Positions 1-64,000 of a DNA stretch of 64,000 nt are shown here, piece by piece. Numbering within the stretch: the first letter of the stretch is position 1; each line of letters starts with the position of its first letter. Source of the DNA: Clostridia bacterium (GTDB taxonomy: Bacteria; Bacillota; Clostridia; Oscillospirales; CAG-272). The position numbers and the translations under genes were made by a program. The notes beneath the pieces are model-generated. The model did not search any database and was not told the origin of the DNA. It worked only from the letters and a program-made list of their open reading frames with translations. The stretch covers positions 18,453-82,452 of the forward strand of contig JAFWYJ010000040.1 of assembly GCA_017517745.1 (NCBI GenBank), written 5' to 3'.

Positions 1-986
1 AATTCTGCGCGGCAACGGGATGTGACGCAGAAGCAATGAAGGACGATCCCGAATGTGCCGCTTGGTTCAGTGAGAAGATCGAGAAGGCAAAGATCGCGCT
101 GACACAGAAGCAATCCACCTCGCTGACTCCTTCCTTTGAGGGAAGCAAGGCTAAGGTTGAGATCACCAGAGAGAAGTTTGATGAGATCACCAGGGGTCTG
201 TTCGACCAGACCATTTATCTTGTTGACCAGATGCTCAATGACAAAGGCATGAACATCGTGACCGACATCGATGAGATCATCCTCGTGGGCGGTTCTACCA
301 GAATGCTCCAGATCGAGGAGGGACTCCAGCTCCACTATAACAAGCCCATTTCCAAGTTTGACCCCGACAAGGCGGTTTCCAACGGTGCGGCACTGGTTGC
401 AAGCGGTGCAAGCCTTGAGGAAAACCTGGATATGCCTCCCGTAATGCCCGCAGGCGGCGACGCTTTCGGCGGCTTTGACAGCCCCAGCCTCGGTGGCGGA
501 AGTACCTTCGAGGACAAGAGCGGAAACACCAACCAGATCGTTGAGGTTTGCACCAAGTCTTACTGCCTCAGATATTACAACGGCGGCAAGGAGACCTTCA
601 TCAACCTGGTCAAGAAGGATGAGCCCAAGCCCGCGATCGGAACGACCAAGACGATCATTCCCGGTCTGGTGCTTGGTGGCGGTGATTCCAACGGAATGAC
701 CAACGAAGTTGCTCTTCTGATCATGGAGAATGACAGCCGTGACGATCACGTGGAGCGCGAGAACTGCGTGGAGCTTTACGAAGAGGTTCCGATTATGCTT
801 GCAGAGCCCGTATCCGCGTCCTCTCAGGTTGAGATTCAGCTTTACGTCAACATCAGTGGCGAGTTGAAGCTGACCTTGATCGAGACTGCAACCGGCAGAC
901 AGTACGAGATGATCCCCGTTCGTAAGGGCGGCGATACCAACAGTATCGGTATGGATGCTGCAACCGGATTTACTTTGGTGGGCTAA
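1..986 (+). CDS. Non-canonical Hsp70/DnaK-family protein, C-terminal portion (5' end outside window)
   Basis: The frame is open back to base 1, so the ATG at 36 is internal. Hsp70 nucleotide-binding-domain motifs are present: IILVGGSTRMLQI and DPDKAVSNGAALVA. A Gly/Pro-rich linker follows, then a short beta-rich domain (VEIQLYVNISGELKLTLIETATGRQYEM) resembling the Hsp70 SBD-beta. There is no helical lid or EEVD tail. Confidence 0.8.
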   Translation, partial: FCAATGCDAEAMKDDPECAAWFSEKIEKAKIALTQKQSTSLTPSFEGSKAKVEITREKFDEITRGLFDQTIYLVDQMLNDKGMNIVTDIDEIILVGGSTRMLQIEEGLQLHYNKPISKFDPDKAVSNGAALVASGASLEENLDMPPVMPAGGDAFGGFDSPSLGGGSTFEDKSGNTNQIVEVCTKSYCLRYYNGGKETFINLVKKDEPKPAIGTTKTIIPGLVLGGGDSNGMTNEVALLIMENDSRDDHVERENCVELYEEVPIMLAEPVSASSQVEIQLYVNISGELKLTLIETATGRQYEMIPVRKGGDTNSIGMDAATGFTLVG

Positions 987-1005
987 GGTTAAGCGTTGAA
1001 CTTAC

Positions 1006-1041
1006 AGGAAAGCCCGATCAAGCAATTGATTAGGCTTTCCT
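1006..1041 (+). terminator. Intercistronic hairpin between the two Hsp70 genes (weak terminator, attenuator or processing site)
   Basis: AGGAAAGCC (1006-1014) pairs with GGCTTTCCT (1033-1041). An inner ATCAA/TTGAT pairing lies within the loop. The hairpin is followed by a TTTCACTATTTATT tract that is T-rich but interrupted. Confidence 0.3.
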
Positions 1042-1074
1042 TTCACTATTTATTAATAAGTTGAGGTGTTTTTC

Positions 1075-3192
1075 ATGGGAATCAGCGTTGGAATTGATTT
1101 GGGAACAACTTACTCGGCGGTTGCCACCTTTGACAAGGCAACGGGAACCGTCAAAATTCTGAAGAATGACATCGGCGAGGACTGCACGCCCTCGGTTGTC
1201 TGCATTGAGGACGGCGAGGTGACCATCGGTCAAGCGGCGAAGGATCTGCAGGCGGCGGGCAACGTCAACACTGCGGCGTTCTACAAGAGCATGATGGGCG
1301 AGCCGAACTTCAGCTGTTACATCGATGGGCAAAGCTTTTCCGCGGAGAATCTTTCCGCAGCGTTTCTGCGCGGCCTCAAACAGGCTGTCGAGGAGGCGAA
1401 CGGAGTCACGATCGACAGCGCGGTCATCACGGTTCCCGCCTATTTCAACGAGGCACAGCGCCAGGCAACCCTTCGTGCAGGAGAGGCGGCAGGCATGCGG
1501 GTTCTCAAGCTCATCAACGAGCCGACCTCGGCAATCATTGCCTACGGTCTGACGGGGCAGGGAGAGAAGAACGTCATGGTCTATGACCTTGGCGGCGGAA
1601 CCTTTGACGTCACCATTGCACACATCCGCGGCGCAAACGTGGACGTGCTTGCCACCAACGGCAACCATCAGCTCGGCGGCAAGGATTGGGATGCTGTGAT
1701 CGTGGAGGAGGTCGCTTCTCGTTTTTACGATCAATTCGGAGTCAACGTTCGTGACTACGAGGACGTCATGAACGAGCTGGCGGTCAAGTGCGAAAAGACC
1801 AAAAAGGTGCTCACCAACGTTCCCGTGACACAGATCAGCGTGCAATGCGAGGGCTTTTACGGAAAATACGACATCTCAAGAGAATTCTTTGAAGAAAGAA
1901 CCCAAACGCAGCTGGCGGAAACCACGCTGCTCATTCAAAAATGCTTTGATGAGATCTCTCGGCAGAGCGGCAAGTCCTTTGGCTGGACGTCGCTGGATGA
2001 GGTGGTTCTCGTCGGAGGCTCGACCAGAATGCCGCAGATCAGCAAAATGATTACAGAGGCCTTTGGTCGTCCTCCCATCATCATTGGCAACAAGGTGGAT
2101 ACCATCGTTGCCTCGGGTGCGGCAATGCAGGCAAGCATTTGCAACGAAGGCTCGATCACGCTCAGCGCGGCTTCGGGCTTTGTCAGAAACACCAATACCG
2201 CTCCCGGCGCTCCGGCTCCCACCCTCACGATCTGCGGCGATGCGATCAAGGACGTGACTTCTCACAGCCTTGGCATGCTTGCCTTTTTGGAAGAGAAGAG
2301 CCTGGATCTGATCAACAGTATCATCATCCCCAAAAACTCCGCGATCGGAGAAGCACAGGGCAGATGGTACAAATCACACGCGGATAAGATCTGCGTACAT
2401 GTTCTGCAGGGCGAGTCCGACAATCCTTACGATTGTACCTTCCTCTATTCCTTCACCATCACCGGCTTGAAGGCAGGGCAGGAGAATCGCGTGCAGGTCT
2501 TCTTCCTCTACAACCCCAGCGGTATGGTAGAGGTCAGTGCGCAAGATGAAATGGGAAGAGATCTCCCCGTCAAGAAGGAGCAGGGTGCAGGTCTTGCGCT
2601 TTCGGCAGGGCGCTCTCTGGATCAGATCATCGCAGAGGTTCGCCGCGAGAAGGAAGAGGCGATGCGCAGACCTCCTCTGGACGTCACGTTCGTTGTGGAT
2701 ACGTCGGGAAGTATGGAAGGTCGCCCCCTCGATGAGGCAAAAAAATCGATTCAAGAATTCTTGGCGCAGCTTGATCAAACCGATGCCAAGATCTCGATTC
2801 TTAAATTCTCCGATTCTTGCGATTGGAAGTGTTATCAAACAGAAATCAGCAAGCGTCCTTTTATTCAAAAGGCAATTCAATCTTTGGAGGTGGACGGCGG
2901 AACCACTGCTACACCGCTTGGAGATTTCGCCAAAAAGCAGGGATTCCATAAGATTGACGGAAAGATTCTCGTGGTCTTGACCGACGGTGAATGGGAACAT
3001 CAGGGATTTGAGATCATGTCGGCGCAATCCCTCAAGAAAAAGGGCGTGATCATTTACGCCGTTGGAATTGGCGATGCCGATTTCGATTTTCTCTCGAAGA
3101 TCGCCTCGAACGGCGGCGCGAAGAAGATCGATTTGAGCAGCTTGGCCGACACGTTCCGCGCGATCGCCTCCAGCATCGCAACACAATCTTAA
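1075..3192 (+). CDS. Hsp70-family ATPase fused to a C-terminal von Willebrand factor A (vWA) domain
   Basis: The ATG at 1075 sits 8 nt after TGAGG; the track start at 1066 is a GTG. Hsp70 motifs: GIDLGTTYS, DLGGGTFDV, VLVGGSTRMPQI. An SBD-beta-like segment follows (VHVLQGES...VQVFFLYNPSGMVEVSAQD). The C-terminal vWA has a full MIDAS: DTSGS (DxSxS), TATPLG, LVVLTDGEW. Confidence 0.85.
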   Translation: MGISVGIDLGTTYSAVATFDKATGTVKILKNDIGEDCTPSVVCIEDGEVTIGQAAKDLQAAGNVNTAAFYKSMMGEPNFSCYIDGQSFSAENLSAAFLRGLKQAVEEANGVTIDSAVITVPAYFNEAQRQATLRAGEAAGMRVLKLINEPTSAIIAYGLTGQGEKNVMVYDLGGGTFDVTIAHIRGANVDVLATNGNHQLGGKDWDAVIVEEVASRFYDQFGVNVRDYEDVMNELAVKCEKTKKVLTNVPVTQISVQCEGFYGKYDISREFFEERTQTQLAETTLLIQKCFDEISRQSGKSFGWTSLDEVVLVGGSTRMPQISKMITEAFGRPPIIIGNKVDTIVASGAAMQASICNEGSITLSAASGFVRNTNTAPGAPAPTLTICGDAIKDVTSHSLGMLAFLEEKSLDLINSIIIPKNSAIGEAQGRWYKSHADKICVHVLQGESDNPYDCTFLYSFTITGLKAGQENRVQVFFLYNPSGMVEVSAQDEMGRDLPVKKEQGAGLALSAGRSLDQIIAEVRREKEEAMRRPPLDVTFVVDTSGSMEGRPLDEAKKSIQEFLAQLDQTDAKISILKFSDSCDWKCYQTEISKRPFIQKAIQSLEVDGGTTATPLGDFAKKQGFHKIDGKILVVLTDGEWEHQGFEIMSAQSLKKKGVIIYAVGIGDADFDFLSKIASNGGAKKIDLSSLADTFRAIASSIATQS

Positions 3193-3204
3193 CGGGAGTT
3201 CACG

Positions 3205-6200
3205 ATGGCAAATAATATCAGAACACAAGAAGAATACAAAAAGCCGGAATATAACTATTTCATTGCCCTGAAGCTGGGCATCAAGGAAAAGAATACGGCA
3301 AACATCGAAAAAAGCATCAGCAAGACCTGCGGAAGCACCAAGGGAGACCTGATTTCCCGCCGTCTCATCGAGCTTCGACAGGACATGACCGAGATCATGG
3401 TCAACGATGCAACCTACAATCCGCAAACCAACAGCTACGTCCCCAATTCGGGAGGTCGCCAGAAGGAGGCGGATGCGGCAAAGGCACTCAAACTTGAGGA
3501 ATTGATGAAGCTCGTTTACAATATGTGTATGAGCAACGGACGTATTTTCAAGAGTACCCTCAACGAGCTTTGCATTGCCGCCAATAAAACGGCAGAATAT
3601 TTTACGCTTGACGAGCTGATCAAAAAATGCGATTCGCTCAAGGCGCAGGGAATCAAGTTCATCGACAACATGACCTCGGCAATTCCGTTCGCGGAGTTCC
3701 AGACGGCAGGTCAGTTGCTCGAAACCCCTCCCGCCAAGGCAGACCTTTACGAGTTTTTGGGCGTGAGTAAGACCGCGTCCGTTGCGGAGATCAGTGCCGC
3801 GAGAGCAAACGCGTATAACGAGGCGCAGAAAAAGAGCGACCTCAAGATCAAGCAGTCGGTTTCGGCTCTTTGCGCAAAGGTTGACGCCATTCTCACCAAG
3901 AGCCCCGATATCCGTAAGCAGTATGACTATTACATCCAGGTCAAGGAAACCGTATGGGATCAGTTCAAGATGAGAAAGACCTACGGTGCCAAGAGTATTT
4001 CGCTGGATGAATATTATCAGTTTGCGGAAGAGCTGCAGCGCGTGCTTTCCATCAAAATCGACGAGGTCGAGGAGATGCTGGGCGCGGGACTGAAGTTCTA
4101 CGGTCTGGTAGTCGCGGGTGACGAGGGTGACGGAAGTGCCAAGGAAAAATTGGGCATTCCCGAGCTGGAGCTTTGTCCCTATCCCGATTGCGGTCAGATC
4201 TATCGCGCGGGAGCCAAGGCATGCCCGCATTGCGGCAAGCCGCTTGAAATCCTTTGCTGGAACTGCGGCAATCAGGTGCCCTTTACCGTCAAGCACAAGA
4301 CTTGTAGCCATTGCGGCGCCGCGCATGACGGCAAGGATCGCTATGAAGCGGTTTCGCGCGAGATCGATGCGCTTTTGCGCGCGAGCGTGTGCGATATTCC
4401 GAAGCTGCAGGCTGCACTCATGACTTTGAAAAATCTCGTTCCCAACGATAAGGGGGATGGAAAATCCACCATTTCCAAGAAGGTGGCGCAATGCGAAAAA
4501 ACCATTGCGGATAAAATCAAAGAAGAGGAAACAACGGGCGAGAAGTACCGCGCCGACGAAAAGCTGGTGCAGGAACAGATCGCTCTGAAGAATCTGATGA
4601 CCGCGGCGAGCATGGTGAGCAATATGCGCCGTGCATATCCCACCTACAACGCGGCAAACACCCAAGCGCTCGCCAATTCGATTCAGGCGACGATCTCCAA
4701 GGCGCAGGCAGGACTTGAACAGGTCAAGCGTTATGCGGCGCAGGGGAATGAGGCCATGGTGATCGATTCCGCCTCCAAGGTGCTGGAGATCTGTGCCGAC
4801 TATCTTGAGGCGAAGCAGTTCCTCCAAAAGTTCCCGCCTAAGACGCCCTCTGCCCCCGTGATCTCTGCGTCGGATGACGGCAAGGTTCATCTGGAGTGGA
4901 GAAAAGAAGGGGATCAGAAGATGGTGACCTACACGATCGTCAAAAAGATCGGAACGGCACCGCAGAACGTCAAGGACGGCGCTCTGGTCGAGGAAAATCT
5001 CGAGATCAACTTCTATGAGGACAGCAACATTGTTTCCGCCACGCCCTATCACTACGCGGTATATGCTACCCGTTGCGGCGTGAATTCCGGATTGCTCGTG
5101 TTCCCGTCGTCCATTCAGGTGTTTGGAGACGTTGCCAACATCCAGCAGGAGATCCTGCCCGGCAAGATCAGCGTGCATTGGGATGCACCGCAGAATTTTG
5201 CAAGCATCGACGTCTGGAAGAAGGAGGGAACTATTGCTCCTCTCAAGGCGGGTGACGGCACCAAGCTTTCCGGCACGAAGGACGGCTTCGTAGACGAGGA
5301 TTGCAAGGGAGAAAACAGCTACCTCATCATTTGTACCTACAAGACCGCAGAGGGTGTGAAGTGCTCTCGCGGAATTACGCATACCTTTAAGAAATACGAC
5401 ATGATCGAGCCTCTGCGCGAGGTCAAGCTGACACAGAACACACAAACCGAGTTCTGTCTGTCCTGCAAGAATCCTTCGGACGAGAAGCTCCGTGTGGTGT
5501 TCAGCAAGAACAAGCTTCCTTGCCGCGCCGACACCGTTTTGCAGATGATGGATTACAACACCTATATCAAGGGTGGAACCACATTGCCGATCTTCTACGA
5601 TAATGACGGCGCGACCTGCTTCAATCTGCCTGCGAACGCGATGGGATACGTGTACGTGTTGGTTTACAACGATCAGCTCTTCTGCGCATCGGCTCCGATC
5701 GCCGCCAATGCGCTCGCCGGCATCACCAGCCTCTCCTATGAGGAGCAGAACGCGGGCGTGAAGATCAAGGGTAACCTGAATCCCGCAACCAAGCGCGTGA
5801 TCGCCAAGATCAGCGATACGGCTTTTGCAAAATCGATCAATGACAAGGGCGAGCAGATCGCCATCACCAAAGAACAGTTTGAGAGAGACGGCGGTTTTGT
5901 GCTCAAGCTCAAGACGAATGCTTCGCACTATATTTCGGTGTTTGCCGAATTGGATCTGGAGGGACATGTCACCACGTCCTACGGCACGCCGTTGGAGAAT
6001 GTGATCGACCTGCGCGAAAAGGTTACCGTGCAGTATTGCATGGAATTCACCGTGTCGCAATCCAAGCCTTTCAAGATGACGCTGAAATTTGCGGCGGATC
6101 AGCCCGTGGATCTTCCCGACATGCTGTTGATGAAAGGCGTACCGCGGCCTCTGAACAAGAGCGCCGGAACGCTGGTGGAGCGCGTGAGCGGTGTGGCACT

Positions 6201-6342
6201 GAAAAAAGGCCTCTTCTCCTCGCGTTATACGGCAAAGATCACCCTGACCGTCCCTGCAGACAGACCGAACATGAGGTTCATTCTGTTTACGGCTGACGAT
6301 CACGTCAAACATGCCAAGCTCAAAGAGGTTACGTCTCTGTAA
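3205..6342 (+). CDS. 1045-aa multidomain protein: degenerate J-like domain (no HPD), double zinc ribbon, coiled coil, FN3-like beta domains
   Basis: Residues ~178-243 (DLYEFLGVSKTASVAEISAARANAYNEAQKKSDLK...ILTKSPDIRKQYDYY) follow the J-domain helix I-IV pattern, but the HPD position reads KKS. The zinc ribbons are CPYPDC..CPHC and CWNC..CSHC (nt ~4174-4317). FN3-like signatures are PSAPVISASDDGKVHLEW...YHYAVYA and ISVHWDAP...YLIICTY. The gap to the upstream gene is 12 nt. Confidence 0.75.
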   Translation: MANNIRTQEEYKKPEYNYFIALKLGIKEKNTANIEKSISKTCGSTKGDLISRRLIELRQDMTEIMVNDATYNPQTNSYVPNSGGRQKEADAAKALKLEELMKLVYNMCMSNGRIFKSTLNELCIAANKTAEYFTLDELIKKCDSLKAQGIKFIDNMTSAIPFAEFQTAGQLLETPPAKADLYEFLGVSKTASVAEISAARANAYNEAQKKSDLKIKQSVSALCAKVDAILTKSPDIRKQYDYYIQVKETVWDQFKMRKTYGAKSISLDEYYQFAEELQRVLSIKIDEVEEMLGAGLKFYGLVVAGDEGDGSAKEKLGIPELELCPYPDCGQIYRAGAKACPHCGKPLEILCWNCGNQVPFTVKHKTCSHCGAAHDGKDRYEAVSREIDALLRASVCDIPKLQAALMTLKNLVPNDKGDGKSTISKKVAQCEKTIADKIKEEETTGEKYRADEKLVQEQIALKNLMTAASMVSNMRRAYPTYNAANTQALANSIQATISKAQAGLEQVKRYAAQGNEAMVIDSASKVLEICADYLEAKQFLQKFPPKTPSAPVISASDDGKVHLEWRKEGDQKMVTYTIVKKIGTAPQNVKDGALVEENLEINFYEDSNIVSATPYHYAVYATRCGVNSGLLVFPSSIQVFGDVANIQQEILPGKISVHWDAPQNFASIDVWKKEGTIAPLKAGDGTKLSGTKDGFVDEDCKGENSYLIICTYKTAEGVKCSRGITHTFKKYDMIEPLREVKLTQNTQTEFCLSCKNPSDEKLRVVFSKNKLPCRADTVLQMMDYNTYIKGGTTLPIFYDNDGATCFNLPANAMGYVYVLVYNDQLFCASAPIAANALAGITSLSYEEQNAGVKIKGNLNPATKRVIAKISDTAFAKSINDKGEQIAITKEQFERDGGFVLKLKTNASHYISVFAELDLEGHVTTSYGTPLENVIDLREKVTVQYCMEFTVSQSKPFKMTLKFAADQPVDLPDMLLMKGVPRPLNKSAGTLVERVSGVALKKGLFSSRYTAKITLTVPADRPNMRFILFTADDHVKHAKLKEVTSL

Positions 6343-6354
6343 TCTCAACAAACG

Positions 6355-6415
6355 CTCCGCCGCGCCCGCAGAGCGGGGCGGCGGAGGAATACCGATGAAA
6401 GGATGGAGAACATGA
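6355..6415 (+). promoter_or_regulatory. GC-rich hairpin overlapping a GGAGG, plus a 6-codon mini-ORF whose stop overlaps an in-frame ATG of the next gene
   Basis: CTCCGCCGCGCCCGC (6355-6369) pairs with GCGGGGCGGCGGAG (6373-6386) with one bulge, and no U-tract follows. GGAGG (6383-6387) lies 7 nt upstream of the ATG at 6395. That ATG opens MKGWRT-stop, and its TGA (6413-6415) overlaps the ATG at 6412-6414, which is in frame with the 6403 ORF. Confidence 0.3.
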
Positions 6416-7749
6416 TTACCGGAAACACCACTGTTCGCGTGATCGAGGGAAACCGATTGAACGATACCGTGCCCGAGGCGGCAAAGCAACGTCAACAGCC
6501 AACCCCGTCCAACCCTCGTCCGATCAACATACTTTTCAACGGTAAGAACGGGAAGGGAATGCCCGATCAGTTTGTCCTGACCGAGCGATTGCTCAGCCAG
6601 CATCTGATGCTCATCGGAGGCATCGGTTCGGGCAAAACCAACACCTTCAATCAAATCATGCAAAACATCGCGCCGCAGCTTTCCGCGCGGGACGTGATGA
6701 TTATTTTTGATACCAAAGGCGATTTTCTCAAGGAGTTTTATGCTCCCGGAGACATCGTCATCAGCAATGATACCACAGCAAGAGGAGCAAACGGCCCCGA
6801 CTATTGGAACATTCTCGCAGAGCTTGAGGATGACGATTCGCTTGAGGTCAACTGTGTGGAGATCGCCACGGCGCTCTTTGCCGACAAGCTGAGCGAGGGC
6901 GGAGATTCCTTTTTCCCAAACGCGGCAAAGGATTTGCTCACCGCCGTGCTGTATCATTTCGTCAAAAACCGTGCTCAGATTCGATCGAGCAACAAAACGC
7001 TCTCGGAATGTCTCAAAGGTGTGAATCACGAATGGTTTTTGGCTTTGCTGAATAAATATCCGCAGTTCAAGGCGATGAAGAGTTACATTCCGCAAGACGC
7101 GCCCGGTCAGGCGATCGGCGTGCTGGCGGAGCTTCAGCAGGTGGTGCGCCAGGTGTTCATCGGCAACTTTGCCAAAGAGGGAACACTTTCCGTGCGCAAC
7201 CTCGTGCGTCGCAAAGGCGGAAAAAAGATTTTCATTGAATATGATATCGGTATCGGCGGAATGCTTACACCGATTTACAGTTTGATGTTCGATCTGGCAA
7301 TCAAGGAGGCACTCTGCCGTTCCAAGAGCGACGGAAACGTGTTTTTCGTGGTGGACGAGTTCAAGCTTCTTCCCAACCTCAAGCACATTGACGACGCAGT
7401 CAACTTCGGCAGAAGCCTTGGCATCAAGTTTATGATCGGCATCCAGAACGTGGATCAGATCATCAAGGCGTATGATGAGCACATGGCGTTGAATATCTTT
7501 TCGGGATTTCTCAATCAATTTGCCTTCAAGGTCAGTGATCATTCCACAAGAGAATATATCAAAGAGCGTGCGGGGATGAATCGCAAGCTCACAATGTATA
7601 AAACGGTAACCGTCCAGGAATCGATCGAGGGAGCAAACGTCATCGAAGACTGGGACGTGGGAAATCTGAAGTTGGGGCAGGCTGTGGTCATGCTCAACAG
7701 CGCGGAACCCTTCGTATTCGGTTTCCCCGAATTCATCGGCAGGAGTTAG
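6403..7749 (+). CDS. Soluble FtsK/HerA-superfamily P-loop ATPase resembling type IV coupling proteins (VirD4/TraG/TraD-like), without an N-terminal TM anchor
   Basis: Walker A is LIGGIGSGKTN and Walker B is FFVVDEFKLL. Other T4CP-like blocks: GPDYWNILAE, FFPNAAKDLL, IKFMIGIQNVDQI. No hydrophobic N-terminus is present. The start could be 6412 (see the mini-ORF feature). Confidence 0.7.
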   Translation: MENMITGNTTVRVIEGNRLNDTVPEAAKQRQQPTPSNPRPINILFNGKNGKGMPDQFVLTERLLSQHLMLIGGIGSGKTNTFNQIMQNIAPQLSARDVMIIFDTKGDFLKEFYAPGDIVISNDTTARGANGPDYWNILAELEDDDSLEVNCVEIATALFADKLSEGGDSFFPNAAKDLLTAVLYHFVKNRAQIRSSNKTLSECLKGVNHEWFLALLNKYPQFKAMKSYIPQDAPGQAIGVLAELQQVVRQVFIGNFAKEGTLSVRNLVRRKGGKKIFIEYDIGIGGMLTPIYSLMFDLAIKEALCRSKSDGNVFFVVDEFKLLPNLKHIDDAVNFGRSLGIKFMIGIQNVDQIIKAYDEHMALNIFSGFLNQFAFKVSDHSTREYIKERAGMNRKLTMYKTVTVQESIEGANVIEDWDVGNLKLGQAVVMLNSAEPFVFGFPEFIGRS

Positions 7750-7751
7750 TT

Positions 7752-8966
7752 ATGGGATTCTTATTTGGAAACGGCGGCATTTTTGCCGCGTCCCCCGGCA
7801 GGGGTAACGTTGTGAGCCTCGACACGAGCCTCGGAAACACCATTCTCGTGGGCAATTCGCCCAGGGGCATTGAATCCGTGATGCGAAATTATCTCATCGA
7901 CGCGCTCAATAAGGGCAATGCGGTGGTGATTTTGCGCAACGGAGAGAACGGTTTTTCGGCATATCCGAGCGTGGTGAATATGCGCGGCAGAATCTATGAC
8001 GTTGACGTCGCAGAGGATCTTGGAGCGGAGCAGATCGATGGCTTTTCCGGTTATTCCGACCGTGAGCAGGACATGGCCATGCTGCAAACGATGGAGATGT
8101 ATAATCAGATCGATCCTGCAAAGAAGATGAAGTTCCAAAACTATATTTCCATTGTCCGCAGCCTGCTGGCCACGCGCAAAAAACGCTTGCGCCTGAACGA
8201 GCTGTATCAGTATAACGTTGATGAAGTGGAGATGCTCAATGCCTCCGCTCCCATCCCCGATGCGGAAAAGATGCGCAACGAGCGTTTCTTCAACAGTTTC
8301 CGCGCGGACATTTTTGAGTTTGAAACCTATTTTTATGAGTTTTCCAACAATGCCGTCGGACACATCCTCTCGGGCGCGAAATCGTTGGAGACGATCTTCG
8401 CGAGCAAGAACGTGATTGAAATCTCTTTTGATTTCAAGTCGCATGAAACCGACTCCAACGTCCTGCTTCACGCGCTGGTCAACGTGCTTGGAAAATTCAA
8501 CTGTGCGGCAGCCGGCAAAAGAGGCTTGACGGTGGCGGTCAACGAGATTCCCAACGAGAGCTTGGAGCAATCGGGACTGCAAAAGCTGATCAAAAATACG
8601 CCCAATTGCAACGTGATCTATTCGGTCGCGGACATTTCCAAACTGATCGAAAAGACCAACGATTGGATTGAGTACGCCGACAGCTATTTCTTCCTGAGAC
8701 AGACTTCGGACAAGAACAAGGAGTTCAGCTCAAGCTTCTTCGGTACATACGAAAAACAAAAGGTGAGCACCAATCAAAGCCGTTCCACTCCCTCCTTCTG
8801 GGATCGCCTGAACAATCGCGGCGCTGTGACCAGCACCAGCGGAACCACGGTGACCACCGAAAAAGAACGTGTTTATCAGCCCGACGATTTTGCGGTGATG
8901 CCCGAAAACGAAGCGATTTATTTCTTCAAAAAAACCAATTCGCATAGCCGCATCAGGCTGTTCTGA
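7752..8966 (+). CDS. Paralog-like partner of the upstream ATPase with degenerate Walker motifs (predicted catalytically inactive)
   Basis: It starts 2 nt after the upstream stop. The Walker-A position reads VGNSPRGIES (no Lys-Ser/Thr) and the Walker-B position reads LTVAVNEIP (no Asp-Glu). The C-terminus ERVYQPDDFAVMPENEAIYFFKK resembles the T4CP C-terminal block. The paralogy call was made by eye. Confidence 0.55.
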   Translation: MGFLFGNGGIFAASPGRGNVVSLDTSLGNTILVGNSPRGIESVMRNYLIDALNKGNAVVILRNGENGFSAYPSVVNMRGRIYDVDVAEDLGAEQIDGFSGYSDREQDMAMLQTMEMYNQIDPAKKMKFQNYISIVRSLLATRKKRLRLNELYQYNVDEVEMLNASAPIPDAEKMRNERFFNSFRADIFEFETYFYEFSNNAVGHILSGAKSLETIFASKNVIEISFDFKSHETDSNVLLHALVNVLGKFNCAAAGKRGLTVAVNEIPNESLEQSGLQKLIKNTPNCNVIYSVADISKLIEKTNDWIEYADSYFFLRQTSDKNKEFSSSFFGTYEKQKVSTNQSRSTPSFWDRLNNRGAVTSTSGTTVTTEKERVYQPDDFAVMPENEAIYFFKKTNSHSRIRLF

Positions 8967-8980
8967 AAGGGAGGGTTCTC

Positions 8981-9688
8981 ATGAGCAGAAACGATCAGGA
9001 CAAAACCAAGGAATACAGAGACGGCGAGGCGATCGAAAAACGCTTCAACCGTTGCAAAGATCATCCGAACGAAAGATATGCCGCGATGGAGGACTACCGT
9101 GATAATCTCCAAAAGCAAAAAGACGCTCTTGCGGACATGAAGGACAAAAACAGTCCCGAATATCAGCAGCGGAAGGGAGAGATTGCGGAGCAGGAAAGCA
9201 AGTACAAGGAAATGTGGAACGAGGCTCAGAAATCCTACGGCGAGAATCGGCAGCAGGAAAAAGTGAACCAAGTCGATCGCTTGAGAGCCGAAAACCGTGA
9301 GCTTTCTTCGAAGATGGAAAAGGCGGCGGAAAAAGGAAACAAGAGTCAATATGATTCGCTGCGCCAAAAGTACGAGACCAACCTCAAGGCACAAGAGGGC
9401 GTTTGCAGAGATCTGCGAGAAGATCGTGTCGAACATCGTGACACCACGTCGCAGCAAAGATCGGCAATGGTGGATAGTGATCGCCATATGGCGGAAAAAG
9501 TGAGAAGAGACTCCAAGGACAAGAATGACAAATACAAAAATCAAGCACAAGCGAGTCAAAAAGAAGCAATGAAGAAGCAGGACGATAAGGCGCTCGATGA
9601 GAAACGAATGACCTACGGCATTTCGGAGGAGGAAATCAACGCCGAGCGCCGAACGAGAGAGCATGAGCGCAACGAGCATTGCAGATAA
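8981..9688 (+). CDS. Hyper-charged (K/E/D/R/Q/N-rich) 235-aa protein, paralog 1
   Basis: A strong RBS (GGGAGGG) precedes it. It aligns end to end with the next ORF through shared blocks: DKNSPEY, KYETN-KAQEG, YG-SEEEINAER. There are almost no hydrophobic stretches. Confidence 0.7.
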   Translation: MSRNDQDKTKEYRDGEAIEKRFNRCKDHPNERYAAMEDYRDNLQKQKDALADMKDKNSPEYQQRKGEIAEQESKYKEMWNEAQKSYGENRQQEKVNQVDRLRAENRELSSKMEKAAEKGNKSQYDSLRQKYETNLKAQEGVCRDLREDRVEHRDTTSQQRSAMVDSDRHMAEKVRRDSKDKNDKYKNQAQASQKEAMKKQDDKALDEKRMTYGISEEEINAERRTREHERNEHCR

Positions 9689-9745
9689 GCCCGCTATCTT
9701 GAAAATTTCGCATCCCTCATCAGATTCTTCCAAGGAGGATGGCAA

Positions 9746-10456
9746 ATGAAAAGCAAAGACAAAAACGACATTATCAGCAAGCGGTTTGATGCCTATGCAA
9801 AAAGTGGCGATCACACCGAGATGTATGCCGCAAAGGCGGAGTATGACGAGAATCTGCGCGATCAAAAGAATGAGCTGGAGGATATGAGGGACAAGAACAG
9901 CCCCGAATATCGGCAGAAGAAAGAAGAGATCGAAAAGCAGGAAGAACGCTCCAAGGAAATGAGCCGTGAAATCGATAAACAATACAAAAAGGAGCACGGC
10001 TACAACGATCAAAACGCCAAGAAGGAGGATCTCGAAAAACTCAAACGCGAAAATCAAGGCATTTCGCGTGAGATGCACCGCGCGGTGGAGAAGGGCGACA
10101 CCAAGAAATTTGACGCGCTTTCTCAAAAATATGAGACCAACATCAAGGCGCAGGAGGGGATCAGCAAAGAGCTGAAGACCAACGGCATCGACCATGAGGA
10201 TACCAGCTACCGCCAAAGAGTTGATTTGAAAAATCAAAACAACGATATGAGCGATAAACTCAGAGCATCTTCCAAACCCAAGGATCGGGAAAATGCACAG
10301 AAATACATGAATCGGACGCGCGAGTGCGAGCAGAAGGAGCTCAAGAAGAAGGACAACGCCGAGCTTGACCGCATGAAAAACAACTACGGTCTCTCGGAAG
10401 AGGAAATCAACGCCGAGCGCAAAAAAATGGAACACGAGCGCGAAAAGTACAGATAA
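9746..10456 (+). CDS. Hyper-charged 236-aa protein, paralog 2 (tandem duplicate)
   Basis: RBS AAGGAGGA precedes it. Length, composition and conserved blocks match those of 8981-9688. Confidence 0.7.
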   Translation: MKSKDKNDIISKRFDAYAKSGDHTEMYAAKAEYDENLRDQKNELEDMRDKNSPEYRQKKEEIEKQEERSKEMSREIDKQYKKEHGYNDQNAKKEDLEKLKRENQGISREMHRAVEKGDTKKFDALSQKYETNIKAQEGISKELKTNGIDHEDTSYRQRVDLKNQNNDMSDKLRASSKPKDRENAQKYMNRTRECEQKELKKKDNAELDRMKNNYGLSEEEINAERKKMEHEREKYR

Positions 10457-10516
10457 GCCCCCCTGAGTCAATCGAAAATCCAAATCAAGCAAATCATATA
10501 GAAAGAGGAAAAAACC

Positions 10517-11623
10517 ATGGCAAAATTCACATGCCCGTACTGTTATGCCACTCATACGCTGGATACCTGCGGAATGAAGTGCTCCTATAACATCACGGGT
10601 ACCGACGTCACCTGCAAGAAAAACCTTCCAAAGGATGCTGAAGGTTGGATCCCTCAGCTCTACAAAAAGCAGTGCCTCGCGTGCAAGGATGCGAGAAAGC
10701 GCATCTATTGTCCCACCGTGGAAAAGGAAATTCCCACCGAGTTCCTCTCGGGCGAGAGTCTTCCCATCGCACTCGTGGGCGCAAAGGCATCGGGCAAATC
10801 CAACTACATCGGCGTGCTGATCGATGAGGTCAAAAGAAAGATGGCACGGAGCTTTAACACCACGCTCAGCGTGAGCTGTGACGAGACCTCCCGTCGATTC
10901 TACGATCAGTTCTACAAGATCCCGCTCTACACACACGGAGAGGTGGTCGCCGCCACCGACGCTGGAGAAATGCCTCCCATGATCTTCCCGTTGCGCTTTA
11001 TGGATCGCAAGGATCGCATCATCAACAGCGCGACGCTGACCTTCTATGACACCGCAGGAGAGAATCTTGACTCGGATGAGGAAATGCTGATCTACAATCG
11101 CTACATCCCCAATGCAAAGGGAATCATCCTGCTTCTTGACCCGCTGCAGGTACCCGGTATTCGTCAGCAACTCGAGGGAAAAATGCAGCTTCCTGCCATG
11201 AACACCGACGTGACCGAGGTTCTCAGCCGCGTGGTCGAGAATATCCGAAGCGTCAAGAACATCAAGGGAACCATCAACATCCCGCTGGCTCTGGCATTCA
11301 CCAAGCTCGACGTGCTGGAAAAGTTTGACATCATTTCTGAGGACAGCCTCTTGCGAGAGGAATCTCGCCATCTTGAGCTGGGCGCGTTCTCCATGTCGGA
11401 TTTCGACAGCTGTACCATTCAGATGAGAGACATTCTGGAAAACTGGCTGGATGCCGAGTTCACCCAGTTGGTCAAAAACTTCTCCAAGTACGCTTTCTTC
11501 GGCGTGTCGGCATTGGGAGAAGTGCCTGAGAATAACACTGTTTCTTCCATCAAGCCCAAGCGTGTGCTTGACCCGCTGCTTTGGCTGTTGGCGGAAAACA
11601 AATACATCAAGAAAGTGAAGTGA
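10517..11623 (+). CDS. Zinc-ribbon-fused TRAFAC-class GTPase (soluble)
   Basis: N-terminal Cys clusters are CPYC...C..C and CLAC...C. The G1 motif is GAKASGKS, G3 is FYDTAGE (DxxG), and G4 is FTKLD (an NKxD variant). RBS is AGAGGAAAAAACC-ATG. Confidence 0.8.
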   Translation: MAKFTCPYCYATHTLDTCGMKCSYNITGTDVTCKKNLPKDAEGWIPQLYKKQCLACKDARKRIYCPTVEKEIPTEFLSGESLPIALVGAKASGKSNYIGVLIDEVKRKMARSFNTTLSVSCDETSRRFYDQFYKIPLYTHGEVVAATDAGEMPPMIFPLRFMDRKDRIINSATLTFYDTAGENLDSDEEMLIYNRYIPNAKGIILLLDPLQVPGIRQQLEGKMQLPAMNTDVTEVLSRVVENIRSVKNIKGTINIPLALAFTKLDVLEKFDIISEDSLLREESRHLELGAFSMSDFDSCTIQMRDILENWLDAEFTQLVKNFSKYAFFGVSALGEVPENNTVSSIKPKRVLDPLLWLLAENKYIKKVK

Positions 11624-11630
11624 TTCATTG

Positions 11631-14318
11631 ATGAAAGCGGCTCAGTATATGTACACGTCTTGGAAAAATGCCCCCAATCACGGATTCAGTCTCTATTCGA
11701 TGACGCCGGGACTCTCCGCGACCGACAGCGAGGACATTTCCAAAATGATGAAGTACGTTTTGCAGCCCGGAATGCCGCGTGATCCTTCCGATGAGGAAAT
11801 CGCGTCTGTTCTGCCGCGAAACGTCGCGTTCTTCCCACTTTCCTCGGGTAGGTACTGCCTCGCACAGGCGGGCTACGTGGGACGTGAATACCGAGGCTTT
11901 GAGGACGGCGGCCGTCTTGGAAACTATCTTTTACACGCCTATATTTTGGACGATGTGAAGGACGTTCTTCCCATGTCTTTCGTGGGAGACGACATTTTCC
12001 GCTACGACCTGACGAAGGAGGAGTGGCAGGCAACCAATCCCGCGCCGCTTCCCATTGTGGAGCTTGCTCCCGTCGGAAAGATGCTGACCCAAAGCGAGAT
12101 CGCGTCGTTCTTCGATGCAACTCGCATCGAAACGCTGGAAAAGCTGGTTCAGGCGATCATCACTGCATCGGCAAACGGAAAAACCGTCTTTTTCAATGAC
12201 GAGAATGCAAACATGCGCTTTTGGTACAAGGCTTTGGCGGTCTGTCTGCCGGTCAGCCTTTCGAAAACGGCGTTCAACACGTACTCGCTTTCGATGAGCC
12301 TGCCTGTCGGTGTTTCTCCTTGCTGCAAGCTCAGCCTCATGAACGTTTCGGTCAGCAAGGATCCCGCCATTCCGATCACCGCGCCCAACCTCGCGGACGA
12401 GACGCGAAAGGGCAACTTTGTCATCGACTTGGTGCGTGGAGCTTATAGCCCCGTTACGGTCGGTTCTTATGCCAAGGCTGTTTGCGCGAAATTCAAGGCG
12501 AATCTCTTTGACGCGGTCAATTTCGCGAAGAAGATCGACGTTACGGCGGCAAGATATTCCTGCACCGTCGATCAGGCGATGGATATCCTCTGCTTCTCCG
12601 AGGGCAAGCTGGATCAGTTCCCGAGCATTGGTGACGTGCTGAGGGTGATCCGTCTGCTTGGCGACGGCACGCCGGATGCACAGATGCAGAACAGCATCAC
12701 CCGATTTGCCGAGCGCATTCTGACGGGCGCATATCCTTACGGAAATGAGCTTTGCGAGGCAATCAAAAACGTGGTTTATCCCAACGTTGCCGATGATTGG
12801 AAGCAGAAGTTGCTCGCTTACGTGATGCAGACCGCACTCTCCATGAATGCACCGAGCAAGGCAGCGTTCGCAAAGGCGGTCGATTCCGCGATCCCGTGCG
12901 ATAAATTGACGGCGGCACGTTATATTTACGATAACAAGATCTATGACCGCTTGTTGGGCGGAGATCTTTATCAGATTCACTATCTGGCAACCATGACTGT
13001 CGAGAATTATACCGCGCTGCAGACGGTATATGGCAAGCTTCCCACCATGATGCTGAATACGGTGGTGTCCAAGTACATCGGACAGAACGATTTCGCTTCG
13101 TTGGATGAGCTGGTAGCGCTCGCTCCCGGACTCACGGGCAGTGCGATCGCAGTGGTGATCTGTCACTATGCAGAGAAGAAGACGCTCGGTCAGATCTCGG
13201 TGGATGCCTTCTTCCGTGTCCTTCCCAAGGCAACGCTTTCGAGCGATGCTCTGGTCACTCTCATGACCGAGGCAATCGCGCTGTGGGGAAGGGATGCCGA
13301 TTTCTGCCGAAAGTACGAGGCGTTTGCTGCGACGAATGCGCAGGCGGATGCCGCACTCCGCGCAATTCCCGCGTGTGTGCCGTTCTTTGACGAGATGGAG
13401 GTGCATCGCTTCCGCTCGAGCCGCCCGACGATGGACGGACTTTGCAATTACTTCATGCGGATCTATGCCAAGAATCCCGATGACACGGCGTTCGAAGCAA
13501 AGCTGACCGAATATTTGAAGCCTTTGGATTGGAAGACTTGTCTGCGTGAATCGATCACGGTTTACTCCAGATGCTTCAAGCCGAAAAAAGGCTGGACTCC
13601 GAACGATTTGCGCATCGTGCAAGTCTTGCGCTGGAATGTGTTGGAAAAACCGGAGCGCCGTGAGTTTTCCAAGGCGCTTCTGTCGGAAGTAAATCTCCGC
13701 ACGATGGTGGACGGATTCGTGAAGGATACCGAGATGAGAGGTTGCGGCAAAGATGCCTTCTATGCGATGATCTCCGCCTTTGCCGAGATCATTGCCAAGC
13801 CTGCACTCCAGGCAGTGAAGGCCATCGAGACACAAACGCTTCTCGCGGGACTTCTGGTCTCCAAGGAAACGGCGGCAATCTTCAATCAAAACCTTGCCGA
13901 GGAGTATCTCATCTACGTCACAGAGGCAATCAAGGCGTCCCGAAAAGAGGATCATCCCTTGTTGACAACGGCACTCCTTCCTCTGACAGCCGATGAGCCT
14001 TCCTTCAAAAAGGCGATCGCCGCGATTCTTTCTTCCAACGAAAAGGATGCGCAGAAGCGCAGTTTGCGACTGCGGGCAGTATTGCTTCTGCACGTTTCCA
14101 CCGATGCCAAGCCGCACAAGGCGCTCAAGGCAGTATTTGAGGATGACTTCCTCAATTGCTCCAAGAAGGAACGCTTGAACGTGCACAAGGCGACGGCAAA
14201 GGCGACACAAGACAAAGATCTGTTTGCAAAGAGTCTGGAATATGTGACAGACTTCAATGCAAAGCACAAAACCGGTTTCTTTGACAAGCTGAAGGGCTTG
14301 TTTGGAAATAAAAAATAA
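11631..14318 (+). CDS. 895-aa mostly helical protein of unknown function; candidate GTPase-associated (GAP1-like) scaffold
   Basis: The ATG at 11631 follows the GTPase stop by 7 nt. The N-terminal pattern QYMYTSW...HGFSLYSMTPGLS and GRLGNYLLHAYIL recalls, from memory, the N-terminal module of GTPase-associated protein 1 families. This functional label is tentative and was not verified by any search. Confidence 0.6.
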   Translation: MKAAQYMYTSWKNAPNHGFSLYSMTPGLSATDSEDISKMMKYVLQPGMPRDPSDEEIASVLPRNVAFFPLSSGRYCLAQAGYVGREYRGFEDGGRLGNYLLHAYILDDVKDVLPMSFVGDDIFRYDLTKEEWQATNPAPLPIVELAPVGKMLTQSEIASFFDATRIETLEKLVQAIITASANGKTVFFNDENANMRFWYKALAVCLPVSLSKTAFNTYSLSMSLPVGVSPCCKLSLMNVSVSKDPAIPITAPNLADETRKGNFVIDLVRGAYSPVTVGSYAKAVCAKFKANLFDAVNFAKKIDVTAARYSCTVDQAMDILCFSEGKLDQFPSIGDVLRVIRLLGDGTPDAQMQNSITRFAERILTGAYPYGNELCEAIKNVVYPNVADDWKQKLLAYVMQTALSMNAPSKAAFAKAVDSAIPCDKLTAARYIYDNKIYDRLLGGDLYQIHYLATMTVENYTALQTVYGKLPTMMLNTVVSKYIGQNDFASLDELVALAPGLTGSAIAVVICHYAEKKTLGQISVDAFFRVLPKATLSSDALVTLMTEAIALWGRDADFCRKYEAFAATNAQADAALRAIPACVPFFDEMEVHRFRSSRPTMDGLCNYFMRIYAKNPDDTAFEAKLTEYLKPLDWKTCLRESITVYSRCFKPKKGWTPNDLRIVQVLRWNVLEKPERREFSKALLSEVNLRTMVDGFVKDTEMRGCGKDAFYAMISAFAEIIAKPALQAVKAIETQTLLAGLLVSKETAAIFNQNLAEEYLIYVTEAIKASRKEDHPLLTTALLPLTADEPSFKKAIAAILSSNEKDAQKRSLRLRAVLLLHVSTDAKPHKALKAVFEDDFLNCSKKERLNVHKATAKATQDKDLFAKSLEYVTDFNAKHKTGFFDKLKGLFGNKK

Positions 14319-14339
14319 AATAAAGAAAGAGGTAGTATC

Positions 14340-14528
14340 ATGGAAATCATTGGACACATTTTAATGATTATTCTTTACATTTGTTACCTACTGTTCATGA
14401 CCTTGTTGCTCATCGCGATCGCAGCGATCACAACGGCAGTCGGTGTGGGTATGGGACTTGTAAAGGGAATCAACCACGCGCTCGAAATTTATTTCGGAAC
14501 ATTAATTGAAGAGATTGGAGATAGATGA
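14340..14528 (+). CDS. 62-aa small membrane protein
   Basis: RBS is AGAAAGAGG. One or two hydrophobic helices are present (ILMIILYICYLLFMTLLLIAIAAITTAVGVGMGL). It lies in operon context. Confidence 0.55.
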   Translation: MEIIGHILMIILYICYLLFMTLLLIAIAAITTAVGVGMGLVKGINHALEIYFGTLIEEIGDR

Positions 14529-14532
14529 CGCT

Positions 14533-16023
14533 ATGAGAAAACAACCGGCAAAAGTAAATTATTTCTTCGGCGGTGCGTATCGCACTCTGATCAAAACCAT
14601 TTTGGGGTCTTTTGCGAAGACCTTCGGACTTATCACCGTTCTTGCACCTTTACCCTTCAAAGCATTTTTCCTGTTTATCAAAGCATTCGTAGCACTTGTC
14701 GTTTCGATTTTCAGTCTGGATTTCCGCGACATTTGGGACAATACCAAGGATACCGTGTTTGCTCTCTGGAGCTTTACTTACACGCTCCCCACGTTCCTCA
14801 GCGTTTTGATCCTCACCCCCACCATGTGCTTGATCCTCAGCGCAATTCAGCTGGTGATCTTCCTTGGTTTGATGTTCACCATCTACGTGGTCTACACCAT
14901 CACCTATCTGCTCGACCTGCTCTTCCGTAAGATCAAGCAGATCTCCAACACCTGCCGCTACTGCCAGCGCAAGATCAAGAATCCCATTTATTTCTGCCCG
15001 AACTGCGGAGTTGAGCACGATATGCTCATTCCTTCCAAGTACGGTGTGTTCAAGCGCAGATGTGAGTGCGGTGCAAAGCTTGGCACCACCTTCCTGAGCG
15101 GACGTGAGAAGCTTGAAAGTAAGTGTCCTTACTGTGAGAGCGGTATCGCGGATACGTCGCACGTGGATATCACCGTTCCCGTTGTGGGCGGTCCCAGCGC
15201 AGGTAAGACCTGCTTCATTCATATGGCAATTTCTGATATTGAGCAGAATTCCATGACCGATCACAAGCTGGAATATGAATATGATCCCGGCATTGATGAT
15301 GAGTTCGCAATGAACATGAGCAACCTCAAGCAGGGCTTGGCACCGAATAAGACCAGTGACATGCGTCTGCGTTTCTACAGCTTCTATCTCAAGCCCAAGA
15401 AGGGAATCAAGCATCTGATTTCGCTTTGTGACGTCGGAGGAGAGATCTACGACGACAGTGAATCTCTCGGTACGCAGGCTGCTCTGACACACTCCAATGC
15501 ATTCCTTATGGTCATCGACCCGCTGTCCATGATGGATTACCGCAAGGAGCTGGAGCAAAACGGTGTCGACATTTCCAAGTTCGGACCCAGCTCCAAGCCG
15601 ATTGACGAGGTGCTCAGCTTGCTGATTACCACGCTCGAGAATATGTGTAACATCTCCGCAAAGGATATGCTCAACCGTGATTTGGCGGTTGTATTCTCCA
15701 AGGGAGACCTTCCCGGTCTGGAGGAAAAGATCGGCAAGACTGCAGTAGAGGAGTACATGACCTCTCATGCAGGCACCACCCGTCTGCAGGCGCAGAATGC
15801 GGTTTGCGAACAGTTCCTCAAGGAATATGATGAATTCGGCTTCCTCAATGCCGTGAAGTCCAAGTTCAAGGTGGTGCAGTTCTTTGCAAGCAGCGCACTT
15901 GGACACGCCGCTGACGGAAGTGCCTTTGAATCCAATGGCGTATCCGAGCCCGTCTACTGGATCGTCGATAAGATCAGCGCAAGCATCGATCTGACCGAGG
16001 TTTGGGACGAAAAGCGCGGATAA
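14533..16023 (+). CDS. Membrane-anchored zinc-ribbon TRAFAC GTPase, paralogous in architecture to 10517-11623
   Basis: The ATG at 14533 is 4 nt after the upstream stop; the track start at 14506 is a TTG. The N-terminus has ~4 TM helices. Zinc ribbons are CRYC..CPNC and CECG..CPYC. G1 is GGPSAGKT, G3 is LCDVGGE, and G4 is FSKGD. Confidence 0.8.
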   Translation: MRKQPAKVNYFFGGAYRTLIKTILGSFAKTFGLITVLAPLPFKAFFLFIKAFVALVVSIFSLDFRDIWDNTKDTVFALWSFTYTLPTFLSVLILTPTMCLILSAIQLVIFLGLMFTIYVVYTITYLLDLLFRKIKQISNTCRYCQRKIKNPIYFCPNCGVEHDMLIPSKYGVFKRRCECGAKLGTTFLSGREKLESKCPYCESGIADTSHVDITVPVVGGPSAGKTCFIHMAISDIEQNSMTDHKLEYEYDPGIDDEFAMNMSNLKQGLAPNKTSDMRLRFYSFYLKPKKGIKHLISLCDVGGEIYDDSESLGTQAALTHSNAFLMVIDPLSMMDYRKELEQNGVDISKFGPSSKPIDEVLSLLITTLENMCNISAKDMLNRDLAVVFSKGDLPGLEEKIGKTAVEEYMTSHAGTTRLQAQNAVCEQFLKEYDEFGFLNAVKSKFKVVQFFASSALGHAADGSAFESNGVSEPVYWIVDKISASIDLTEVWDEKRG

Positions 16024-16032
16024 ATTCAAACG

Positions 16033-17109
16033 ATGCTACAAAAGGAATATTGGCGCACAAAGCTTTCCCCGGCGGATCAGAAGACCTATGATCTGATTCG
16101 CGCGGGGCTGGCATCCCAGCGGGAGCGAACCGCCATTCCGACCTTTTCGGGAGATCCGAACGGCATTTTGCCGATCTATCAGGCGATCTGGAACGATCAC
16201 CCCGAACTCTATTGGCAGACCTATGCACCGGGCGTTGCGCAAGCGGCATCTTCGTTTGGCGGATTGTTTGGCTCGGGGGGCGCACCTCGGTTTGAGGTCA
16301 TCCATCCGACGCTTTATCAACCCAAGGAAACGGCAAGCATCAACGCGTCCATTCGGAACGTGCTTGCGAAGTTGGATGCGTTGAAGGCACAGCCAAAGAT
16401 CGATCAGATCATCGCCGCGATTCTGCATCTTGCAAAGCACGTAACCTACGAGATCAACAACGAAAAGAACCAGAATGCGGCGTCAGCCCTCTACTTCGGA
16501 CGTGCGCAATGCACGGGATATGCCAAGGCGTTCAAGCTGATGATGGATCATCTCGGCATCCCCTGCATATTGGTTTCGGGATCGGCAATGGCAAGAGAGG
16601 GGGATCCCTCCTCCATGGGACCGCATGCGTGGAATCTTGTTGAGCTGGACGGTGCTTGCTATCACCTGGACACCACCGCGGTGGCAGGAAACGTCGATGA
16701 CCGCGAGGATATTTTGGCAAGTCTGCTGTTTCTCGGAAAGGATGGGGATTTTGAGAAAAACCATGTGTGGGATCGCAAATCGATTCCCGCATGTCCCAAT
16801 CATTCTCCCTACCGTGCGACAAAGATCATTCCCTCACCGGGCGCAGGGATGCCCTCCAAGCCCGATGATGCAAGCGTTACGCAGATCTCCTCGCTTTACG
16901 AATTGCGGATGCTTTTGGCACGCGAGTTTGCAAGCGAGAAAACTTGCACGTTTGCTTTTCGCATGAACATGAGTCTGCCGACCGAAAAACTTCATCCTCA
17001 TGTGATGAGCAGCATTCAGGCAGCGCTCAATCAAGCAAAAAAATCATCGAGCGTAGAGACGACTTGTCAGGGAACGCTCTATCAGCTGACGAGAACCGTG
17101 AGCCCGTAA
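16033..17109 (+). CDS. Transglutaminase-like cysteine peptidase superfamily protein
   Basis: A Cys-His-Asp arrangement is present: RAQCTGYAKAFKLMMDHLGIP, then GPHAWNLVELDGACYHLDTT. This is typical of the transglutaminase core. Confidence 0.75.
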   Translation: MLQKEYWRTKLSPADQKTYDLIRAGLASQRERTAIPTFSGDPNGILPIYQAIWNDHPELYWQTYAPGVAQAASSFGGLFGSGGAPRFEVIHPTLYQPKETASINASIRNVLAKLDALKAQPKIDQIIAAILHLAKHVTYEINNEKNQNAASALYFGRAQCTGYAKAFKLMMDHLGIPCILVSGSAMAREGDPSSMGPHAWNLVELDGACYHLDTTAVAGNVDDREDILASLLFLGKDGDFEKNHVWDRKSIPACPNHSPYRATKIIPSPGAGMPSKPDDASVTQISSLYELRMLLAREFASEKTCTFAFRMNMSLPTEKLHPHVMSSIQAALNQAKKSSSVETTCQGTLYQLTRTVSP

Positions 17110-17141
17110 GACAAAAATAACGAAATTGGAGATATCATCCG

Positions 17142-17414
17142 ATGGCAAAAGGAACAAATCGTGTTGTGGCAGGGGATTACCGCGGAGCAGAGGTGATCTG
17201 GAACGGAGCAGAGCTTCTAATCTCGGGATTGATGTTCACCGCCTGCAAGATAGACAAGACCACGGTCGCCCATCACACCCTGGTGGGACAGACGAGCGGT
17301 CTGTTCGGAACGAACGTCGGATACAACGTTTCGGTGGATTTCACCAACGGCAAAAGATCCATGCTTTCGCTCGACCAACAATATTATGATCTTTTGATCA
17401 GAATTTTATTTTAA
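17142..17414 (+). CDS. 90-aa small beta-rich protein, unknown function
   Basis: RBS is TGGAGAT. It lies in operon context and has no recognisable motif. Confidence 0.5.
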   Translation: MAKGTNRVVAGDYRGAEVIWNGAELLISGLMFTACKIDKTTVAHHTLVGQTSGLFGTNVGYNVSVDFTNGKRSMLSLDQQYYDLLIRILF

Positions 17415-17429
17415 GGAAAGGGATCGATT

Positions 17430-18341
17430 ATGTTTTATTACGGACCCCCTCCGCGGCAGGATAGAGACGGAGGCTGTTTCGCCTTCTTGGCGATATTCAT
17501 CATCATTGCCATCATCGCAGCTGTGATCGGCTGGTACATCCTTCTCTTCTTCCTCGGACTTGGCTTGGCGGTTGGTTGCGTGTTCTCATTGATCATTTAT
17601 ATTCGTGCACTCGTTTCCGCCATTCAAGAGCTTGCCGCCGCGCCGCCGCATGCATCCAACAAACTGTTGACGGTACTCAAGGGCTACGGAATCCTGCTTC
17701 TGAAGGTGCTGGCAAACAGTTTCCGCGAGACCATGACCGTGGTGTCAAACAGCTTTACAAAGTTTCTGAATCACCGTGTGCTTTCCTTCCAGAAATGGAT
17801 GTGGCTGACCGTGGTCCTCACGGTTTCGGTGTGTGAGGTGCTTTTCCTGATTGCCGCGATCATGTTCCAGTTTGTGCTCGTGAGCGCGATCCTGATGCTG
17901 ATCTTCTATCTCATTGTTGCGGTGTTGCTCATCAATCTGATCGCGGCACTTGGCTATACGACTGTGTTGGCGGTTGCAGATCTGATCAGGAATATCGGTG
18001 TCAATCAGCGAATGGATCACATGACCTTTTCTTCGCTCTCCACGTTTTCCGCATGGCTGCAAGCCCCCGGACTTCTTTGGAAGAGTGAAAAATCCTTTTT
18101 CCGCACGGTGATCGCAGATACGGCTCTGCGCGCGCGCACGTTTTTGGCATATTCGGGCGCACATCGCCTGGTTTCGGTGCAGAAGTGGTTTGACCTCACT
18201 TGTGCCATCGCGATCTGGGTGGTTGCCGCCGTCTTCAGTCTTGTATTCACGCTTTGTTATCTGATCGCATTCTTGGCAGTTTGGATCGCAAACCTTTTCT
18301 GGACGACGGGCGTTGTGTTGTTTTACCGTCTGCATCCTTGA
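17430..18341 (+). CDS. Polytopic membrane protein (303 aa), unknown function
   Basis: RBS is AAGGAAAGGG. Six or more long hydrophobic segments are visible. Confidence 0.65.
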   Translation: MFYYGPPPRQDRDGGCFAFLAIFIIIAIIAAVIGWYILLFFLGLGLAVGCVFSLIIYIRALVSAIQELAAAPPHASNKLLTVLKGYGILLLKVLANSFRETMTVVSNSFTKFLNHRVLSFQKWMWLTVVLTVSVCEVLFLIAAIMFQFVLVSAILMLIFYLIVAVLLINLIAALGYTTVLAVADLIRNIGVNQRMDHMTFSSLSTFSAWLQAPGLLWKSEKSFFRTVIADTALRARTFLAYSGAHRLVSVQKWFDLTCAIAIWVVAAVFSLVFTLCYLIAFLAVWIANLFWTTGVVLFYRLHP

Positions 18342-18356
18342 TCGGAGGCGACGGAG

Positions 18357-19298
18357 ATGAATCTGTTTTTGATTGCAGGCAACGGCTGTGACGGGAACGG
18401 GATGGCGGAGATTCGACGAATCTCACGGTTGCTTCCGATTCTGGAGAGCGGTGTGCCTTGCATTCTCACGGGCTATCAACCCGATCAGCTGGCACTGGCG
18501 ACCGAGGCACAGAACGTTCTCAAGGACGCCCGTGTGCGACCGACACATCTTTGCACGGTGTCCGAAGCGGACACGTTTTCCAAACTCTGCCTGCAGGCCG
18601 AGTTGCTTTTGGAACGAGTTCGCCGCGGAACCCTATCAGACCGTGGAACGCTGTTGATTTTGGCGCCTGCCGACATGATCCGTGCAATTCTGCAAGCCGC
18701 GTTTTATATGAGACCGGATGAGGCGATCGCGCTTTCTGTGCCAAAAAGCGGGACACGTTGGATCGCGTTGAAGGGCGAACACTTCTTCGATCTCGGCGCA
18801 CTTGCCGATGCCGAGGTGGATTTCACCGAGGACGAGCCGAATCCGAACGAAGATCTTCCTTCGGGTGGCTTTTGCGGTGTGATCGGCACGGACGATGCAC
18901 AAGAGAAGCAAGAAGAGCCGCAGCACAAGTATATTCCAACATATTTCAAAACCCATTGTTACCGAGAAGACGCCGTGACGTTTGTGAAGACCGTCAATCA
19001 AGTCATCAAAACCGTTCAAAACGTGATCGAAAAACGCGTCGAATGGGGATACGGCATGCAACGTCCTCCGGATTTTGCGCGAAACAACGAATTGAGAATG
19101 CTTCGCACATTGATGGAGGGAGCAGTCGCCTTTGCTTGTGCGAAGGCACTCATGAAAGAGGGCGTGCAGATGGGGCAGGTTTCTCCCGAGCGGGAAATGC
19201 CCGTGCTTGAGGAGGAAAACAACTACGGCATCGATCTTGAACCAAGCCGAGAACAAAACGGCAGAAACCATGGAAATGAAATGCAAAATTCAAAATAA
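18357..19298 (+). CDS. 313-aa protein; the N-terminal half resembles a histidine-phosphatase (PGM-like) fold with catalytic residues replaced
   Basis: RBS is GGAGGCGACGGAG. LFLIAGNG sits where LIRHGE/Q would be, and LLILAPADMIRAIL sits where VSHGG-IR would be. The similarity was judged by eye only. Confidence 0.5.
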   Translation: MNLFLIAGNGCDGNGMAEIRRISRLLPILESGVPCILTGYQPDQLALATEAQNVLKDARVRPTHLCTVSEADTFSKLCLQAELLLERVRRGTLSDRGTLLILAPADMIRAILQAAFYMRPDEAIALSVPKSGTRWIALKGEHFFDLGALADAEVDFTEDEPNPNEDLPSGGFCGVIGTDDAQEKQEEPQHKYIPTYFKTHCYREDAVTFVKTVNQVIKTVQNVIEKRVEWGYGMQRPPDFARNNELRMLRTLMEGAVAFACAKALMKEGVQMGQVSPEREMPVLEEENNYGIDLEPSREQNGRNHGNEMQNSK

Positions 19299-19316
19299 GT
19301 AAGAAAGAGGCATATT

Positions 19317-19796
19317 ATGAGCAATAATAACGATATCATTACATTAACAAGTGCCGACGGTACCAGCACGGATTTTTATAACCTCGGCGTCATCCGTCAC
19401 AAGGGCACTTCCTTTGCGATTCTTCAGCCTGTGGATCTTCCTGCGGGAATGACGGCAGACGAAGCACTGGTGTTCCGTATGACCTTCAAGGCGGGCGGCG
19501 ACATTGATTATAATATTGAGGTTAACGACAAGATCGTGGACGCCGTTTTGAAGAAGTTCAACAATCTGGTGGATCAGAGCAACAATGACGCCGGAAGAGC
19601 GGTCGGACATCCCCTCAACATGCTGCTTGACGTCGGAGTCTTCATCGTGCTGGTGATCATGACCCTCGTTGTGCAGGATTTCTTGCCCACGGATGGATTG
19701 CGGAGCATCTTGCTCACGACAATTTTGGCGGGAATGGTTGCAGACGTCGGATACTTCATCGTGCATCTGTTCTGCTTCCTGATTGGAAAGCGTTGA
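19317..19796 (+). CDS. DUF1292-like N-terminal domain fused to a C-terminal membrane segment
   Basis: ITLTSADGTSTDFYNLGVIRHKGTSFAILQPVD follows the DUF1292/UPF0473 pattern. The C-terminal 60 aa are hydrophobic. Confidence 0.55.
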   Translation: MSNNNDIITLTSADGTSTDFYNLGVIRHKGTSFAILQPVDLPAGMTADEALVFRMTFKAGGDIDYNIEVNDKIVDAVLKKFNNLVDQSNNDAGRAVGHPLNMLLDVGVFIVLVIMTLVVQDFLPTDGLRSILLTTILAGMVADVGYFIVHLFCFLIGKR

Positions 19797-19820
19797 AAGA
19801 GAACGTCAAATCGAAAAGCA

Positions 19821-19860
19821 AAAGGCATTCCCAAACGCGGGAATGCCTTTGCTGTTTTTA
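19821..19860. terminator. Intrinsic terminator closing the long operon (between convergent genes)
   Basis: AAAGGCATTCCC (19821-19832) pairs with GGGAATGCCTTT (19839-19850). It is followed by GCTGTTTTT. Confidence 0.75.
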
Positions 19861-19873
19861 TACCTTTGCGGCG

Positions 19874-20503
19874 TTAGCGTTCAGCCTTGATGTTTTTCAG
19901 CAACGGTGCGAGTGCTTCGGCGATCTCTTTGAGCGGTGCGGCGGAGGTGTTGATGCAGAAGTCATAGTTGGTACGGTTTCCCCAGATCTGCCCCGTGTGA
20001 TAGTGATAGTGTCTGGCACGGTTTTTGTCGACTTTTTTGATCATGCGGCGCAGTTGCTTGTCGGAAAGTTGCTCGTGCTCGTCAGCATTTGCGCGACAAC
20101 GAGCGACCTTGGCTTCCTCCTCGGCGTAGACGAACAGACGGACGGGATGATAGTCCTTGAGAATATAGTCACTGCAACTTCCGACGATCACACAGTCCGA
20201 GCGTTCCGCCATTTCGCGCAGTACGTTTGCCTGCTCGCTGTAAACGTGGGCGTAGTGATGCAAGAGATATTCTCCGCCGTGGTTGTGATGATAGAGCGTG
20301 CGGCCGACCGTGATGGGAAAGGGAATGCCCGTGTGGTTTTCCACGATCGCGTGAAGATACTCCTCGGCAAGCTGTGTGCGCTTGGCGATCTCTTGAACGA
20401 TCTCTTTATCGTAATAAGCAAATCCGAGCAGTTCCGCGAGCTCCTTTCCAAGCTCTCGTCCGCCGCTTCCGAATTCTCTGCCGATGGTGATGATTTTGTT
20501 CAT
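19874..20503 (-). CDS. Cytidylate-kinase-like family P-loop protein
   Basis: MNKIITIGREFGSGGRELGKELAELLGFAYYDKEI is the typical N-terminus of this family. GGAGGG lies 6 nt upstream of the ATG at 20503. Confidence 0.7.
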   Translation of the reverse strand: MNKIITIGREFGSGGRELGKELAELLGFAYYDKEIVQEIAKRTQLAEEYLHAIVENHTGIPFPITVGRTLYHHNHGGEYLLHHYAHVYSEQANVLREMAERSDCVIVGSCSDYILKDYHPVRLFVYAEEEAKVARCRANADEHEQLSDKQLRRMIKKVDKNRARHYHYHTGQIWGNRTNYDFCINTSAAPLKEIAEALAPLLKNIKAER

Positions 20504-20697
20504 GGAAACCCTCCGTTTTGTCAAAAGTCTGATACCTAACTATATTATACTCTTTTTTCAAGCATTTGTCAAGAATGAATGTTTTTGAAGAAACGGTAGG
20601 CTTTGCGAGAATCGTTTTTTGTACGGAGACGGAAAAGAACCCCTCGCGATATCACATATTTTTTCCAATCTCAGCATAGAGTGTGACGAGGTGATGT

Positions 20698-21921
20698 ATG
20701 ATGAAACGAACTCGATTTTTGCGGCGAATTTTGACGTTGCTTATGACACTTCTTTTGGTGATGCTTTCTGTGATTCCGGCGACTGCCGAGGAGGGAATCG
20801 TGCCGATTCTCGATGCGGAAGAAAATGCAACGGGGGTGTCGGATCTTGGAGTGAAGGAAGGCTCTTTGCAACTTCCGTGCAAGGGCGCGATCCTGATGGA
20901 GGCGACAACGGGAGCGGTGATCTACTGTCAGAACGATGCGGAGGCATTGCCGCCGGCTTCTGTGACCAAGATCATGACACTCCTTTTGGTGATGGAAGCG
21001 ATCGATGCGGGAACGGTACGCCTTGACGATACCGTTGCTGTCTCTGCAAACGCGGCTTCGATGGGCGGCTCTCAGGTCTTTCTGAAGGAAGGCGAGCGCA
21101 TGAAGGTGGAGGATCTCTTGAAGAGTGTGGTGATCGCGTCTGCGAACGATGCGGCGGTCGCACTTGCTGAGCATATCGCAGGGAGCGTTCCCACGTTTGT
21201 GGAGCGTATGAATAGCCGTGCCGCCGAGCTGGGCATGAAACATACGCGCTTTGAAAACGTAACGGGACTCGACGATACTGCCGAGCATCATCTGACGTCC
21301 GCGCGAGATATCGCCATGATGTCGCGAGAGTTGATCAAACATCAGACGATCCTGCAATACAGCTCGATCTGGATGGACACCATCCGCGACGGCGCGTTTG
21401 GGCTTACCAATACCAACCGCCTGGTGCGCTTTTATCCCGGTTGCACGGGACTCAAAACCGGTTCGACCTCCAAGGCTGGATTTTGTGTCAGCGTCACGGC
21501 GGAGCGCGACGGTTTTTCTTTGATTTGTGTCATCATGGGAGCCGAATCCCGTGACGTGCGAAATGCGACCGCAACACAGTTGCTCGATTGGGGATTTGCC
21601 AATTACGGACTTTATTCCTCTGAGGCGGCAACCACCGATCCGATCCCTCTGACGGGTGGTGCCGTACGTGATTGTGAAGGCTCTTACGGTGCGTTTTCTT
21701 GTGTCCTTCCCAAGAGTGAGATGGGAAGCGTCAAGAAAGAAGTCTCTCTTCCCGATCGCCTCGCGGCTCCCTTGAAAGCCGGGGACGAGATTGGAGAGGT
21801 CCGTTTTCTTGTGGGTGAAAAATCGGTTGGGAAAATCCCCGTCATTGTCAATGATGACCTTCCGAAGATCGGATTTTTTGAGGTTTTTGCAAGAATTTTT
21901 GCGCGATTTTTACTGATTTGA
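20698..21921 (+). CDS. dacB: D-alanyl-D-alanine carboxypeptidase (PBP5/6-type serine peptidase)
   Basis: A signal peptide is present. The three motifs are SVTK (SxxK), SAND (SxN) and KTGST (KTG). Confidence 0.85.
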   Translation: MMKRTRFLRRILTLLMTLLLVMLSVIPATAEEGIVPILDAEENATGVSDLGVKEGSLQLPCKGAILMEATTGAVIYCQNDAEALPPASVTKIMTLLLVMEAIDAGTVRLDDTVAVSANAASMGGSQVFLKEGERMKVEDLLKSVVIASANDAAVALAEHIAGSVPTFVERMNSRAAELGMKHTRFENVTGLDDTAEHHLTSARDIAMMSRELIKHQTILQYSSIWMDTIRDGAFGLTNTNRLVRFYPGCTGLKTGSTSKAGFCVSVTAERDGFSLICVIMGAESRDVRNATATQLLDWGFANYGLYSSEAATTDPIPLTGGAVRDCEGSYGAFSCVLPKSEMGSVKKEVSLPDRLAAPLKAGDEIGEVRFLVGEKSVGKIPVIVNDDLPKIGFFEVFARIFARFLLI

Positions 21922-21982
21922 CCGTTGGTTTTTGTGAAAAACGGAAAAAGAGAAAAAAAGTGATTTTTTTATTAAAAAAAGA

Positions 21983-22011
21983 TTGTTTTTTTGTAGGAAA
22001 TGTTATATAAT
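21983..22011 (+). promoter_or_regulatory. Sigma-A-type promoter upstream of pgi
   Basis: TTGTTT (21983-21988), 17-nt spacer, TATAAT (22006-22011). Confidence 0.45.
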
Positions 22012-22049
22012 ATCTATTAGATTTCATTAGCGAAGGACGGTCAAATTCT

Positions 22050-23390
22050 ATGGCAATCAAACTCAACGACAAATATCTTTCTTCTTTTGTGGGAGAGCAT
22101 GAGTACAGACACATTCAAGCACAGGTCACCGAGGCAGATCGCCTTTTGCGCACGAAAAGCGGCGCGGGCAGCGATTTTCTCGGTTGGGTAGATCTTCCCG
22201 TCAATTATGACAAGGAGGAATTTGCGCGCATTCAGGTTGCCGCAAAGAAGATTCAGAAATCCTGCGACGTGCTGGTGGTCATCGGCATCGGAGGCTCTTA
22301 TCTGGGCGCGCGTGCCGTCATTGAATATCTCAAATCTCCGCTGTATAACGCGCTCAAAAAGGATACGCCCGACATTTATTTCGCAGGCAATTGCATCAGC
22401 GCCGACGCGCTGAACGAGCTTCTGCAGCTCTGTGAGGGACGCGACGTTTGTGTCAACGTCATTTCCAAGTCGGGAACCACCACCGAGCCCGCCGTTGCTT
22501 TCCGCGTGTTCCGCGAACTGATGGAGAAGAAGTACGGCAAGGACGGCGCGAAAGAGCGCATTTTCGTCACGACCGACAAAGCGCGTGGAACGCTCAAGCA
22601 GTTCTCGACAGAAAAGGGTTACGAGACCTTTGTGGTTCCGGATGACGTCGGAGGCCGTTTCTCGGTGCTGACGGCGGTGGGATTGCTTCCGATCGCAGTT
22701 GCCGGAATTGACGTGGTTGCTTTGATGGAGGGCGCGGCATCGGCAAGAGTTGCCTATACCAACCCCGACATTTCCAAAAACGATTGCTATCGCTATGCCG
22801 CGCTTCGCAATATTCTTTACCGCAAGGGCAAAACCACCGAGATCATGGTCGGCTACGAGCCTTTCCAGACGATGCTCAACGAGTGGTGGAAACAGCTGTA
22901 CGGTGAAAGCGAAGGAAAGGATCAGAAGGGCATTTTCCCCGCGTCGGTCATTTTCTCGACCGATCTGCATTCGCTGGGTCAGTTCGTCCAGGACGGCAAC
23001 CGCAATCTCTTCGAGACGGTCATCGACATTGCCGAAACCGGATCGCGCTTTGAGATCCCGGACGATCCCGCCAACGTGGACGGATTGAACTTCCTTTCCG
23101 GTAAGAATATCAATTATGTCAAAAAGACCGCGATGATGGGAACGATTCTCGCGCACGTTGACGGCGGAGTTCCGAACATCATCATCAACGTTGATGAAAA
23201 GAGCGCCTTTGTGTTGGGCGAGCTGCTCTATTTCTTCGAGCTTGCTTGCGCGATCTCGGGTTATATTCTCGGTGTCAATCCGTTTGACCAGCCGGGTGTT
23301 GAATCCTATAAGAAGAACATGTTCGCTTTGCTTGGCAAGCCGGGATATGAGGAGCTTTTGGAAAAATTGGAAAAAAGACTGAAAAATTAA
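22050..23390 (+). CDS. pgi: Glucose-6-phosphate isomerase
   Basis: A 446-aa Firmicutes-type PGI. Characteristic segments: [38 protein letters not shown]. Confidence 0.9.
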
Positions 23391-23410
23391 ACAATAACAT
23401 CAAAAAACCC

Positions 23411-23439
23411 TTGACTTTGTGCTTGGAATTTGATATAAT
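23411..23439 (+). promoter_or_regulatory. Consensus sigma-A promoter (extended -10) for the small P-loop gene and topB
   Basis: TTGACT (23411-23416), 17-nt spacer ending in TGa, TATAAT (23434-23439). Confidence 0.6.
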
Positions 23440-23495
23440 GAGAGTACAAGGATGCGAGGGCAATCCGCATTCGGATTTTTGGAGGTAAACACAAT

Positions 23496-23903
23496 ATGTT
23501 AAAATTGATTATCGGCGTTAAAGGAACAGGTAAAACCAAGACTCTCATCAATTTGGTCAACGGTGCGCTCGAGGTTACCAAGGGAGACGTCGTTTGCATT
23601 GAAAAGGGCAGCAAGCTCAGATATGACATCAAGCCGTCGGCAAGATTGATCGACGTTGAAGAATACATGGTAGACGACGCGCAGTCGCTTTACGGCTTCG
23701 TCGCAGGCATTTTGGCAAGCAATCATGACGTGACCGATCTCTTCATCGACAGCACGCTCAAGATCTGCAAGGGAGACCTTCCCGCGTTTGAGACGCTGGT
23801 TGTGGAGTTGGATAAGCTGACCAACAAGGTCGGACTCAACATGACCATGACGGTTTCGATGCCCGAGGATGCCGCTTCCGACACAATTCGCAAATATATC
23901 TGA
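23496..23903 (+). CDS. Small (135-aa) P-loop NTPase-like protein, unknown function
   Basis: A Walker-A motif, GVKGTGKT, is at the N-terminus. RBS is GGAGGT. Confidence 0.6.
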   Translation: MLKLIIGVKGTGKTKTLINLVNGALEVTKGDVVCIEKGSKLRYDIKPSARLIDVEEYMVDDAQSLYGFVAGILASNHDVTDLFIDSTLKICKGDLPAFETLVVELDKLTNKVGLNMTMTVSMPEDAASDTIRKYI

Positions 23904-24018
23904 TAAGGCTCCTCCAAAGGAGCAGTCACATATGGGCTGCCCGCGCAAGCGCGGGTAGCCCTGTTGTGTGTTTTTGTTTTTCCAAAATGCAAATCAATCG
24001 ACAGGGAGGTGTAGAGTC

Positions 24019-26217
24019 ATGATACTGATCATTGCGGAGAAGCCGAGCCTCGGACGCAACATTGCGGCGGGCATCGGTGCGATGCAACGGAGACAGGGGT
24101 ATCTGGAAGGACAGGGATATCTGATCACGTGGGCGTTTGGTCACTTGTTTTCGCTGTGTGACATTGAAGAATACAATCCGCAGCCGGACGGTTCTACACG
24201 CTGGACGCTGCAAAATCTGCCGTGCTTTCCCAAGGAATTTCGATTTGAATTGCGCAAGGGAGACAATAAGCGTGTCGATTCGGGTGTCAGAGCGCAGTTT
24301 GAGGTCATCCGTCAGCTTTGCAACCGAGAGGACGTGGACACCGTTGTCAACGCGGGAGACGCCGACCGAGAGGGAGAGATCATCGTCCGCCTCTGTATTC
24401 AGAACGCGCTGAAAACGCCCAAGACACTCAAGAGGCTGTGGTTGCCTGACCAAACCCCTCAGACAGTCGCCAAGGCGCTGACCGAGATGAAGGAAGAGGG
24501 GGAGTATGACTCGCTGGCATCGGAGGGCTTCGCAAGAACCTATATCGATTGGCTTTACGGCGTCAACCTCACGCGCTACGCCACGCTCAAAACCGGAACG
24601 CTTCTTCGTGTCGGACGCGTGATCGTCCCCATCGTCAAGGCGATCTATGACCGAGACATGGCGATCCGCAACTTCGTTCCGGGGAAATATTACGCCATGA
24701 TCAGCCGAGAGAAGACCAACGGAGAGATCGTGGAGCTGACCTCCAAGCACAAGTTCGAGCAGAACGAGCTTGCCGAGGCGCAACGAACCTGCGCACTCTA
24801 CAACGCGACGGGAGCCGTCGTGACGGGTGTGAAAAACAAAAAGGACAAGCTTTTCCCCGGCAAGCTCTATTCGCTTTCCAAACTGCAGAACGTGCTGGGT
24901 AAAAAATACAAAATGTCGATGCAAGAGAGCCTGACGATCGTGCAGGGGCTTTACGAAAAGGGCTATCTGACCTACCCGCGTACCAACTCGGAGTATCTTG
25001 CCACGGCAGAGAAGGACAAGATCCGTCAGATTCTCGCGGGCTGTGCCAAGCTGGGCTATCCCGTGAAGTTCAAGGATCACAAATCGATCTTCGACGATAG
25101 CAAGATCGAATCGCACTCGGCGCTCACACCGACCTATAAGATCCCCTCCAAGGAACAGCTCAACGAGCGCGAGATGCAGGTCTATTCCACGGTGTTCCGC
25201 CGCTTCGTGGCGGTCTTTTGCGCGGAGGATTGCATCGTTTCGCGCACCGAGATCACGATCGACGTGGGAGAGCTGGAAACCTTTGTGCTCAAGGGCATGA
25301 CAGTGATCGAAAAGGGCTGGACGAAGTACGATGACTACAATCAAAAGGACAAGATTCTGCCTGCCCTGAACAAGGGAGACGTGGTCAACATCGACTTCAA
25401 GCCCACCGAAAAGGAAACCTCGCCGCCCAAGCATTACACCATCGAAACCCTCAACAATTACCTCAAAAATCCCTTCAAGGACGAAAAAAAGGCGGCAAAG
25501 GAAGCCGCTGAGAATGAAGAAAACGGGGAAGAGGGAGACGACAGCGAGGACTACCGCGCCATCTTCGAGGGCTTGGAGCTTGGCACCGAGGCAACGCGTA
25601 CGGGAATCATTGACAACGCGCGTAAAAGCGGGTATATCGATCTCAAAAAGGACGTTTATACCATTCTCCCCGGCGGAGAATTTCTGATCCAATCGCTTCT
25701 GCAAATGCAGATCACGATGGACAAATACAAGACTTCTCAGCTCGGTCAGGCACTCAAAAAAGTCTTTCACGGCAGCATGACCGTGGAGGAGAGCGTACGC
25801 CTTGCCGAGGACGAGATTCGCGAAGTGTTTGACAAAAAATCCGACGTGACCTTCGCGAGAGAGAGCGACACGGGATTTTTCGGGGACGTGGTCGCGAAGT
25901 GTCCGCTTTGCGGCAAAGACGTCAAGCGGCAACGCAACTTCTACGGTTGCAGCGGATACAAGGACGGATGCAAATTTTCGGTGAATATCAGCATTTGCAA
26001 CCGTGTGATCTCGATCGCGATGCTGAAGGAATTGATCGAAAACGGCAGGACCCAGCTTATCGAGGGCTTCGTTTCGCCGCGTTCCGGAAAGAGTTTTTCC
26101 GCCGCCCTCAAGCTTGAGAACGGGAAAGCCGTATTCGACTTTGAAAAACGCGCGCCCGCGCTTCCGATCGGTGACGGCGATCAGCCTCCTCTCCCCGAGC
26201 CACCGCCGGAGTGGTAA
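24019..26217 (+). CDS. topB: DNA topoisomerase III (type IA)
   Basis: The Toprim N-terminus is MILIIAEKPS. The active-site tyrosine context is GYLTYPRTNSEYL. A C-terminal zinc ribbon is CPLCG...CSGY..C. The ATG at 24019 follows GGGAGGTG. Confidence 0.9.
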   Translation: MILIIAEKPSLGRNIAAGIGAMQRRQGYLEGQGYLITWAFGHLFSLCDIEEYNPQPDGSTRWTLQNLPCFPKEFRFELRKGDNKRVDSGVRAQFEVIRQLCNREDVDTVVNAGDADREGEIIVRLCIQNALKTPKTLKRLWLPDQTPQTVAKALTEMKEEGEYDSLASEGFARTYIDWLYGVNLTRYATLKTGTLLRVGRVIVPIVKAIYDRDMAIRNFVPGKYYAMISREKTNGEIVELTSKHKFEQNELAEAQRTCALYNATGAVVTGVKNKKDKLFPGKLYSLSKLQNVLGKKYKMSMQESLTIVQGLYEKGYLTYPRTNSEYLATAEKDKIRQILAGCAKLGYPVKFKDHKSIFDDSKIESHSALTPTYKIPSKEQLNEREMQVYSTVFRRFVAVFCAEDCIVSRTEITIDVGELETFVLKGMTVIEKGWTKYDDYNQKDKILPALNKGDVVNIDFKPTEKETSPPKHYTIETLNNYLKNPFKDEKKAAKEAAENEENGEEGDDSEDYRAIFEGLELGTEATRTGIIDNARKSGYIDLKKDVYTILPGGEFLIQSLLQMQITMDKYKTSQLGQALKKVFHGSMTVEESVRLAEDEIREVFDKKSDVTFARESDTGFFGDVVAKCPLCGKDVKRQRNFYGCSGYKDGCKFSVNISICNRVISIAMLKELIENGRTQLIEGFVSPRSGKSFSAALKLENGKAVFDFEKRAPALPIGDGDQPPLPEPPPEW

Positions 26218-26230
26218 GGGAATGTTTTTT

Positions 26231-26358
26231 GTGGGGGAAGGAAAACTTCTTTGAGGAAGAAGCTTTTCCTTCCCCCACACCCCTATCCTTTCAAGAACCT
26301 TTTGGAAAAGGGAAAAAGAGAAAGCATTCCTCGGTTTGCCGCCTCGGAATGCTTTCTG
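26231..26358. repeat. Composite palindromic repeat, copy 1 (hairpin B, conserved flank, hairpin A)
   Basis: Hairpin B is GTGGGGGAAGGAAAACTTCTT...AAGAAGCTTTTCCTTCCCCCAC (26231-26280). The flank is CCCTATCCTTTCAAGAACC (26281-26299). Hairpin A is GAAAGCATTCC...GGAATGCTTTC (~26320-26358). Confidence 0.8.
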
Positions 26359-26448
26359 TGGTTTTATGGGAAGGAGACAGATTATAAACAAAATTCGATC
26401 GCACAGAGAAACAGTTACGTTTATCCCTTTTGTGCGAAACGTTTTTGC

Positions 26449-26488
26449 GGGGGTGTGGGGGAGCTTTTTTCAAAAAGCTCCCCCACAA
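26449..26488. repeat. Short variant of the palindromic repeat, immediately 3' of rhaA; likely terminator-like
   Basis: GTGGGGGAGCTTTTT-TC-AAAAAGCTCCCCCAC forms a perfect 15-bp stem. It lies 4 nt from the rhaA stop. Confidence 0.7.
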
Positions 26489-26491
26489 ATA

Positions 26492-27742
26492 TCATCTGTT
26501 TTTCAGTACCGTATTCTCGTAGTCACGAACGGCATCGAACCAGCTTGCGTCACCGACAACGCCGTTGCGCGCGCAGAACTCGTTCCAGACGTCGCCCACG
26601 GGCATCATCTTCAACTCTTCTTGAAGCATCATCAGCTCGGTGAACTGCAGAGAATTCTGAAGTGCTTTCAACTTGGCGTTGGGTGCGAGCATCGCGGTGA
26701 GAATCGCCTTTTGAACCGAGCGCATACCGATGACCCAAGCGCCGATGCGGTTGATCGAGGCGTCGAAATAGTCGGTTGCGATGATCACGCGGTCGAGCGC
26801 GTCATTGCGAACGATCTCCTTCATCATTTCCACCGTCTCGTCATCGTAGCGAACGACGTGGTCGGAATCCCAGCGCACGCCGCGGGTGACGTGGAGCGCG
26901 ATCTTGGGATTGAAGCAGAGAAGTGCCGAGATCTTGCCCGACACCAGCTCGGTGGGATGATAGTGTCCGTTGTCCATCAGCGGAACGATGCCGCGTGTGG
27001 TGGCATAGGAGAGAGCGAACTCCGCGGAGCCTGCGGTGTAGGACTCCAGACCGATGCCGAAGACCTTGGACTCGAGCGTGACGTTGACAAGGTTCTTGTC
27101 ATAGCCGCAGCCGATGATCTGATCGAGAGAATCCATGAAGCGCATTCTCGGACCGAGACGGTCGGCGGGAATATCCTTGAAGCCGTCGGGGATCCAGATA
27201 TTCATCGTGCAGGGGAATCCGGTCTCGCGTGCGAAATATTCGGAGATGCGGATGCAGGCAATGCCGTGACGGATCCAAAACGCGCGGATCTCTTCGTTGG
27301 GATTGGTCAGCGTGCCGTCGGCGGCGAGGGGATGCGAGAAATAAGTCGGATTGAAATCCAGACCGATGCCTCGCTCCTTCGCAAAGGCGACCCAGGGGGC
27401 GAAATGCTCGGGCTTGATGGCGTCGCGGTCTGCGATCTTTCCGTCGGAATAGATGCCGTAGCACGCGTGAACGTTGAGGTTATGCTTGCCGGGAATGAGC
27501 GAGAACGCTTTGTCGATGTCCTGCATGAGCTGTGCGGGGGTGGTTGCGGCACCGGGATAGTTACCGGTCGTCTGAATACCGCCGGTCAAAGCACCCGCGT
27601 TTTCAAAGCCCTTGACGTCGTCGCCCTGCCAACAATGCATGGAGACGGAAACCTTCGAAAGCTGCTCGATCACAGCCTCGGTATCAACGCCGATCTCGGC
27701 ATAGCGCGCGCGAGCGATTTGATAAAGTTCCTGTTGTGTCAT
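26492..27742 (-). CDS. rhaA: L-rhamnose isomerase
   Basis: SVSMHCWQGDDVKGFE, TGGIQTTGNYPG, MNIWIPDGFKD, RGVRWDSDHVV and FDASINRIGAWVIG match the E. coli RhaA blocks from memory. The ATG at 27742 follows GGAGGT. Confidence 0.9.
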   Translation of the reverse strand: MTQQELYQIARARYAEIGVDTEAVIEQLSKVSVSMHCWQGDDVKGFENAGALTGGIQTTGNYPGAATTPAQLMQDIDKAFSLIPGKHNLNVHACYGIYSDGKIADRDAIKPEHFAPWVAFAKERGIGLDFNPTYFSHPLAADGTLTNPNEEIRAFWIRHGIACIRISEYFARETGFPCTMNIWIPDGFKDIPADRLGPRMRFMDSLDQIIGCGYDKNLVNVTLESKVFGIGLESYTAGSAEFALSYATTRGIVPLMDNGHYHPTELVSGKISALLCFNPKIALHVTRGVRWDSDHVVRYDDETVEMMKEIVRNDALDRVIIATDYFDASINRIGAWVIGMRSVQKAILTAMLAPNAKLKALQNSLQFTELMMLQEELKMMPVGDVWNEFCARNGVVGDASWFDAVRDYENTVLKNR

Positions 27743-27781
27743 AAAAAAGACCTCCGTTTGTTTTTTCTGGTTGTCATATTT

Positions 27782-27810
27782 ATTATAAAAGAAACCCGCC
27801 TTTTTTGCAA
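27782..27810 (-). promoter_or_regulatory. Sigma-A promoter for rhaA
   Basis: On the minus strand: TTGCAA (27810-27805), 17-nt spacer, TATAAT (27787-27782). Confidence 0.5.
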
Positions 27811-27894
27811 GAGCCTTTCGAAAATATGAAAAACACACCCACTTTTACAAAAAAAACACACCACTTGGCGTGCCTGCGATAAAGCAGATATAAA

Positions 27895-27938
27895 GAAAAC
27901 CACCATTCAGCATTTGATGTACGCTGGATGGTGGTTTT
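27895..27938 (-). terminator. Hairpin terminator downstream of the XRE-family gene
   Basis: AAAACCACCATTCAGC (27896-27911) pairs with GCTGGATGGTGGTTTT (27923-27938). T-rich tracts lie on both sides. Confidence 0.55.
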
Positions 27939-27944
27939 ACGTTT

Positions 27945-28472
27945 TTACTTTATGCCTTTTTTAGCACAATAATCTAAAATGATTTTTTTGAAATGGTCAT
28001 ACTTAAGACTGTTTTTTACATCGGTAACATCTACGTAAGCCCCCATATTCAAATTTTGAATGACAGCTTCCGCAACAAATGCCTCAAAAACATAATCATC
28101 GGTAAATGCTTTTTCGATTTCTGTGTTCATATTGGTATCAATGCCATTAATTGCCGAGCGATAGATTATATTTGAGTTTCCAAGCAAATTTCCCATATTT
28201 TCAAGGCATCTCAAACCTTGTATCATATCGGAAACCATTATTTTTCCCTTATATTCAATCATTCTCTCTCCTCCTGTCAATATAAAATCTGTAGTTGTTT
28301 CCAAAACATTAGCCAAGTCCGGCAAAATAGCGGTGTCGGGCAAAGTTTCTCCTCGTTCCCATTTGCTTACAGCCTGAAACGATACGCAAAGGCGTTCACC
28401 TAATTCACTTTGCGTTAATCCTTTCAGTTTTCGTAATTCGGCAATCTGATTACCAACTTTCTTTATATCCAT
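27945..28472 (-). CDS. XRE-family helix-turn-helix transcriptional regulator with an uncharacterised C-terminal domain
   Basis: IAELRKLKGLTQSELGERLCVSFQAVSKWERGETLPD is a classic Cro/C1 HTH. The gene is visibly AT-rich compared with its neighbours. Confidence 0.85.
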   Translation of the reverse strand: MDIKKVGNQIAELRKLKGLTQSELGERLCVSFQAVSKWERGETLPDTAILPDLANVLETTTDFILTGGERMIEYKGKIMVSDMIQGLRCLENMGNLLGNSNIIYRSAINGIDTNMNTEIEKAFTDDYVFEAFVAEAVIQNLNMGAYVDVTDVKNSLKYDHFKKIILDYCAKKGIK

Positions 28473-28517
28473 TTTGGTATCATCCCTTTCATAATAATTT
28501 TGAATCGATTCAATAAT

Positions 28518-28545
28518 ATTATAACATAACTTTCCAAACTTTCAA
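28518..28545 (-). promoter_or_regulatory. Sigma-A promoter (extended -10) for the XRE gene
   Basis: On the minus strand: TTGAAA (28545-28540), 16-nt spacer, TGtTATAAT (-10 hexamer at 28523-28518). Confidence 0.5.
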
Positions 28546-28667
28546 TAACGAGATATTTGAGTTTCCAGAAAAACAATTCAACCAAAACAATATGTTTATC
28601 GCTTTTGTGCCCACAAAAGCAGTGCTTGTCAGGAAAATTGACGGACTTTCGGAATGCACGAACCAAA

Positions 28668-28802
28668 GGCTCCCTCCGGGAGGGAGCTCCCGACGAAGTC
28701 GGGTGAGGGAGAGCGCGTTACAATAAAAATTGTGCTTATTTGACAGTCGCGCGGGCTCCTTCCGTCACGCTTCGCGTGCCACCTTCCTCCCGGAGGAAGG
28801 CT
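28668..28802. repeat. 135-bp element with ~50-bp imperfect inverted arms, each holding two small GC-rich hairpins (MITE-like or structured RNA)
   Basis: Arm a (28668-28717) is GGCTCCCTCCGGGAGGGAGCTCCCGACGAAGTCGGGTGAGGGAGAGCGCG. The reverse complement of arm b (28748-28802) is AGCCTTCCTCCGGGAGGAAGGTGGCACGCGAAGCGTGACGGAAGGAGCCCGCGCG. The AT-rich core is TTACAATAAAAATTGTGCTTATTTGACAGT. Confidence 0.6.
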
Positions 28803-28866
28803 ATGTTGCCGCCCGACAGTACGCCTATGAGGTGTAACACACTATACCTTGCAGGCAAGGCGTGTG

Positions 28867-28908
28867 AAAAGGAGTACGAACAAAATGCTCATACTCCTTT
28901 TGTTTTCG
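28867..28908 (+). terminator. Terminator-like hairpin in a non-coding region
   Basis: AAAAGGAGTA (28867-28876) pairs with TACTCCTTTT (28892-28901). It is followed by GTTTTCGG. Confidence 0.35.
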
Positions 28909-29037
28909 GCAGGAAAAACCTGCTTTACGGAAGGTACCCCTTGGTGAGCGCTTTTTAATCGATTTTTGCAATATGAACCCTATTTGAACCGATTCTCGCA
29001 AACTTTTTTTGGCGCGTGAAAATTTCTCTTCAAAGTA

Positions 29038-29066
29038 TTGACAAGGTTGAATTTTTATATTATAAT
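29038..29066 (+). promoter_or_regulatory. Perfect-consensus sigma-A promoter for plsY
   Basis: TTGACA (29038-29043), 17-nt spacer, TATAAT (29061-29066). Confidence 0.65.
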
Positions 29067-29116
29067 ACTATAACACTATGTGGTGGATAGATGATTGAGA
29101 GAGGGAGGAGATATCT

Positions 29117-29806
29117 GTGGCAAGAAAATTGTTTTTGTGTGCGTTGATCGGATATTTGATCGGCGGAATCAACCCGGCTTACGTGCTTGCAAAAATCAAG
29201 GGCTTTGACATCCGCAAGCATGGTTCCGGCAATGCGGGCGCGTCCAACGCCGTCATCACCATGGGCAAGAAATTTGGCTTGATCAGTGCTTTGTTTGACA
29301 TTTTCAAGGCGTATGCCTCGTTCAAGCTGGCAGTTTATCTATTTGCCGAGACTACGTTTGCCGGTATTGTGGCGGGTGTTTCTTGCATTTTCGGCCATAT
29401 TTTTCCGCCTTTGATGCGATTCCGCGGCGGCAAGGGATTGGCGTGCCTGGGAGGGGTGGTTCTCGCCTTCAATCCCTTGGTGTTTTTATTGCTCTTGGCG
29501 GCGGAGCTGATTTTGGTTCTGATCATCGATTATATTTGTGTGGTTCCGATCACCGCGTCGATCGCTTTTCCGATCATTTACAACGTCATGGAAAAGGACC
29601 GCATCGGTGCGCTGATTTTGGGGCTTGCAACGGTGGTGATCCTTTTCAAGCACGTGGAAAACCTCAAGCGCATCCGCAATGGTACAGAGATCCATCTGAG
29701 CTTTTTGTGGAGACGGAAAAAGGAGATCGAACGTCTCAGAGAAAAAAACGTCTATGACGAGCTTGTGGATCGTTTGGAAAAGGACAGAGAACAAACCGAA
29801 GATTGA
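29117..29806 (+). CDS. plsY: Glycerol-3-phosphate acyltransferase PlsY, with a ~35-aa charged C-terminal extension
   Basis: GTG start after GGGAGGAG. GSGNAGASN and FRGGKGLA are the family motifs. Multiple TM helices are present. Confidence 0.85.
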   Translation: MARKLFLCALIGYLIGGINPAYVLAKIKGFDIRKHGSGNAGASNAVITMGKKFGLISALFDIFKAYASFKLAVYLFAETTFAGIVAGVSCIFGHIFPPLMRFRGGKGLACLGGVVLAFNPLVFLLLLAAELILVLIIDYICVVPITASIAFPIIYNVMEKDRIGALILGLATVVILFKHVENLKRIRNGTEIHLSFLWRRKKEIERLREKNVYDELVDRLEKDREQTED

Positions 29807-29813
29807 AAAAATC

Positions 29814-29857
29814 CGAGACACGGAGACTTCCCAAACGAGGTTTCCGTGTCCTTTTTT
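29814..29857 (+). terminator. Intrinsic terminator after plsY
   Basis: GAGACACGGA pairs with TCCGTGTC (29814-29849). It is followed by CTTTTTTGG. Confidence 0.65.
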
Positions 29858-29888
29858 GGTTTGAAAGAGCGATGATTTTTCTTCAACC

Positions 29889-29917
29889 CTTGACAGAGAA
29901 GCCGTTTTTGTGTATAA
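29889..29917 (+). promoter_or_regulatory. Perfect-consensus sigma-A promoter for the aldo/keto reductase operon
   Basis: TTGACA (29889-29894), 17-nt spacer, TATAAT (29912-29917). Confidence 0.65.
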
Positions 29918-29950
29918 TAGAAAAGAAGATGAAAAAAGGAGAGGGAAGGA

Positions 29951-31066
29951 ATGAAAAAACTTGGATTTGGCATGATGCGCCTGCCTGAAACGGTGTCGGA
30001 CGAAGAAAAAAGAGTCGATCTTGACGCGGTTTGCCGCATGGTGGATCTCTTCTTGGAGCGCGGATTTACCTATTTCGATACGGCGTATTTTTATCATGAC
30101 AGAAAAAGTGAGATCATCGTGCGCGAGGCACTGGTCAAACGTCATCCGCGCGAGCGCTTTGTTCTGGCGGATAAGCTTCCCGTTTCCTTTCTTGAAAGTG
30201 AAAACCTCAAGCAGGAGGACGTTTTTGAGGAGCAGTGTCAAAAATGCGGCGTGACGTATTTTGATTATTATCTCTTACATAACCTCAACACCGAGCACTA
30301 CGAGATCGCAGAGCGGCATGATTCCTTCGGTTTTGTCTCACGCTTGAAGGCGGAGGGACGAGTTGGCAAGATGGGCTTTTCTTTCCATGATACTGCCGAA
30401 GTGCTTGACCGTATCCTGACGGCGCATCCCGAAGTCGACTTCGTGCAGCTTCAGCTCAACTATCTGGATTGGGAGAGCGAATCGGTGCAATCGCGTCTGT
30501 GCTATGAGATCTGCCAAAAGCACGGCAAGCCCGTGATCGTGATGGAACCCGTGCGAGGCGGACGTCTGGCAACGCTTCCGAAGCGAGCCGAACGCCTGTT
30601 GAAGCGTGCGCGGCCCGAAGCATCGGCGGCATCCTGGGCACTTCGCTTTGCCGCAAGTCGAGAGAGCGTGTTCATGGTGCTCAGCGGCATGTCAAACATG
30701 GAGCAACTGAGCGACAATCTTTCGACGATGGATCCGCCCGCTCCCATGACACCAGAGGAGATCGCCTTGCTGGAGGAAACGGTGCGGATCATCTACGAGG
30801 ATATCGCCGTGGCTTGCACGGGATGCCGATACTGCGTGGAGGGGTGTCCCAAGCAAATCGCGATTCCCGATTTGTTTACGCTTTATAACGCCGCGATGCA
30901 GGACCGAGAGGGAGACCATACCGAGCAACGCGCGGCCTATGCGGAACTGACACAACGTGGCGGAAAGGCGTCGGATTGCATCGGTTGCCGCGCATGTGTC
31001 AAGAGCTGTCCGCAGCGCATCCGCATCGTCGAAGCGCTCAAGACGGTCGCCAAGACTTTGGAATGA
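29951..31066 (+). CDS. Aldo/keto reductase with a C-terminal 4Fe-4S ferredoxin-type domain
   Basis: An AKR N-terminus (LGFGMMRLP, FDTAYFY) is present. Two CxxCxxC-type clusters follow: CTGCRYCVEGCP and CIGCRACVKSCP. Confidence 0.8.
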   Translation: MKKLGFGMMRLPETVSDEEKRVDLDAVCRMVDLFLERGFTYFDTAYFYHDRKSEIIVREALVKRHPRERFVLADKLPVSFLESENLKQEDVFEEQCQKCGVTYFDYYLLHNLNTEHYEIAERHDSFGFVSRLKAEGRVGKMGFSFHDTAEVLDRILTAHPEVDFVQLQLNYLDWESESVQSRLCYEICQKHGKPVIVMEPVRGGRLATLPKRAERLLKRARPEASAASWALRFAASRESVFMVLSGMSNMEQLSDNLSTMDPPAPMTPEEIALLEETVRIIYEDIAVACTGCRYCVEGCPKQIAIPDLFTLYNAAMQDREGDHTEQRAAYAELTQRGGKASDCIGCRACVKSCPQRIRIVEALKTVAKTLE

Positions 31067-31101
31067 TTTTGATTTTTCTGTCAGCGAAAGGAGAAAAAAC
31101 G

Positions 31102-31653
31102 ATGATTCAAGTAATTGCAAGAGCGAGAAACACCGTGAAGGGAAGAATCCTTTTGACCGTGGCGGCAATCGTCGGCGCGGTAGCCCTGCCGCAGTTGGTT
31201 CACGTGGCGGGCAGAGCATCCGGTGTGGGAACGGCTTTGGGAGAATTGCTTTTGCCGATGCACTTTTTCGTGTTGCTCGCGGGACTTCTCGCAGGCCCTG
31301 CGGTGGGATTGGTGACGGGAGCTTGCGCACCCATAATCAGCTGTCTGCTCTCGGGAATGCCCAAGGTGGCGGTATTGCCTTTCATGACGATCGAGCTGAT
31401 CGGCTACGGTCTTGCGGCGGGACTTCTTTCCAAGTCCAAGCTTTCTTCCTTCCTCAAGCTCCTCGTCGCGCAGGTGTTTGGTCGCTTTTTGCGCGCGCTT
31501 GCGGTTTTTGTGGCGGTTGGTTTGTTTGACGTGTCGGGAATGTCGGTGACGTCGGTTTGGAATGCCGTTGTGGCGGGCTTGCTTGGAATTTTGTTGCAGT
31601 GGTGCATTCTTCCGCTCATTCTCTTCTGCGTGAACGCGTCGGAGGAGATATGA
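31102..31653 (+). CDS. ECF-transporter S-component-like membrane protein
   Basis: The ATG at 31102 follows AAAGGAGAAAAAAC. There are six hydrophobic helices. LLPMHFFVLLAGLLAGP is typical of S components. The longer track ORF (30976) would overlap the AKR gene. Confidence 0.6.
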   Translation: MIQVIARARNTVKGRILLTVAAIVGAVALPQLVHVAGRASGVGTALGELLLPMHFFVLLAGLLAGPAVGLVTGACAPIISCLLSGMPKVAVLPFMTIELIGYGLAAGLLSKSKLSSFLKLLVAQVFGRFLRALAVFVAVGLFDVSGMSVTSVWNAVVAGLLGILLQWCILPLILFCVNASEEI

Positions 31654-32087
31654 CCGATCTCGAACGTGCAAAGGAACTTTTGAAGGATTCTACTCACACC
31701 TGCGTGCTTTGCAGGGGAGAGGAGACTTGGACGAGCGACCGCACCGGCATCGCGCCCATGCTGGGCTTTTTGGAAGAGCGGATCGATCTTCGCGGCGCAT
31801 CTGCGGCAGACCGCATCGTCGGAAAGGCGGCGGCAATGCTGTTCGTGCTCGCGGGCGTGACCTCGCTTTATGCCGAGGTGCTGAGCGAGCGCGCGCTTCC
31901 CGTGCTGGAGCACCGAGGGATTGCCGTATCATGGGGGACGTTGACTCCCGCCATCATCAATCGGCGCGGGGACGGTCCTTGCCCGATGGAGCAAGCCGTG
32001 GAGTCGATCGACGCCCCCACTGAGGCATTCGAAGCGATCCGCTCTGCCGTCGCGCGCCTGAAAAAGCAAAAAGAAAAGGAATCGTAA
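31650..32087 (+). CDS. DUF1893-like protein
   Basis: An ATGA overlap joins it to the upstream stop, and GGAGGAG lies upstream. MTDLERAKELLKDSTHTCVLCRGEE resembles the DUF1893 N-terminus. Confidence 0.55.
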   Translation: MTDLERAKELLKDSTHTCVLCRGEETWTSDRTGIAPMLGFLEERIDLRGASAADRIVGKAAAMLFVLAGVTSLYAEVLSERALPVLEHRGIAVSWGTLTPAIINRRGDGPCPMEQAVESIDAPTEAFEAIRSAVARLKKQKEKES

Positions 32088-32088
32088 C

Positions 32089-32946
32089 ATGATGTTGGAA
32101 TATGCAATGACAGCGGGGCTTTACCACCCCGAAGAGAATTTTTTTGAAACAGAGATCAACCAGCTTGCCGAGGCGGGCTTTACCTGCGTGGACTATCGCT
32201 CGGTTGTGTTGGACAATACGCCCGCGCTTTTGATGCCGTATCATGAATTTCGCACGCTGATCAACGAGCATAAGCGCATCATGGACACCGCCGGCATTTC
32301 GGTTTGTCAAACGCACGGTCCTTGGATGTGGCCTCCGCTTGACGGAGATGCCGAAACGCGTGCGATCCGCTTCGAAAAAATGAAGCGTGCCATCGAAGCC
32401 AATGCCATGGTCGGTTCACGTTACATGGTTGTCCATCCTTTGATGCCGAAGGGCTACAAGGATGAGGATGCGGAACTTTCGCGGGAGGTCAATTTTGAGT
32501 TTTATTCGCGCCTTGCCGAGGTGGGCAGAGAATTTGACGTGGTGATTGCGTTGGAAAATATGCCCTTCGTGCGCCAACCGTGGTGGCTTCCTGCTCCGAT
32601 TGCCGAATTTGCCGCTTCCTTTCAAAACGATTACGTCAAGGTTTGTCTCGATACGGGACACAGCTTTATGAGGGGCGATTCCCCCGACGATGCCGTTCGC
32701 GCGATCGGTGCAGATCTGCTGACCACGCTCCATGTGCATGATAATGACGGGACCGAAGACCAACATCTCGTTCCTTATGACGGAAAAACCAATTGGCCCG
32801 CCTTCATCGCCTCGCTTCGTGAGGTCGGCTTCCGTGGCGCACTCTCGCTTGAGTCCAAGGTGCCGTTCGATTGTCCCGACGACGAGCGTCTCGCGCTCTT
32901 CCGGAAAATGAAAGCAAGTCTGGACCGCATGACGGGCGTGAGTTGA
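32089..32946 (+). CDS. Sugar phosphate isomerase/epimerase (xylose-isomerase-like TIM barrel)
   Basis: IALENMP, VCLDTGH and LHVHDNDG are the metal-ligand blocks typical of the family. Confidence 0.75.
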   Translation: MMLEYAMTAGLYHPEENFFETEINQLAEAGFTCVDYRSVVLDNTPALLMPYHEFRTLINEHKRIMDTAGISVCQTHGPWMWPPLDGDAETRAIRFEKMKRAIEANAMVGSRYMVVHPLMPKGYKDEDAELSREVNFEFYSRLAEVGREFDVVIALENMPFVRQPWWLPAPIAEFAASFQNDYVKVCLDTGHSFMRGDSPDDAVRAIGADLLTTLHVHDNDGTEDQHLVPYDGKTNWPAFIASLREVGFRGALSLESKVPFDCPDDERLALFRKMKASLDRMTGVS

Positions 32947-32957
32947 ATCATGATATT

Positions 32958-33001
32958 GCGGGGGAAGGAAAGCTTCTTTTAAGAAGCTTTCCTTCCCCCG
33001 C
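32958..33001. repeat. Palindromic repeat, copy 2 (hairpin B only)
   Basis: GCGGGGGAAGGAAAGCTTCTT-TT-AAGAAGCTTTCCTTCCCCCGC has perfect 21-nt arms. It lies 12 nt after the upstream stop. Confidence 0.8.
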
Positions 33002-33037
33002 AAATTTTCACTTTTCGCAAAAAATCGCGAATATGTA

Positions 33038-33066
33038 TTGCATAAACGAGAGAAATATGATATAAT
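33038..33066 (+). promoter_or_regulatory. Sigma-A promoter (extended -10) for prfC
   Basis: TTGCAT (33038-33043), 17-nt spacer ending in TGa, TATAAT (33061-33066). Confidence 0.55.
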
Positions 33067-33109
33067 ATCTTGTTAAATATTATTATTTTATAGAGAGAGA
33101 TGAAAACCC

Positions 33110-34693
33110 ATGAAAACAATGGAACAGGAAATCAACCGCAGACGGACGTTTGCGATCATTTCGCACCCTGACGCGGGAAAGACGACGCTGACCGAGAAGT
33201 TTTTGCTTTACGGCGGCGCGATTCAGACCGCGGGCTCGGTCAAGGGTAAGCAGAGCGACCGTCACGCGGTGTCGGACTGGATGGAGTTGGAGAAAAAGAG
33301 AGGAATCTCGATCACTTCGTCGGTCATGCAGTTTGAATATGACGGCTACTGCATCAATATTCTCGATACCCCCGGACACCAGGATTTCTCGGAGGACACC
33401 TACCGTACCCTGATGGCGGCGGACAGTGCCGTCATGGTGATCGACGCGGCAAAGGGCATCGAGCCGCAGACGCGCAAGCTCTTCAAGGTCTGCGCAATGC
33501 GCCATATTCCGATCTTTACCTTCATCAACAAGCTCGACCATGAGGCACGCGATCCCTTCGATCTGTTGGACGAGCTGGAGAAGGAGTTTGGCATCGGGAC
33601 CTATCCGATGAACTGGCCGATCGGATGCGGCGTCAGCTTCAAGGGCGTTTACGACCGCGACGGACGCAAGATCCTGGCGTTTGGCGACTCGCACCGCGGA
33701 CGTGACCGTCTGTCTTCGATCGACTGTGACATCAACGATACCGCGCGCATGGACGAGCTGATCGGCTCGTATGCTCGTGAGGAGCTGGTCGAGCAGGTCG
33801 AGCTTCTCGACGGCGCGTGCTTTGAATTTGACATCGAGCAGGTGCGTTGCGGCAAGCTTTCTCCCGTCTTTTTCGGCTCGGCTCTCAACAACTTCGGCGT
33901 GGAATTCTTCTTGGAGCATTTTCTCAAGATGACCACGGCTCCGCTCTCCCGCCGTGCAGGCGAGGCGACGGTCAGCCCGTTTGACGAGACCTTCTCGGCG
34001 TTTGTCTTTAAGATCCAGGCAAACATGAACAAGGCGCACCGTGACCGCATTGCCTTCATGCGCATCGTGTCGGGTAAATTTGAGCACGATCGGGAATATT
34101 TCCACGTGCAGGGCGGCAAGGAGCTCAAGCTGTCTCAGCCTCAGCAGATGATGGCGCAGGAGCGTTCGATCATTCAGGAGGCTTATGCGGGCGATATCAT
34201 CGGCGTCTTTGATCCGGGCATTTTTTCGATCGGTGACACGATCTGCGAAAAGACGAACAAGATCCAATTCGAGGGAATCCCGACCTTCGCGCCCGAGTGC
34301 TTTGCGATGGTCGAGCAGATCGACAGCATGAAGCGCAAGCAGTTTGCAAAGGGCATGAATCAGATCGCGCAAGAGGGCGCGATCCAGATCTTCATCGAAC
34401 CGGGCGGAGGCTTGGAGCGCGTCTACGTCGGTGTTGTGGGTATGCTGCAATACGACGTGCTGGAATCGCGCATGAAGGCGGAATACGGCGTGTCCTACCG
34501 TCAGTATCCGCAATCCTATCAGTATATCCGCCGCATTGCCAACGGTGCCGATCCCAAGAAGCTGCATTTGTTTGACGTCAAGTGGGTGCAGGACTTCCGC
34601 GGAAACGATTTTCTGCTCTTCAACAGCGAGTGGCACATCAGACACACGCTGGACAACAACGAGGGGCTGGAGCTGGTGGAATTCGGAAGCTGA
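33110..34693 (+). CDS. prfC: Peptide chain release factor 3
   Basis: RRTFAIISHPDAGKTTLTEKFLLYGGAIQ, LDTPGHQDF and INKLD are translational-GTPase motifs in the RF3 arrangement. The protein is 527 aa. Confidence 0.9.
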   Translation: MKTMEQEINRRRTFAIISHPDAGKTTLTEKFLLYGGAIQTAGSVKGKQSDRHAVSDWMELEKKRGISITSSVMQFEYDGYCINILDTPGHQDFSEDTYRTLMAADSAVMVIDAAKGIEPQTRKLFKVCAMRHIPIFTFINKLDHEARDPFDLLDELEKEFGIGTYPMNWPIGCGVSFKGVYDRDGRKILAFGDSHRGRDRLSSIDCDINDTARMDELIGSYAREELVEQVELLDGACFEFDIEQVRCGKLSPVFFGSALNNFGVEFFLEHFLKMTTAPLSRRAGEATVSPFDETFSAFVFKIQANMNKAHRDRIAFMRIVSGKFEHDREYFHVQGGKELKLSQPQQMMAQERSIIQEAYAGDIIGVFDPGIFSIGDTICEKTNKIQFEGIPTFAPECFAMVEQIDSMKRKQFAKGMNQIAQEGAIQIFIEPGGGLERVYVGVVGMLQYDVLESRMKAEYGVSYRQYPQSYQYIRRIANGADPKKLHLFDVKWVQDFRGNDFLLFNSEWHIRHTLDNNEGLELVEFGS

Positions 34694-34714
34694 CACCAAA
34701 GAAAGGAGTTCTGA

Positions 34715-35857
34715 ATGAACAAACGGATATTTGCTCTTTTCCTCGCGCTCCTTCTGTCGCTGACTGCGCTTGTGAGCTGTGGCGGTCTGGGCTTTTCCGA
34801 TTTTCCGTACGGAGAATCTGGAACGGATGGACAGAAAACCGAACCGCAGGAAACAGAACCGCAAGAAACCGATGCCCCCCAAGTTGGAAACGGGTCAATC
34901 GAGTCAAGCTTTGCGGTGCATTTCATTGACGTGGGACAAGCCGACGCGGCACTCATTCGATGCACGGGCAAAACCATGCTCATCGACGGCGGAAACAAAG
35001 AGGACTCCGATCTGATCTATACCTATTTGAAAAAGCAAGGGATCACGCATCTTGACTACGTGGTCTGCACACACGCGCACGAGGATCACGTGGGCGGACT
35101 TTCGGGTGCGCTGACCGCGGTGGAGAGCGTCGGACACGTGCTTTCTCCCGTGACAGATTACGACAGCCGGGCGTTTCGTGATTTTGTCACCAAGACCGAG
35201 GCGCACGGCCGCACTCTTGAGATCCCGCGCGCGGGAGAAAGCTTTTTGCTGGGAGATGCCACGGTGACGGTGCTCGGACCCGTGAAGGCGTACGACGAAA
35301 CCAACGACACCTCGATCGTTTTGCGTGTGGTTTACGGCGAAACGTCCTTCCTTTTCACGGGAGACATGGAGGGCCCTGCAGAGACAGATCTGATCGAATC
35401 CGGCGCATCTCTGAAGTCCACGGTACTCAAGGTTGGACATCACGGAAGCTCCACCTCCACGTCCTACCGCTTTTTGCGCGAGGTCGCGCCAAGTCATGCC
35501 GTGATCTCGGTGGGGAAGGACAATCAGTATGACCACCCGAACGAAGAGGTGCTCTCAAGACTCCGCGACGCCGAGGTCAAGCTCTACCGCACCGACCTGC
35601 AAGGCGACGTGATCTGTGTGAGCGACGGCAAAAACGTCAGCTTTACAACTGCCAAAAATTCGGATATTCAAACCAATCCCACCGAAAATGACAAAACCCC
35701 ATCGGGGGAGATGCAATATATCGGCAACAAAAACTCCAAGGTCTACCATCTGCCGACCTGCTCGAGTCTGCCGAACGAAGAAAACCGAGTGCTGTTGTCC
35801 ACCAAAGAGGAGGCAGAGCAAGAGGGATATCGTGCCTGCGGCAGATGTCACCCTTGA
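34715..35857 (+). CDS. Secreted/lipoprotein MBL-fold hydrolase (ComEC/Rec2-related beta-lactamase domain) with a C-terminal Ada-like Cys4 motif
   Basis: A lipobox-like LVSCGG is present. The MBL motif is THAHEDHVGG, and GHHGS also occurs. The C-terminus is YHLPTCSSL...GYRACGRCHP. Confidence 0.75.
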   Translation: MNKRIFALFLALLLSLTALVSCGGLGFSDFPYGESGTDGQKTEPQETEPQETDAPQVGNGSIESSFAVHFIDVGQADAALIRCTGKTMLIDGGNKEDSDLIYTYLKKQGITHLDYVVCTHAHEDHVGGLSGALTAVESVGHVLSPVTDYDSRAFRDFVTKTEAHGRTLEIPRAGESFLLGDATVTVLGPVKAYDETNDTSIVLRVVYGETSFLFTGDMEGPAETDLIESGASLKSTVLKVGHHGSSTSTSYRFLREVAPSHAVISVGKDNQYDHPNEEVLSRLRDAEVKLYRTDLQGDVICVSDGKNVSFTTAKNSDIQTNPTENDKTPSGEMQYIGNKNSKVYHLPTCSSLPNEENRVLLSTKEEAEQEGYRACGRCHP

Positions 35858-35893
35858 TTTGATAAAAATTTCTATATTATTTTTCAAAACCTA

Positions 35894-35922
35894 TTGACTT
35901 TATCGCTTTAGTGTGTTATCAT
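35894..35922 (+). promoter_or_regulatory. Sigma-A promoter (extended -10) for the hisR-his operon
   Basis: TTGACT (35894-35899), 17-nt spacer ending in TGt, TATCAT (35917-35922). Confidence 0.55.
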
Positions 35923-35931
35923 ATTAAAGCG
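35904..35931. promoter_or_regulatory. Inverted repeat spanning the -10 box; candidate operator for the YerC/HisR-like regulator
   Basis: CGCTTTA (35904-35910) and TAAAGCG (35925-35931) are exact reverse complements. They bracket the -10 hexamer. Confidence 0.3.
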
Positions 35932-35970
35932 TTAAAGTGCAGAAGTAGAAAAGGAGCGGTTTTTGCAGAG

Positions 35971-36261
35971 ATGGAAATGCATGAAAATCAAGATATTCGT
36001 CTGTTATATCAGGCGTTGCTGGCACTCGAGACAGAAGAGGAATGTGCCGCATTTTTGGAGGATTTGATGACGAGAAAGGAGCTGTGCGACGTGGCACAGC
36101 GTCTCGCGGTTGCCAAGATGCTGTCTGCGCAGGCTGTTTACAGCAAGATCGTCGAGGAGACGGGTGCAAGCACCGCAACGATCAGCCGCGTCAACCGTTG
36201 CTGTAATTACGGAACGGGCGGCTACGCGAAAATTTTGGAACGGATCGGAGAAAAGAAATGA
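35971..36261 (+). CDS. hisR: YerC/YecD-family TrpR-like DNA-binding protein (predicted histidine regulator HisR)
   Basis: EEECAAFLEDLMTRKELCDVAQRLAVAKML...ETGASTATISRVNRC matches the YerC/TrpR-like pattern. Its stop overlaps the hisZ start (ATGA at 36258-36261). Confidence 0.7.
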   Translation: MEMHENQDIRLLYQALLALETEEECAAFLEDLMTRKELCDVAQRLAVAKMLSAQAVYSKIVEETGASTATISRVNRCCNYGTGGYAKILERIGEKK

Positions 36262-37211
36262 ATTTTTCTATCGACGTGCTGAGAAACGAAGAGAAGGCAC
36301 TTTACAGCCTCCGCCAACTTTATATGCAGCACGGATACGCGCGCTACAAGGTCAGCAAATTTGAGGAATATGACCTTTATGCCGGTAACAAAAGCTTTTT
36401 GATCAGTGAGAACATCCTGACCTTCACCGACACCAACGGAAAGCTGATGGCACTCAAGCCCGACGTCACGCTCTCGATCGTCAAAAACGTTCGCAGTGAC
36501 GTCACCGACACTCATAAGGTCTATTACAATGAAAACGTCTACCGTACGTCCGGCGGGACCGACGGCTTCCGCGAGATCATGCAGACGGGACTTGAATACA
36601 TCGGACGCGTTGATGACGCGGCGGTCGGAGAGGTGCTGACGCTGGCGCAAAAGAGCCTTGCGATGATCAGCGACGACTATATCCTCGACCTTTCTCACAT
36701 GGGCTTTGTGACGGGGCTTCTGGAGGTTGCGGGCGTGAATGAAGAGGATGAGGCGCGTTTGCTTTCTCTGGTGGAGAGCAAGAACGTCTCCGCCATTCGC
36801 AGTCTGTGTGCCGAGTACGGCGTTTCGGAGGCGCATACCGACGCGCTTTGCGAGATCACGAGTCTGTACGAGCCGCTCAAGACCGCGCTGCCCAAGATCC
36901 GCGGCTTTGTCAGCGGCGAGAAGATGCAGGAGGCTTACGCGCAGCTTTGCGCACTTGCTGAGATCCTTGAGAGGGACGGAGATCCTTCACGGCTGTATCT
37001 TGATTTTTCGATCGTGAACGATATGAATTATTACGACGGCATTATTTTCCGCGGTTTCATCAACGGCATTCCCGACGGCATTCTTTCGGGCGGACGCTAC
37101 GACAAGCTGCTCTCGCGCATGGGAAAGCGAAGCGGCGCGATCGGTTTTGCGGTCTATCTCGACATGCTGGAGCGTCTGGAGATCGCCGCGGCAGGCGAGA
37201 GGGAGGAGTGA
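36258..37211 (+). CDS. hisZ: ATP phosphoribosyltransferase regulatory subunit
   Basis: A HisRS-like paralog lacking the anticodon domain (LRQLYMQHGYARYKVSKFEEYDLY). It sits directly before a short-form hisG. Confidence 0.85.
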   Translation: MNFSIDVLRNEEKALYSLRQLYMQHGYARYKVSKFEEYDLYAGNKSFLISENILTFTDTNGKLMALKPDVTLSIVKNVRSDVTDTHKVYYNENVYRTSGGTDGFREIMQTGLEYIGRVDDAAVGEVLTLAQKSLAMISDDYILDLSHMGFVTGLLEVAGVNEEDEARLLSLVESKNVSAIRSLCAEYGVSEAHTDALCEITSLYEPLKTALPKIRGFVSGEKMQEAYAQLCALAEILERDGDPSRLYLDFSIVNDMNYYDGIIFRGFINGIPDGILSGGRYDKLLSRMGKRSGAIGFAVYLDMLERLEIAAAGEREE

Positions 37212-37215
37212 GACG

Positions 37216-37851
37216 GTGAAAAACATGATCAATATCGCCCTCCCCAAGGGCAGACTCGGCGAGAAGGCATATGCCATTTTTGAAAAAGCCGGCTATGAGT
37301 GTCCTTCGATCCGCGAGGAAAACCGCAAGCTGATTTTTGAGAACCCCGAAAAGGGCGTGCGTTACTTCTGGGTGAAGCCATCCGACGTGGTGATCTACGT
37401 CGAGCGAGGCGCCGCCGACGTCGGAATCGCGGGCAAGGATATTATTCTGGAATATAGCCCGAATATTTACGAGCTTGCCGATCTCGGCATCGGAAAATGC
37501 CGCATGGCAGTGGCTTGCAAGCAGGATTTTTGTGACAACCGCGAGCGCACGTTGCGCGTGGCAACCAAATTTCCGCACATTGCGCGAACCTATTACAACG
37601 GCATCAGCCGTGAGATCGACATCATCAAGCTCAACGGCTCGATCGAGCTCGCTCCCATCCTCGGACTCTCCGACGTGATCGTCGACATCGTGGAGACGGG
37701 AAAAACGCTTTTGGAGAACGATCTTGAGCCGCGCGAGACGATCGTTGACATCAGCGCAAGGCTGGTGGCGAACAAGGTCGCTTACAAATTCAAAAACCAA
37801 GAAATCCGCAAGCTTTGCGAGGACGTGGAAGCACTGCTTCGCGAAGATTGA
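37216..37851 (+). CDS. hisG: ATP phosphoribosyltransferase (short form)
   Basis: INIALPKGRL and VDIVETGKTL are present. The GTG at 37216 is 7 nt after GGGAGGAG; the ATG at 37225 is an alternative start. Confidence 0.85.
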   Translation: MKNMINIALPKGRLGEKAYAIFEKAGYECPSIREENRKLIFENPEKGVRYFWVKPSDVVIYVERGAADVGIAGKDIILEYSPNIYELADLGIGKCRMAVACKQDFCDNRERTLRVATKFPHIARTYYNGISREIDIIKLNGSIELAPILGLSDVIVDIVETGKTLLENDLEPRETIVDISARLVANKVAYKFKNQEIRKLCEDVEALLRED

Positions 37852-37866
37852 GAAAAGGACAGAACC

Positions 37867-39147
37867 ATGATCAGTATTTACAAATACGGAGAAGTTGAAA
37901 ACGATAAAATATTTGCGCGCGTCACACCTGAGATCGACGTGACTGCGGTGGTGTCCGGCATCATTGCCGACGTCAGAGAACGGGGAGATGCGGCGCTTTT
38001 GGATTATTGCGAGAAGTTTGACAAGGTCAGACTTGCCTCGCTTGAGGTGAGTGCCGCGGAGATCGAGGAGGCGTTTGCTTCGGTGGATGCCGAGCTGATC
38101 CGCGTGATGAAGATGGCAGCGGAGAATATCCACGCTTTCCACAAAAGACAGGTGCGCAACGGCTTTGTCATCGACGAGGTCGAGGGCGTTGTCATGGGAC
38201 AGCGCGTCACTCCGATCGACCGCGTGGGACTCTACGTTCCCGGCGGCACGGCGGCATACCCTTCGTCGGTGCTGATGAATTCAATTCCCGCAAAGATCGC
38301 GGGATGCGGCACGATCGTGATGGTCACGCCCCCCATGAAGGACGGCAAGATCAATCCCGCCATTCTGGCGGCGGCAAAGATCGCGGGCGTGGACCGCATC
38401 TTCAAGGTCGGCGGCGCGCAGGCGGTTGCGGCATTGGCTTACGGCACCGAAACGGTTCCCGAGGTTGACAAGATCGTCGGACCCGGAAACGCCTTCGTTG
38501 CCGAGGCGAAGAAGCAGGTCTTCGGAAAGGTCGCGATCGATATGATCGCGGGACCGAGTGAGATCCTCGTGGTCGCAGACGGCACTTGTGATGCCGACGT
38601 CGTCGCGGCGGATCTGCTGTCTCAGGCGGAGCACGACAGGCTGGCGAGCGCGGTGCTGGTCACCAACAGCGAACGGCTGGCGCAGGAGGTCAGCGAGGCG
38701 CTGGAGCGTCAGATCCCGCAGCTTTCCCGCAGTGAGATCGCGCGCGCTTCGATCGACAACAACGGCAAGATCATCGTCGCAAGCGACCTGGAATGTGCCA
38801 TTGAGATTGCAAACGAGATCGCGCCCGAGCATTTGGAGCTTTGCGTTGACAATCCCTTCGATTACCTCAGCCGTGTGCGTCACGCGGGGTCGATCTTCAT
38901 GGGCAAGCACTGTCCCGAGGCACTCGGAGACTATCTCGCGGGTCCCAACCACACGCTTCCCACGAGCGGTACGGCAAGGTTCTCGAGTCCTTTGTCGGTC
39001 GATGATTTCGTGAAGAAGTCGCAGTTTACTTACTTTACCGCCGACGCGCTTTCCAAGGTTGCCGACGACGTGGCGCTCTTTGCCACGAAGGAGGGATTGA
39101 CCGCGCACGCCGCAAGTGCCGTGGCAAGAAAGGGAAGTGTCAAATGA
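37867..39147 (+). CDS. hisD: Histidinol dehydrogenase
   Basis: [18 protein letters not shown] and PNHTLPT blocks are present. The protein is 426 aa. Confidence 0.9.
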
Positions 39148-40223
39148 GTCGATTTTTGGCGGAGCGGTACGCGTCCTTGGAGGCTTATACCCCCGGAGAG
39201 CAGCCTACCGACATGAAATATATCAAGCTGAACACCAACGAGTCGCCTTTTCCGCCCTCTCCCGCCGTCATTCGTGCGATCTCGGAGGAAAGCGTGCGCG
39301 CGTTGCGGCTTTATCCCGATCCCGAGTGCGGCGCGCTGAAGGCGGCGCTGGCAGAGCACTTTGGCTTTGAGAAACGGAATATTTTCGTTTCCAACGGCTC
39401 GGACGACATTCTCAACTTCTCCTTCATGGCGTTCTGCGACGGGAAGAAGTGCGGCGTCGCGTTCCCCGAGATCAGCTACGGATTTTATCAGGTTTATGCC
39501 GATCTTTACGGCGTGGATGCAAAAAAGATTCCGCTGGCATCGGATTTTTCGGTGCGTGCCGAGGATTATCTGAACGTCGGAAGAACGGTGGTCATCGCCA
39601 ATCCGAACGCGCCGACCGGCATCGCGCTTTCCAAGAATGAGATCGAACGGATCGTGGCGAGCAACCCCGACCATATCGTGCTGATCGACGAAGCCTATGT
39701 CGATTTCGGCGCCGAGAGCGCAGTGGAGCTGGTACACAAATATGATAACCTGCTCGTCGTGCGGACCTATTCCAAGTCCTATTCCTTGGCAGGCGGACGC
39801 TTGGGATTTGCCATCGGATCTGAGGCGTTGATCGACGATCTCAATCGCATCAAATATTCCACCAATCCCTACAACGTCAACCGTCTGACCCTGCTTGCGG
39901 GTGTCGCGGCGATGGAGGAGCACGATTATTATATGAATCACTGCCGCACGATCGAGGCAAACCGCGCCTATACGACCGATGCGCTGACCGCCCTCGGCTT
40001 TGAGGTGCTTCCGTCACGTGCAAACTTCGTATTCGCGCGTTCTCCCCGCATCGGTGGCGAGCAATTGTACTTGGAGCTGAAGCGGCGAGGCATTCTGGTC
40101 CGCCATTTCAAGACCGAGAGCATTCGGGAGTTCAACCGTATCACGATCGGTACGTTGGACGAAATGAAGAGCCTCGTGGCGGCGGTCGAGGAGATCCTCA
40201 CGGCTACGGGCGCAAACGATTGA
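39144..40223 (+). CDS. hisC: Histidinol-phosphate aminotransferase
   Basis: A class II aminotransferase with YSKSYSLAGGRLG (PLP lysine). A 4-nt overlap joins it to hisD. Confidence 0.9.
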   Translation: MSRFLAERYASLEAYTPGEQPTDMKYIKLNTNESPFPPSPAVIRAISEESVRALRLYPDPECGALKAALAEHFGFEKRNIFVSNGSDDILNFSFMAFCDGKKCGVAFPEISYGFYQVYADLYGVDAKKIPLASDFSVRAEDYLNVGRTVVIANPNAPTGIALSKNEIERIVASNPDHIVLIDEAYVDFGAESAVELVHKYDNLLVVRTYSKSYSLAGGRLGFAIGSEALIDDLNRIKYSTNPYNVNRLTLLAGVAAMEEHDYYMNHCRTIEANRAYTTDALTALGFEVLPSRANFVFARSPRIGGEQLYLELKRRGILVRHFKTESIREFNRITIGTLDEMKSLVAAVEEILTATGAND

Positions 40224-40233
40224 AAGGAGTTTT

Positions 40234-40827
40234 ATGATGCCTTCTGCAGAAATTACACGTAAAACGGGTGAAACCGATATTCAATTGATCCTCAAGACCG
40301 ACGGCAACGGCACGTCGAAGATCACCACCGGCTGTGGTTTTCTCGATCACATGCTGACGCTGTTTGCCAAGCACGGCAGATTCGATCTCGAGCTGACCTG
40401 CAAGGGAGACACCGAGGTTGACTATCACCACAGCGTGGAGGACGTCGGCATTTGTCTTGGAAAAGCATTTCGCTTGGCGCTCGGCAACTGTGCCGGTATC
40501 GCGCGCTACGGCAGCATGCTGCTTCCGATGGACGAGGCGTTGGTGCTTTGCGCGGTCGATGTTTCGGGACGCGCATGCTTGGTCTGCAATTTGGAGATCC
40601 CCGCGCAAAAGGTGGGAGATTTTGATACCGAGCTGGTCGAGGAATTTCTGACGGCATTTGTGCGCGAGGCGGCGATTACCCTGCACGTGCGTCAGCTTAA
40701 CGGAAAGAATTCGCATCACATCATTGAGGCGGTGTTCAAGGCATTGGCACGCGCGTTGGCGATCGCGGTTACCGTTGATGCGGCAAGAGCCGGAGAGATT
40801 CCTTCGACAAAGGGAGTGCTGGTATGA
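40234..40827 (+). CDS. hisB: Imidazoleglycerol-phosphate dehydratase
   Basis: RKTGETDI, DYHHSVEDVGI and NSHHIIEAVFKALARAL are present. Confidence 0.9.
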   Translation: MMPSAEITRKTGETDIQLILKTDGNGTSKITTGCGFLDHMLTLFAKHGRFDLELTCKGDTEVDYHHSVEDVGICLGKAFRLALGNCAGIARYGSMLLPMDEALVLCAVDVSGRACLVCNLEIPAQKVGDFDTELVEEFLTAFVREAAITLHVRQLNGKNSHHIIEAVFKALARALAIAVTVDAARAGEIPSTKGVLV

Positions 40828-41435
40828 TCGCGATCGTTGACTACGGTGTCGGAAATCTCTTTTCCCTGGAAAGCTCCTTCCGTTGCATTGGAGAGAAAGC
40901 CGTCGTCACCTCCGACAGAGAGGTCATCCGACGTGCTGACCGCGTGATCCTGCCGGGAGTGGGCGCGTTTGAGGATGCTGCGCGAAAGCTTCGTGAGAGC
41001 GGACTTGACCGCGTGGTGATCGAGGAAGCAGAGAGCGGGAAGCCGCTTCTCGGCATCTGCCTCGGCATGCAGATGCTCTTTGAGCGGAGCTTTGAGTTTG
41101 GTGAGCATCAAGGACTTGGACTGATCAATGGCTCGGTCAAGGCGATCCGCGACGTGATCCCGACGGATCTGAAAATTCCGCACATCGGTTGGAATTCGCT
41201 TTCCTTCGGCAAGGAAAAAAGCCCCTTGTTCCGCTATCTGAACGAGGGAGATTACGTCTATTTCGTGCACTCTTTCTACGGTGCCGACTGTGACGAATCT
41301 GTCATCGCAACCACCGAGTACGGCGCGACGTTGACGGCGGCGGTTTCCAACAAAAACGTATACGGAACGCAGTTCCACCCCGAAAAGAGCGGAGAGGTTG
41401 GACTTGCGATCCTCCGCGCGTTTTGTGAGATGTAA
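40824..41435 (+). CDS. hisH: Imidazole glycerol phosphate synthase, glutamine amidotransferase subunit
   Basis: LPGVGAF, GICLGMQ and QFHPEKS form the triad context. Confidence 0.9.
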   Translation: MIAIVDYGVGNLFSLESSFRCIGEKAVVTSDREVIRRADRVILPGVGAFEDAARKLRESGLDRVVIEEAESGKPLLGICLGMQMLFERSFEFGEHQGLGLINGSVKAIRDVIPTDLKIPHIGWNSLSFGKEKSPLFRYLNEGDYVYFVHSFYGADCDESVIATTEYGATLTAAVSNKNVYGTQFHPEKSGEVGLAILRAFCEM

Positions 41436-41453
41436 GAGAAAGGACCTTTTTCG

Positions 41454-42182
41454 ATGATGAATATTTTTCCCGCAATCGACCTGATCGACGGCAAGGCGGT
41501 GCGCCTTGTACGAGGGGATTACAAGCAAATGACGGTCTACAGTGACGATCCCGTCGCCGTGGCGAAGAAATTCGCGGCGTGCGGCGCGAAATATCTCCAC
41601 GTCGTGGACCTGGAGGGCGCGAGAGACGGCTCTGTGCCGAATATTGAAACCGTCCGAAGACTGATCCGCGAGAGCGGACTTTTGGTGGAGATCGGCGGAG
41701 GCATCCGTTCGATGGAAACCGTGAAAACCTATATCGATGCAGGCGCGTTCCGTGTGATCATCGGAACTGCCGCGGTCACCGATCCGGCTTTTTTGGAGGA
41801 GGCGATCGCCGCTTACGGCGACAAGATCGCGGTTGGCGTTGACATTCGCGACGGCAAGGTGGCGATCAAGGGCTGGACCGAGGTGTCGGCGCTTGAGTGC
41901 TTCGATTTTTGTGCCGAGCTGCAGCGCAAGGGCGTTTCTTGCGTCATTTGCACCGACATTTCCAAGGATGGTCTTCTGGGAGGGACCAATTTAGCGCTCT
42001 ATTCCGAAATGGCAAAGCGCTTTTCGATCAACGTCACGGCGTCCGGCGGTGTTTCAAGCGCAAAGGACGTCAGAACGCTCGCCGGAATGGGACTTTACGG
42101 CGCCATTCTCGGCAAGGCACTTTATACGGGGGATCTGGATCTTTGCGATGCGTTGCGCGCGGCAGAGGAGGGAAGCGTATGA
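41454..42182 (+). CDS. hisA: 1-(5-phosphoribosyl)-5-[(5-phosphoribosylamino)methylideneamino]imidazole-4-carboxamide isomerase
   Basis: IFPAIDLIDGKAVRL and GGGIRS are present. The gene sits in the expected his-operon position. Confidence 0.9.
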   Translation: MMNIFPAIDLIDGKAVRLVRGDYKQMTVYSDDPVAVAKKFAACGAKYLHVVDLEGARDGSVPNIETVRRLIRESGLLVEIGGGIRSMETVKTYIDAGAFRVIIGTAAVTDPAFLEEAIAAYGDKIAVGVDIRDGKVAIKGWTEVSALECFDFCAELQRKGVSCVICTDISKDGLLGGTNLALYSEMAKRFSINVTASGGVSSAKDVRTLAGMGLYGAILGKALYTGDLDLCDALRAAEEGSV

Positions 42183-42955
42183 TCACAAAAAGAATCATTC
42201 CGTGTCTTGACGTCAAGGACGGACGCGTGGTCAAGGGCGTGAATTTCCTCGGGCTTGCCGACGTATCCTCTCCCGTCAAGCTTGCGCAGTTTTACAGTGA
42301 TAACGGCGCGGACGAGCTTGTTTTTTACGATATTACCGCGTCTGCGGAGGGCAGAGCGCTCTTCACCGACATTCTCCGCGAGGTCGCGAGCCATATTTTC
42401 ATTCCGCTCACGGTGGGCGGCGGCATCAATACGGTGGATGATTTTGACCGCGTGCTGAAATGCGGCGCGGACAAGGTCAGCGTCAACTCGGGCGCGATCC
42501 GCAATCCCGATCTCATTTACGATGCCGCGCGCAGATACGGCAGTCAGTGCGTCGTGCTTTCGGTCGATGCCAAGCGCGTGGACGGACGCTTTCGCGTTTT
42601 TGCCAAGGGCGGCAGAGAGAATACCGGCATGGATGCCATCGAATGGATCCGTCGCGGTGTGGAATCGGGTGCCGGAGAGATCGTGCTCAACAGCATCGAC
42701 ACCGACGGCGTCAAGCAGGGCTTTGACCTTGAGATGCTCGATGCCGTTTGCCAAGTGGTTGACGTTCCCGTCATCGCGTCGGGCGGTGCGGGCTGTCAGG
42801 AGGATTTCATCAAGCTGTTCCATGCGCTTCCCAAGGTGGACGCGGGACTTGCGGCATCGATCTTCCATTTTGGAGAGGTCGATATTCACGATCTCAAGAG
42901 AACCCTTCGACAGAACGGGATCGAGGTCAGAATGACACAGAATAAGGAGAATTGA
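42179..42955 (+). CDS. hisF: Imidazole glycerol phosphate synthase, cyclase subunit
   Basis: MITKRIIPCLDVKDGRVVKG is present. The ATG at 42179 overlaps the hisA stop. The upstream part of the track ORF (41897) is the +1 frame of hisA. Confidence 0.9.
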   Translation: MITKRIIPCLDVKDGRVVKGVNFLGLADVSSPVKLAQFYSDNGADELVFYDITASAEGRALFTDILREVASHIFIPLTVGGGINTVDDFDRVLKCGADKVSVNSGAIRNPDLIYDAARRYGSQCVVLSVDAKRVDGRFRVFAKGGRENTGMDAIEWIRRGVESGAGEIVLNSIDTDGVKQGFDLEMLDAVCQVVDVPVIASGGAGCQEDFIKLFHALPKVDAGLAASIFHFGEVDIHDLKRTLRQNGIEVRMTQNKEN

Positions 42956-42960
42956 GCGAG

Positions 42961-43611
42961 ATGCTGAATTTGGATGAATTGAAATTTGATGAAAAGGGCT
43001 TGATCCCCGCAGTGGTGGTCGATGCCGAGAGCCGTAAGGTGCTCACCGTGGCGTATATGAACCGCGAGTCTTTGGAGATCAGCATGAAGGAGGGCACGAC
43101 CTGCTTCTGGTCGCGCTCGAGACAGGAGCTTTGGAGAAAGGGCGAGACGTCCGGAAACCGTCAGCACATCGTCAGCATTACGGCGGATTGTGACCGCGAC
43201 GCGCTGACCGTGCTGGTGAAGAAGGACGGCCCCGCATGCCATACGGGCGCGGATTCCTGCTTCAACGATCTCGTTTATGAAAACGAGGAGCTGACTCCCT
43301 TCAGCTTGGAAGGCTTGATGGAGCTGATCCGCGGACGCAAAATCGAGAAAAAAGAGGGTTCTTACACGACCTATCTCTTTGAAAAAGGCATTGACAAGAT
43401 CCTCAAAAAGGTCGGTGAGGAATGCACCGAGGTCATCATCGCGGGCAAGGCGGATGACAAGGCAGAGACGGTCTACGAGATCTCCGACCTCGTGTATCAC
43501 GTCATGGTGCTGATGATCGAAATGGGCATCTCGCTGGAGGATATTCACAACGAGCTTGCCTCGCGTCACGTCATTGACCACAAGGTCAAGCAGGAGAAGA
43601 TGACGAAATGA
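42961..43611 (+). CDS. hisIE: Bifunctional phosphoribosyl-AMP cyclohydrolase / phosphoribosyl-ATP pyrophosphatase
   Basis: GLIPAVVVD...WSRSRQELWRKGETSGN is the HisI part. EECTEVIIA...ISDLVYHVMVLM is the HisE part. The ATG at 42961 is 10 nt after AAGGAGA; the TTG at 42952 is an alternative start. Confidence 0.9.
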   Translation: MLNLDELKFDEKGLIPAVVVDAESRKVLTVAYMNRESLEISMKEGTTCFWSRSRQELWRKGETSGNRQHIVSITADCDRDALTVLVKKDGPACHTGADSCFNDLVYENEELTPFSLEGLMELIRGRKIEKKEGSYTTYLFEKGIDKILKKVGEECTEVIIAGKADDKAETVYEISDLVYHVMVLMIEMGISLEDIHNELASRHVIDHKVKQEKMTK

Positions 43612-44420
43612 TCCCGACCTGTAATTTGCACGCGCACACCACCTTTTGCGACGGAAAAAACACCGCGGAGGAGATGGTGCGGGGCGCGATCGCGCTTGGT
43701 TGTACCACACTCGGTCTTTCGGGACATTCTCCCCTATCCTTTGCCGATTGGTGTATGAAGGACAGTGATCTCGATGCCTACCGTCAAGAGATCGCGCGGC
43801 TTCGCAAGCAATACGAGGGGCAGATTGAGCTGCTCTGCGGCATTGAATATGACATCCTTTCCACTTGCTCCACCGAGGGCTACGATTATATCATCGGCTC
43901 GGTTCACCACGTCGTGCGCGAGGGGATCTATCTCCCCGTGGACGGTTCGATCAAAATGGTGGTCGAGGGCGTCGAGCAGTTGTTCGGAAACGACTATATC
44001 GCCTATGCACGCGCGTATTATGAGCAGATGTACGATCTCTGTGACCGCACCAAGTGCGACATCGTGGGGCATTTTGATCTTTTGACCAAGCACAACGAAA
44101 ATGACGAGCTGTTTGACACGGGCGACCGACGCTACCGTCAAACCGCTCTTGAGGCGTTGGATGATCTTTTGGAGCAGGACAAGATCCTCGAGCTGAACAC
44201 GGGTGCCATCTCGCGCGGCTACCGCACGACACCCTATCCCGCGCCCTTCCTTCTGCGCTACATTGCCGAGAAAAAGGGAAGAGTGATGATCAACAGCGAC
44301 AGCCATGCCGCCGACACGATTCTGTTTGCCTATGCGGAGGCGGTCGAATACGCCAAGAGCTGCGGCATCCGCGAGCTTACCGTCTACCAAAACGGCGGAT
44401 TTGACGTGATTGGAATTTAA
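43608..44420 (+). CDS. hisJ: PHP-family histidinol phosphatase
   Basis: NLHAHTTFCDG is the N-terminal PHP motif, and GHFD and NSDSH are also present. It is the last gene of the his operon. Confidence 0.85.
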   Translation: MIPTCNLHAHTTFCDGKNTAEEMVRGAIALGCTTLGLSGHSPLSFADWCMKDSDLDAYRQEIARLRKQYEGQIELLCGIEYDILSTCSTEGYDYIIGSVHHVVREGIYLPVDGSIKMVVEGVEQLFGNDYIAYARAYYEQMYDLCDRTKCDIVGHFDLLTKHNENDELFDTGDRRYRQTALEALDDLLEQDKILELNTGAISRGYRTTPYPAPFLLRYIAEKKGRVMINSDSHAADTILFAYAEAVEYAKSCGIRELTVYQNGGFDVIGI

Positions 44421-44435
44421 GAGAAAATCGTTTTT

Positions 44436-44497
44436 GTGGGGGAGGAGAACTTCTTGAAAGAAGATTCTCCTCCCCCACGCCCCCTTCTCTCAAGAAC
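44436..44497. repeat. Palindromic repeat, copy 3 (hairpin B variant plus flank)
   Basis: The hairpin is GTGGGGGAGGAGAACTTCTT...AAGAAGATTCTCCTCCCCCAC, followed by GCCCCCTTCTCTCAAGAAC. The stem carries paired substitutions relative to the other copies. Confidence 0.75.
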
Positions 44498-44602
44498 TTT
44501 TCGCACAAAAAGGAAATAAACGAAATCGTTTGTCTGTGTGCTCATCCAAACGTGTCGATTCCTAGAAAAACGGATCCGATTGTGTTTCCTTTTATATAAA
44601 AG

Positions 44603-44725
44603 AGAAAGCATTACTTTAGCGAACAAGTAATGCTTTCTCTCTTTTTCTTTTGTTAGCAAGGTTCTTGAAAGGATGGGGGTGCGGGGGAAGGAAAAGCTTC
44701 TTTCAAGAAGTTTTCCTTCCCCCGC
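44603..44725. repeat. Composite palindromic repeat, copy 4 (hairpin A, flank, hairpin B; orientation opposite to copy 1)
   Basis: Hairpin A is AGAAAGCATTACTT-TAGCGAAC-AAGTAATGCTTTCT (44603-44638). The flank is GTTCTTGAAAGGATGGGGGTG (44661-44681). Hairpin B is GCGGGGGAAGGAAAAGCTTCTT..AAGAAGTTTTCCTTCCCCCGC (to 44725). Confidence 0.8.
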
Positions 44726-44733
44726 CATATCGT

Positions 44734-47700
44734 TTATTCACTCCTCAACGCTTCGACAGGGTTCCGTCTTGCGGCGAATCCGGCAGGGAAGAGACCTGCG
44801 ATGAAGGTCAGAAACATGCTGATCGCCACGAGGATGATCGCCGCACCCGTGGGCAGAACTGCTTTGAGGGAGGGGATTCCGGTGAGGTTGAAGAGGATGA
44901 TATTGATGATGAGATTGAAGAACAGTGTTGCCAGAATACCGATCAAGCCGGCGGCAAAGCCGACGATGAGAGTTTCGGCGTTGAATACGCGGCGGACGTC
45001 ACGCTTGGAGGCACCGATCGCGCGCAGAATACCGATCTCCTTGGTACGCTCCAACACCGAGATATAGGTGATGATGCCGATCATGATCGAGGAGACCACG
45101 AGCGAGATCGCAACGAATGCGATGAGGACGTAGGAAATCGCGTTGATGATCGTCGAGACCGAGGACATCATCAGCCCTACCACGTCGGTGTATTTGAGCT
45201 TGTCGGCATCTTCGGCATTGTCGTTGTACTCGGTAATAAAGTCTTCGATCACGTCCTTGGATTCAAAATCCTTGGCATAGAAATTGATCGAGGCGGGAGC
45301 AGCCTTTTCGGCATCTCCCAGCTTTTTGAGCGTGGAATCGTAGGTCGCGTCGGTCTGCGGTGCAAGATTGTAGAGCATTTCCTCCATGCTTGCAAACTGA
45401 TCGTCGGGAATGAAGCCGCCTTGCAGAAGCAGCTTGAAGCTCTCCTCGTTGATGGTCAGGGTTTTGATACGCTCGGTCATGCCCGCGTAGATCGTTTGCA
45501 TGGCTTCTTCACCGCAAAGATCGATCAGACCGAGTGTGGCGGGAACCGTAACCGTGTATCCGTTCACCTCCATCTGTTTTTCCGGCGTACCCATGAGAGC
45601 AATCATTAGTTGCTCATTGGAAAGAATGGGGAGCAGCTTGAGAAAATCTTTTTCCGAAACAGTGACGCTGTTCGGGAATTGGCTGAGAAGCGTCATCAGC
45701 TTTCCGATCTTTTCGCTTTCGGGATCATTCTGCTTGGCAACGTCCATCATGATGGTCAAAAGCTCGGTGCGGAAGTCGCTTGGCATGATCGCGAAGAACC
45801 CAAGGAAGGATTCCCGATTGTTGACCTGCAGTTGTCCCGCAAATTCGGGATTTTGCAAAATCTGCTGTGTCATATAGGCATAGAGCTTTTCCATGGTGGC
45901 ATCGTCCACCTTGTCGATCAGCTCTTGAATGTTTTCGCGGGTGTAGACCGTTCTCTCAAACTTCAAGCCCGTCAGGACGTTGTAGTCGGGGGTTGCTTTT
46001 TGCTGATTGAGAATTTCGCTTTCTCGGTTCTTTTCGAGGATGAGGTCGGTCAGTCCCTTGGTATATCCGATCGCACCCGAAATCGAGGTCGCGGTCGCGC
46101 CCTCACGGGGACGCACGATGCCCGAAATCTTGAGCTTGGTGCCGTGCTCGGTTACGAAGGCTTCCTGATCGAATACCCCTTCGCGAAGATCTTCCCAAAC
46201 GGGATATTCAACGCCGTCGACCGTGTAGGTCGAACCCTTCTTTTCTTCAAAGAAGTCCGATGTGTTGAGGAGCATGAACTCCATGCCGAGGAAGTCGCTC
46301 AGATCGTAGGGCTCCAGCGGTGTGGTGTCATATTTGCCGTTGGTCATCAGCTCGGTCATGATCTCCTCCAATTCTCCCTGATCGAGTACGCCCAACATAT
46401 AGAGTGCCATTTTGCTGATCTGGTTGTTTTCGCTGACAACGAGAACCACCTCGTTGGCGTTTTGCGGCCAACGGCTGTCCTCGCCAACCAGCTCGTATTG
46501 CTCATCAAGAAGTGCTTGGTTGTTGATCATTTCCGACATGACGTTAAAGCCCTTGCTTGCGCCGCCCATCGAATTCATCATCTCGCCGATGCCAGAGAAG
46601 GCGTCGCCCATGTTGTCGAAGATCGTGGTGGGGCTGACCTGTGTTTTTCCGTCTCCGGTAAAGATCTGCAGATCGAAGTCGTAGGTGCGCTGAATGTCAA
46701 GCACCGAATCTTTGATGCGATCGTAATTTTTCTCGAGGTGTTCGTTGAACTTGACGAGGTTGTTCTTGGTGGTGGCACTCATTGCCGCCATCATGGTACC
46801 CATCGAGTCATCGACGTAGATCTTGTTGGGATCGGTCTGCGATGCCTGCAATTCACTGACTTCCGTCATCGCGGAGAACAGCGCGCTGTAATCCTGTGTC
46901 TCTCCCTGGATGGTCAGCGGATAGGTCGAAAGGGTATCTCTTTGCACCGCGTTGATATAGTTGTTCACACCCGTCGAGACCGAAAGGATGAGCGCGATAC
47001 CGATGATACCGATCGAGCCTGCGAAGGAGGTCATAAAGGTGCGCGTTTTCTTGGTCATAAGGTTGTTGAGCGAGAGCGAGAGCGCGGTGAAGAAGGACAT
47101 CGAGCGTTTCTTTCCGCCCTTTCTTTGCGCTTCGAGCTTCGCCGCTTGCTTTGCCGCCTTCTTTTGCGCACGCGCCAAAGCCTTTTCGTCCGTGACGTCC
47201 CCGAGATCGGCTGTGACGTCTGCCTCCTCGGAGGTGTAGGGATTGGAATCGTCGGTCACGCGTCCGTCGAGAATGCGGATGATGCGGTTGGCGTACTGAT
47301 CGGCAAGCTCGGGATTGTGTGTGACCATGATGATGAGCTTGTTCTTGGAGATGCTTTGGAGGATCTCCATGATCTGCTCGCTCGTCTTGGTGTCGAGAGC
47401 GCCGGTCGGCTCGTCGGCAAGCAGAATGTCGGGATCGTTGACCAGCGCGCGGGCGATCGCGACGCGTTGCATCTGTCCACCGGACATTTGATTGGGCTTC
47501 TTTTTGAGCTGATCGCCAAGTCCCACCTGTTTCAATGCCTCCACAGCGCGGGCGCGACGCTCACGCTTGGAAATACCCGAAAGCGTCAGCGCAAGCTCGA
47601 CGTTCGCAAGCACGGTCTGGTGGGGAATGAGGTTATAGCTCTGAAAGACGAAGCCGATCGAGTGATTGCGATAGGTGTCCCAGTTGGCATCGTTATAGTG

Positions 47701-47910
47701 CTTGGTCGAGATGCCGTTGATGACGAGATCTCCGTCGGTGTACTGATCGAGGCCGCCGACGATGTTGAGCAGCGTGGTCTTTCCGCATCCGGACGGACCG
47801 AGAATGGCAACGAATTCGTTTTTGCGGAAATCGAGCGAGACGCCGTCAAGCGCGCGGACGGTTGATCCGCCGGTGGTATAGTCTTTGACGATGTTTCTAA
47901 GCTTGAGCAA
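44734..47910 (-). CDS. Fused ABC transporter: N-terminal ATPase plus MacB/FtsX-type permease with a large extracytoplasmic domain
   Basis: Motifs are GPSGCGKTTLL, LSGGQMQRVAIARAL and ILLADEPTGALD. The C-terminus has the FtsX 4-TM pattern. A TTG start at 47910 lies 8 nt after AGGAGG; the track start at 47985 has no RBS. Confidence 0.85.
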   Translation of the reverse strand: MLKLRNIVKDYTTGGSTVRALDGVSLDFRKNEFVAILGPSGCGKTTLLNIVGGLDQYTDGDLVINGISTKHYNDANWDTYRNHSIGFVFQSYNLIPHQTVLANVELALTLSGISKRERRARAVEALKQVGLGDQLKKKPNQMSGGQMQRVAIARALVNDPDILLADEPTGALDTKTSEQIMEILQSISKNKLIIMVTHNPELADQYANRIIRILDGRVTDDSNPYTSEEADVTADLGDVTDEKALARAQKKAAKQAAKLEAQRKGGKKRSMSFFTALSLSLNNLMTKKTRTFMTSFAGSIGIIGIALILSVSTGVNNYINAVQRDTLSTYPLTIQGETQDYSALFSAMTEVSELQASQTDPNKIYVDDSMGTMMAAMSATTKNNLVKFNEHLEKNYDRIKDSVLDIQRTYDFDLQIFTGDGKTQVSPTTIFDNMGDAFSGIGEMMNSMGGASKGFNVMSEMINNQALLDEQYELVGEDSRWPQNANEVVLVVSENNQISKMALYMLGVLDQGELEEIMTELMTNGKYDTTPLEPYDLSDFLGMEFMLLNTSDFFEEKKGSTYTVDGVEYPVWEDLREGVFDQEAFVTEHGTKLKISGIVRPREGATATSISGAIGYTKGLTDLILEKNRESEILNQQKATPDYNVLTGLKFERTVYTRENIQELIDKVDDATMEKLYAYMTQQILQNPEFAGQLQVNNRESFLGFFAIMPSDFRTELLTIMMDVAKQNDPESEKIGKLMTLLSQFPNSVTVSEKDFLKLLPILSNEQLMIALMGTPEKQMEVNGYTVTVPATLGLIDLCGEEAMQTIYAGMTERIKTLTINEESFKLLLQGGFIPDDQFASMEEMLYNLAPQTDATYDSTLKKLGDAEKAAPASINFYAKDFESKDVIEDFITEYNDNAEDADKLKYTDVVGLMMSSVSTIINAISYVLIAFVAISLVVSSIMIGIITYISVLERTKEIGILRAIGASKRDVRRVFNAETLIVGFAAGLIGILATLFFNLIINIILFNLTGIPSLKAVLPTGAAIILVAISMFLTFIAGLFPAGFAARRNPVEALRSE

Positions 47911-48020
47911 TGGATTTGCCTCCTGACTTTTTAGAAGAATGAAAATATTGTAACACGTTTTTTTAAAGTGAATATGAACATCCACTCATTATTTTTATGA
48001 TTTTTGTAAACGAAAAATCG

Positions 48021-49793
48021 TTATTTGTCGGATGCTGTCACAGCTCCCGAAAATTGGCTGAAATAAAGGTGATGGTAGAAGCCTTTTTGAGAGAGAAGTG
48101 TGGCGTGATCGCCCTGCTCAATGATCTTGCCGTCTTTCATGACGAGGATCACGTCGGCGGACTCGATGGTGGAGAGTCTGTGCGCGACGATGAAAGAGGT
48201 TCTTCCTTGCATCATTTGCGCGAAAGAATTTTGAATCTTGAGCTCCATACGCGTGTCGATTGACGAGGTCGCCTCGTCGAGGATCAGCATCGGCGGCAGG
48301 GCAAGCATCACGCGGGCGATGCAAAGCAGCTGCTTTTCTCCTTGCGAGAGGGTTCCGCCGTTCTCGCCCAGCACCGTGTCATAGCCTTGCGGCAGACGCT
48401 TGATGAAAGAGTGGATGTGCGCTGCCTTTGCGGCGGCAACAATCTCCTCCTCGGTGGCGTCCGGGCGGCTCATGGCGATGTTTTCCCGCACGGTCGCGGC
48501 GCGAAGCCAGGTGTCCTGAAGCACCATGCCCCAGGATGCTCTCAGAGAATCGCGCGTGACGTTGCGAACATCGGTTCCTTCCACGCGGATCTCTCCCGCC
48601 TTGACGTCATAAAACCGCATCAGAAGATTGATGACCGTGGTCTTTCCGCAACCCGTCGGACCGACGATCGCGATGCGCTGTCCCGGTTTCACCGAGAGAT
48701 TCAGATCACGGATGAGGTCCTGCTCGGGAGTGTAAGAGAACGCCACGTTTTCGAGATCGACGTTTCCGTCGACCGAATCCAGCACACGCGCATCGGATTT
48801 GTCCGGGACGATCTCAGGTTCGTCCATCATCTCAAAGAGGCGTGCCGCGCAGGCAAGCGCATTTTGAAGCTCGGTCAGAACGCCCGAAATTTCGTTGAAG
48901 GGCTTGGTGTATTGGTTTGCATAAGAAAGAAATACCGAAAGCTGCCCCACGCTGAATCCTTGGCCGCCGATGACCATCAACGCGCCCGTCAGAGCCACGC
49001 CCGCATAGACCAGATTGTTGACGAATCTCGTGCAGGGATTGGTCAGGGAAGAGAAGAAGGTCGCGCGCAAAGAGCATTTGCCCAGCCTCTCGTTGATCTC
49101 GTTGAACTCCTCCTCGGCCTCGTCCTCACGCCCGAAGGCAACGACAACCTTGTGATTCGTGATATACTCATCGATCATTGCGGTTTGCTCGGCGCGGGTT
49201 TCGGATTGCTTTTTGAACATCGAATAGGTTCGCTTTGAGATGAAGGATGCCACAAAGAGCGAGAGCGGCGTGACGAGGATCACGACCAAAGCGATGCCGG
49301 GACGGATGACGAGCATGATGATCAACGTTCCGAAAATGGTCAGAATTCCCGTGAAGAATTGTGAAAAGCCCATCAGAAGACCGTCTGTGAACTGATCGAC
49401 GTCGGTCATCATGCGGCTGACGATCTCACCCACCGAATGGGAGTCGAGATAGGAAAGAGGAAGCCGTTGCAACTTTTCAAAAGCATCGCGTCTGAGCTTG
49501 CGCACCATTCCGTAGGTGATGCGGTTGTTGATGACGTTCATCACCCATTGACAGATTGCCGAGATCACGGTGCAAACCCCGATCTGCGCGGCAATGAGCA
49601 TCACCTGCGGGATGTTGACTTTTCCTTCGTCGACGATCAAGTCAATTGCTTTACCCGTCAAAAACGGGGTGTAGAGCGTGATCGCCACGGTCGCGGCGGC
49701 GAGAAGAAGAGAGAGGATCAGTGCCGGTCGATAATGCCGCAGATCTCGCAGGATGCGACGGAGGGTAGAGGAATCAAAGCCTTTGTTTTTCAT
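48021..49793 (-). CDS. ABC exporter, fused permease/ATPase (half-transporter, partner B)
   Basis: A six-TM N-terminal domain is followed by GPTGCGKTT, LSQGEKQLLCIARV and LILDEATSSID. Confidence 0.85.
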   Translation of the reverse strand: MKNKGFDSSTLRRILRDLRHYRPALILSLLLAAATVAITLYTPFLTGKAIDLIVDEGKVNIPQVMLIAAQIGVCTVISAICQWVMNVINNRITYGMVRKLRRDAFEKLQRLPLSYLDSHSVGEIVSRMMTDVDQFTDGLLMGFSQFFTGILTIFGTLIIMLVIRPGIALVVILVTPLSLFVASFISKRTYSMFKKQSETRAEQTAMIDEYITNHKVVVAFGREDEAEEEFNEINERLGKCSLRATFFSSLTNPCTRFVNNLVYAGVALTGALMVIGGQGFSVGQLSVFLSYANQYTKPFNEISGVLTELQNALACAARLFEMMDEPEIVPDKSDARVLDSVDGNVDLENVAFSYTPEQDLIRDLNLSVKPGQRIAIVGPTGCGKTTVINLLMRFYDVKAGEIRVEGTDVRNVTRDSLRASWGMVLQDTWLRAATVRENIAMSRPDATEEEIVAAAKAAHIHSFIKRLPQGYDTVLGENGGTLSQGEKQLLCIARVMLALPPMLILDEATSSIDTRMELKIQNSFAQMMQGRTSFIVAHRLSTIESADVILVMKDGKIIEQGDHATLLSQKGFYHHLYFSQFSGAVTASDK

Positions 49794-51523
49794 GCCTCGT
49801 CACCTCCTTTTTGGAATTGAGAGTCATAAATTTCACGGTAGACCTCACAGCTCTTGAGAAGCTCCTCGTGTGTTCCCACACCGACCGACTCACCGTCCTC
49901 AAGCACCAGAATGACGTCGGCGTGTTGCAGGGAAGAGGTCCGTTGAGAAATGATGAACACCGTGGGATGGTTGGGAAGCGAGCGGATCGCCTGACGGAGC
50001 GCGGCGTCGGTCGCATAGTCAAGTGCGGAGGAACTGTCATCGAGGATCAGGATCTCGGCTTGCCTTACCAGCGCACGCGCGATCGTCAATCTCTGCCGCT
50101 GACCGCCCGAAAAGTTTCGTCCGTTCTGCGCGACGGGGGCATCAAGCCCTCCTTCTTTGGCTTCGATGAAGTCCTTTGCCTGCGCCGCCTCCAGGGCAGC
50201 CCAGAGCGTTGCGTCATCGGCACCCTCGTTGCCCCAAAGGAGATTGGAGCGCACCGTTCCGCGAAAAAGCACTGCTTTTTGCGGTACGATCGCGATCTTG
50301 TTTCTCAGTTCTTCGATCGGATAAGAACGAACGTCTCGTCCGTTGACGAGCACACGTCCCTCGGTCGCGTCATAGAAACGTGGGATGAGATTGATCAAAG
50401 AGCTTTTGCCGGATCCGGTCGATCCGATGATGCCAACCGTGGTACCGCGCGGAATTTTGAGGTCGATTCCGCTGACCGACGGCGCGGCGTTGTTTTCATA
50501 GGTCAAGCCGACACCGCAAAGGGCAACGGCGAGGGAAGTGTCGCCGGATGTGTCGGTTTGGATCGTCTCCTGTCCCGCCGGCGCGCTCAATACCTTTTCC
50601 ACGCGGTCACCGCAGGCGATCGCCTTGTTGACGAGAATGATCGTGTTTGCGAATTTCACCAGCTCCACGAGAATCTGTGCCATGTAGTTTGTCATCGCCA
50701 CGACCTCGCCCTGTGTCATCTCGCCGATCTGTACCAGCTCCGCCCCCGACCAAAGGAGCAGGATCACACCTGCATTGACCAGGATCAACGTCAGCGGATT
50801 CATCAAAGCCGAGATCCCTCCGACGTGATTCTGCGCGCGGTTGTGCTCCTCGTTGGCTGCCCGGAATCTTTCGTTTTCGGAAGCTTCCTTGCCCAACGCG
50901 CGGATCACGCGCACACCGGTCAGATTTTCCCGCGTGACTGACGTGACGCGGTCAAGATTCTTTTGCACGCCTTGGAAGAGCGGTACTGTTTTGAGCATGA
51001 TCGTAAAGACCACCGCTGCGAGCAAGGGGATGACGATCACAAAGACCAACGCACTCTGCGCGTTGACGGTAAATGCCATGATCATTGCACCAAACACCAC
51101 AACGGGGGAGCGCAAAAAGAGGCGCAGTGTCATGTTGACACCCGATTGTAGCTGATTGACGTCGGCGGTTATGCGCGTGATCATCGTCGACGTTCCGACG
51201 CGGTCGGTTTCTTTGTATGAGAATTTTTGAATGTGAGAAAACAGATCCCGTCGCAGATCGGTGCTGAATCCTACCGCCGCGCGCGCCGCGTAATATTGTG
51301 CCACCAGAGCGCAGAGCATTCCGACGATCGCAAAGACGATCAAAACGCCAAAGCCCGCGAAGATGTCGGTTTTCCCCTGATCGCCCTTGGCAATGCCAAC
51401 GTCGATGATATACTTCACCACCAACGGAACGAGCAGGTCAAAAATCGCCTCCAAAAATTTGAAAAGAGGACTGATGACAACTTCTTTTTTATATGGCTTG
51501 AGATATCCCAGCAGTCGTTTCAT
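49790..51523 (-). CDS. ABC exporter, fused permease/ATPase (half-transporter, partner A)
   Basis: GSTGSGKSS, FSGGQRQRLTIARAL and LILDDSSSALD are present. A 4-nt overlap with the downstream partner suggests a heterodimer. Confidence 0.85.
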   Translation of the reverse strand: MKRLLGYLKPYKKEVVISPLFKFLEAIFDLLVPLVVKYIIDVGIAKGDQGKTDIFAGFGVLIVFAIVGMLCALVAQYYAARAAVGFSTDLRRDLFSHIQKFSYKETDRVGTSTMITRITADVNQLQSGVNMTLRLFLRSPVVVFGAMIMAFTVNAQSALVFVIVIPLLAAVVFTIMLKTVPLFQGVQKNLDRVTSVTRENLTGVRVIRALGKEASENERFRAANEEHNRAQNHVGGISALMNPLTLILVNAGVILLLWSGAELVQIGEMTQGEVVAMTNYMAQILVELVKFANTIILVNKAIACGDRVEKVLSAPAGQETIQTDTSGDTSLAVALCGVGLTYENNAAPSVSGIDLKIPRGTTVGIIGSTGSGKSSLINLIPRFYDATEGRVLVNGRDVRSYPIEELRNKIAIVPQKAVLFRGTVRSNLLWGNEGADDATLWAALEAAQAKDFIEAKEGGLDAPVAQNGRNFSGGQRQRLTIARALVRQAEILILDDSSSALDYATDAALRQAIRSLPNHPTVFIISQRTSSLQHADVILVLEDGESVGVGTHEELLKSCEVYREIYDSQFQKGGDEA

Positions 51524-51840
51524 GTGTCTCTTTTTCCTCCCTCTGTTAATATTTATTGATCACTTTATATCTTTTCTATTATACATCTTTTTCATCGCGA
51601 TTGATAGCACAGCGCCATGAATTATCTGTGAATGATTTGTGAAGATAGATCCTCTTTTCTGAAGAGAGGGTTTTGAAAAGCGGCGTTCGATCGAGACTGC
51701 ATTTTTTTGAAATAGTTGAAAACTCCACCTTTTCGATAGCATACTCTATTGACAGAATGCGCGTTTATCATGTATCATAATAACGGTATGACTGCCGATC
51801 ATATCCCCGAAAAAGCGAACAGAAAAGGAGGACAGCGTGT

Positions 51841-52154
51841 ATGAAAACCAGAATTTGGACTCGGTTGCTGTTGATTTTTCTCTTGGGGGCGATATTGCTT
51901 GCGCCGAGGCAAATGATCCTGCCAAGGATCCCGACTCCTCGAGAATGATTCCTTTGATTTATGATAGCCTTTATTTTGACAGCGCGTGGACCAACCCCGG
52001 ATTTTCCGCGAATGCCAGCAACCAGTTTGGCTATTACATCCAACAAAAAAACAAGAGTATTTCGGCAAAAATGGTATCCTACGCCAATATGAAGAGTTTT
52101 GTCAATGAGATTAAAAAGCTCCACTTGAACATCAAAATCGGAAATTCCAGATAG
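51841..52154 (+). pseudogene. Small secreted-protein gene split between two frames at a G5 run (frameshift, phase-variable, or assembly error)
   Basis: The ATG at 51841 is 9 nt after AAGGAGG. It encodes a signal-peptide-like MKTRIWTRLLLIFLLGAILLA and stops at 51948. The rest of the ORF (to 52154) is in the frame of the GTG at 51837. One extra G in GGGGG (51885-51889) would join the two frames. Confidence 0.4.
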
Positions 52155-52155
52155 A

Positions 52156-52210
52156 AAAACCAACGCGAGGGCGTCTTGCAAGATGCCCTCGCGTTGGTTT
52201 TCTTTTTGAT
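52156..52210. terminator. Strong bidirectional intrinsic terminator
   Basis: AAAACCAACGCGAGGGC (52156-52172) pairs with GCCCTCGCGTTGGTTTT (52185-52201). It is followed by CTTTTTGATTTTTT and lies between convergent genes. Confidence 0.8.
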
Positions 52211-52220
52211 TTTTTGTTCG

Positions 52221-53783
52221 TTATTCAATGCCTTCTGCTTCGGTGAACTCTGCCATATCTCTCATGGAGAACGCGACGTGGATCTGGCAATTGATCCAGT
52301 AATTCCGTTTGCCCTCCGCACAGTTTTCACCAACCCAGAACGTGGGACTCTGACCGGTTTCGAGATCCATTCTTCGCGTCACGGTGTCGGCAAGCGTCAA
52401 TGCCTTTTCCAGATAGAGTCGCTCGCCCGTCAAGCGGTACATATTCGTAAACGCCGTCAGGATCGTTGTGGTGCTGGAATCGATCGGCACGTAGCAGAAA
52501 TACTGCTCAAGACCGGCAGGCGTGTGGTGGGGCTCCATCTTCGCGTTGGGATCCCAACGGGGGAACTCACCCCAAAGCACAAATTGATCCTCCACGTAGC
52601 GCATCAGATCGACCGCCTCGGCAACCATTTCGCGGTTGTCGGACATGTGATTTGCAATATAACCGATCATCTTGTTCGCGGCAAAGTGCGTCAGATTGCG
52701 GTAATTGCCCGAGACCTTGACGTCCTCGAACTGACCTTCCCATTTGTAGGTCTTGAGGCAGGTCTCTTTGATGTAGTTGAAGTGCGCCAATTCAAGCTCT
52801 TGCCAGACTTTGTCGCCCGTCATGTCGTGGAGTTTGTGGAAAAATTCAACGAATCGGAATTCGATGCAAATGTTATTGGTAAGAGGCTTGCCCGTCTTGC
52901 CATCAAAGAGCAGATACCAGCTTCCGCAAGGAAGGATCGTTTTCTTATAATATTCCGCGATGCGCAGGGCGGCTTCCCAATATTTCTTGTCACCCGTTGC
53001 CTCGTAAAGGTCCACGAACGCGCCTGCCGCGGACACGGGATAGATCATCATCGTGGTACCCAAACAACCCTCTGCGGCGGGTGCGACCTTTCCGACCGCC
53101 TCCGCGTCAAGCCCTTCGAAGGAATACGTGGGAGGCAGGAAGGCGAGCGGTTCACCCTCGGCGGGGGTGATCGAGAGCAGATAATCCGCCGCGCGGCGAG
53201 CCAGCTTGATGGCGTTTTCGGCATTTGCCGGCTCGAGCTTTGCGTATGCGATCATCGCTCTGACAATGCTTGCAATCGTTTTGGAGGGATATGCGTTGTG
53301 GGCGTAATCGGGCTGCGGAACGCCGTGCTCAAGCCAATACTGAACCGCGTGATCCCGATAGACGTAGCGCAGTGCCATCAGGGCGCACTCGCGATAGGTG
53401 CAAGCCTTGGGGGGATATGCGGTGCGTCCGGGGAAGGGGGCGCACTTATAGAAGGTTCTCACGCCCGCAAGGTGCAAGACGTTGTCCTCACGGTCGAGTG
53501 CCTCAACGGTGAGATAGACCAAGCCTTCGGGAATCTCTCCCCAAACGGGAGCGAGAGACGCCTCGGGAGATTCCGATACAAACGTGTGGAGCGCGCCGTT
53601 TTTATCCTTTGCCGTATAACGGAATTTGCGCTCCTTCGGGAGCTTGGGAAAATAGAACTTGGGAGCAAACATAAACTGAGAGGAACTTAAGTTCCAGTAG
53701 GGTCTGCCGCCCACGCCGCCGGGATGCGCCATGGTTTCTTCGCCGTTGTATTCAAGCAAGGCTTGCGCTGCATATTGATCCAT
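52221..53783 (-). CDS. 520-aa cytoplasmic protein of unknown function (aromatic-rich; possibly a carbohydrate-active alpha/alpha-toroid fold)
   Basis: It is a long ORF with sense-like codon usage. It has no signal peptide and no motif I can assign. The opposite-strand ORF (52176-53690) has antisense-type composition. Confidence 0.6.
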   Translation of the reverse strand: MDQYAAQALLEYNGEETMAHPGGVGGRPYWNLSSSQFMFAPKFYFPKLPKERKFRYTAKDKNGALHTFVSESPEASLAPVWGEIPEGLVYLTVEALDREDNVLHLAGVRTFYKCAPFPGRTAYPPKACTYRECALMALRYVYRDHAVQYWLEHGVPQPDYAHNAYPSKTIASIVRAMIAYAKLEPANAENAIKLARRAADYLLSITPAEGEPLAFLPPTYSFEGLDAEAVGKVAPAAEGCLGTTMMIYPVSAAGAFVDLYEATGDKKYWEAALRIAEYYKKTILPCGSWYLLFDGKTGKPLTNNICIEFRFVEFFHKLHDMTGDKVWQELELAHFNYIKETCLKTYKWEGQFEDVKVSGNYRNLTHFAANKMIGYIANHMSDNREMVAEAVDLMRYVEDQFVLWGEFPRWDPNAKMEPHHTPAGLEQYFCYVPIDSSTTTILTAFTNMYRLTGERLYLEKALTLADTVTRRMDLETGQSPTFWVGENCAEGKRNYWINCQIHVAFSMRDMAEFTEAEGIE

Positions 53784-53901
53784 TTTTTGTCTCCTTTTGC
53801 TTTCAAAGAGTTGTGTTTTTTGGATTTGATTATCACGAAGCCATTATAGCATATATTTCAAAAGATGTCAAGCCTTTCACTCCGATTGAAAAAGATAAAA
53901 T

Positions 53902-54360
53902 CTATCTTTTTTTCATCCCCACAAACGAACCTGCGATCGAGAGAAGGAGAAAGCCGACGTGAAGCAGACACGAGAGCCAGGACGTATAGGCAGAGGCGTA
54001 GGGACGGAAGAAGAGCGATGCGAGGATCATCAAGAGCATCATCGCAGAGCCGTTGAGCATCCCACACAGAAGCGCGGAACGTTTGTGGATGCGGATGGCG
54101 ATCAGACCGCCGAAAAATGCGGTCAGTGCGGCACAGACAATGCCGAGCGGACGCGTGAGACTGTCGGGGTCGGGGGAAAAATAGGCGGCAAGAGAAGAAA
54201 CCAAAGCGAGCGCAAGTGCGATCGCGGCGGTCAAAAGCAGACTTTTTCCGACGTGCCGCACAAGAGAAGCGGGGGAATCGGTCTCGGGTATGCTTTTTTT
54301 GCTTGGATGGGGCGTGTGTCGTTTTTTGGCGGGCGGACGACGTGTTGCTTGCTTCATCAT
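53902..54360 (-). CDS. Small polytopic membrane protein (TIGR04086-like)
   Basis: A basic N-terminus is followed by four hydrophobic helices. The family assignment is from memory. Confidence 0.55.
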   Translation of the reverse strand: MMKQATRRPPAKKRHTPHPSKKSIPETDSPASLVRHVGKSLLLTAAIALALALVSSLAAYFSPDPDSLTRPLGIVCAALTAFFGGLIAIRIHKRSALLCGMLNGSAMMLLMILASLFFRPYASAYTSWLSCLLHVGFLLLSIAGSFVGMKKR

Positions 54361-54433
54361 AAAAAGAAACCTCCGTTAGAAAATGCTGTTAAAGCATATT
54401 CAAACAGAGGTCTTTTTATTCCAGGATCGGAGA

Positions 54434-54763
54434 TCAATCCTGAGCGTCTTCCGCCTTGACGTCGACGCGGCTGACCGCACTTTTCAGAATGCGGATCTTG
54501 GTTTTGTCGTGAGCACTTTCGATGACACAGGTCTCTTCCTTGATGCTGACGATCTTGCCGATGATACCACCGATGGTGGTGATCTCATCGCCGACAGCAA
54601 GGTTGTTGCGCATGTTGTTGGCTTCCTTTTCCTGCTTTTTCTGCGGACGAATGCCGAAGAAATAGAACGCAACGAACATGACCAACAGCATACCGATGGT
54701 CAGAAGTCCCGATCCACTTGATCCCGTAGAAGCGGTTTCCATCAGAGAAACAATCAGATTCAT
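54434..54763 (-). CDS. yajC: Preprotein translocase subunit YajC
   Basis: YFFGIRPQKKQEKE...GDEITTIGGIIGKIVSI is present. The ATG at 54763 lies 8 nt after AAGGAAGG. Confidence 0.85.
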   Translation of the reverse strand: MNLIVSLMETASTGSSGSGLLTIGMLLVMFVAFYFFGIRPQKKQEKEANNMRNNLAVGDEITTIGGIIGKIVSIKEETCVIESAHDKTKIRILKSAVSRVDVKAEDAQD

Positions 54764-54894
54764 AAAAATTTCCTTCCTTTCAAAACATTGCATCATATTA
54801 TAAGCCTTTTTTTCGGAATATACAAGAGGGAAATTGTAAATATTTTTAGCAAATGCATTTTTTTCGAAAAAAGAAGAGAAAAAAAGAAGAGTTC

Positions 54895-54923
54895 TTGCTT
54901 TTTTGCGCGGAATATGTTATACT
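54895..54923 (+). promoter_or_regulatory. Sigma-A promoter (extended -10) for rimM-trmD
   Basis: TTGCTT (54895-54900), 17-nt spacer ending in TGt, TATACT (54918-54923). Confidence 0.5.
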
Positions 54924-54968
54924 ATAACCATCGAAGAACTTGACGGAAGGATTTTGAACGGTAGTTAT

Positions 54969-55490
54969 ATGAAGCAAGCATATCTCGAATGTGGAAAAAT
55001 CATCAACACACACGGTTTCCGCGGCACGGTCAAGCTGGAAAGCTGGTGCGACACCCCGGACGTTCTGGCGGGACTGAAAACGCTTTGGTTTGCGGAAAAC
55101 GGGGAATACCGCCCCTGCCGTGTCAAGCACGCCTCTCTGTTCAAACAGTTTGTCCTGGCGGATCTGGAGGGGGTGGAGACCGAGGACGCGGCGAATGTTT
55201 TGCGCAATCGCGTTGTGTTTGCGGCAAGAGAGGATCTTCCGTTGGAAAAGGGAGATCATTTCGTGGTCGATCTGATCGGACTTCCCGTGCTGGATGCCGA
55301 CAGCGGCGAGTGCTTGGGTGAGATGATCGACGTCAAGCAATACGGCGCGCGCGATCTTTACGTCGTGCAGACCGCCTCGGGAGAGTATATGATCCCCGCC
55401 GTGCCCGAATTCGTGCCGCGCATTGAGGAGGATGCCGTCTACGTGCGCCCCATTCCCGGACTTTTGGACGGAGGTGCGGAAAACGTATGA
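54969..55490 (+). CDS. rimM: Ribosome maturation factor RimM
   Basis: GKIINTHGFRGTVKLESW is present, followed by a PRC-barrel C-terminus. The gene lies upstream of trmD. Confidence 0.85.
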   Translation: MKQAYLECGKIINTHGFRGTVKLESWCDTPDVLAGLKTLWFAENGEYRPCRVKHASLFKQFVLADLEGVETEDAANVLRNRVVFAAREDLPLEKGDHFVVDLIGLPVLDADSGECLGEMIDVKQYGARDLYVVQTASGEYMIPAVPEFVPRIEEDAVYVRPIPGLLDGGAENV

Positions 55491-56194
55491 TGCGGTTTGA
55501 TATTATGACGCTCTTTCCCGATCTGGTCAACACGGTGCTCGGCGAGAGCATCATCGGTCGGGCGCAGAAGAGCGGTGCGATCGAGGTGCACACGCACAAC
55601 ATCCGTGATTATACCGAGGACAAGCACCGACGTGTGGACGACACGCCCTACGGCGGCGGGAAGGGTATGCTGATGATGGCACCGCCGATCTTCAATTGCT
55701 ATCAAGCAATTCTCTCACAGCAGGCAACAGACGGCTTTGAGGCCAAAAATCGCCGTGTGATCTATCTCTCTCCGACGGGAAAGGTGCTCAATCAGGCACG
55801 CGCAGCGGAGCTTGCCGCGGAATACGATAACCTCATTCTGCTTTGCGGACATTACGAAGGCGTGGATCGGCGCATCGTGGACGAGATCGTGGACGAGGAG
55901 ATCTCGATCGGTGACTTCATTCTGACGGGAGGCGAGATCCCCGCGTGCATTCTGACCGACTGTGTGGCAAGACTGGTCGACGGCGTGCTTTCGGATGCCG
56001 AATGTTACGAAAAAGAAAGCATTTCCTCGGGGTTGCTCGAATATCCGCAATATACGCGTCCCTATGAATATCACGGCGTCAAGGTTCCCGACGTGCTGAT
56101 CTCCGGACATCACGCCAACATTGATCGCTGGCGTGAGGAACAAGCGTTGGAAATGACAAAAAATCTCCGTCCCGATCTTTTGGAGGATCGGTAG
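55487..56194 (+). CDS. trmD: tRNA (guanine37-N1)-methyltransferase
   Basis: MRFDIMTLFPD, DDTPYGGGKGM and LLCGHYEGVDRR are present. Confidence 0.9.
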   Translation: MMRFDIMTLFPDLVNTVLGESIIGRAQKSGAIEVHTHNIRDYTEDKHRRVDDTPYGGGKGMLMMAPPIFNCYQAILSQQATDGFEAKNRRVIYLSPTGKVLNQARAAELAAEYDNLILLCGHYEGVDRRIVDEIVDEEISIGDFILTGGEIPACILTDCVARLVDGVLSDAECYEKESISSGLLEYPQYTRPYEYHGVKVPDVLISGHHANIDRWREEQALEMTKNLRPDLLEDR

Positions 56195-56204
56195 AGTGGA
56201 GCTT

Positions 56205-56273
56205 GCGGGGGAAGGAAACCTTCTTTGAGGAAGAAGCGTTTCCTTCCCCCGTCCCCCCATCCTTTCAAGAACC
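56205..56273. repeat. Palindromic repeat, copy 5 (hairpin B plus flank)
   Basis: GCGGGGGAAGGAAACCTTCTT..AAGAAGCGTTTCCTTCCCCCG is followed by TCCCCCCATCCTTTCAAGAACC. It lies 11 nt after the trmD stop. Confidence 0.8.
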
Positions 56274-56368
56274 TTTTTGAAAAAGGGGTAGAGGAAAAAT
56301 TGATCATTTGTTCGCATGGATAAAACCTTCTTACATATCGCCAAAGCGCGAATGAGGAGGGGCTTTCT

Positions 56369-57586
56369 ATGCTAAAATACCGAGTGCTTGCTGCCGTGAG
56401 GCGACTTTGCTTGTTCGAAGGACTTTCTGTGCTGTTGCTGTTCTGCTTGCCGTTTTTGGGCGTACTTCCTTCGCCCACGGTTGTGCTGACGGCTGGCGCG
56501 TTTTTGGTTGAGATATTATGGGGAATCCGCGCATTGACGGAGGACGGGAATCCGCGCTTCGGATTGCCCGATGCGGCAGTGTTGCCGGTTGCGCTTTCGA
56601 TGCTTTTTTCGGGATTTTTCGGCGCCGGAGGCGGGAGTGGCTTGCTTCACGCGCTTTCTTCCTTCGTTCTGGTTCTTTTTTGGTTTCCGATGCGAAGTCT
56701 TTTTCGCCGCGAAGCCTGGAAAAAACGCGCGCTTCTTGCCTTGAAAAGCGCGGCTCTCATTTCGGCGGTTTGGGGAATCGCGGAATATGTTTCCGGCAGA
56801 GCCGAGCTCCGTTGGGTGGATTTTTCACGTTTTTCGGACATCGGAGGTCGCGTTTGCGGTCCCTTTGAAAATCCCAATATTTTTGCGGTTTTTCTGGTGG
56901 CGGTCACGCCTCTTTTTTTGCAGGGAACGCCGGAAGCGGGTTCGCGGCTTTTGCGCGTGGGGAATCTGCTTTCCCTCGGCGCGTGCTTGCTGTGCATCGT
57001 GTTCACTTGGTCGCGCGGCGCTTGGCTGGCGATTTTGGCGGCGTTGATCTGTTTTTTCGTGTTTTACAGCGGGCGCACACGGAGGTGGTTTCTTTGGGGG
57101 GCGATTCCCGTCGGCATCGCCGCATGCTTTTTGCCGCATAGCGTGACCAACCGCTTTCTGAGCATCGGCTCGCTTTCCGAATCGTCGATCAACTATCGTT
57201 TTCTCACTTGGCGCGGCGTTTTGGCGATGATTCGCGCGCATCCGTGGGGAATCGGGGCGGGGAACGATGCCTTCGCGACGGTCTTTCCGACCTACGCCGT
57301 CAAAGGTACCGAGCGAACGGCGCATGCGCACGCGCTTTTTTTGCAGATCTTGATCGAGCAAGGCGTCCCGGGACTTTTGATTTTTCTCTTTTTTTTGATT
57401 GCTCTGGTGATTTCCTTCACTCGAACGCTGAGAAGCACGCGTGCGGGAAGAGGGACCGTCATCGCGGCGTTTTGCGGCATCATCGGCGTGCTGACGATGG
57501 GGCTTTTTGACTACGTTTGGTATCACCGAGGAATGCTTTTTCTCTTTTTTGCGCTTGCCGCGACGGTTCCGTTGAGGGAGGAATGA
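56369..57586 (+). CDS. O-antigen ligase (Wzy_C)-family polytopic membrane protein
   Basis: It has ~10 TM helices. WSRGAWLAILAA and HAHALFLQILIEQG are loop motifs typical of the family. The start is uncertain. Confidence 0.65.
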   Translation: MLKYRVLAAVRRLCLFEGLSVLLLFCLPFLGVLPSPTVVLTAGAFLVEILWGIRALTEDGNPRFGLPDAAVLPVALSMLFSGFFGAGGGSGLLHALSSFVLVLFWFPMRSLFRREAWKKRALLALKSAALISAVWGIAEYVSGRAELRWVDFSRFSDIGGRVCGPFENPNIFAVFLVAVTPLFLQGTPEAGSRLLRVGNLLSLGACLLCIVFTWSRGAWLAILAALICFFVFYSGRTRRWFLWGAIPVGIAACFLPHSVTNRFLSIGSLSESSINYRFLTWRGVLAMIRAHPWGIGAGNDAFATVFPTYAVKGTERTAHAHALFLQILIEQGVPGLLIFLFFLIALVISFTRTLRSTRAGRGTVIAAFCGIIGVLTMGLFDYVWYHRGMLFLFFALAATVPLREE

Positions 57587-57712
57587 TTTTGTCGGGGAAA
57601 GCGGCTGCGAGACGCGTGCCTTCCTCGTCAACTGCCTCTTTCAGCCTCTTTCTATGGCAAAATTGCACAATAAGTTTTTTTGGTTGTCATGAAAAATGCC
57701 ATAGATTGTCTA

Positions 57713-57741
57713 TTGATTTTTGTCGTATTTTTTGATATACT
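57713..57741 (+). promoter_or_regulatory. Sigma-A promoter (extended -10) for the HPr gene
   Basis: TTGATT (57713-57718), 17-nt spacer ending in TGa, TATACT (57736-57741). Confidence 0.5.
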
Positions 57742-57817
57742 ATATATGTATATGAATATGGATTTGGCGCAGAATCAATTGCGTCACAATCTTACGTAAG
57801 GAATGGGAGCAAACGTT

Positions 57818-58084
57818 ATGATTTCACGCGACATCGTCATCACCAATACCAGCGGGCTTCATGCAAGACCTGCGACCTTTTTCATTCAAAAGGCAAACTC
57901 TTACCGTGCCTCCATCTGGATCGAAAAGGATGATCGCAAGGTGAATGCAAAAAGCCTTCTCGGTGTACTTTCTCTCGGAATTGCCAAGGGCATGACCGTG
58001 ACTCTGATCGCCGACGGTCAGGACGAAGCAGCCGCAATTGCCGGCTTGGTGGAGCTGGTTGACAGCGGATTTGCGGAATTTTGA
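57818..58084 (+). CDS. ptsH: Phosphocarrier protein HPr
   Basis: GLHARPA carries His15, and NAKSLLGVLSLG carries Ser46. The protein is 88 aa from the ATG at 57818. Confidence 0.85.
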   Translation: MISRDIVITNTSGLHARPATFFIQKANSYRASIWIEKDDRKVNAKSLLGVLSLGIAKGMTVTLIADGQDEAAAIAGLVELVDSGFAEF

Positions 58085-58103
58085 GAGATTTGAGATAAGA
58101 AAA

Positions 58104-58156
58104 CAGCGGTGTGCATCGGCGAACGGATTGACGGTTCGGGCACACCGCTATTTTTC
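58104..58156 (+). terminator. Intrinsic terminator after ptsH
   Basis: CAGCGGTGTGC (58104-58114) pairs with GCACACCGCT (58140-58149). It is followed by ATTTTTCC. Confidence 0.7.
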
Positions 58157-58185
58157 CATCAAAAGAGGGAAGGAGGGCGTGTTCG

Positions 58186-60057
58186 ATGCAACAAGAGGAG
58201 ATCCGCAAGCGTCTTTTGGAGAAGGCAAACACACTGCCGCTTTGTCCGGGCGTCTACCTCATGCGGGATCGCGGCGGCAAGGTGATCTACGTCGGCAAAT
58301 CGCGCAAGCTGAAAAACCGCGTGTCGCAGTATTTTCAAAACGCTGAAAAAAACCTCAAAACGGCGCGCATGGTTTCTTTGGTGCATGAGTTTGATTATTA
58401 TATCTGCGACACCGAGATCGAGGCACTTTCTCTGGAAAACACGCTCATCAAGCAGTATACGCCCAAATACAACATCCGACTCAAGGATGCCAAGTCCTAT
58501 CCCTATATCAAGCTGACGTCCGAGGAATATCCGCGTCTCTTGTTTACCAGACGGCGCGACAGTGACCGCGCAAAATATTTCGGTCCGTATTCGGGCTCCT
58601 CGACGGCGTATGCACTGATCGAGCTTTTGCGCCGCACGTTGCGCTTGCCCGCGTGCTCGCGGGTGTTTCCGCGTGACATTGGTCGCGAGAGACCTTGTAT
58701 TTATTATCAGATGAACCGTTGCTGCGGCGTTTGCACCGGAGCGGTTTCGGCAGAGGAATACGGACGGCTGATGCGATATGCCGCCGACATTCTCAACGGC
58801 AAGAGTCGCGCGGTGCGCGAGATGCTGGAGGGGGAGATGTATGCCTTTGCCGAGGAGGAGCGCTATGAGGCTGCGGCGCGTTGCCGAGATACCATCGCGG
58901 CGCTCGACGCGATCGGAGAAAAGCAGAAGGTGGTTGCCGCACCCGATGCCGAGCATGACGTGGTGGCACTCTATTCGGACGATTTTTGCTCTTGTGTCTC
59001 GGTTTTTTACGTCCGTTCCGGCACACTTCAGGACAAGGCGGAATTTTTGTTCGGCGCGGACAGCATTCTGGAGACGGAGGACATGACCACCTTCCTGTGT
59101 GAGCACTATCAGTCCAGACAGTATATTCCGCCGCAGATTCTGCTCTCCTTTGAAATGGAGGACGCCGATCGAGAGATGCTTTCGTCCTATCTCTCAAAGA
59201 TCGCGGGGCATCGCGTCACGGTACGAACCCCCGAGAGAGGAACCTTGAAAACGCTTTGCGAAATGGTGGAAAAGAACGCCGCCGAGCAGGCAAAGCTCTA
59301 TCGTATCAACACCTCGAAGAGTGAGGGAACGCTTGCGCGTCTTGCCGAGCTGTTGCGCTTGGAGACCTATCCCTCCCGCATTGAGGCGTATGATATTTCC
59401 AACCTCGGAAAGGAACACCTGACGGCCGGCATGATCGTTTGCAACAACGGCAAATTCAGCAAGGCGGACTATCGCACCTTTCGAATTCGATCGGTCGAGG
59501 ATTCCACCGATGACTACGCCTCCATGCGCGAGGCACTTGAGCGCCGCTTGGAGCATTTGCAGGACAAGGAGGGCTCGTTTGCCAATCTCCCCGATTTGAT
59601 CTTGCTCGACGGTGGACGCGGACACGTATCCGTGGTGCGCGAATTGTTGCGGGAGAAGGGGATCGACCTGCCCGTGTTTGGCATGGTCAAGGATGACTAC
59701 CACAAAACGCGCGCGCTTTGTACCGATACCGAGGAGATCAGTATTGCCAAGGAGCATGACGTCTATTCTCTGATCTATCGCATTCAGGAGGAGGTTCACC
59801 GTTTCACGGTCGGTCGCATGGAGAATGCCAAGAGAAAGACCTTGAAAACCTCCACGCTGACGCGTATTTCGGGGATCGGCGAGGTGAAGGCAAAAAAATT
59901 GTTGCAGGCGTTTGGCGGAATGGGCGCGTTGCGCACGGCAGATGTGGACGCGATCGCAGCTGTTTCGGGAATTTCACGCCGCGATGCCGAGGCGGTTTGG
60001 ACAGAGCTTCACCGCGACAAAAAGAAGCGCGTGAGAGAGGAGAATGACGGCAAATGA
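58186..60057 (+). CDS. uvrC: Excinuclease ABC subunit C
   Basis: The GIY-YIG N-terminus is GVYLMRDRGGKVIYVGKSRKLKNRVSQYF. A UVR domain and a C-terminal HhH are present. The protein is 623 aa. Confidence 0.9.
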   Translation: MQQEEIRKRLLEKANTLPLCPGVYLMRDRGGKVIYVGKSRKLKNRVSQYFQNAEKNLKTARMVSLVHEFDYYICDTEIEALSLENTLIKQYTPKYNIRLKDAKSYPYIKLTSEEYPRLLFTRRRDSDRAKYFGPYSGSSTAYALIELLRRTLRLPACSRVFPRDIGRERPCIYYQMNRCCGVCTGAVSAEEYGRLMRYAADILNGKSRAVREMLEGEMYAFAEEERYEAAARCRDTIAALDAIGEKQKVVAAPDAEHDVVALYSDDFCSCVSVFYVRSGTLQDKAEFLFGADSILETEDMTTFLCEHYQSRQYIPPQILLSFEMEDADREMLSSYLSKIAGHRVTVRTPERGTLKTLCEMVEKNAAEQAKLYRINTSKSEGTLARLAELLRLETYPSRIEAYDISNLGKEHLTAGMIVCNNGKFSKADYRTFRIRSVEDSTDDYASMREALERRLEHLQDKEGSFANLPDLILLDGGRGHVSVVRELLREKGIDLPVFGMVKDDYHKTRALCTDTEEISIAKEHDVYSLIYRIQEEVHRFTVGRMENAKRKTLKTSTLTRISGIGEVKAKKLLQAFGGMGALRTADVDAIAAVSGISRRDAEAVWTELHRDKKKRVREENDGK

Positions 60058-60638
60058 TGAGAATTATCACGGGACGTGCGCGTGGCGTGCGCCTGGAAAC
60101 CTTGGCGGGGGAGAACACCCGCCCGACCTCGGAAAGAGCCAAAGAAGCCATTTTTTCAATGCTGCAATTTGAACTGCAGGACAAAGAGGTTTTGGATCTC
60201 TTTGCCGGCTCGGGACAGATGGGGCTTGAGGCACTCAGCAGAGGCGCACGGCATGCCTGCCTGTGTGATACCTCGCGCGATGCGGTAAAGGTGATTCGCG
60301 CCAATACGCTCAAAACCAAGCTCGCCCCCATGTGCGAGGTGGTCTCGGCGGATTGGACGGAGGCTTTGCGCGCTTTTCGTCGCAAATATCGCTTTGATCT
60401 CGTTTTCCTCGATCCTCCCTATGCGCTGGGTGTGATTCCTTCGGTGTTGGAACGCCTTTGCAAGGACGGTTTGCTTGCTTCGGATGCCATTGTGGTGTGC
60501 GAGGCGGGAAGCGCCGACGCCGTGTTCGACGGAAACGAAGATTTGATGAAAAAATTTGAAATTTTGAAGCAAACGCGATACGGCGTGGCATTTGTGACGC
60601 TGTTGCGTGTCAAGAATCAAGAGGAGGTGTCATCGTGA
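60054..60638 (+). CDS. rsmD: 16S rRNA (guanine966-N2)-methyltransferase
   Basis: RIITGRARG..L....TRPT, LDLFAGSG and FLDPPY are present. Confidence 0.85.
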   Translation: MMRIITGRARGVRLETLAGENTRPTSERAKEAIFSMLQFELQDKEVLDLFAGSGQMGLEALSRGARHACLCDTSRDAVKVIRANTLKTKLAPMCEVVSADWTEALRAFRRKYRFDLVFLDPPYALGVIPSVLERLCKDGLLASDAIVVCEAGSADAVFDGNEDLMKKFEILKQTRYGVAFVTLLRVKNQEEVSS

Positions 60639-61138
60639 GCCTTGCCATCGTGCCGGGAAGCTTTGATCCCATGACGCTGGGACACTTGGACATCGTCCGC
60701 AAGGCGGCGGAACGCTACGACGAGGTGGTTGTGGCTGTGATGATCAACGCTTCGAAAAAATATTTGTTCGATATTGAAACGCGTGTCGAGATCGCCAAAA
60801 GAACGGTTTCGGCATATCCAAACGTCCGTGTGATCGCCGATCGCGGCATGCTGATCGATCTGTTTGACCGATTGGGGGCGGATACCGTTTGCAAAGGCTG
60901 GAGAAATGACCGCGATTATGACTATGAGCTTCACATGGCGGAGTGGAATCTTGCGCACAATCCGCGTTTTCGCACCGAGATGATTCGCGCGCGCGGAGAA
61001 TTTGCCGCGCTTTCCTCCACGGAGATCCGACAGATGCTTTCCGTGGGAGACACGCCCGAGGGGCTGGTACATCCCGATGCACTGCCGCTGATATTGAAAA
61101 AATTAAACTTTGGAAAGAGGGAAGAGCATGAAGATTGA
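60635..61138 (+). CDS. coaD: Pantetheine-phosphate adenylyltransferase
   Basis: PGSFDPMTLGHLDIV (the T/HxGH motif) and ISSTEIR-like LSSTEIR are present. The GTG start overlaps the rsmD stop. Confidence 0.9.
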   Translation: MSLAIVPGSFDPMTLGHLDIVRKAAERYDEVVVAVMINASKKYLFDIETRVEIAKRTVSAYPNVRVIADRGMLIDLFDRLGADTVCKGWRNDRDYDYELHMAEWNLAHNPRFRTEMIRARGEFAALSSTEIRQMLSVGDTPEGLVHPDALPLILKKLNFGKREEHED

Positions 61139-61775
61139 ACAGAATGGAGGCGCATTCCGCGCAGGCGCGCTTTGGTTTTTGATCCTTGGCGTTTTGTTGG
61201 GTGTTTTATTGATCGTGACTCCCGTCGACAGCCTTTTGAAGATGATTTTTGTTGTGATCGGAATCATCACGATCTTTTATCAGATCCCGGGGTTTGTGAT
61301 GGGACTGATGCATCTGCATACGGGGGCGGGGATCCTTTCCTTCGTATTGTCGTTGATCTCGATGGCGATGGGTGTGGCGATGATCTTTTTCCATTCCACC
61401 GTTCTTGTTGTGATTCTCGGTGTCTATCTCATCGTTCTTCCCGCCGTGCAGCTGTTGCTTTCCAAGCAACGCGCGACACAGTGGAAGGCAGAACTCCCCA
61501 AAATCATGTTCGGCGTGGTCCTTCTTTTTGTCGGACCCGCGACCGCACTTTCGGTTTTGTTTGACGTTGCGGGATGGGTGATCATCGGTTTGTCGGTGGT
61601 TTATACGTTGATCTCGCTCCTCGTCAAGGCGGGCAAGCGTGCGAAATATGAAAATACGACGGGGAACAGAGTCTTCGTCGATACGACGGGTGACGGAAAG
61701 ATTGATACGGTGTACGTCGACACCACGGGAGACGGCGAGCCCGACACAGCAAGACGCTACCGTGACGACAAATGA
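61128..61775 (+). CDS. DUF308/HdeD-like membrane protein with a C-terminal tandem DTTGDG(x)D repeat
   Basis: The ATG at 61128 follows GGAAAGAGGGAAGAG. Five or six TM helices are present. The tail is VFVDTTGDGKIDTVYVDTTGDGEPDT. Confidence 0.6.
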   Translation: MKIEQNGGAFRAGALWFLILGVLLGVLLIVTPVDSLLKMIFVVIGIITIFYQIPGFVMGLMHLHTGAGILSFVLSLISMAMGVAMIFFHSTVLVVILGVYLIVLPAVQLLLSKQRATQWKAELPKIMFGVVLLFVGPATALSVLFDVAGWVIIGLSVVYTLISLLVKAGKRAKYENTTGNRVFVDTTGDGKIDTVYVDTTGDGEPDTARRYRDDK

Positions 61776-63175
61776 ACCGTTATAAAAAATTAGTTTCCGA
61801 CACACTGATTCTCGGAATCGGCACCTTCGGCTCCAAGCTGTTGGTCTTTTTGCTCATGCCGTTTTACACGGCATGGCTCTCCACCTCGGAGTTCAGCACA
61901 GCCGAGCTGATCAACGCGACGGCGAACCTCTTGATTCCGTTGGCGTGCGTCGGTATCGGCAACGGCATCTTTCGCTTTGCCGCCGAGCGGGAGAGCGATC
62001 AAAAAGCCGTCTTTTCCACGAGCATCGCCCTTTTGGGCATCGGTTCTGCCATCTTTGCGGTGTTGTCGCCGCTTTTGATGCTCATTGATTATTTTGACGG
62101 TTATCTTTGGTTGATCGTTTGCTACGTTCTCTCCGCCAATCTGCAATCGGTTTGCGCGCAGTACGTCAGAGCGATTGACCGCACGCGTCTGTTTGCGGTT
62201 CAGGGAATCTTGAATACGGCACTGACGATCCTCTGCAACGTGATCTTCCTTGTCGCGTTTGACATGGGCGTGACGGGCTACGTGCTGTCTGTCATCGTGG
62301 GAAATCTTTTGACCACGTTGTTTTTGGTGATTCTCGCAAGGCTTTGGCTGGTGTTTGACGTCAAACGGATCGAGCGAAGGCTGATGAAGGATCTGCTCAA
62401 ATTCAGTTTGCCGATGGTTCCCACCACGGTCTGTTGGTTGCTCACCGACCTCTCCGACCGCTATATGGTCACCTATTTTTGCGGTTCGGACGTCAACGGC
62501 GTCTATTCCGCGGCGTACAAGATCCCCACGGTCGTCAATCTGATCTCGGGCATCTTCATGCAAGCCTGGCAGTTCTCGGCGGTGGCGGAATCCTCGGATG
62601 AGACCACTTGCAAACGCTTTTATTCCGAGGTCTTTCGCGGCTTTTTGTCGGTCATCATGATCGGCACCGTGGGATTGATCCTGCTTTCGGATTTCCTGAC
62701 GGGACTGCTTCTCAACACGGCCTACGCGGACGCGGCGCGCTATATGCCCACGCTCCTGTGTGCGGCGGCGCTGGAGGCGATTGTGTCTTTTCTTGCCACG
62801 GTCTATATGGTGAAAAAGAAGAGCATGCATTCCTTCCTCACCGCAATGGTCGGCACGTTGCTCAATATCGTACTCAATTTGATTCTCATTCCGCGCCTCG
62901 GTGCGCTCGGTGCGGCGATTGCCACCATGGCAAGCTACGGATCGGTTTTGATCGTCCGTTCGGTCGATGCCACGCGCATGATCCGCTTCCGACTCTGTCT
63001 GCCGCGCATGATTCTCAGCGTTTTGCTCATCCTTGCCGCGTCGGCACTCATGACCGCGAATATGCGCGGCGCCGTTTGGTGGACGCTCATTCCAACCGCG
63101 CTCATGTTCGCGCTCAACACGCCAGCGCTGCTCGGTAGCCTCAAGCGCCTTTTGCAACACAGACGGGGAACGTAA
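61772..63175 (+). CDS. Polysaccharide/oligosaccharide flippase (MOP superfamily, Wzx/SpoVB-like)
   Basis: It has ~14 TM helices. The N-terminus KKLVSDTLILGIGTFGSKLLVFLLMPFYT is typical of the family. Confidence 0.75.
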   Translation: MNRYKKLVSDTLILGIGTFGSKLLVFLLMPFYTAWLSTSEFSTAELINATANLLIPLACVGIGNGIFRFAAERESDQKAVFSTSIALLGIGSAIFAVLSPLLMLIDYFDGYLWLIVCYVLSANLQSVCAQYVRAIDRTRLFAVQGILNTALTILCNVIFLVAFDMGVTGYVLSVIVGNLLTTLFLVILARLWLVFDVKRIERRLMKDLLKFSLPMVPTTVCWLLTDLSDRYMVTYFCGSDVNGVYSAAYKIPTVVNLISGIFMQAWQFSAVAESSDETTCKRFYSEVFRGFLSVIMIGTVGLILLSDFLTGLLLNTAYADAARYMPTLLCAAALEAIVSFLATVYMVKKKSMHSFLTAMVGTLLNIVLNLILIPRLGALGAAIATMASYGSVLIVRSVDATRMIRFRLCLPRMILSVLLILAASALMTANMRGAVWWTLIPTALMFALNTPALLGSLKRLLQHRRGT

Positions 63176-63197
63176 AATTCAATCGAGGAGATGTGAT

Positions 63198-63804
63198 ATG
63201 GCAGTCAGAAGCTGGGAAAAAGGATGGGATAAAATCGCAACAATATTTATCGGAGCGGTTTTTGCGTGCTGTGTGCTCTGTGGAATATATGCAAGTGTAT
63301 CCGCAGGTCTGGAATTCCGAAATTACGATGACTTGGAAAACAAATGTCAAACCGTTCAAGGAGAGTATATTTCTTATGAGGTGGATTATCCCGGAAGATA
63401 TGGCGCAACCAAAAGGATGATAACGGTTGATGATCGACAATATCAGGTCCGTAGCGATGAGCTTGATGAGGATGCTTTAAAAAACGATTTAAAACAGGGA
63501 GATCCGGTTACGCTCATTGTGGATTCCAAAAGAGGAAACGGTGCTTGCCATATTTGATGAACAGAAGACGTATTTATCTTATGAAACGTCAAAAAGCACG
63601 ATCAAACAGATTGCAATCAACGGTATGATCATGGGCTTGGTGTTTATTTCGGTAGGGCTCGTGAGTGCTTACTTCTATTTCATTCACCCAAAAAGGTCCC
63701 CGCATCAAAGTCGAAAACGGAGAAAAAGATCATTTTCAAACAGATCCGTGAAGCATTTTTTGTCCATAAACAAAAGAAAGCATTACCTGTCAGCGAACAA
63801 GTAA
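63198..63804 (+). pseudogene. Small two-TM protein gene apparently split by a frameshift at an A4 run
   Basis: ORF 63198-63557 ends ...LIVDSKRGNGACHI-stop. ORF 63517-63804 reads IPKEETVLAIFDEQKTYLSYE... in the next frame. Deleting one A from AAAA (63528-63531) gives a continuous ...LIVDSKEETVLAIFDEQ... Confidence 0.4.
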
Positions 63805-63895
63805 TGCTTTTTTCTATCCTTTTTCAAAAAGTTCTTGAAAGGATAGGGGTGTGGGGGAAGGAAAATCTTCTTTCAAGAAGTTTTCCTTCCCCCAC
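63776..63895. repeat. Composite palindromic repeat, copy 6 (same orientation as copy 4)
   Basis: Hairpin A is AAAGCATTAC..GCGAAC..GTAATGCTTT (63778-63810). The flank is GTTCTTGAAAGGATAGGGGTG (63831-63851). Hairpin B is GTGGGGGAAGGAAAATCTTCTT..AAGAAGTTTTCCTTCCCCCAC (to 63895). Confidence 0.8.
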
Positions 63896-63901
63896 AATCC
63901 T

Positions 63902-64000
63902 TCAATACACCAACAACTCTTTTTCCGAGAAGGGGAGCTTTTGTGAGCCGACGAGCTGATAGGTCTCGTGTCCCTTTCCGGCAAGCACGAGAAGGTCTCC
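63902..64000 (-). CDS. C-terminal end of a Mur ligase family protein (MurE-like); partial, continues beyond the window
   Basis: The reverse strand translates to GDLLVLAGKGHETYQLVGSQKLPFSEKELLVY-stop. AGKGHE-YQ is the conserved Mur-ligase C-terminal motif. Confidence 0.6.
   Translation of the reverse strand, partial: GDLLVLAGKGHETYQLVGSQKLPFSEKELLVY

Follow-up and report, generated by a model that had tools for sequence, protein, structure and literature searches.

A probable GAP1-N2-type DO-GTPase system of the HSP70/GrpE theme, extended by a coupling-protein-like ATPase module, in a gut Clostridia bacterium

What kind of machine is encoded by an operon that combines Hsp70 chaperones, a coupling-protein-like ATPase, zinc-ribbon GTPases and a peptidase, and does this combination belong to any described system? 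We addressed this question for an operon of about 18 genes (roughly 21.6 kb) from an uncultured gut Clostridia bacterium, most of which lies in the 64,000-nucleotide stretch of DNA analysed here (the window).

Layout and boundaries of the operon

The initial annotation had described a one-strand block ending at a terminator, probably one transcription unit with its 5' end outside the window, and each of these points held. The window contains 16 co-directional ORFs on the + strand (3-19796), separated by about 2-88 nt and followed by a hairpin that also serves a convergent cytidylate-kinase-like gene (19874-20524, - strand). The frame of ORF1 is open up to window base 1, so ORF1 is cut. On the same contig (L001), the operon starts about 1.8 kb 5' of the window with a GrpE-like gene followed by the N-terminal half of Hsp70a, whose complete gene is thus present there. 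Upstream of grpE, a terminator is followed by a promoter-like site, TTGACA-17-TG-TAATAT, with an extended -10. Because the two extra 5' genes are preceded by a terminator and a promoter, the unit comprises 18 genes; moreover, other genomes share it as a conserved block. Long antisense ORFs (such as 2374-7542, - strand) were rejected as shadow ORFs. The features are as follows.

L001 7143-8177, outside the window: GrpE-like gene, 344 aa, first gene of the operon (Pfam GrpE, 31.2 bits against a cut-off of 25.8)
1..986, +: Hsp70a, C-terminal 327 of 557 aa (Pfam HSP70, 1e-21)
1075..3192, +: Hsp70-vWA fusion, 705 aa (Pfam HSP70, 1e-95; VWA, 1e-21)
3205..6342, +: giant protein, 1045 aa (Pfam DZR, 2.4e-6; double zinc ribbon at residues 327-371)
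6403..7749, +: soluble type-IV-coupling-protein-like ATPase (ORF4), 445-448 aa (Pfam TrwB_AAD_bind, 1e-41; T4SS-DNA_transf; TraG-D_C)
7752..8966, +: ATPase partner, 404 aa, predicted coupling-protein fold with degenerate nucleotide-binding motifs
8981..9688, +: charged protein A, 235 aa, 46% D/E/K/R
9746..10456, +: charged protein B (ORF7), 236 aa, 48% D/E/K/R, conserved member of the ATPase module
10517..11623, +: DO-GTPase 1 (ORF8), 368 aa (Pfam DO-GTPase2, 28.6 bits against a cut-off of 27)
11628..14318, +: GAP1, GTPase-associated protein 1 (ORF9), 895 aa (Pfam GAP1-N2, 3e-17)
14340..14528, +: hydrophobic membrane protein, 62 aa (hydrophobic residues 1-44)
14506..16023, +: DO-GTPase 2 (ORF11), 496-505 aa (Pfam DO-GTPase2, 7e-12)
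16033..17109, +: cytoplasmic transglutaminase-like cysteine peptidase (ORF12), 358 aa (Pfam Transglut_core, 1.3e-10)
17142..17414, +: 90-aa protein, fold without assignment, conserved within the tail module
17430..18341, +: polytopic membrane protein, 303 aa, about 6-8 TM helices (hydrophobic blocks 11-66, 122-186 and 253-293)
18357..19298, +: ORF15, 313 aa, very rare family (domain search empty)
19317..19796, +: DUF1292 domain plus 2 TM helices (ORF16), 159 aa (Pfam DUF1292, 6e-5; TM segments 95-151)
19821-19850: bidirectional intrinsic terminator closing the operon (stem of 12-13 bp with 6 GC pairs, T-run on both strands)

Chaperones, GTPases and GAP1

We compared the components of the operon with those of described systems. 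No grpE had been recognised initially; a gene with a GrpE domain above the Pfam threshold is the first of the operon, just outside the window. The part of Hsp70a inside the window starts halfway through the nucleotide-binding domain and continues with a linker rich in Gly and Pro and a beta-rich C-terminal domain; there is no helical lid. In the Hsp70-vWA fusion, an exact copy of which is found on 6 contigs, the nucleotide-binding domain is followed by a DnaK-like linker and beta-subdomain (DVTSHSLGM, VLQGE), and the position of the lid is taken by a vWA domain with a complete MIDAS (DTSGSM), whose D/S/S residues are invariant in 14/14 relatives. The giant has a helical N-terminal region and a J-like domain (residues ∼180-245), and is helical again in its middle part; to judge by its motifs, the C-terminal half (about 500 aa) seems beta-rich and similar to FN3. 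Its family profile matches J domains of the PDB (E=1.5e-5), and the HPD motif, already reported missing by the initial annotation, is absent from the J-like domain in all 14 family members examined. The FN3-like matches are weak (3mpc, E=0.02; ephrin receptor, E=0.09), and none of the 14 giants matches Pfam fn3.

GTPase1 carries two N-terminal Cys4 zinc ribbons and a TRAFAC-type GTPase domain with motifs G1 GAKASGKS, G3 DTAGE (including the Walker-B glutamate) and G4 TKLD, invariant in 16/16 sequences. GTPase2, which likely starts at the ATG at 14533, has about four N-terminal TM helices (TM segments 39-136), two zinc ribbons and a GTPase domain (GGPSAGKT, DVGGE, SKGD), without a C-terminal TM helix; across 17 sequences G1 G/G/K/T, G3 D/G/E and G4 K/D never vary, whereas G4 begins with T, S, V or A. 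GAP1 consists of a conserved N2 part, a small alpha/beta M domain (weak Pfam GAP1-M match, 19 bits) and a fast-diverging alpha-solenoid of about 600 aa. Its invariant columns are concentrated at residues 1-240, and its AlphaFold model (pLDDT 72.5) contains a helical repeat at 280-880 and matches generic solenoids only. Homologues of the 62-aa membrane protein occupy the same position in the related loci L007 (46%) and L099 (49%), and short ORFs of 55-60 aa are found there in L005 and L007.

Several components had been read as an active protein paired with a divergent or inactive paralog. Hsp70a and Hsp70-vWA are 36% identical and the two GTPases 21% (E=4e-7), but both members of each pair retain their catalytic motifs; the idea survives for the ATPase and its dead-Walker partner, where structure prediction agrees with it. 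Among the enzymes, 'active plus dead' pairing is limited to the ATPase pair.

Pfam bore out nearly all of the domain calls made earlier, and the defining families pass its thresholds (DO-GTPase2 twice, GAP1-N2, HSP70 twice, GrpE). The initial annotation had rightly recognised themes of the NTP-dependent systems of Kaur, Burroughs, Iyer and Aravind (2020), yet could not place the combination in any described system. Section 29 of that purely computational study describes GAP1-N2-type DO-GTPase-centric systems with an HSP70/GrpE theme: one GTPase carries two zinc ribbons and another has four N-terminal TM helices, GAP1 lies downstream of a GTPase, and HSP70 is accompanied by GrpE and by a large protein that contains a DnaJ-type domain. 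Every element of this theme is present here, the core of the operon being GrpE, two Hsp70s, the J-like zinc-ribbon giant, a zinc-ribbon DO-GTPase, GAP1-N2 and the 4-TM DO-GTPase; FN3 repeats, expected for the class, are only weakly detectable. Since this core matches the theme, the locus can be placed in a described, computational class, and we conclude with high confidence that it is one 18-gene GAP1-N2-type DO-GTPase system of the HSP70/GrpE theme, extended by a coupling-protein-like ATPase module. In the literature searched, we found no experiments on any GAP1/DO-GTPase system. New here are the TrwB fold predicted for the ATPase partner, the recurrence of the ATPase module, which the text of Kaur et al. 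(2020) does not mention, and the lack of HPD in the J-like domain.

The coupling-protein-like ATPase module

The ATPase has intact Walker A (GGIGSGKT) and Walker B (VVDEF) motifs, invariant in 14/14 sequences, and its best 120 relatives are 64-100% identical. At every locus where the ATPase is at least 65% identical, the partner lies directly 3' of it. In the window copy of the partner, GNSPRGIES replaces GxxxxGK[ST] and VAVNE replaces hhhhDE. An AlphaFold2 model from a 44-sequence alignment (pLDDT 84.8, pTM 0.81) gave as top Foldseek matches TrwB (1e9s, E=6e-11, TM ∼0.55), Cag-beta, DndH-C, HerA and VirB4, which predicts a TrwB fold with degenerate Walker motifs. The pair is usually accompanied by a highly charged protein. 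Orthologues of charged protein B (236-250 aa) are found at the same position in L101 (81%), L099 (46%), and L100 and L020 (26% each), all with a single charged gene; charged protein A, 43% identical to B and without a match in Pfam, NCBIfam or PADLOC, is an extra copy so far seen only in the window's lineage.

ORF4 matches the coupling-protein families TrwB, TraD and VirD4, and the plasmids matched include 4375 conjugative ones, as would be expected if the operon were a relic or modified version of a conjugative element, a type IV secretion element, a T7SS or a sporulation apparatus. However, plasmid coupling proteins are at most 34% identical to the ATPase, NCBIfam scores fall far under every equivalog cut-off, and a scan for TM segments found none, hence no N-terminal membrane anchor. 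The initial annotation had seen no secretion or conjugation structural genes, and rightly: relaxase, VirB4, VirB6/8, pilin, EssC, WXG100 and integrase were not found among the 18 genes or in the relatives, and the operon has no sporulation structural genes. Such an origin is in effect refuted.

It could also be proposed that the operon holds two systems, the ATPase, its partner and the charged protein(s) (6403-10456) forming an independent cassette, inserted between the giant and GTPase1, that works alone (for example in HerA/DndH-like DNA sensing) beside an ordinary GAP1-N2/Hsp70 system. Six related operons lack exactly the cassette genes and are otherwise collinear, larger gaps (∼60 nt) bound the cassette on both sides with a GC-rich hairpin at its 5' edge, and the ATPase remotely matches the defence-associated mad8, HerA and DndH models. 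Against this, the pair was never found outside GTPase/GAP1/Hsp70 operons in about 19 loci (ATPase at least 65% identical; hosts 31-57% GC), where its position is constant, between the giant (or Hsp70 block) and GTPase1, and neither a promoter-like nor a terminator-like site belongs to the cassette itself. No protein of the operon is better conserved than the ATPase, as would be expected of a tightly integrated component. We consider two separate systems improbable.

Conservation, tail genes and predicted role

Homologues in the same order were found in at least 18 other loci, in hosts of 27-59% GC. The dN/dS against a close relative is 0.03-0.12, with strong purifying selection on all nine testable genes, and no catalytic residue varies in either GTPase (G1, G3, G4 K/D), the ATPase (Walker A/B), the MIDAS or the peptidase triad. 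Together, synteny, invariant catalytic residues and these dN/dS values show that the machine is functional. One relative is labelled Chitinispirillales by its source.

The tail of the operon is less conserved. The peptidase triad Cys160-His198-Asp213 is intact and invariant in 8/8 sequences despite 25-37% overall identity. The 90-aa protein has no match in family searches; its homologues lie at the same position in L007, L099, L005, L009 and L010. Those of the 303-aa membrane protein occur in the same five loci and in L011 and L014, and DUF1292 genes are linked to the system in L007, L013 and L014 too. A search of 1.84 billion representatives with ORF15 yields no more than 5 relatives at E<=1e-3; L007 has a syntenic homologue. 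It had been taken for an apparently inactivated enzyme domain; Pfam at E<=1 gives only noise and a PDB search with a 7-sequence profile gives nothing, so that no enzyme-like domain, active or inactive, was detected and the earlier reading is not supported.

Is the system immune or constitutive? A constitutive cell-biological machine would be a membrane-associated assembly, trafficking or export apparatus, in which the ring would translocate polypeptide or nucleic acid, the Hsp70/GrpE/J-like set would unfold or remodel substrates, and the GTPases with GAP1 would determine where or when this takes place; candidate processes are the biogenesis of the envelope or surface, cell-cell structures and remodelling related to division. 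The purifying selection fits this proposal, as do the high conservation of the NTPases across hosts (ATPase 65-95%, GTPase1 50-82%), which would be unusual for a defence system, a base composition that fits the host, the abundance of the system in gut metagenomes (a single ATPase cluster has index entries in 199 blocks of the collection), and the resemblance to regulated assembly of cytoskeleton-like complexes noted by Kaur et al. The initial annotation had suggested looking for known defence genes nearby: there is no defence-island context around the window, housekeeping genes stand on both flanks, and restriction, CRISPR, Abi, integrase and tRNA genes were not found nearby. No classical toxin domain (nuclease, NADase or pore-former of known family) was found, and no relative of the ATPase on viral contigs. 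In PADLOC 2023 only the remote ATPase matches above stand out, which is not convincing and speaks against defence; others are weak (Csx3 for GTPase2, E=2.5e-4; PDC-M61B for Hsp70a, E=0.009). The weak detection of FN3 and the lack of diversifying selection along the giant (omega 0.03-0.11) would also count against defence.

On the other hand, a constitutive machine sits poorly with a distribution that looks patchy (6 loci among 185,579 species representatives, the window's own species absent, in a scan using only two N-terminal GAP1 peptide patterns), with a chromosomal position that is not constant (flanks include yebC, gidA or radical SAM genes) and with modular content: the ATPase module is present or absent, and close relatives have one or two charged genes, extra GTPases or a second giant. 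Divergence is very fast in GAP1, the peptidase and the tail proteins: identities to L099 range from 81% (ATPase) and 77% (GTPase1) to 41% (the adjoining GAP1) and 37% (peptidase), and the operon has no signal-peptide-bearing cargo or envelope-structure genes. A constitutive role therefore seems unlikely to us, though a serious contender. SUKH immunity-type genes and a GH-E toxin fragment adjoin two relatives; these neighbours, the uneven rates, the variable gene content, the differing flanks and the Chitinispirillales relative are consistent with a conflict role. The best overall explanation, to which we give about an even chance, is a GAP1-N2/Hsp70 system with an ATPase module and a predicted role in conflict.

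In such a conflict system, the 4-TM GTPase2, the soluble zinc-ribbon GTPase1 and the GAP1 scaffold would form a membrane-anchored switch, the N2 and M domains of GAP1 holding the GTPases and its fast-evolving solenoid holding variable partners. The GrpE-like exchange factor, the two lidless Hsp70s and the giant with its HPD-less J-like domain would run a dedicated chaperone cycle; the vWA end of the Hsp70 fusion would be a metal-dependent ligand-binding domain and the beta-rich half of the giant a recognition or adaptor surface. Active and inactive TrwB-fold subunits may assemble into a soluble ring that, with the polyampholyte protein, would work as a translocase or assembly platform powered by ATP, and the active peptidase and several membrane proteins would form the output. 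Following Kaur et al., we tentatively predict, at barely even chances, that the system responds to an invader or a damaged envelope once a threshold is passed: remodelling driven by NTP would license the peptidase or the membrane effectors, and the outcome would be growth arrest or abortive infection.

Extent and boundaries of the operon

Sixteen plus-strand ORFs separated by short gaps fill positions 1-19796 of the window, and the block ends, as the initial annotation had proposed, at a terminator: a hairpin with a T-run at 19821-19850. The domain names that this annotation had given to the ORFs were almost all confirmed by Pfam.

Genes of the operon in the window, with Pfam matches, and its terminator (ORFs on the plus strand)
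ORF1: HSP70 (Hsp70a, cut)
ORF2: HSP70 and VWA
ORF3: double Zn ribbon (giant, 1045 aa)
ORF4: TrwB_AAD_bind, T4SS-DNA_transf, TraG-D_C (1e-41); coupling-protein-like ATPase
ORF5: partner of the ATPase
ORF6, ORF7: charged proteins A and B
ORF8: DO-GTPase2 (GTPase1)
ORF9: GAP1-N2 (3e-17)
ORF10: small membrane protein
ORF11: DO-GTPase2; membrane protein (N-terminus) (TM-GTPase2)
ORF12: Transglut_core (peptidase)
ORF13: p90
ORF14: membrane protein
ORF15: 313-aa protein
ORF16: DUF1292; membrane protein
19821-19850, bidirectional: terminator hairpin, 12-13 bp stem and T-run, closing the operon and also serving the convergent cytidylate-kinase-like gene

The reading frame of ORF1 is open to base 1, and ORF1 is therefore cut by the start of the window. 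The upstream part is found on L001, a 111-kb metagenomic scaffold that carries an identical copy of ORF2 (the exact-protein match was obtained from the ATG start at 1075; the GTG-start version gave no match). On L001 the first gene of the operon encodes a 344-aa GrpE-like protein and is followed by the full 557-aa Hsp70a; 5′ of grpE lie the yebC terminator (16-17 bp stem) and a TTGACA-17-TG-TAATAT promoter-like site, ~44 nt before the grpE start codon. Thus, the whole unit comprises 18 genes in ~21.6 kb. It sits within a housekeeping neighbourhood, with argS, recN, argR and nadK farther upstream on L001 and a PBP5-type carboxypeptidase, pgi, a topoisomerase and RF3 downstream of the block in the window; no tRNA, Rfam match or integrase was found around the operon, in its neighbourhood or the window flanks. 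The GrpE domain forms the C-terminal half of the 344-aa protein (31.2 bits against a Pfam threshold of 25.8), behind a 185-aa N-terminal extension, and the earlier statement that the operon has no grpE is therefore an artefact of the window edge.

Antisense ORFs on the minus strand (2374-7542, 8918-11371 and 11931-14357) were discarded as shadow ORFs, the plus-strand genes opposite them having homologues. The 60 nt that separate the giant gene from the ATPase gene hold, at 6355-6386, a perfect GC-rich stem of 9 bp (CTCCGCCGC...GCGGCGGAG) that has no T-run and marks the 5′ boundary of the inserted ATPase module; it may serve RNA processing or stability, or be a scar that the insertion left. Positions 19874-64000 are ordinary chromosomal sequence, in which Pfam recognised a cytidylate-kinase-like protein, a D-Ala-D-Ala carboxypeptidase, PGI, a topoisomerase, an aldo-keto reductase, RF3 and an ABC/FtsX transporter; a rhamnose-isomerase-like protein, an XRE-type regulator and a PlsY-like protein were read by eye, and no tRNA gene or Rfam match was found there. 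GC falls to 0.43 at 28-30 kb of the window.

GTPases, GAP1 and chaperones

Firstly, ORF8 and ORF11 both exceed the Pfam cut-off of 27 for DO-GTPase2 (28.6 and 45.9 bits) and are paralogs (21% identity, E=4e-7). G1, G3 with its class-specific glutamate, and the K and D of G4 are conserved in both GTPases across their relatives; within G3, DTAGE in ORF8 and DVGGE in ORF11, the D, G and E are invariant in 16 and 17 relatives, respectively. Cys4 clusters are readable in both sequences, and the Pfam Zn-ribbon matches to ORF11 are weak. ORF11 has about four N-terminal TM helices (residues 39-136), and hydrophobic-segment analysis found no C-terminal one.

Secondly, ORF9 begins ~5-8 nt past the end of ORF8, depending on the start codon (TTG at 11628 or ATG at 11631), and its GAP1-N2 domain scores 63.3 bits in Pfam (cut-off 24). 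GAP1-M reaches 19 bits in the window protein, under its cut-off of 24, and is recorded in the GAP1 relatives P0002-P0006; GAP1-C gave no Pfam match in ORF9. The N-terminal 240 residues are conserved and are followed in the AlphaFold model by a long helical solenoid; since the structural matches of this alpha-solenoid are generic (TM about 0.1), no functional inference can be drawn from the model. One relative (P0002, of locus L007) carries at about residues 900-1006 a C-terminal extension of ~110 aa that is highly polar (43-83% charged) and is absent from the window GAP1; it is reminiscent of ORF6 and ORF7, which are charged proteins in their own right, and also of the 'highly polar C-terminal extension' of other GAP1 proteins in the text of Kaur et al. 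(eLife 2020, PMC7159879).

Thirdly, the operon carries two HSP70 genes, whose products keep the canonical phosphate-binding motifs (DLGTTYS, DLGGGTFD) and score far under the DnaK and HscA equivalog cut-offs of NCBIfam. Read directly against DnaK, both keep the beta-subdomain and leave no room for the helical lid, whose place in ORF2 is occupied by the vWA domain; the MIDAS motif of this domain is conserved across relatives. A 14-member profile of the giant matches J domains in the PDB at positions 160-226 (E=1.5e-5). At the HPD site the alignment gives NEAQKK against YHPDRN in E. coli DnaJ, and the tripeptide is absent in 14/14 family members; with HPD missing, any stimulation of Hsp70 by this J-like domain would be non-canonical. 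The giant also displays FN3-like W/Y motifs by eye; Pfam fn3 matched none of the 14 giants, and a profile of residues 540-760 gave weak matches to FN3-type PDB entries (3mpc, E=0.02; EphA4, E=0.09; 5g56, E=0.9). As a set, these chaperones resemble the DnaK-DnaJ-GrpE cycle in their DnaK-like linker, beta-subdomain, GrpE domain and J-fold domain, but differ from it in the lidless Hsp70s, one with vWA instead, and in the missing HPD.

In the tail of the operon, ORF12 matches Transglut_core (1.3e-10 in Pfam), and its triad C160, H198 and D213 is invariant in 8/8 sequences, at an overall identity of merely 25-37%. ORF15 (18357-19298) had been described as an apparently inactivated enzyme domain, for which no support emerged, be it as a histidine phosphatase or as another enzyme: it has no Pfam match at E<=1 and no PDB match, and its family counts five relatives among 1.84 billion representative proteins. 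In this family the N-terminal MNxFL is invariant and the C-terminal QNSK nearly so (SK invariant), which suggests that the conserved ends may be terminal recognition motifs.

We compared this gene set with the systems described in the text of Kaur et al. (PMC7159879), a computational prediction of conflict systems. The systems of their section 29 combine a DO-GTPase with two N-terminal Zn ribbons, a second one with four N-terminal TM helices, a GAP1 protein downstream of a GTPase, a rapidly evolving FNIII-repeat protein and many TM components. The DO-GTPases concerned belong to the TRAFAC clade, have a glutamate conserved in Walker B and often occur as two paralogs; Table 1 of that paper counts GAP1/DO-GTPase systems in 904 (N2 type) and 262 (N1 type) organisms. 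An HSP70 theme accounts for ~14% of the neighbourhoods, in actinobacteria and firmicutes; here HSP70 and GrpE join the set, in some cases along with another Hsp70, and the repeat protein is fused to a DnaJ domain or TPR. By this description, the core of the window operon corresponds to the HSP70/GrpE theme of the GAP1-N2 systems: it has two DO-GTPases with the Walker-B glutamate, of which one carries two putative Zn ribbons and the other about four N-terminal TM helices; a GAP1 protein of the N2 type, encoded immediately after a GTPase gene; GrpE and a pair of Hsp70s; several TM components; a large protein with a DnaJ-type domain and an apparently beta-rich region; and a Firmicutes host. The initial annotation, which could place the combination in no described system, was thus too strong. 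Unlike the published theme, the window operon adds a coupling-protein-like ATPase, its inactive paralog and polyampholyte protein(s), fuses one Hsp70 to vWA, lacks HPD (in 14 relatives) and the C-terminal TM helix of GTPase2, shows no FN3 repeats by Pfam, and ends in a transglutaminase-like peptidase, a rare 313-aa protein and a DUF1292-2TM protein. Such an ATPase in GAP1 systems goes unmentioned in the text of Kaur et al. The operon is a variant of a class known from computation.

The coupling-protein-like ATPase and its partner

ORF4 is the best conserved protein of the operon. Its match to TrwB_AAD_bind (1e-41) covers profile positions 11-327 of 387, it has the RecA-like NTP-binding and the all-alpha domain, and Walker A (GGIGSGKT) and the D, E and F of Walker B (VVDEF) are invariant among its relatives. 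Conjugative coupling proteins (TrwB of R388, VirD4/Cag-beta, TraD) share with it these Pfam families, the all-alpha domain included, and intact Walker motifs, and the model of ORF5 superposes on both TrwB and Cag-beta. In contrast to them, neither ORF4 nor ORF5 has a hydrophobic segment that could serve as an N-terminal membrane anchor, no relaxase or T4SS gene (VirB4 and others) occurs among the 18 genes or in related loci, and the protein is one of an active/inactive pair. Its best 120 relatives in the database are 64-100% identical and plasmid coupling proteins at most 34%; its NCBIfam scores, 89 and 80 bits, fall well short of the coupling-protein cut-offs of 521 and 250. A conjugation remnant is effectively excluded: ORF4 shares the coupling-protein fold and probably the ring motor, and is not a conjugation protein. 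The best plasmid-borne relative (34% identity, a Paenibacillus plasmid locus) was dropped, having no GAP1 or Hsp70 context.

The kinship of ORF5 with ORF4 emerged solely through structure prediction, as profile-profile comparison of the two families gave no signal and the ORF5 profile found nothing among PDB sequences. The AlphaFold model from a 44-sequence alignment (pLDDT 84.8, pTM 0.81) matches TrwB over ~410 columns (E=6e-11, TM about 0.55) and further Cag-beta, DndH-C, HerA and VirB4. The P-loop position reads G-N-S-x-x-G-x-E, with GK[S/T] in 0/44 members and a lysine in 12/44; the Walker B aspartate is present in 27/44, and the window copy lacks both lysine and aspartate. The TrwB-like model and the degenerate motifs therefore confirm the 'dead-Walker partner' that had been read from the sequence. 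ATPase and partner would plausibly form a mixed ring.

We demonstrate that this soluble active/inactive pair is a dedicated module of GAP1/DO-GTPase systems. In a metagenome scan, all 11 returned loci with an ATPase of at least 65% identity have the partner directly downstream and, where the contig allows, the Hsp70/giant and GTPase/GAP1 genes too; eight more loci at this identity, obtained by exact-protein look-up (L001, L014-L017, L099-L101), are organised likewise. Hosts with 31-57% GC carry the pair at 65-95% identity.

A sister ATPase clade (47-56% identity) makes up 69/80 loci of the metagenome scan (L029-L097, for example L079 5874-21233 and L066, L075 and L083). The partner, Hsp70/giant and GTPase/GAP1 genes are all absent from these 69 loci, whose neighbourhood is different and conserved; neither DO-GTPase nor GAP1 was detectable within +-10 kb. 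Where such a locus spans at least 9 kb, a ~363-aa Zn-ribbon protein almost always adjoins the ATPase. At least four loci encode, besides, two larger Zn-ribbon proteins, a vWA protein whose N-terminus has a hydrophobic segment, and a 1250-aa Tubulin_2 protein, and this neighbourhood may be the firmicute 'tubulin theme' in the text of Kaur et al. (PMC7159879).

The charged proteins ORF6 and ORF7 (46-48% charged) are 43% identical to each other. Their two genes stand in tandem in the window (8981-10456); L101, whose ATPase is 95% identical, has a single one (10927-11637), as have L099, L100 and L020, in each case orthologous to ORF7. The difference is a recent gain or loss in an otherwise strongly constrained operon.

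Variation among related loci and possible function

GAP1 and ATPase relatives were taken from genomes and metagenomes and annotated with the window proteins; a genome scan with two N-terminal GAP1 peptide patterns returned 6 loci, which under-samples the family and gives no prevalence estimate. Class I loci, from five rabbit-gut Clostridia MAGs and an Anaeroplasma MAG, have the order GrpE, Hsp70, Hsp70-vWA, giant, GTPase1, GAP1, (small TM protein), TM-GTPase2, peptidase, p90, TM protein. Class II loci (the window, L099, L100, L101, L020, L016, L025 and others) keep this order and carry the ATPase, its partner and usually a charged protein between giant and GTPase1; that two systems are joined in one operon appears very unlikely. 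L007 has the entire tail, from GAP1 through DUF1292, in common with the window. The hosts of all loci range in GC from 0.27 to 0.59, and the upstream neighbours vary (yebC, gidA, radical SAM). The recurrence of the gene order in both classes therefore disposes of the possibility that the set is not syntenic elsewhere.

Between the window and L101 (dS 0.6-0.9), dN/dS is 0.03-0.12 for GrpE, both Hsp70s, the giant, the ATPase, its partner, charged protein B and GTPase1, with no stretch of raised dN/dS along the giant gene; the genes compared are functional. Rates of change are still very uneven between genes, as shown by identity to L099.

Identity of window proteins to their counterparts in L099
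ATPase: 81%
GTPase1: 77%
Hsp70a: 70%
Giant: 66%
TM-GTPase2: 63%
GAP1: 41%
Peptidase: 37%

Gene content shifts even among close relatives, some loci having extra GTPases or a second giant. Kaur et al. (PMC7159879) take, in their text, a constant-plus-variable pattern as a conflict signature; the pattern of the window operon would fit it by analogy, which is not proof. Local duplication and diversification appear common in related loci: beside the operon, L007 (8954-13070), L010 (13145-16318), L011 (15619-19275) and L026 hold extra component copies, namely tandem TM-GTPases, a second giant of about 1200 aa, or a second TM-GTPase with an 899-aa protein whose Pfam matches are weak or faint (PEGA, PPC).

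Searches against PADLOC-DB 2.0 gave remote, superfamily-level matches of ORF4 to mad8 (1e-14), HerA and DndH and weak ones to Csx3 for ORF11 (E=2.5e-4) and PDC-M61B for Hsp70a (E=0.009); the other 15 operon proteins had no match. No ATPase relative occurs on IMG/VR viral contigs and no canonical defence gene in the flanks of seven contexts; SUKH-type immunity genes and a GH-E toxin fragment adjoin two relatives. The logic is analogous to that of NTPase-ring defence modules (the MoxR-vWA ternary systems of Kaur 2020, HerA-effector complexes, DndH/mad8 ATPases), which share with the operon a ring NTPase, a vWA/adaptor protein and variable outputs; unlike them, the operon has no MoxR, Sir2, nuclease or DNA-modification gene. 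The searched literature holds no experimental work on DO-GTPase or GAP1 systems.

With a confidence that we put near even, we propose that a GTPase switch, a chaperone cycle and a TrwB-fold ring gate outputs against an invader or an envelope insult. A membrane-proximal switch of TM-GTPase2, GTPase1 and GAP1 would be coupled to the private Hsp70/GrpE/J-like cycle and to the ring, and the three would jointly set an NTP-dependent threshold, the crossing of which, upon invader or envelope insult, would release the peptidase and membrane-protein outputs. The main rival is a non-immune assembly or translocation machine; that the NTPases are strongly conserved, that the surroundings are housekeeping genes and that no toxin is recognisable speak for it, but we consider it rather unlikely. 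As to the ring itself, it might, though we think this unlikely, be no accessory and instead the working motor of a membrane-proximal nanomachine of a new kind that would thread or extract a macromolecule. Such a soluble translocase of active and inactive subunits would be loaded or gated by the private lidless-Hsp70/GrpE/J-like cycle and by a GTPase switch that dimerises on the GAP1 scaffold, with incoming DNA or the polyampholyte protein as possible cargo; we know of no characterised precedent for this mechanism in immunity or secretion.

The locus is a fully delimited GAP1/DO-GTPase example from gut Clostridia, running from a promoter-like site through 18 genes to a terminator. All catalytic residues that lent themselves to checking are intact and give a ready list of point mutants, and a strongly conserved soluble coupling-protein-like ATPase pair is now linked to GAP1/DO-GTPase systems. 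The complete operon boundaries, the recognition of the pair as a dedicated module and the intact residues available for testing are what this analysis adds. Should the system act in immunity, it would be one of few in which defence employs Hsp70 chaperones of its own together with a conjugation-type motor; otherwise it would be a large undescribed cellular machine that is widespread among gut Firmicutes. In both cases, a purely computational class becomes a concrete experimental target.

Follow-up and report, generated by a model that had tools for sequence, protein, structure and literature searches.

Two Hsp70 paralogs, one fused to a vWA domain, within a conserved GrpE/DO-GTPase/GAP1-N2 cassette of Bacillota

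At the start of the window, by which we mean the whole 64,000-nucleotide stretch of Clostridia bacterium DNA analyzed here, two adjacent plus-strand genes encode non-canonical Hsp70 paralogs, Hsp70A and Hsp70B-vWA, as a first-pass annotation had proposed. They are followed in the same orientation by the gene for a large J-like partner, a lineage-variable insert, two type 2 DO-GTPase genes on either side of a GAP1 gene, and a transglutaminase-like gene that is probably the last of the cassette (Table 1).

Table 1. Features of the Hsp70 cassette, with positions numbered from the first letter of the window
Feature	Position (nt)	Strand	Basis
Hsp70A, last 327 codons and stop	3..986	+	Pfam HSP70 1e-21
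Hsp70A, remainder of NBD in window	3-407	+	
Hsp70A, Gly/Pro-rich disordered insert (aa ~366-396)	408-500	+	
Hsp70A, linker strand and SBD-beta-like domain	501-911	+	
Hsp70A, conserved acidic C-terminal tail (~24 aa)	912-983	+	Tail conservation
Intergenic stem-loop: 9 bp, 1-nt bulge, 6 bp, GCAA loop, then weak U-rich tail	1006..1041	+	Folding
Hsp70B-vWA, 705 aa	1075..3192	+	Pfam HSP70 1e-95; VWA PF00092 1.2e-21
Hsp70B, NBD	1075-2148	+	
Hsp70B, variable, flexible Gly/Ala/Pro insert	2164-2223	+	
Hsp70B, linker strand and SBD-beta	2224-2586	+	
Hsp70B, single connecting helix	2617-2664	+	
Hsp70B, vWA domain	2677-3186	+	Pfam, AF2
Hsp70B, MIDAS codons D542, S544, S546, T610, D637	2698-2700, 2704-2706, 2710-2712, 2902-2904, 2983-2985	+	
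1045-aa partner protein	3205..6342	+	Pfam DZR 2.4e-06
J-like domain without HPD (aa 177-243)	3733-3933	+	Profile vs PDB
Double zinc ribbon of 1045-aa protein (aa 327-371)	4183-4317	+	Pfam DZR
Lineage-variable insert as a whole	6403..10456	+	
TrwB/VirD4/HerA-like ATPase	6403-7749	+	Pfam TrwB_AAD_bind 1.3e-41; NCBIfam TraD/VirD4-like matches
404-aa partner of TrwB-like ATPase	7752-8966	+	
Two paralogous charged proteins, 43% identical	8981-9688, 9746-10456	+	
DO-GTPase (type 2), 368 aa	10517..11623	+	Pfam PF19993, 28.6 bits vs cut-off 27
GAP1 protein with GAP1-N2 domain, 896 aa	11628..14318	+	PF20013, 63.3 bits vs cut-off 24; weak GAP1-M match
Small hydrophobic ORF, 62 aa	14340..14528	+	ORF list
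Second DO-GTPase, 505 aa; hydrophobic segments near the N terminus, zinc ribbons	14506..16023	+	PF19993 7e-12, 45.9 bits vs cut-off 27; zinc-ribbon matches
Transglutaminase-like protein	16033..17109	+	Pfam Transglut_core 1.3e-10

The window cuts into Hsp70A, but an identical contig (L001; 0 mismatches over an overlap of 13,192 nt) places the start of the gene 688 nt upstream and supplies the full-length protein of 557 aa. In this protein, a Gly/Pro-rich insert separates the NBD from an SBD-beta-like domain, and the chain closes with a short conserved tail; the full-length sequence matches Pfam HSP70 (PF00012) with an E value of 1.2e-80 and 271.9 bits against a cut-off of 20.6. Hsp70B most likely starts at the ATG at position 1075, with GAGGTG six bases upstream; the GTG at 1066 is a less likely start. 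The Hsp70 portion of Hsp70B scores 321.7 bits against the same PF00012 cut-off, and the C-terminal domain scores 78.1 bits against a cut-off of 23.8 for Pfam VWA (PF00092), so the fusion of an Hsp70 to a vWA domain that the first-pass annotation had described holds in a profile comparison. Among solved structures, the vWA domain comes nearest to the I domains of integrin alpha-M (E about 4e-7).

Residues that make up the ATP-binding and catalytic set of Hsp70B (D8, T11, T12, K71, E149, D171, T176, D178, GG201-202, and GGS314-316) do not vary among 61 homologs. The MIDAS is likewise intact: D542, S544, S546, and D637 are invariant in these homologs, and position 610, a threonine here, is threonine in 43 and asparagine in 18. 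The nucleotide-binding and catalytic motif residues of Hsp70A are invariant in 59 homologs. Because the Hsp70A reading frame is truncated at the edge of the window, its phosphate-1 and phosphate-2 motifs lie outside it; both were found in L001. The earlier claim that both proteins keep the ATPase motifs, therefore, stands for Hsp70B and for full-length Hsp70A, with the exception that these two motifs of Hsp70A do not belong to the window.

Structural modeling bears on the remainder of each protein. The AF2 model of Hsp70A (pLDDT, 91.1) finds its best Foldseek match in ATP-bound, open DnaK (4b9q; TMq, 0.79), and that of Hsp70B (pLDDT, 86.7) in lid-truncated BiP, with DnaK also matched; in both models, the NBD and SBD-beta adopt a docked, ATP-like arrangement. 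HMMER also aligns residues 409 to 529 of Hsp70B with the SBD-beta of DnaK. Neither model contains an alpha-helical lid: Hsp70A ends 24 aa past its SBD-beta, and Hsp70B continues into one helix and then the vWA domain, which consequently occupies the lid position in the chain, while the pTM of 0.70 leaves its placement relative to the SBD cleft uncertain. These results agree with the proposal of an SBD-beta-like domain in both proteins without the lid or tail of DnaK. The suggestion that the first protein has a Gly/Pro-rich linker in place of its lid, however, was wrong, as this segment lies between the NBD and SBD-beta and lengthens the interdomain linker. By their residues and predicted folds, both paralogs are catalytically intact, lidless Hsp70s.

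Their non-canonical status is also evident from family-level comparisons. Hsp70B does not reach the NCBIfam equivalog cut-off for DnaK (293 bits versus 648) or HscA (278 versus 708), the part of Hsp70A within the window scores 62 to 71 bits, far below the same cut-offs, and a rough neighbor-joining tree places A and B outside a clade of generic Hsp70 genes, presumed to be DnaK, from diverse genomes.

The pair is accompanied by divergent relatives of the usual co-chaperones. The gene preceding Hsp70A encodes a GrpE-like protein (Pfam GrpE, 31.2 bits versus a cut-off of 25.8) that is divergent and carries an N-terminal extension of ~180 aa. The 1045-aa protein encoded after Hsp70B has a helical N-terminal region, and a profile search of the PDB confirmed the J-like neighbor that had been suspected (E = 2.3e-07, with 42 J-domain matches), though without an HPD tripeptide: N-E-A stands at the aligned position in the window, and HPD never occurs in the 11 homologous segments of the profile alignment. 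The canonical stimulation of hydrolysis by a J domain may therefore be missing here, and the pair may run an atypical Hsp70 cycle. The C-terminal 580 aa of this protein appear beta-rich by eye; an FNIII domain had no Pfam or PDB sequence match, and this long region is presumed to supply the rapidly evolving FNIII repeats that such systems carry on a protein encoded at this position.

Between the two Hsp70 genes, the hairpin that had been described exists with the predicted stem and loop; the spacer from 987 to 1074 folds at -24 kcal/mol (z = -3.0 versus shuffles). Comparison with related loci lends support to the idea that it tunes the ratio of A to B, because 8 of 10 such loci have a significant hairpin in the same spacer, and most of these hairpins are non-homologous. 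Locus L087 has the same hairpin as the window with a GCGA loop, and unrelated hairpins (z of -2.6 to -7.7) occupy the junction in L086, L088, L089, L090, L091, and L092; the L092 hairpin carries a U7 tail and is a canonical terminator. Among the 10 loci compared, the spacers of L085 and L005 have no hairpin. The hairpin at the junction in the window is probably a leaky terminator or a stabilizer.

Comparative analysis of gene order indicates that the pair is not the free-standing chaperone curiosity that it first appeared to be; rather, it is one module of a conserved cassette of ~17 kb. In 11 of 11 Bacillota loci, the genes for the GrpE-like protein, Hsp70A, Hsp70B, a zinc-ribbon/J-like protein of ~1040 aa, a type 2 DO-GTPase, a GAP1-N2 protein, and another type 2 DO-GTPase occur in this order; loci with the order seen in the window are L005 (Metabacillus litoralis), L085 to L089, and L090 to L093 (Christensenellaceae, Ruminococcus, and Anaeroplasma). 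In the Bacillota loci examined, the divergent GrpE always precedes the Hsp70 pair and the large HPD-less J-like protein always follows it, orthologs of the 368-aa DO-GTPase keep the same position, and the linkage to DO-GTPase and GAP1 genes persists down to 36% identity. The GAP1-N2 gene lies directly after that for the 368-aa DO-GTPase, and genes of 59 to 61 aa take the place of the small hydrophobic ORF in L085 and L086. The TrwB-like insert is less constant, being present in L087 to L089 and absent from L085, L086, L090, L091, and L005. Each Hsp70 accounts for over 120 clusters at an identity of 49% or higher, and at least about 60 of the 50%-identity clusters among the best 150 matches show the Hsp70-vWA architecture.

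Cassettes of this kind are already known. Kaur, Burroughs, Iyer, and Aravind (eLife 2020; PMC7159879), in a comparative genomics study, describe GAP1-N2 DO-GTPase systems with an "HSP70 + GrpE" theme and predict a conflict role for these chromosomal cassettes. Like the present locus, their Firmicute system includes two DO-GTPase2 genes, one encoding zinc ribbons and transmembrane segments, a GAP1 protein of the N2 type, a large protein (repeat-bearing in their description) with a DnaJ-type domain, an HSP70 plus GrpE, and a second HSP70 gene. Their second HSP70 is said to be without a peptide-binding domain, whereas both paralogs here keep SBD-beta. This feature, the vWA fusion on the second Hsp70, and the HPD-less J-like domain go beyond the text of Kaur et al. 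(PMC7159879), which does not mention the latter two; Figure 6B of that paper may draw them. The TrwB-like ATPase block is a further difference, an addition in this lineage. Our literature search found no experimental study of DO-GTPase systems, which have so far been the subject of predictions.

Two other systems invite comparison. MoxR-vWA pairs of the RavA-ViaA type similarly couple an NTP-driven chaperone to a MIDAS vWA domain that binds peptides or proteins, and in the same paper both MoxR-vWA and Hsp70 modules were proposed to be thresholding modules of conflict systems (PMC7159879). Here, in contrast, the ATPase is an Hsp70 and not an AAA+ MoxR protein, the vWA domain is in cis and replaces the lid, and no MoxR/AAA+ gene was matched among the cassette proteins. 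The CnuD and CnuCD units of the McrBC-related CoCoNuT systems are also non-canonical Hsp70 NBD/SBD modules in predicted defense operons, which additionally hold TerY-like vWA proteins and FtsK/VirB4-like ATPases (PMC11090510). In the CoCoNuT Hsp70 units, however, the ATPase motifs are degenerate and the fusion partners are McrB/McrC or HEAT repeats (PMC11090510); the Hsp70s described here have intact motifs and a fused vWA domain, and the cassette proteins included no McrBC, HEPN, or TerY-P triad members. With canonical DnaK-DnaJ-GrpE, the locus shares all three protein families, along with the NBD catalytic residues, a hydrophobic linker strand, and the SBD-beta fold; it differs in the missing lids and C-terminal tails, the long flexible inserts before the linker, the J domain embedded without HPD in a 1045-aa protein, the GrpE extension, and the presence of two Hsp70 paralogs.

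We lean toward the view that the pair works as the ATP-driven chaperone module within a DO-GTPase system of the GAP1-N2 type and "HSP70 + GrpE" theme, with a predicted conflict role. The J-like protein would serve as a scaffold that docks both Hsp70s, whose SBD-beta clefts would be cycled by ATP binding, hydrolysis, and GrpE-driven exchange. The vWA domain of Hsp70B would act as a metal-dependent clamp and not as a passive lid, gripping a partner or target by one of its acidic residues, such that Hsp70B could be a single-chain counterpart of a MoxR-vWA chaperone/co-chaperone pair; the output would be gated by the GTPases and GAP1. Metal-dependent capture coupled to an Hsp70 cycle is a reasonable inference from this architecture. 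A database protein (P0009) that is an in-frame Hsp70A-Hsp70B-vWA fusion suggests that the two proteins act together. The intergenic hairpin probably attenuates read-through, and GrpE-like protein and Hsp70A would therefore probably be in excess over Hsp70B-vWA and the products of downstream genes.

The conflict role is not evident from the genomic context, since the cassette is flanked by housekeeping genes with a slight GC dip. None of A, B, GAP1, the 368-aa DO-GTPase, and the 1045-aa protein matched a PADLOC-DB 2.0 defense model; among the cassette proteins scanned, the TrwB-like ATPase alone gave weak matches, of the HerA/mad8 type. A rather unlikely alternative is that the cassette is a cellular assembly machine (for example, membrane-proximal, cytoskeleton-like, or envelope-remodeling) in which the Hsp70 pair would serve to assemble or remodel the large, presumably repeat-bearing protein, with the GTPases as switches. 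The abundance and conservation of both families, the stable gene order, flanks with no integrase, phage, or plasmid genes in view, the transmembrane segments on one GTPase, and the transglutaminase-like gene at the operon end all fit this idea, and Kaur et al. mention "complexes akin to cytoskeletal structures" (PMC7159879). The variation of flanking genes between relatives and the variable insert in the middle of the cassette speak against it, as do the mobility and variable effector-like components reported in the same text (PMC7159879), but none of these is decisive.

The other alternatives fare less well. It is improbable that A and B are ordinary specialized folding chaperones (DnaK, HscA, or HscC-like) that lie beside GTPase genes by chance: their NBDs are strongly similar to those of DnaK and BiP and a dedicated GrpE homolog is present, but the family scores, the tree, the missing lids, the J partner without HPD, and the deeply conserved DO-GTPase/GAP1 linkage weigh against this. 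Still less credible is the idea that one or both Hsp70s are pseudo-ATPases that are only scaffolds or polymerizing actin-like subunits. The missing HPD would be compatible with such a role, and Kaur et al. suggest multimeric HSP70 assemblies for these systems (PMC7159879); nevertheless, neither family shows any variation at its catalytic and nucleotide-binding residues, and a conserved, adjoining GrpE-type exchange factor makes sense only for a cycling ATPase. Membership in a conjugative or type IV secretion element, to which the TrwB/VirD4-like coupling ATPase four kilobases downstream might point, is the least plausible of all, because no relaxase, VirB4, pilin, or integrase was found among the ORFs scanned, the remaining window is ordinary chromosome, and the Hsp70 pair and GTPases remain in the five loci where the ATPase block is missing.

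What is known of Hsp70 allostery comes almost entirely from lid-bearing, HPD-stimulated proteins of the DnaK type. The large family described here combines a MIDAS vWA domain in place of the lid with an HPD-less J partner and a private GrpE, and an ATPase cycle that drove metal-dependent capture would amount to a new mode of coupling Hsp70 to substrates as well as an experimental handle on the predicted DO-GTPase systems. A cultivated carrier, M. litoralis SW-211, would make the cassette testable.

A broader proposal, which we advance tentatively as a possibility, is that A and B-vWA, together with their own GrpE and the J-like scaffold that lacks HPD, are a portable, self-contained "Hsp70-vWA capture machine." A metal-dependent vWA clamp would take the place of the lid, the conserved acidic C-terminal tail of Hsp70A may be the MIDAS ligand and so join the paralogs as a heterodimer, and either the HPD-less J-like domain or the GTPase/GAP1 module, in place of a classical J domain, would set off hydrolysis in a non-canonical way. 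Such a machine would be an Hsp70-based analog of MoxR-vWA. Triads of Hsp70-vWA, GrpE, and Hsp70 are also found in Myxococcota and related lineages, where neither DO-GTPase nor GAP1 was detected close by, and a planctomycete copy adjoins FHA and vWA genes; thus the module is not strictly tied to the GTPases. Under this proposal, the stand-alone triad would be the ancestral form.

Two neighboring plus-strand genes at the 5' end of the window encode Hsp70 family proteins, and their sequences and modeled structures indicate that both are lidless Hsp70s that are predicted to be catalytically competent. The first, Hsp70A, starts upstream of the window, which holds its final 327 codons in a frame that is already open at base 3. 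A public metagenome contig (L001), identical to the window across a 13,192-nt overlap, provides the 5' part and gives a full Hsp70A (P0121) of 557 aa. The gene 5' of Hsp70A encodes a 344-aa protein assigned to GrpE by Pfam (31.2 bits versus a threshold of 25.8), which gives the pair a dedicated GrpE. The second paralogue, Hsp70B-vWA, most plausibly starts at the ATG at 1075, which has a GAGGTG six bases 5'.

Features of the Hsp70 pair and its cassette, in gene order (order from Pfam analysis of L001 and ORF scans)
Feature	Window position	Residues or length	Basis or remark
GrpE-like protein		344 aa	Pfam
Hsp70A	3-986 (+)	557 aa in full	
Hsp70A NBD		aa 1-365	model
Hsp70A disordered Gly/Pro-rich insert		aa about 375-393	model
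Hsp70A strand equivalent to hydrophobic interdomain linker, then SBD-beta-like domain			model
Hsp70A conserved C-terminal tail with acidic positions	912-983	24 aa	model and conservation
Hairpin	1006-1041		
Hsp70B-vWA	1075-3192 (+)	705 aa	
Hsp70B NBD		aa 1-358	AlphaFold2 model
Hsp70B short strand, then disordered Gly/Ala/Pro stretch		stretch, aa 364-383	AlphaFold2 model
Hsp70B second short strand and SBD-beta sandwich		aa 384-504	AlphaFold2 model
Hsp70B lone helix		aa 515-530	AlphaFold2 model
Hsp70B Rossmann-like vWA		aa 535-704	AlphaFold2 model
Double-zinc-ribbon protein	3205-6342 (+)	1045 aa	
J-like domain of 1045-aa protein	3733-3933	aa 177-243	profile
Hairpin	6355-6386		
Lineage-variable insert	6403-10456		
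TrwB/VirD4-like ATPase			in insert
404-aa protein		404 aa	
First charged paralogue	8981-9688	235 aa	in insert
Second charged paralogue	9746-10456	236 aa	in insert
DO-GTPase2			PF19993
GAP1 with GAP1-N2			PF20013, 63 bits
Hydrophobic ORF	14340-14528	62 aa	
Second DO-GTPase2, with hydrophobic segments and zinc ribbons			
Transglutaminase-like protein	16033-17109		thiol peptidase fold

The first-pass annotation had described the second paralogue as a fusion to a vWA domain with an intact MIDAS, and this description was borne out. Pfam places HSP70 at residues 8-360 (1e-95) and VWA at residues 539-684 (1.2e-21). In 61 aligned homologues (49-86% identity), the nucleotide-binding and catalytic residues are present and invariant (D8, T11, T12, K71, E149, D171, T176, D178, GG201-202, and GGS314-316), as are D542, S544, S546, and D637 of the MIDAS; T610 is threonine in 43 of the 61 and asparagine in 18. 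An AlphaFold2 model built from this alignment (pLDDT 86.7, pTM 0.70) positions the vWA domain where the lid would be. The NBD and SBD-beta together match lid-truncated BiP and ATP-state DnaK in Foldseek searches (TM normalised to target, 0.8), and HMMER aligns residues 409-529 with the SBD-beta of DnaK. By sequence, the nearest relatives of the vWA domain are integrin alpha-M I domains (E about 4e-7).

The Hsp70A model (pLDDT 91.1, pTM 0.89) superposes on the ATP-bound open DnaK structure 4b9q (TMq 0.79, rmsd 3.8 A, 588 columns). The earlier domain reading of the pair holds in large part; the models of both paralogues retain SBD-beta and lack the lid. The part that fell is the proposal that a Gly/Pro-rich linker stands in for the Hsp70A lid: this stretch instead lengthens the interdomain linker, because in the model it sits between the NBD and the linker strand that leads into the SBD-beta-like domain. 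The C-terminal tail carries the motif P-x-R-K-[GS]-[DG]-[DE]-A-N-x-x-G-[ML]-[DE]-x-[VA]-x-G-x-T-L, which is kept across 59 homologues, and we speculate that its acidic positions are a candidate ligand for the Hsp70B MIDAS.

The two proteins are distant from each other and from familiar Hsp70s. Their NBDs share 36% identity, and both score far under the NCBIfam cut-offs for DnaK and HscA. In a rough neighbor-joining tree, A and B each form a clade of their own, outside the generic Hsp70s (presumed DnaK) sampled from other genomes; the tree, built by a single method and not bootstrapped, included none of HscA, HscC, or YegD and supports only placement outside the generic clade. The Hsp70-vWA architecture itself is that of a sizeable family. 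The SBD-beta and vWA half of Hsp70B, searched against 1.84 billion representatives, gave 43 matches at E <= 1e-30, and about 60 of the best 150 clusters were proteins of 680-735 aa that matched end to end at the same position. A first genome scan, which used full-length alignment and generic NBD patterns, was swamped by ordinary DnaK because of those generic motifs and gave four useful full-length matches; it was redone with the SBD-beta and vWA half, and both scans are samples rather than a census. Finally, P0009, a 1233-aa protein from a 43-kb Logan contig, joins an Hsp70A orthologue (53% identity to A) in frame to an Hsp70B-vWA orthologue. As possible Rosetta-stone evidence, this fusion hints that A and B may act as a unit, with the proviso that P0009 is the lone member of its cluster and may be an assembly or frameshift artefact.

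The 1045-aa protein encoded downstream of the pair carries a J-like domain that is genuinely homologous to J domains: an 11-segment profile of it matches 42 solved J domains (best E, 2.3e-07 over the entire domain). In the window, N-E-A stands at the HPD position, and HPD occurs in none of the homologous segments examined, including those from homologues labelled DnaJ by Pfam. Because HPD has been lost, the hydrolysis trigger is probably not canonical. The N-terminal ~100 aa was considered as a second J-like domain and rejected as unsupported, since a profile search returned no J-domain match; also, neither Pfam (E up to 10) nor phmmer against the PDB detected FNIII in the C-terminal half.

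The cassette to which these genes belong is the GAP1-N2-type DO-GTPase system that Kaur, Burroughs, Iyer, and Aravind reported (eLife 2020, PMC7159879). Its core, in the order GrpE-like protein, A, B, the ~1040-aa protein, and GAP1-N2 flanked by two DO-GTPases, recurs in every Bacillota locus examined: L087 (85% identity), L089 (69%), L088 (65%), L085 (58%), L086 (51%), L090-L092 (Christensenellaceae and Ruminococcus genomes), and L005, from Metabacillus litoralis (36%). Among these Bacillota loci, linkage of the Hsp70 pair to the DO-GTPases and GAP1-N2 is obligate. The housekeeping genes that flank the cassette differ from genome to genome, the remaining window is ordinary chromosome, and GC content hints only weakly at foreign origin. 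Between GAP1 and the second DO-GTPase, a strongly hydrophobic 62-aa ORF overlaps the start of the latter, and genes of 59-61 aa occupy the equivalent place in L085 and L086.

Because its system has already been catalogued in silico, the Hsp70 pair is not categorically new. Nevertheless, the text of Kaur et al. describes the second HSP70 as being without a peptide-binding domain and says nothing of a vWA fusion, whereas both paralogues here keep SBD-beta and the second has a MIDAS-intact vWA domain at the lid position. The architecture may be drawn in their Figure 6B; the text portion of their supplement contains no HSP70, GrpE, or DnaJ strings. A full-text literature search turned up neither a further paper on DO-GTPases or GAP1-N2 nor any experimental study. 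The size of the family, along with a lid-to-vWA replacement and an HPD-less J partner that are unusual for Hsp70 biology, makes the system of interest, and a cultivated carrier exists in M. litoralis.

The Hsp70 module also occurs in lineages other than Bacillota. Contigs from Myxococcota, "Deltaproteobacteria," and Oligoflexia (L007/L096, L008, L094, L095, L097, L098, and L108) encode Hsp70-vWA, then a short GrpE and another Hsp70, as consecutive genes, and no DO-GTPase or GAP1 was detected in the flanks of these triads. A Planctomycetales copy (L006) has FHA and vWA proteins downstream. Because deltaproteobacterial triads exist, a link to the Myxococcus xanthus StkA/Hsp70 literature was considered and rejected: StkA neighbors SCP2- and PhaE-like genes, and a vWA or GrpE link is absent from both papers.

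We propose that the 1045-aa scaffold would dock the Hsp70s via its J-like domain, while ATP binding, hydrolysis, and GrpE-catalysed exchange would cycle the SBD-beta clefts. Through its vWA domain, Hsp70B would hold an acidic residue of a partner or target in a metal-dependent manner, which would make it a one-chain counterpart of the MoxR-vWA pair, a pair that the text of Kaur et al. regards as a device for thresholding. Gating of the response, probably close to the membrane, would fall to the GTPases and GAP1. In a PADLOC scan of nine cassette proteins, neither the Hsp70s nor GAP1 nor the first, 368-aa DO-GTPase matched a model. We lean toward a conflict system as the function of the cassette; a non-conflict role in cellular assembly strikes us as rather unlikely. 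The transglutaminase-like protein that closes the cassette is possibly an effector or processing enzyme.

Between the ~1040-aa gene and the first DO-GTPase lies a lineage-variable insert, found only in the closer relatives of the window (L087-L089) and missing from L085, L086, L090, L091, and L005. The text of Kaur et al. does not mention such an insert for GAP1-N2 systems. Its TrwB/VirD4/HerA-like ATPase shows, by eye, a Walker A GGIGSGKT and an hhhhDE Walker B. The 404-aa protein, also part of the insert, was ruled out as a degenerate paralogue of this ATPase, given no significant pairwise similarity. The tandem, highly charged paralogues share 43% identity and are probably coiled-coil proteins; close relatives have a single copy, and the duplication is therefore recent.

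The first description of the hairpin between A and B is correct, and the fold of its 88-nt spacer has an energy of -24 kcal/mol (z = -3.0). L087 retains this hairpin, with the loop changed from GCAA to GCGA. Unrelated but significant hairpins (z -2.6 to -7.7) occupy the same spacer in L086, L088, L089, L090, L091, and L092, of which that of L092 carries a U7 tail, as intrinsic terminators typically do; the spacers of L085 and L005 are 30-38 nt and have no hairpin. No structure was found in the GrpE-A spacer or in two later spacers of the cassette. A simple promoter/terminator scan did not flag 1006-1041, because its stem is bulged, and the count of terminator-like sites in 1-18000 equaled the shuffled expectation. 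The interval from the hairpin to the Hsp70B Shine-Dalgarno sequence is too short for a promoter. On the simplest reading, the hairpin would be a leaky terminator or a stabiliser, creating an expression step between GrpE-like plus Hsp70A and the downstream genes. A second, GC-rich hairpin (-30.7 kcal/mol, z = -4.1) lies in the spacer 3' of the 1045-aa gene, bordering the variable insert; the same scan flagged it as terminator-like on the minus strand.

Follow-up and report, generated by a model that had tools for sequence, protein, structure and literature searches.

A rule of Hsp70 biology is that the HPD motif of the J-domain fires the ATPase. The DNA analysed here, a 64,000-nt stretch of a contig from a Clostridia bacterium (in the following, the window), encodes beside two Hsp70 genes a 1045-aa protein with a J-domain-like module from which this motif is missing. 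The locus thus raises the question to which kind of system such a protein belongs, and what a J fold would do there without its HPD.

Gene and domain architecture

The gene was described in an initial, sequence-only reading as lying directly downstream of the Hsp70 pair, which is correct: its ATG at 3205 lies 12 nt after the Hsp70-vWA gene, which ends with TAA (3190–3192), and it has its own ribosome-binding site (Table 1). A 1722-aa antisense ORF (2374–7542, minus strand) was considered as an alternative gene and rejected as a shadow ORF, whose lack of stop codons reflects the near-absence of TTA, CTA, and TCA codons in the sense genes. Neither a transmembrane (TM) segment nor a signal peptide was predicted for the 1045-aa protein, which is therefore presumed to be cytoplasmic. 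The zinc ribbon was the sole match in a Pfam scan of the whole protein, and the corresponding NCBIfam scan gave zero matches. At E ≤ 1e-30 the family amounts to 737 representative clusters, most of which belong to uncultured bacteria, and mean pairwise identity in the window subfamily is 0.35–0.46 throughout the protein, with the exception of the zinc ribbon as the best-conserved part (0.62). From N- to C-terminus, the protein consists of two tandem HPD-less J-like modules (JL1 and JL2), each with a small alpha/beta unit behind it, a double zinc ribbon, a 165-aa helical spacer, and five FN3-type beta-sandwiches.

Table 1. Positions of the features in the window, with the residues of the 1045-aa protein where applicable
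Feature	Position	Strand	Residues or size	Remarks
Hsp70a, 3' part	1–986	+	557 aa in full contig	
Hsp70b: NBD, divergent SBD-beta, C-terminal vWA	1066–3192	+		Domain search and alignment
Shine-Dalgarno GGGAG	3194–3198	+		6 nt 5' of ATG 3205, 1 nt past Hsp70-vWA stop
ORF, J-like/double zinc ribbon/FN3 protein	3205–6342	+	1045 aa	
JL1, putative strongly degenerate first J-like domain	3247–3537	+	aa 15–111	
Small alpha/beta unit and helix after JL1	3538–3729	+	aa 112–175	AF2 secondary structure
JL2, J-like domain	3736–3984	+	aa 178–260	Noticed in the sequence-only reading
Small alpha/beta unit after JL2	3985–4119	+	aa 261–305	AF2 secondary structure
Low-confidence linker	4120–4164	+	aa 306–320	pLDDT <50 at 307–315
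Double zinc ribbon	4165–4323	+	aa 321–373	Eight invariant Cys
All-helical region, seven helices	4330–4827	+	aa 376–541	AF2 model
FN3-like beta-sandwiches 1 and 2	4840–5409	+	aa 546–640, 641–735	AF2 model, Foldseek
Three further beta-sandwiches	5410–6339	+	aa 736–838, 839–935, 936–1045	AF2 model, Foldseek
Accessory insert	6403–10456	+		Only in window, L005, and L010 among loci examined
Soluble VirD4/TraD-like P-loop ATPase	6403–7749	+		Within accessory insert
404-aa protein	7752–8966	+	404 aa	Within accessory insert
Two paralogous highly charged proteins	8981–9688, 9746–10456	+	235 aa each	Within accessory insert
Zinc-ribbon DO-GTPase2	10517–11623	+		PF19993, E = 1.4e-6
GAP1 with GAP1-N2 and GAP1-M	11628–14318	+		PF20013, E = 3.3e-17
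Second DO-GTPase2, ~4 N-terminal TM helices	14506–16023	+		E = 7e-12
Transglutaminase-core protein	16033–17109	+		Domain search

The double zinc ribbon scored just above the gathering threshold of Pfam DZR (PF12773; aa 327–371, E = 2.4e-6, 28.0 bits versus 27.3) and has eight invariant cysteines (C324, C329, C340, C343, C351, C354, C367, and C370). The two ribbons read from the sequence are thus real, except that the first knuckle is Cx4C and not CxxC. The ribbon also gives a weak TerY-C-like signal (E = 0.06), far below threshold. The adjoining stretch, previously described as coiled coil, is modelled by AF2 as seven helices over 165 aa. Both stretches that had been named as FN3-like are beta-sandwiches in the model, and with three more the total is five over aa 549–1045, where at least two had been expected. 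Foldseek aligned the full model with tandem FN3 arrays (fibronectin 7–10, LAR, gp130, and thick-filament proteins) at E-values of 5e-10 to 1e-7. The identity of the FN3 part lies within the general range of the protein and is not more variable, so a hypervariable sensor is not supported in the window subfamily. A link to SaeA was rejected: faint precomputed matches of relatives to PF25832 and PF25836 (Fn3_SaeA_2nd, Fn3_SaeA_6th) were not reproduced at E ≤ 0.1 in a rescan of three relatives, and a literature search on SaeA returned nothing relevant.

Two diverged J-like modules without HPD

Profile and fold both show JL2 to be a true homologue of J-domains that has diverged and has no HPD. The AF2 model of the region (pLDDT 78) has four helices, namely helix I (aa 181–185), helix II (aa 193–208), helix III (aa 213–231), and an extended helix IV (aa 234–260). 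Foldseek searches of this model against the PDB returned J-domains as all of the top ~45 matches (target-normalised TM 0.5–0.76, rmsd ~2 Å, probability 1.0), at modest E-values from 0.05 upward. A family profile built from 30 homologues (aa 165–262) matched J-domains almost exclusively in the PDB, including all of the top 38 matches; the best was Tid1 (E = 2.2e-7), with J-domain residues 3–71 aligned. The J-domain-like module proposed earlier for aa 178–243, the quoted text of which is present in the protein, is thereby corroborated by a significant profile match as well as by structure. The Pfam DnaJ model (PF00226) remained sub-threshold against the single sequence (E = 0.01, 16.4 bits, gathering score 27.8), and its alignment ran from helix I no further than the beginning of helix II; at the sequence level, homology of JL2 to J-domains is supported and Pfam DnaJ membership by threshold is not. 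The J-fold core residues L181, Y182, L185, Y240, and Y243 are kept.

No HPD was found in 62 close homologues (the window protein and 61 others), nor in the first 330 aa of any of 205 family proteins. The loss of HPD as read from the sequence therefore stands. Its replacement by KKS is less clear-cut: KKS(D) at aa 209–212 does form the loop between helices II and III in the model, but in the HMMER alignment HPD falls on N205-E206-A207, and neither site carries a conserved motif in the family. The change would extend beyond HPD. Basic residues R22, K26, R27, K48, and K51 of DnaJ contact the nucleotide-binding and SBD-beta domains of DnaK (PMC8215388). By profile alignment against J-domains, they correspond to S197, A201, N202, S220, and A224 of JL2, so that all five are, as aligned, non-basic; helix II as a whole is not basic either (mean net charge −0.7 across the family).

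Instead of the single J-like module claimed originally, two appear to be present, with the N-terminal domain as a second, more decayed one (JL1). In AF2 secondary structure it has helices at aa 18–21, 31–41, 49–66, and 84–111 and a beta-hairpin insert at aa 70–79. Its profile in the window subfamily (A3) had no J-domain among its PDB matches and aligned directly with JL2 at a probability of only 4% in hhalign. The same profile aligned with its counterpart in a sister subfamily (A4) at 98.75% (E = 1.5e-16), and A4 in turn matched J-domains in 14 of 14 PDB matches (best E = 2.3e-4) and JL2 at 87.8% (E = 3.3e-6). As this evidence is transitive, through the sister subfamily, the J-like nature of JL1 is less certain than that of JL2. 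JL1 of the more distant sister subfamily keeps a conserved N-H-P-[TS]-K-G loop, and JL1 of the window subfamily is without HP[TS].

The alpha/beta unit at aa 112–175 had no family match. The unit behind JL2 has the same strand-helix-helix-strand order, which suggests that the unit is duplicated. The double J-like module is also encoded elsewhere, alone (~300-aa standalone forms) and as tandem copies in P0082, P0084, and P0085. In three loci (L008, L016, and L017) a standalone ~300-aa gene lies between Hsp70b-vWA and the full-length gene; these copies beside the Hsp70s suggest that the double J-like module works as a unit.

Genomic context and partner Hsp70s

The gene is part of an operon of ~19 kb, from GrpE through the membrane proteins, in the order GrpE, Hsp70, Hsp70-vWA, 1045-aa protein, VirD4-like ATPase, zinc-ribbon DO-GTPase, GAP1-N2, membrane DO-GTPase, and transglutaminase; it also contains a multi-TM protein. 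The GrpE-like gene is located just upstream of the window on the same contig and is likewise present in related loci. Apart from the VirD4-like insert, this gene order is kept in the window's contig and in 17 of 17 related loci (L001–L017), as far as each contig extends, and in all 17 the full-length gene immediately follows Hsp70b-vWA. The J-like/zinc-ribbon/FN3 architecture also occurs at locus L029 without an Hsp70 gene within ~4 kb upstream or 10 kb downstream, and probably at L025, where the contig is only 9 kb long; a neighbouring Hsp70 is thus not a strict requirement for the presence of the J-like module. No gene for an HPD J-domain protein was found in the operon of the window or in the related loci examined. 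PADLOC has no model for the 1045-aa protein or any core component and matched the VirD4-like neighbour alone, to mad8/HerA. Housekeeping genes flank the operon (ArgRS and YebC upstream; PBP5, PGI, and topoisomerase downstream).

Such loci were described by Kaur, Burroughs, Iyer & Aravind (eLife 2020, PMC7159879), who reported organisational hallmarks of conflict systems and an Hsp70/GrpE theme of GAP1-N2 systems with FNIII proteins fused to "DnaJ". In their proposal, the invader is sensed by the FNIII component and NTP-driven assemblies are formed by the Hsp70s, the anti-invader role being a prediction. All genomic features of their FNIII component were found here, i.e., repeated FNIII, zinc-ribbon DO-GTPase with GAP1-N2, Hsp70 with GrpE, and a J-type fusion, albeit HPD-less. 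The 1045-aa protein hence belongs to a known and purely predicted class described in 2020. It is not a free-standing Hsp70 adaptor; the Pfam matches of its neighbours identify it as the component with FNIII repeats in a DO-GTPase system of GAP1-N2 type that includes GrpE. A literature search for later experimental studies on DO-GTPase/GAP1 systems found none.

The partner side of the J-domain interface is altered as well. Arg167 of DnaK is the partner of the HPD aspartate (PMC8215388). The operon Hsp70s carry, as aligned, Lys at this position: it is Lys148 in Hsp70b of the window and Lys in 12 of 14 Hsp70b and 9 of 13 Hsp70a sequences, with Arg in only one. In alignments read by eye, the acidic patch E206/D211/E217 is changed to H/G/D in Hsp70b and to R/G/K in Hsp70a, and the ATPase catalytic residues appear to be retained. 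A nucleotide cycle of these Hsp70s is expected because GrpE is present. The exchange of Arg167 for Lys is conservative, and the partner could still be accepted.

Putative role of the protein

With moderate confidence, we assign the gene product to a DO-GTPase conflict system of GAP1-N2 type and Hsp70/GrpE theme, as its cytoplasmic subunit with FNIII repeats; the J-like modules would dock the Hsp70s in this system without the canonical HPD trigger. They would form a docking surface that holds the divergent operon Hsp70s on the scaffold and would not set off ATP hydrolysis in the canonical, HPD-dependent way; both hydrolysis and assembly would be gated otherwise, e.g., by client or vWA engagement or by the GTPase–GAP1 switch. 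The FN3 array and the zinc ribbon may serve target recognition or higher-order assembly, which follows the sensor/assembly proposal of Kaur et al. (PMC7159879). The role of the protein itself is likely that of a scaffold or sensor tethering Hsp70s without canonical stimulation, and judged from its sequence it may plausibly be non-stimulating or act in a non-canonical way. This partly bears out the sequence-only reading of a dedicated, possibly non-stimulating co-chaperone or scaffold, which agrees with the adjacency in 17 of 17 loci and with the loss of HPD and of the basic face; "dedicated" is weakened by the Hsp70-less loci, where the J-like modules may act independently of Hsp70 or use the housekeeping DnaK. 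The conflict or immunity role of the system is only a prediction.

That both sides of the interface have changed together (HPD and basic face on one, Arg167 to Lys and the acidic patch on the other) would also fit J-like modules that are still functional co-chaperone domains and stimulate dedicated Hsp70s via a re-wired, co-evolved, HPD-free interface. The GrpE conserved in the operon would be sensible only with reasonably fast hydrolysis, and the distant subfamily has kept its N-H-P-[TS]-K-G loop in JL1. We consider such stimulation unlikely nevertheless: replacement of the HPD His or Asp abolished it in all systems tested (PMC8215388), the helix II–III loop of JL2 is without any conserved motif in the family, and JL1 of the window subfamily has lost HP[TS] too. 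Unlikely to a similar degree are J-like modules that are evolutionary relics, i.e., helical structural or oligomerisation units without Hsp70 contact, with the Hsp70/GrpE genes as an independent accessory or effector module. The disappearance of every known Hsp70-contact feature, the same architecture at Hsp70-less loci (L029, probably L025), and the solitary or tandem double modules in other proteins would be explained by this; the invariable position right after Hsp70b-vWA in the 17 close loci, the extra standalone module next to the Hsp70s in three of them, and the maintained J-fold core residues would not.

The operon as a whole could alternatively be a membrane-proximal housekeeping machine (e.g., in remodelling of the envelope, in secretion, or with a function like that of a cytoskeleton) with the 1045-aa protein as structural scaffold, in line with its flanking genes, with its TM-anchored GTPase, multi-TM protein, transglutaminase-core protein, and VirD4-like ATPase, and with core components that PADLOC does not match. 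Its patchy distribution, its varying accessory content (the VirD4-like insert was present in only three of the loci examined), and the conflict-system hallmarks reported by Kaur et al. (PMC7159879) make this very unlikely. Returning to docking within a conflict system as the preferred reading, we extend it tentatively, and with considerable doubt, to an HPD-independent J–Hsp70 pairing: the tandem degenerate J-like modules would permanently tether specialised Hsp70s, with Arg167 exchanged for Lys and the acidic patch lost or reversed, to the FN3 scaffold, and the ATPase cycle would be reset by the dedicated GrpE and triggered by the GTPase/GAP1 switch or vWA–client engagement, not by the J-domain. 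In this view, the NHP[TS]KG loop seen in the sister subfamily would be an intermediate form.

A large family thus keeps the J fold beside dedicated Hsp70s and GrpE, yet HPD, basic face, and the Arg167 partner in Hsp70 are all altered, which makes it a natural system for asking what the J fold does without HPD. The operon is also a concrete, cloneable unit with which the DO-GTPase/GAP1 conflict systems, so far predicted, could be put to experiment for the first time, and HPD-independent pairing, if true, would amount to a bacterial Hsp70 assembly machine of immune type.

Comparison with known systems

With canonical J-domain proteins (DnaJ/Hsp40, PF00226), the protein shares the four-helix J fold, the helix I motif D-L-Y-E-F-L-G-V, the helix IV motif R-x-x-Y-D-x-Y, and its location beside genes for a presumed Hsp70 and GrpE. 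Unlike them, it lacks HPD, the basic contact residues in helices II and III, a G/F region, and a client-binding domain of DnaJ type; its helix II–III loop is shorter, and its Pfam score is below the gathering threshold. A J fold that has lost its HPD is familiar from mitochondrial Pam16/Tim16, which regulates or tethers an Hsp70 machine and is not a stimulator; Pam16 acts by pairing with the true J-protein Pam18. The operon and the related loci examined contain no HPD-bearing J-protein, and two J-like modules, both degenerate, are combined in one chain, so the resemblance to Pam16/Tim16 is an analogy only.

CoCoNuT systems contain Hsp70-like domains and were rejected as the relevant class, being McrBC-based and without J domain or GrpE (PMC11090510). 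The TerY-P/vWA and MoxR-vWA ternary conflict systems (PMC7159879) resemble the operon in combining an NTPase switch and vWA with zinc-ribbon modules and variable effectors; the operon differs from them by the absence of MoxR, kinase, and phosphatase and by a TerY_C match far below threshold. Closest are the GAP1-N2 systems of Kaur et al. (PMC7159879), with which it has in common the zinc-ribbon DO-GTPase, GAP1-N2, the second, TM-bearing DO-GTPase, Hsp70 paralogues, GrpE, the FNIII-repeat protein with an N-terminal fusion named DnaJ domain by the authors, and Firmicutes hosts. As this architecture was published in 2020, what is added to the literature here differs in detail and not in kind. The main text of Kaur et al., where "HPD" is absent and "DnaJ" occurs once, does not discuss HPD loss. 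Compared to their description, HPD is absent in 205 of 205 family proteins and the basic face is missing, two J-like modules precede the FN3 array with a double zinc ribbon in between, Hsp70b carries a fused vWA domain, a VirD4-like insert is added, and the J-like architecture extends to loci without Hsp70.

Architecture of the protein under study

The 1045-aa protein is encoded directly downstream of the Hsp70 genes, as the sequence-only reading had placed it: the ORF starts 12 nt past the stop codon of the Hsp70-vWA gene (Hsp70b), with a Shine-Dalgarno GGGAG 6 nt 5' of the ATG. No transmembrane (TM) segment was detected in a Kyte-Doolittle scan and the protein is thus cytoplasmic. An antisense ORF of 1722 aa was rejected as a gene and represents a shadow ORF, the in-register antisense frame staying open because the sense genes are almost free of TTA, CTA and TCA (5 in the 3875 sense codons of the operon, none in the gene under study), a strong codon-usage oddity at a genome G+C content of ~52%. 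Other sense genes are mirrored by further such ORFs.

Coordinates of the protein, its modules and neighbouring features (window positions unless a locus or aa is stated)
Feature	Position	Strand	Details
Hsp70b (Hsp70-vWA)	1066-3192	+	directly 5' of the gene
ORF of the protein under study	3205-6342	+	1045 aa
JL1, putative J-like domain	aa 15-111		short helix, two long helices, hairpin insert, long helix (AF2 secondary structure, transitive profiles)
JL2, J-like domain	aa 178-260		helices 181-185, 193-208, 213-231, 234-260 (AF2 model, pLDDT 78)
VirD4/TraD-like ATPase (soluble), 404-aa protein, two charged 235-aa paralogues	6403-10456	+	downstream of the gene
Zinc-ribbon DO-GTPase2			downstream of the gene
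GAP1			downstream of the gene; GAP1-N2 and GAP1-M domains
Second DO-GTPase2			downstream of the gene; ~four TM helices
Transglutaminase-core protein	within 16033-19298	+	downstream of the gene
Multi-TM 303-aa protein; 313-aa protein	to 19298	+	operon end; 313-aa protein without predicted TM segment
Standalone double J-like genes	L008:9989-10897, L016:6224-7150, L017:5527-6405		between Hsp70b-vWA and the full-length gene of related loci
Shadow ORFs	2374-7542 (1722 aa), 8918-11371, 11931-14357, others e.g. 44734-47985	-	mirror sense genes

As a single sequence, JL2 matched Pfam DnaJ with E = 0.01 and 16.4 bits, below the gathering score of 27.8, over helix I to early helix II. The homologue set comprised 61 proteins of ~1030–1045 aa with 30–92% identity, 32 of which were aligned. 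The profile of aa 165–262 recovered nearly exclusively J-domains from all PDB sequences (38 of the top 38 matches), best Tid1 with E = 2.2e-7 and an alignment spanning J-domain residues 3–71. Likewise, the top ~45 PDB matches of the AF2 model of JL2 in Foldseek were all J-domains (target TM up to 0.76, rmsd ~2 Å, probability 1.0), with modest E-values (0.05 upward) as expected for a helical domain of 70 residues. The J-domain-like module proposed earlier is thus supported by profile and structure matches.

The double zinc ribbon was recovered as well (Pfam DZR, E = 2.4e-6, eight invariant Cys) and is the best-conserved segment, with a mean pairwise identity of 0.62 vs 0.33–0.46 elsewhere. The full-length AF2 model had a mean pLDDT of 87 and a pTM of 0.40, so that single domains are well modelled, and their relative placement is not. 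It contains a seven-helix region (aa 376–541) and, where at least two FN3-like sandwiches had been noticed, five beta-sandwiches within aa 549–1045; Foldseek matched the full model to tandem FN3 arrays, including thick-filament proteins (5e-10), fibronectin 7–10 (2e-8), LAR, gp130 and the leptin receptor. Faint precomputed Pfam marks for Fn3_SaeA_2nd and Fn3_SaeA_6th (PF25832, PF25836) at L024, L026 and L029 and in P0032, P0047 and P0051 hint that the multi-FN3 protein SaeA may be kin to this FNIII component; these matches were not reproduced at E ≤ 0.1 on rescan of three relatives, and SaeA was not found in the literature searched.

A putative second J-like module

A profile search across the library yielded 737 representative clusters (E ≤ 1e-30), among them a sister subfamily of 980–1015-aa proteins with the same architecture and the N-terminal consensus N-[FY]-Y-x-L-L-x-L ... 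E-W-S-x-x-R-N-H-P-[TS]-K-G ... V-M-x-D-x-x-x-R. The profile of this N-terminus matched J-domains in 14 of 14 PDB matches (best E = 2.3e-4, full-length alignment), and hhalign linked it both to JL2 (probability 87.8%, E = 3.3e-6) and to the N-terminal domain of the window subfamily (98.75%, E = 1.5e-16). The window subfamily's own N-terminal profile had no direct link to J-domains in the PDB profile search or to JL2 in hhalign; the assignment of JL1 as a second J-like module is therefore transitive and less secure than that of JL2. Its modelled secondary structure is compatible with the J fold, and a small strand-helix-helix-strand unit behind both JL1 and JL2 suggests that J-like domain and alpha/beta unit form a duplicated module. 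Complete standalone genes of ~300 aa encode only JL1, alpha/beta, JL2 and alpha/beta, lacking zinc ribbon and FN3, and P0082, P0084 and P0085 carry two tandem copies of this module in the representative search.

The E-W-S-x-x-R-N-H-P-[TS]-K-G loop is conserved in the N-terminal J-like domain (~70 aa) of the sister subfamily (P0099–P0205); of the 205 family proteins scanned, 19 have HPT and 7 HPS. The loop resembles an HPD variant shifted by ~4–5 residues in the HMMER alignment, and is decayed in the window's subfamily (e.g. G-S-T-K-G-D).

Loss of HPD and divergence of the partner Hsp70s

HPD, already reported missing from the window protein, was found in JL2 of no close-family member and in the first 330 aa of none of the 205 family proteins retrieved. 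The helix II–III loop of JL2 (KKSD in the window) has no conserved motif across the family. DnaJ touches DnaK through R22, K26, R27, K48, K51 and H33/P34/D35 (Mayer review, PMC8215388); in the alignment of the aa 165–262 profile to PDB J-domains, the five basic residues align with S197, A201, N202, S220 and A224, and the family mean net charge of JL2 helix II is -0.7. On the Hsp70 side, the equivalent of DnaK Arg167, which H-bonds D35, is Lys in 12 of 14 Hsp70b and 9 of 13 Hsp70a sequences and Arg in one only. By our reading of the alignments, the acidic patch E206/D211/E217 became H/G/D in Hsp70b and R/G/K in Hsp70a. No conservation was seen for the hydrophobic interdomain linker VLLL, and NBD catalytic residues appear intact in these alignments read by eye.

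Hsp70b is unusual in joining an Hsp70 NBD to a divergent SBD-beta and a C-terminal vWA, with a ~30-aa insertion between NBD and SBD-beta at the site of the DnaK linker. In L014 (800 aa) a different C-terminal domain replaces or extends the vWA. The number of Hsp70 paralogues rises to three or four at some loci; one of them, L005:6439-7548, is an NBD-only form.

Conservation of the locus

Upstream on the window's contig, ArgRS and YebC are followed by a GrpE-like gene and then by Hsp70a, complete at 557 aa. All related loci derive from MAGs, their sources being uncultured Clostridia, Eubacteriales, Christensenella, Lachnospiraceae or Erysipelotrichaceae; gut samples of rabbit, deer and goat yielded several of them. 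As far as contigs reach, the 17 loci share the order GrpE-like, Hsp70a, (extra Hsp70s), Hsp70b-vWA, the gene under study, zinc-ribbon GTPase, GAP1, TM-GTPase and transglutaminase, the gene lying directly 3' of Hsp70b-vWA in all of them.

The variable insert between FN3 gene and GTPase is confined to the window, L005 and L010. Its VirD4/TraD/TrwB-like P-loop ATPase lacks the usual N-terminal TM helices, the 404-aa protein has a faint TraG-D_C match, and the 235-aa paralogues are extremely charged (K/E/R/D/N-rich) and without family match; their A-rich Lys/Glu/Asn/Asp codons account for an AT skew of 0.29 over 8001–10000 (~0.0–0.19 elsewhere). The system also has a VirD4-like gene at its flank in L025 and HerA-like ATPases in L024 and L026. 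The transglutaminase-core (papain-like) protein, a candidate effector or processing enzyme, and the 303-aa protein are kept in several related loci; the 313-aa protein had no family match.

At three of the six sister-subfamily loci examined (L024–L029), Hsp70 genes lie upstream: the full GrpE, Hsp70 and Hsp70-vWA set at L024 and L026, and a partial Hsp70 at L028. At L029 the gene has DO-GTPases on either side and no Hsp70 within ~4 kb upstream or 10 kb downstream; on the 9-kb contig of L025, a VirD4-like gene (-), the J-like/FN3 gene, GTPase and GAP1-N2 were found and no Hsp70. L027 was uninformative, its contig beginning at the gene. The J-like modules are thus a constant element of the FNIII component, and the Hsp70 genes do not always lie nearby.

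Putative function and comparison with described systems

The analysis establishes architecture, homology and synteny. On the most likely reading, slightly more probable than not, the protein is a scaffold with degenerate J-like modules that would tether the operon's divergent Hsp70s without the canonical HPD trigger. Through its zinc ribbon, helical spacer and FN3 array it would be coupled to targets or assemblies as well as to the GTPase-GAP1 switch; Hsp70 binding, non-stimulation and a conflict function are all putative. The observations of the sequence-only reading hold with small corrections, and its dedicated co-chaperone or scaffold is partly supported: Hsp70b-vWA adjoins the gene in 17 of 17 loci, but Hsp70 is not local at L029 and probably at L025.

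With changes on both the J-like and the Hsp70 face, the interface could have been re-wired and still stimulate, for which the helix II–III loop offers no conserved motif. The modules might instead be structural relics that no longer contact Hsp70, as the lost basic residues and the loci lacking a local Hsp70 would allow; the invariant Hsp70b-vWA neighbourhood in the 17 loci speaks against this. A non-immune housekeeping machine would agree with ArgRS and YebC upstream, and the variable insert speaks against it. We regard each as less likely than the tethering scaffold.

GAP1-N2-type DO-GTPase systems were defined by Kaur, Burroughs, Iyer and Aravind (eLife 2020; PMC7159879) as combining a zinc-ribbon GTPase with GAP1 and a fast-evolving FNIII-repeat protein; a second GTPase with TM helices is often present. 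An Hsp70 and GrpE theme, in which FNIII proteins fused to 'DnaJ' were noted, occurs in ~14% of neighbourhoods, chiefly in Actinobacteria and Firmicutes. Our literature search found no subsequent study of DO-GTPase/GAP1 systems, experimental or computational, and NCBI annotates one sister-subfamily member merely as 'zinc ribbon domain-containing protein'. The window locus agrees feature by feature with the published Hsp70/GrpE theme; its architecture is therefore not new, and the protein falls into an already described class that rests purely on prediction. In its main text that study mentions 'HPD' 0 times and 'DnaJ' once; the family-wide HPD loss, the tandem J-like modules and the matched Hsp70 changes are details of this class previously unremarked.
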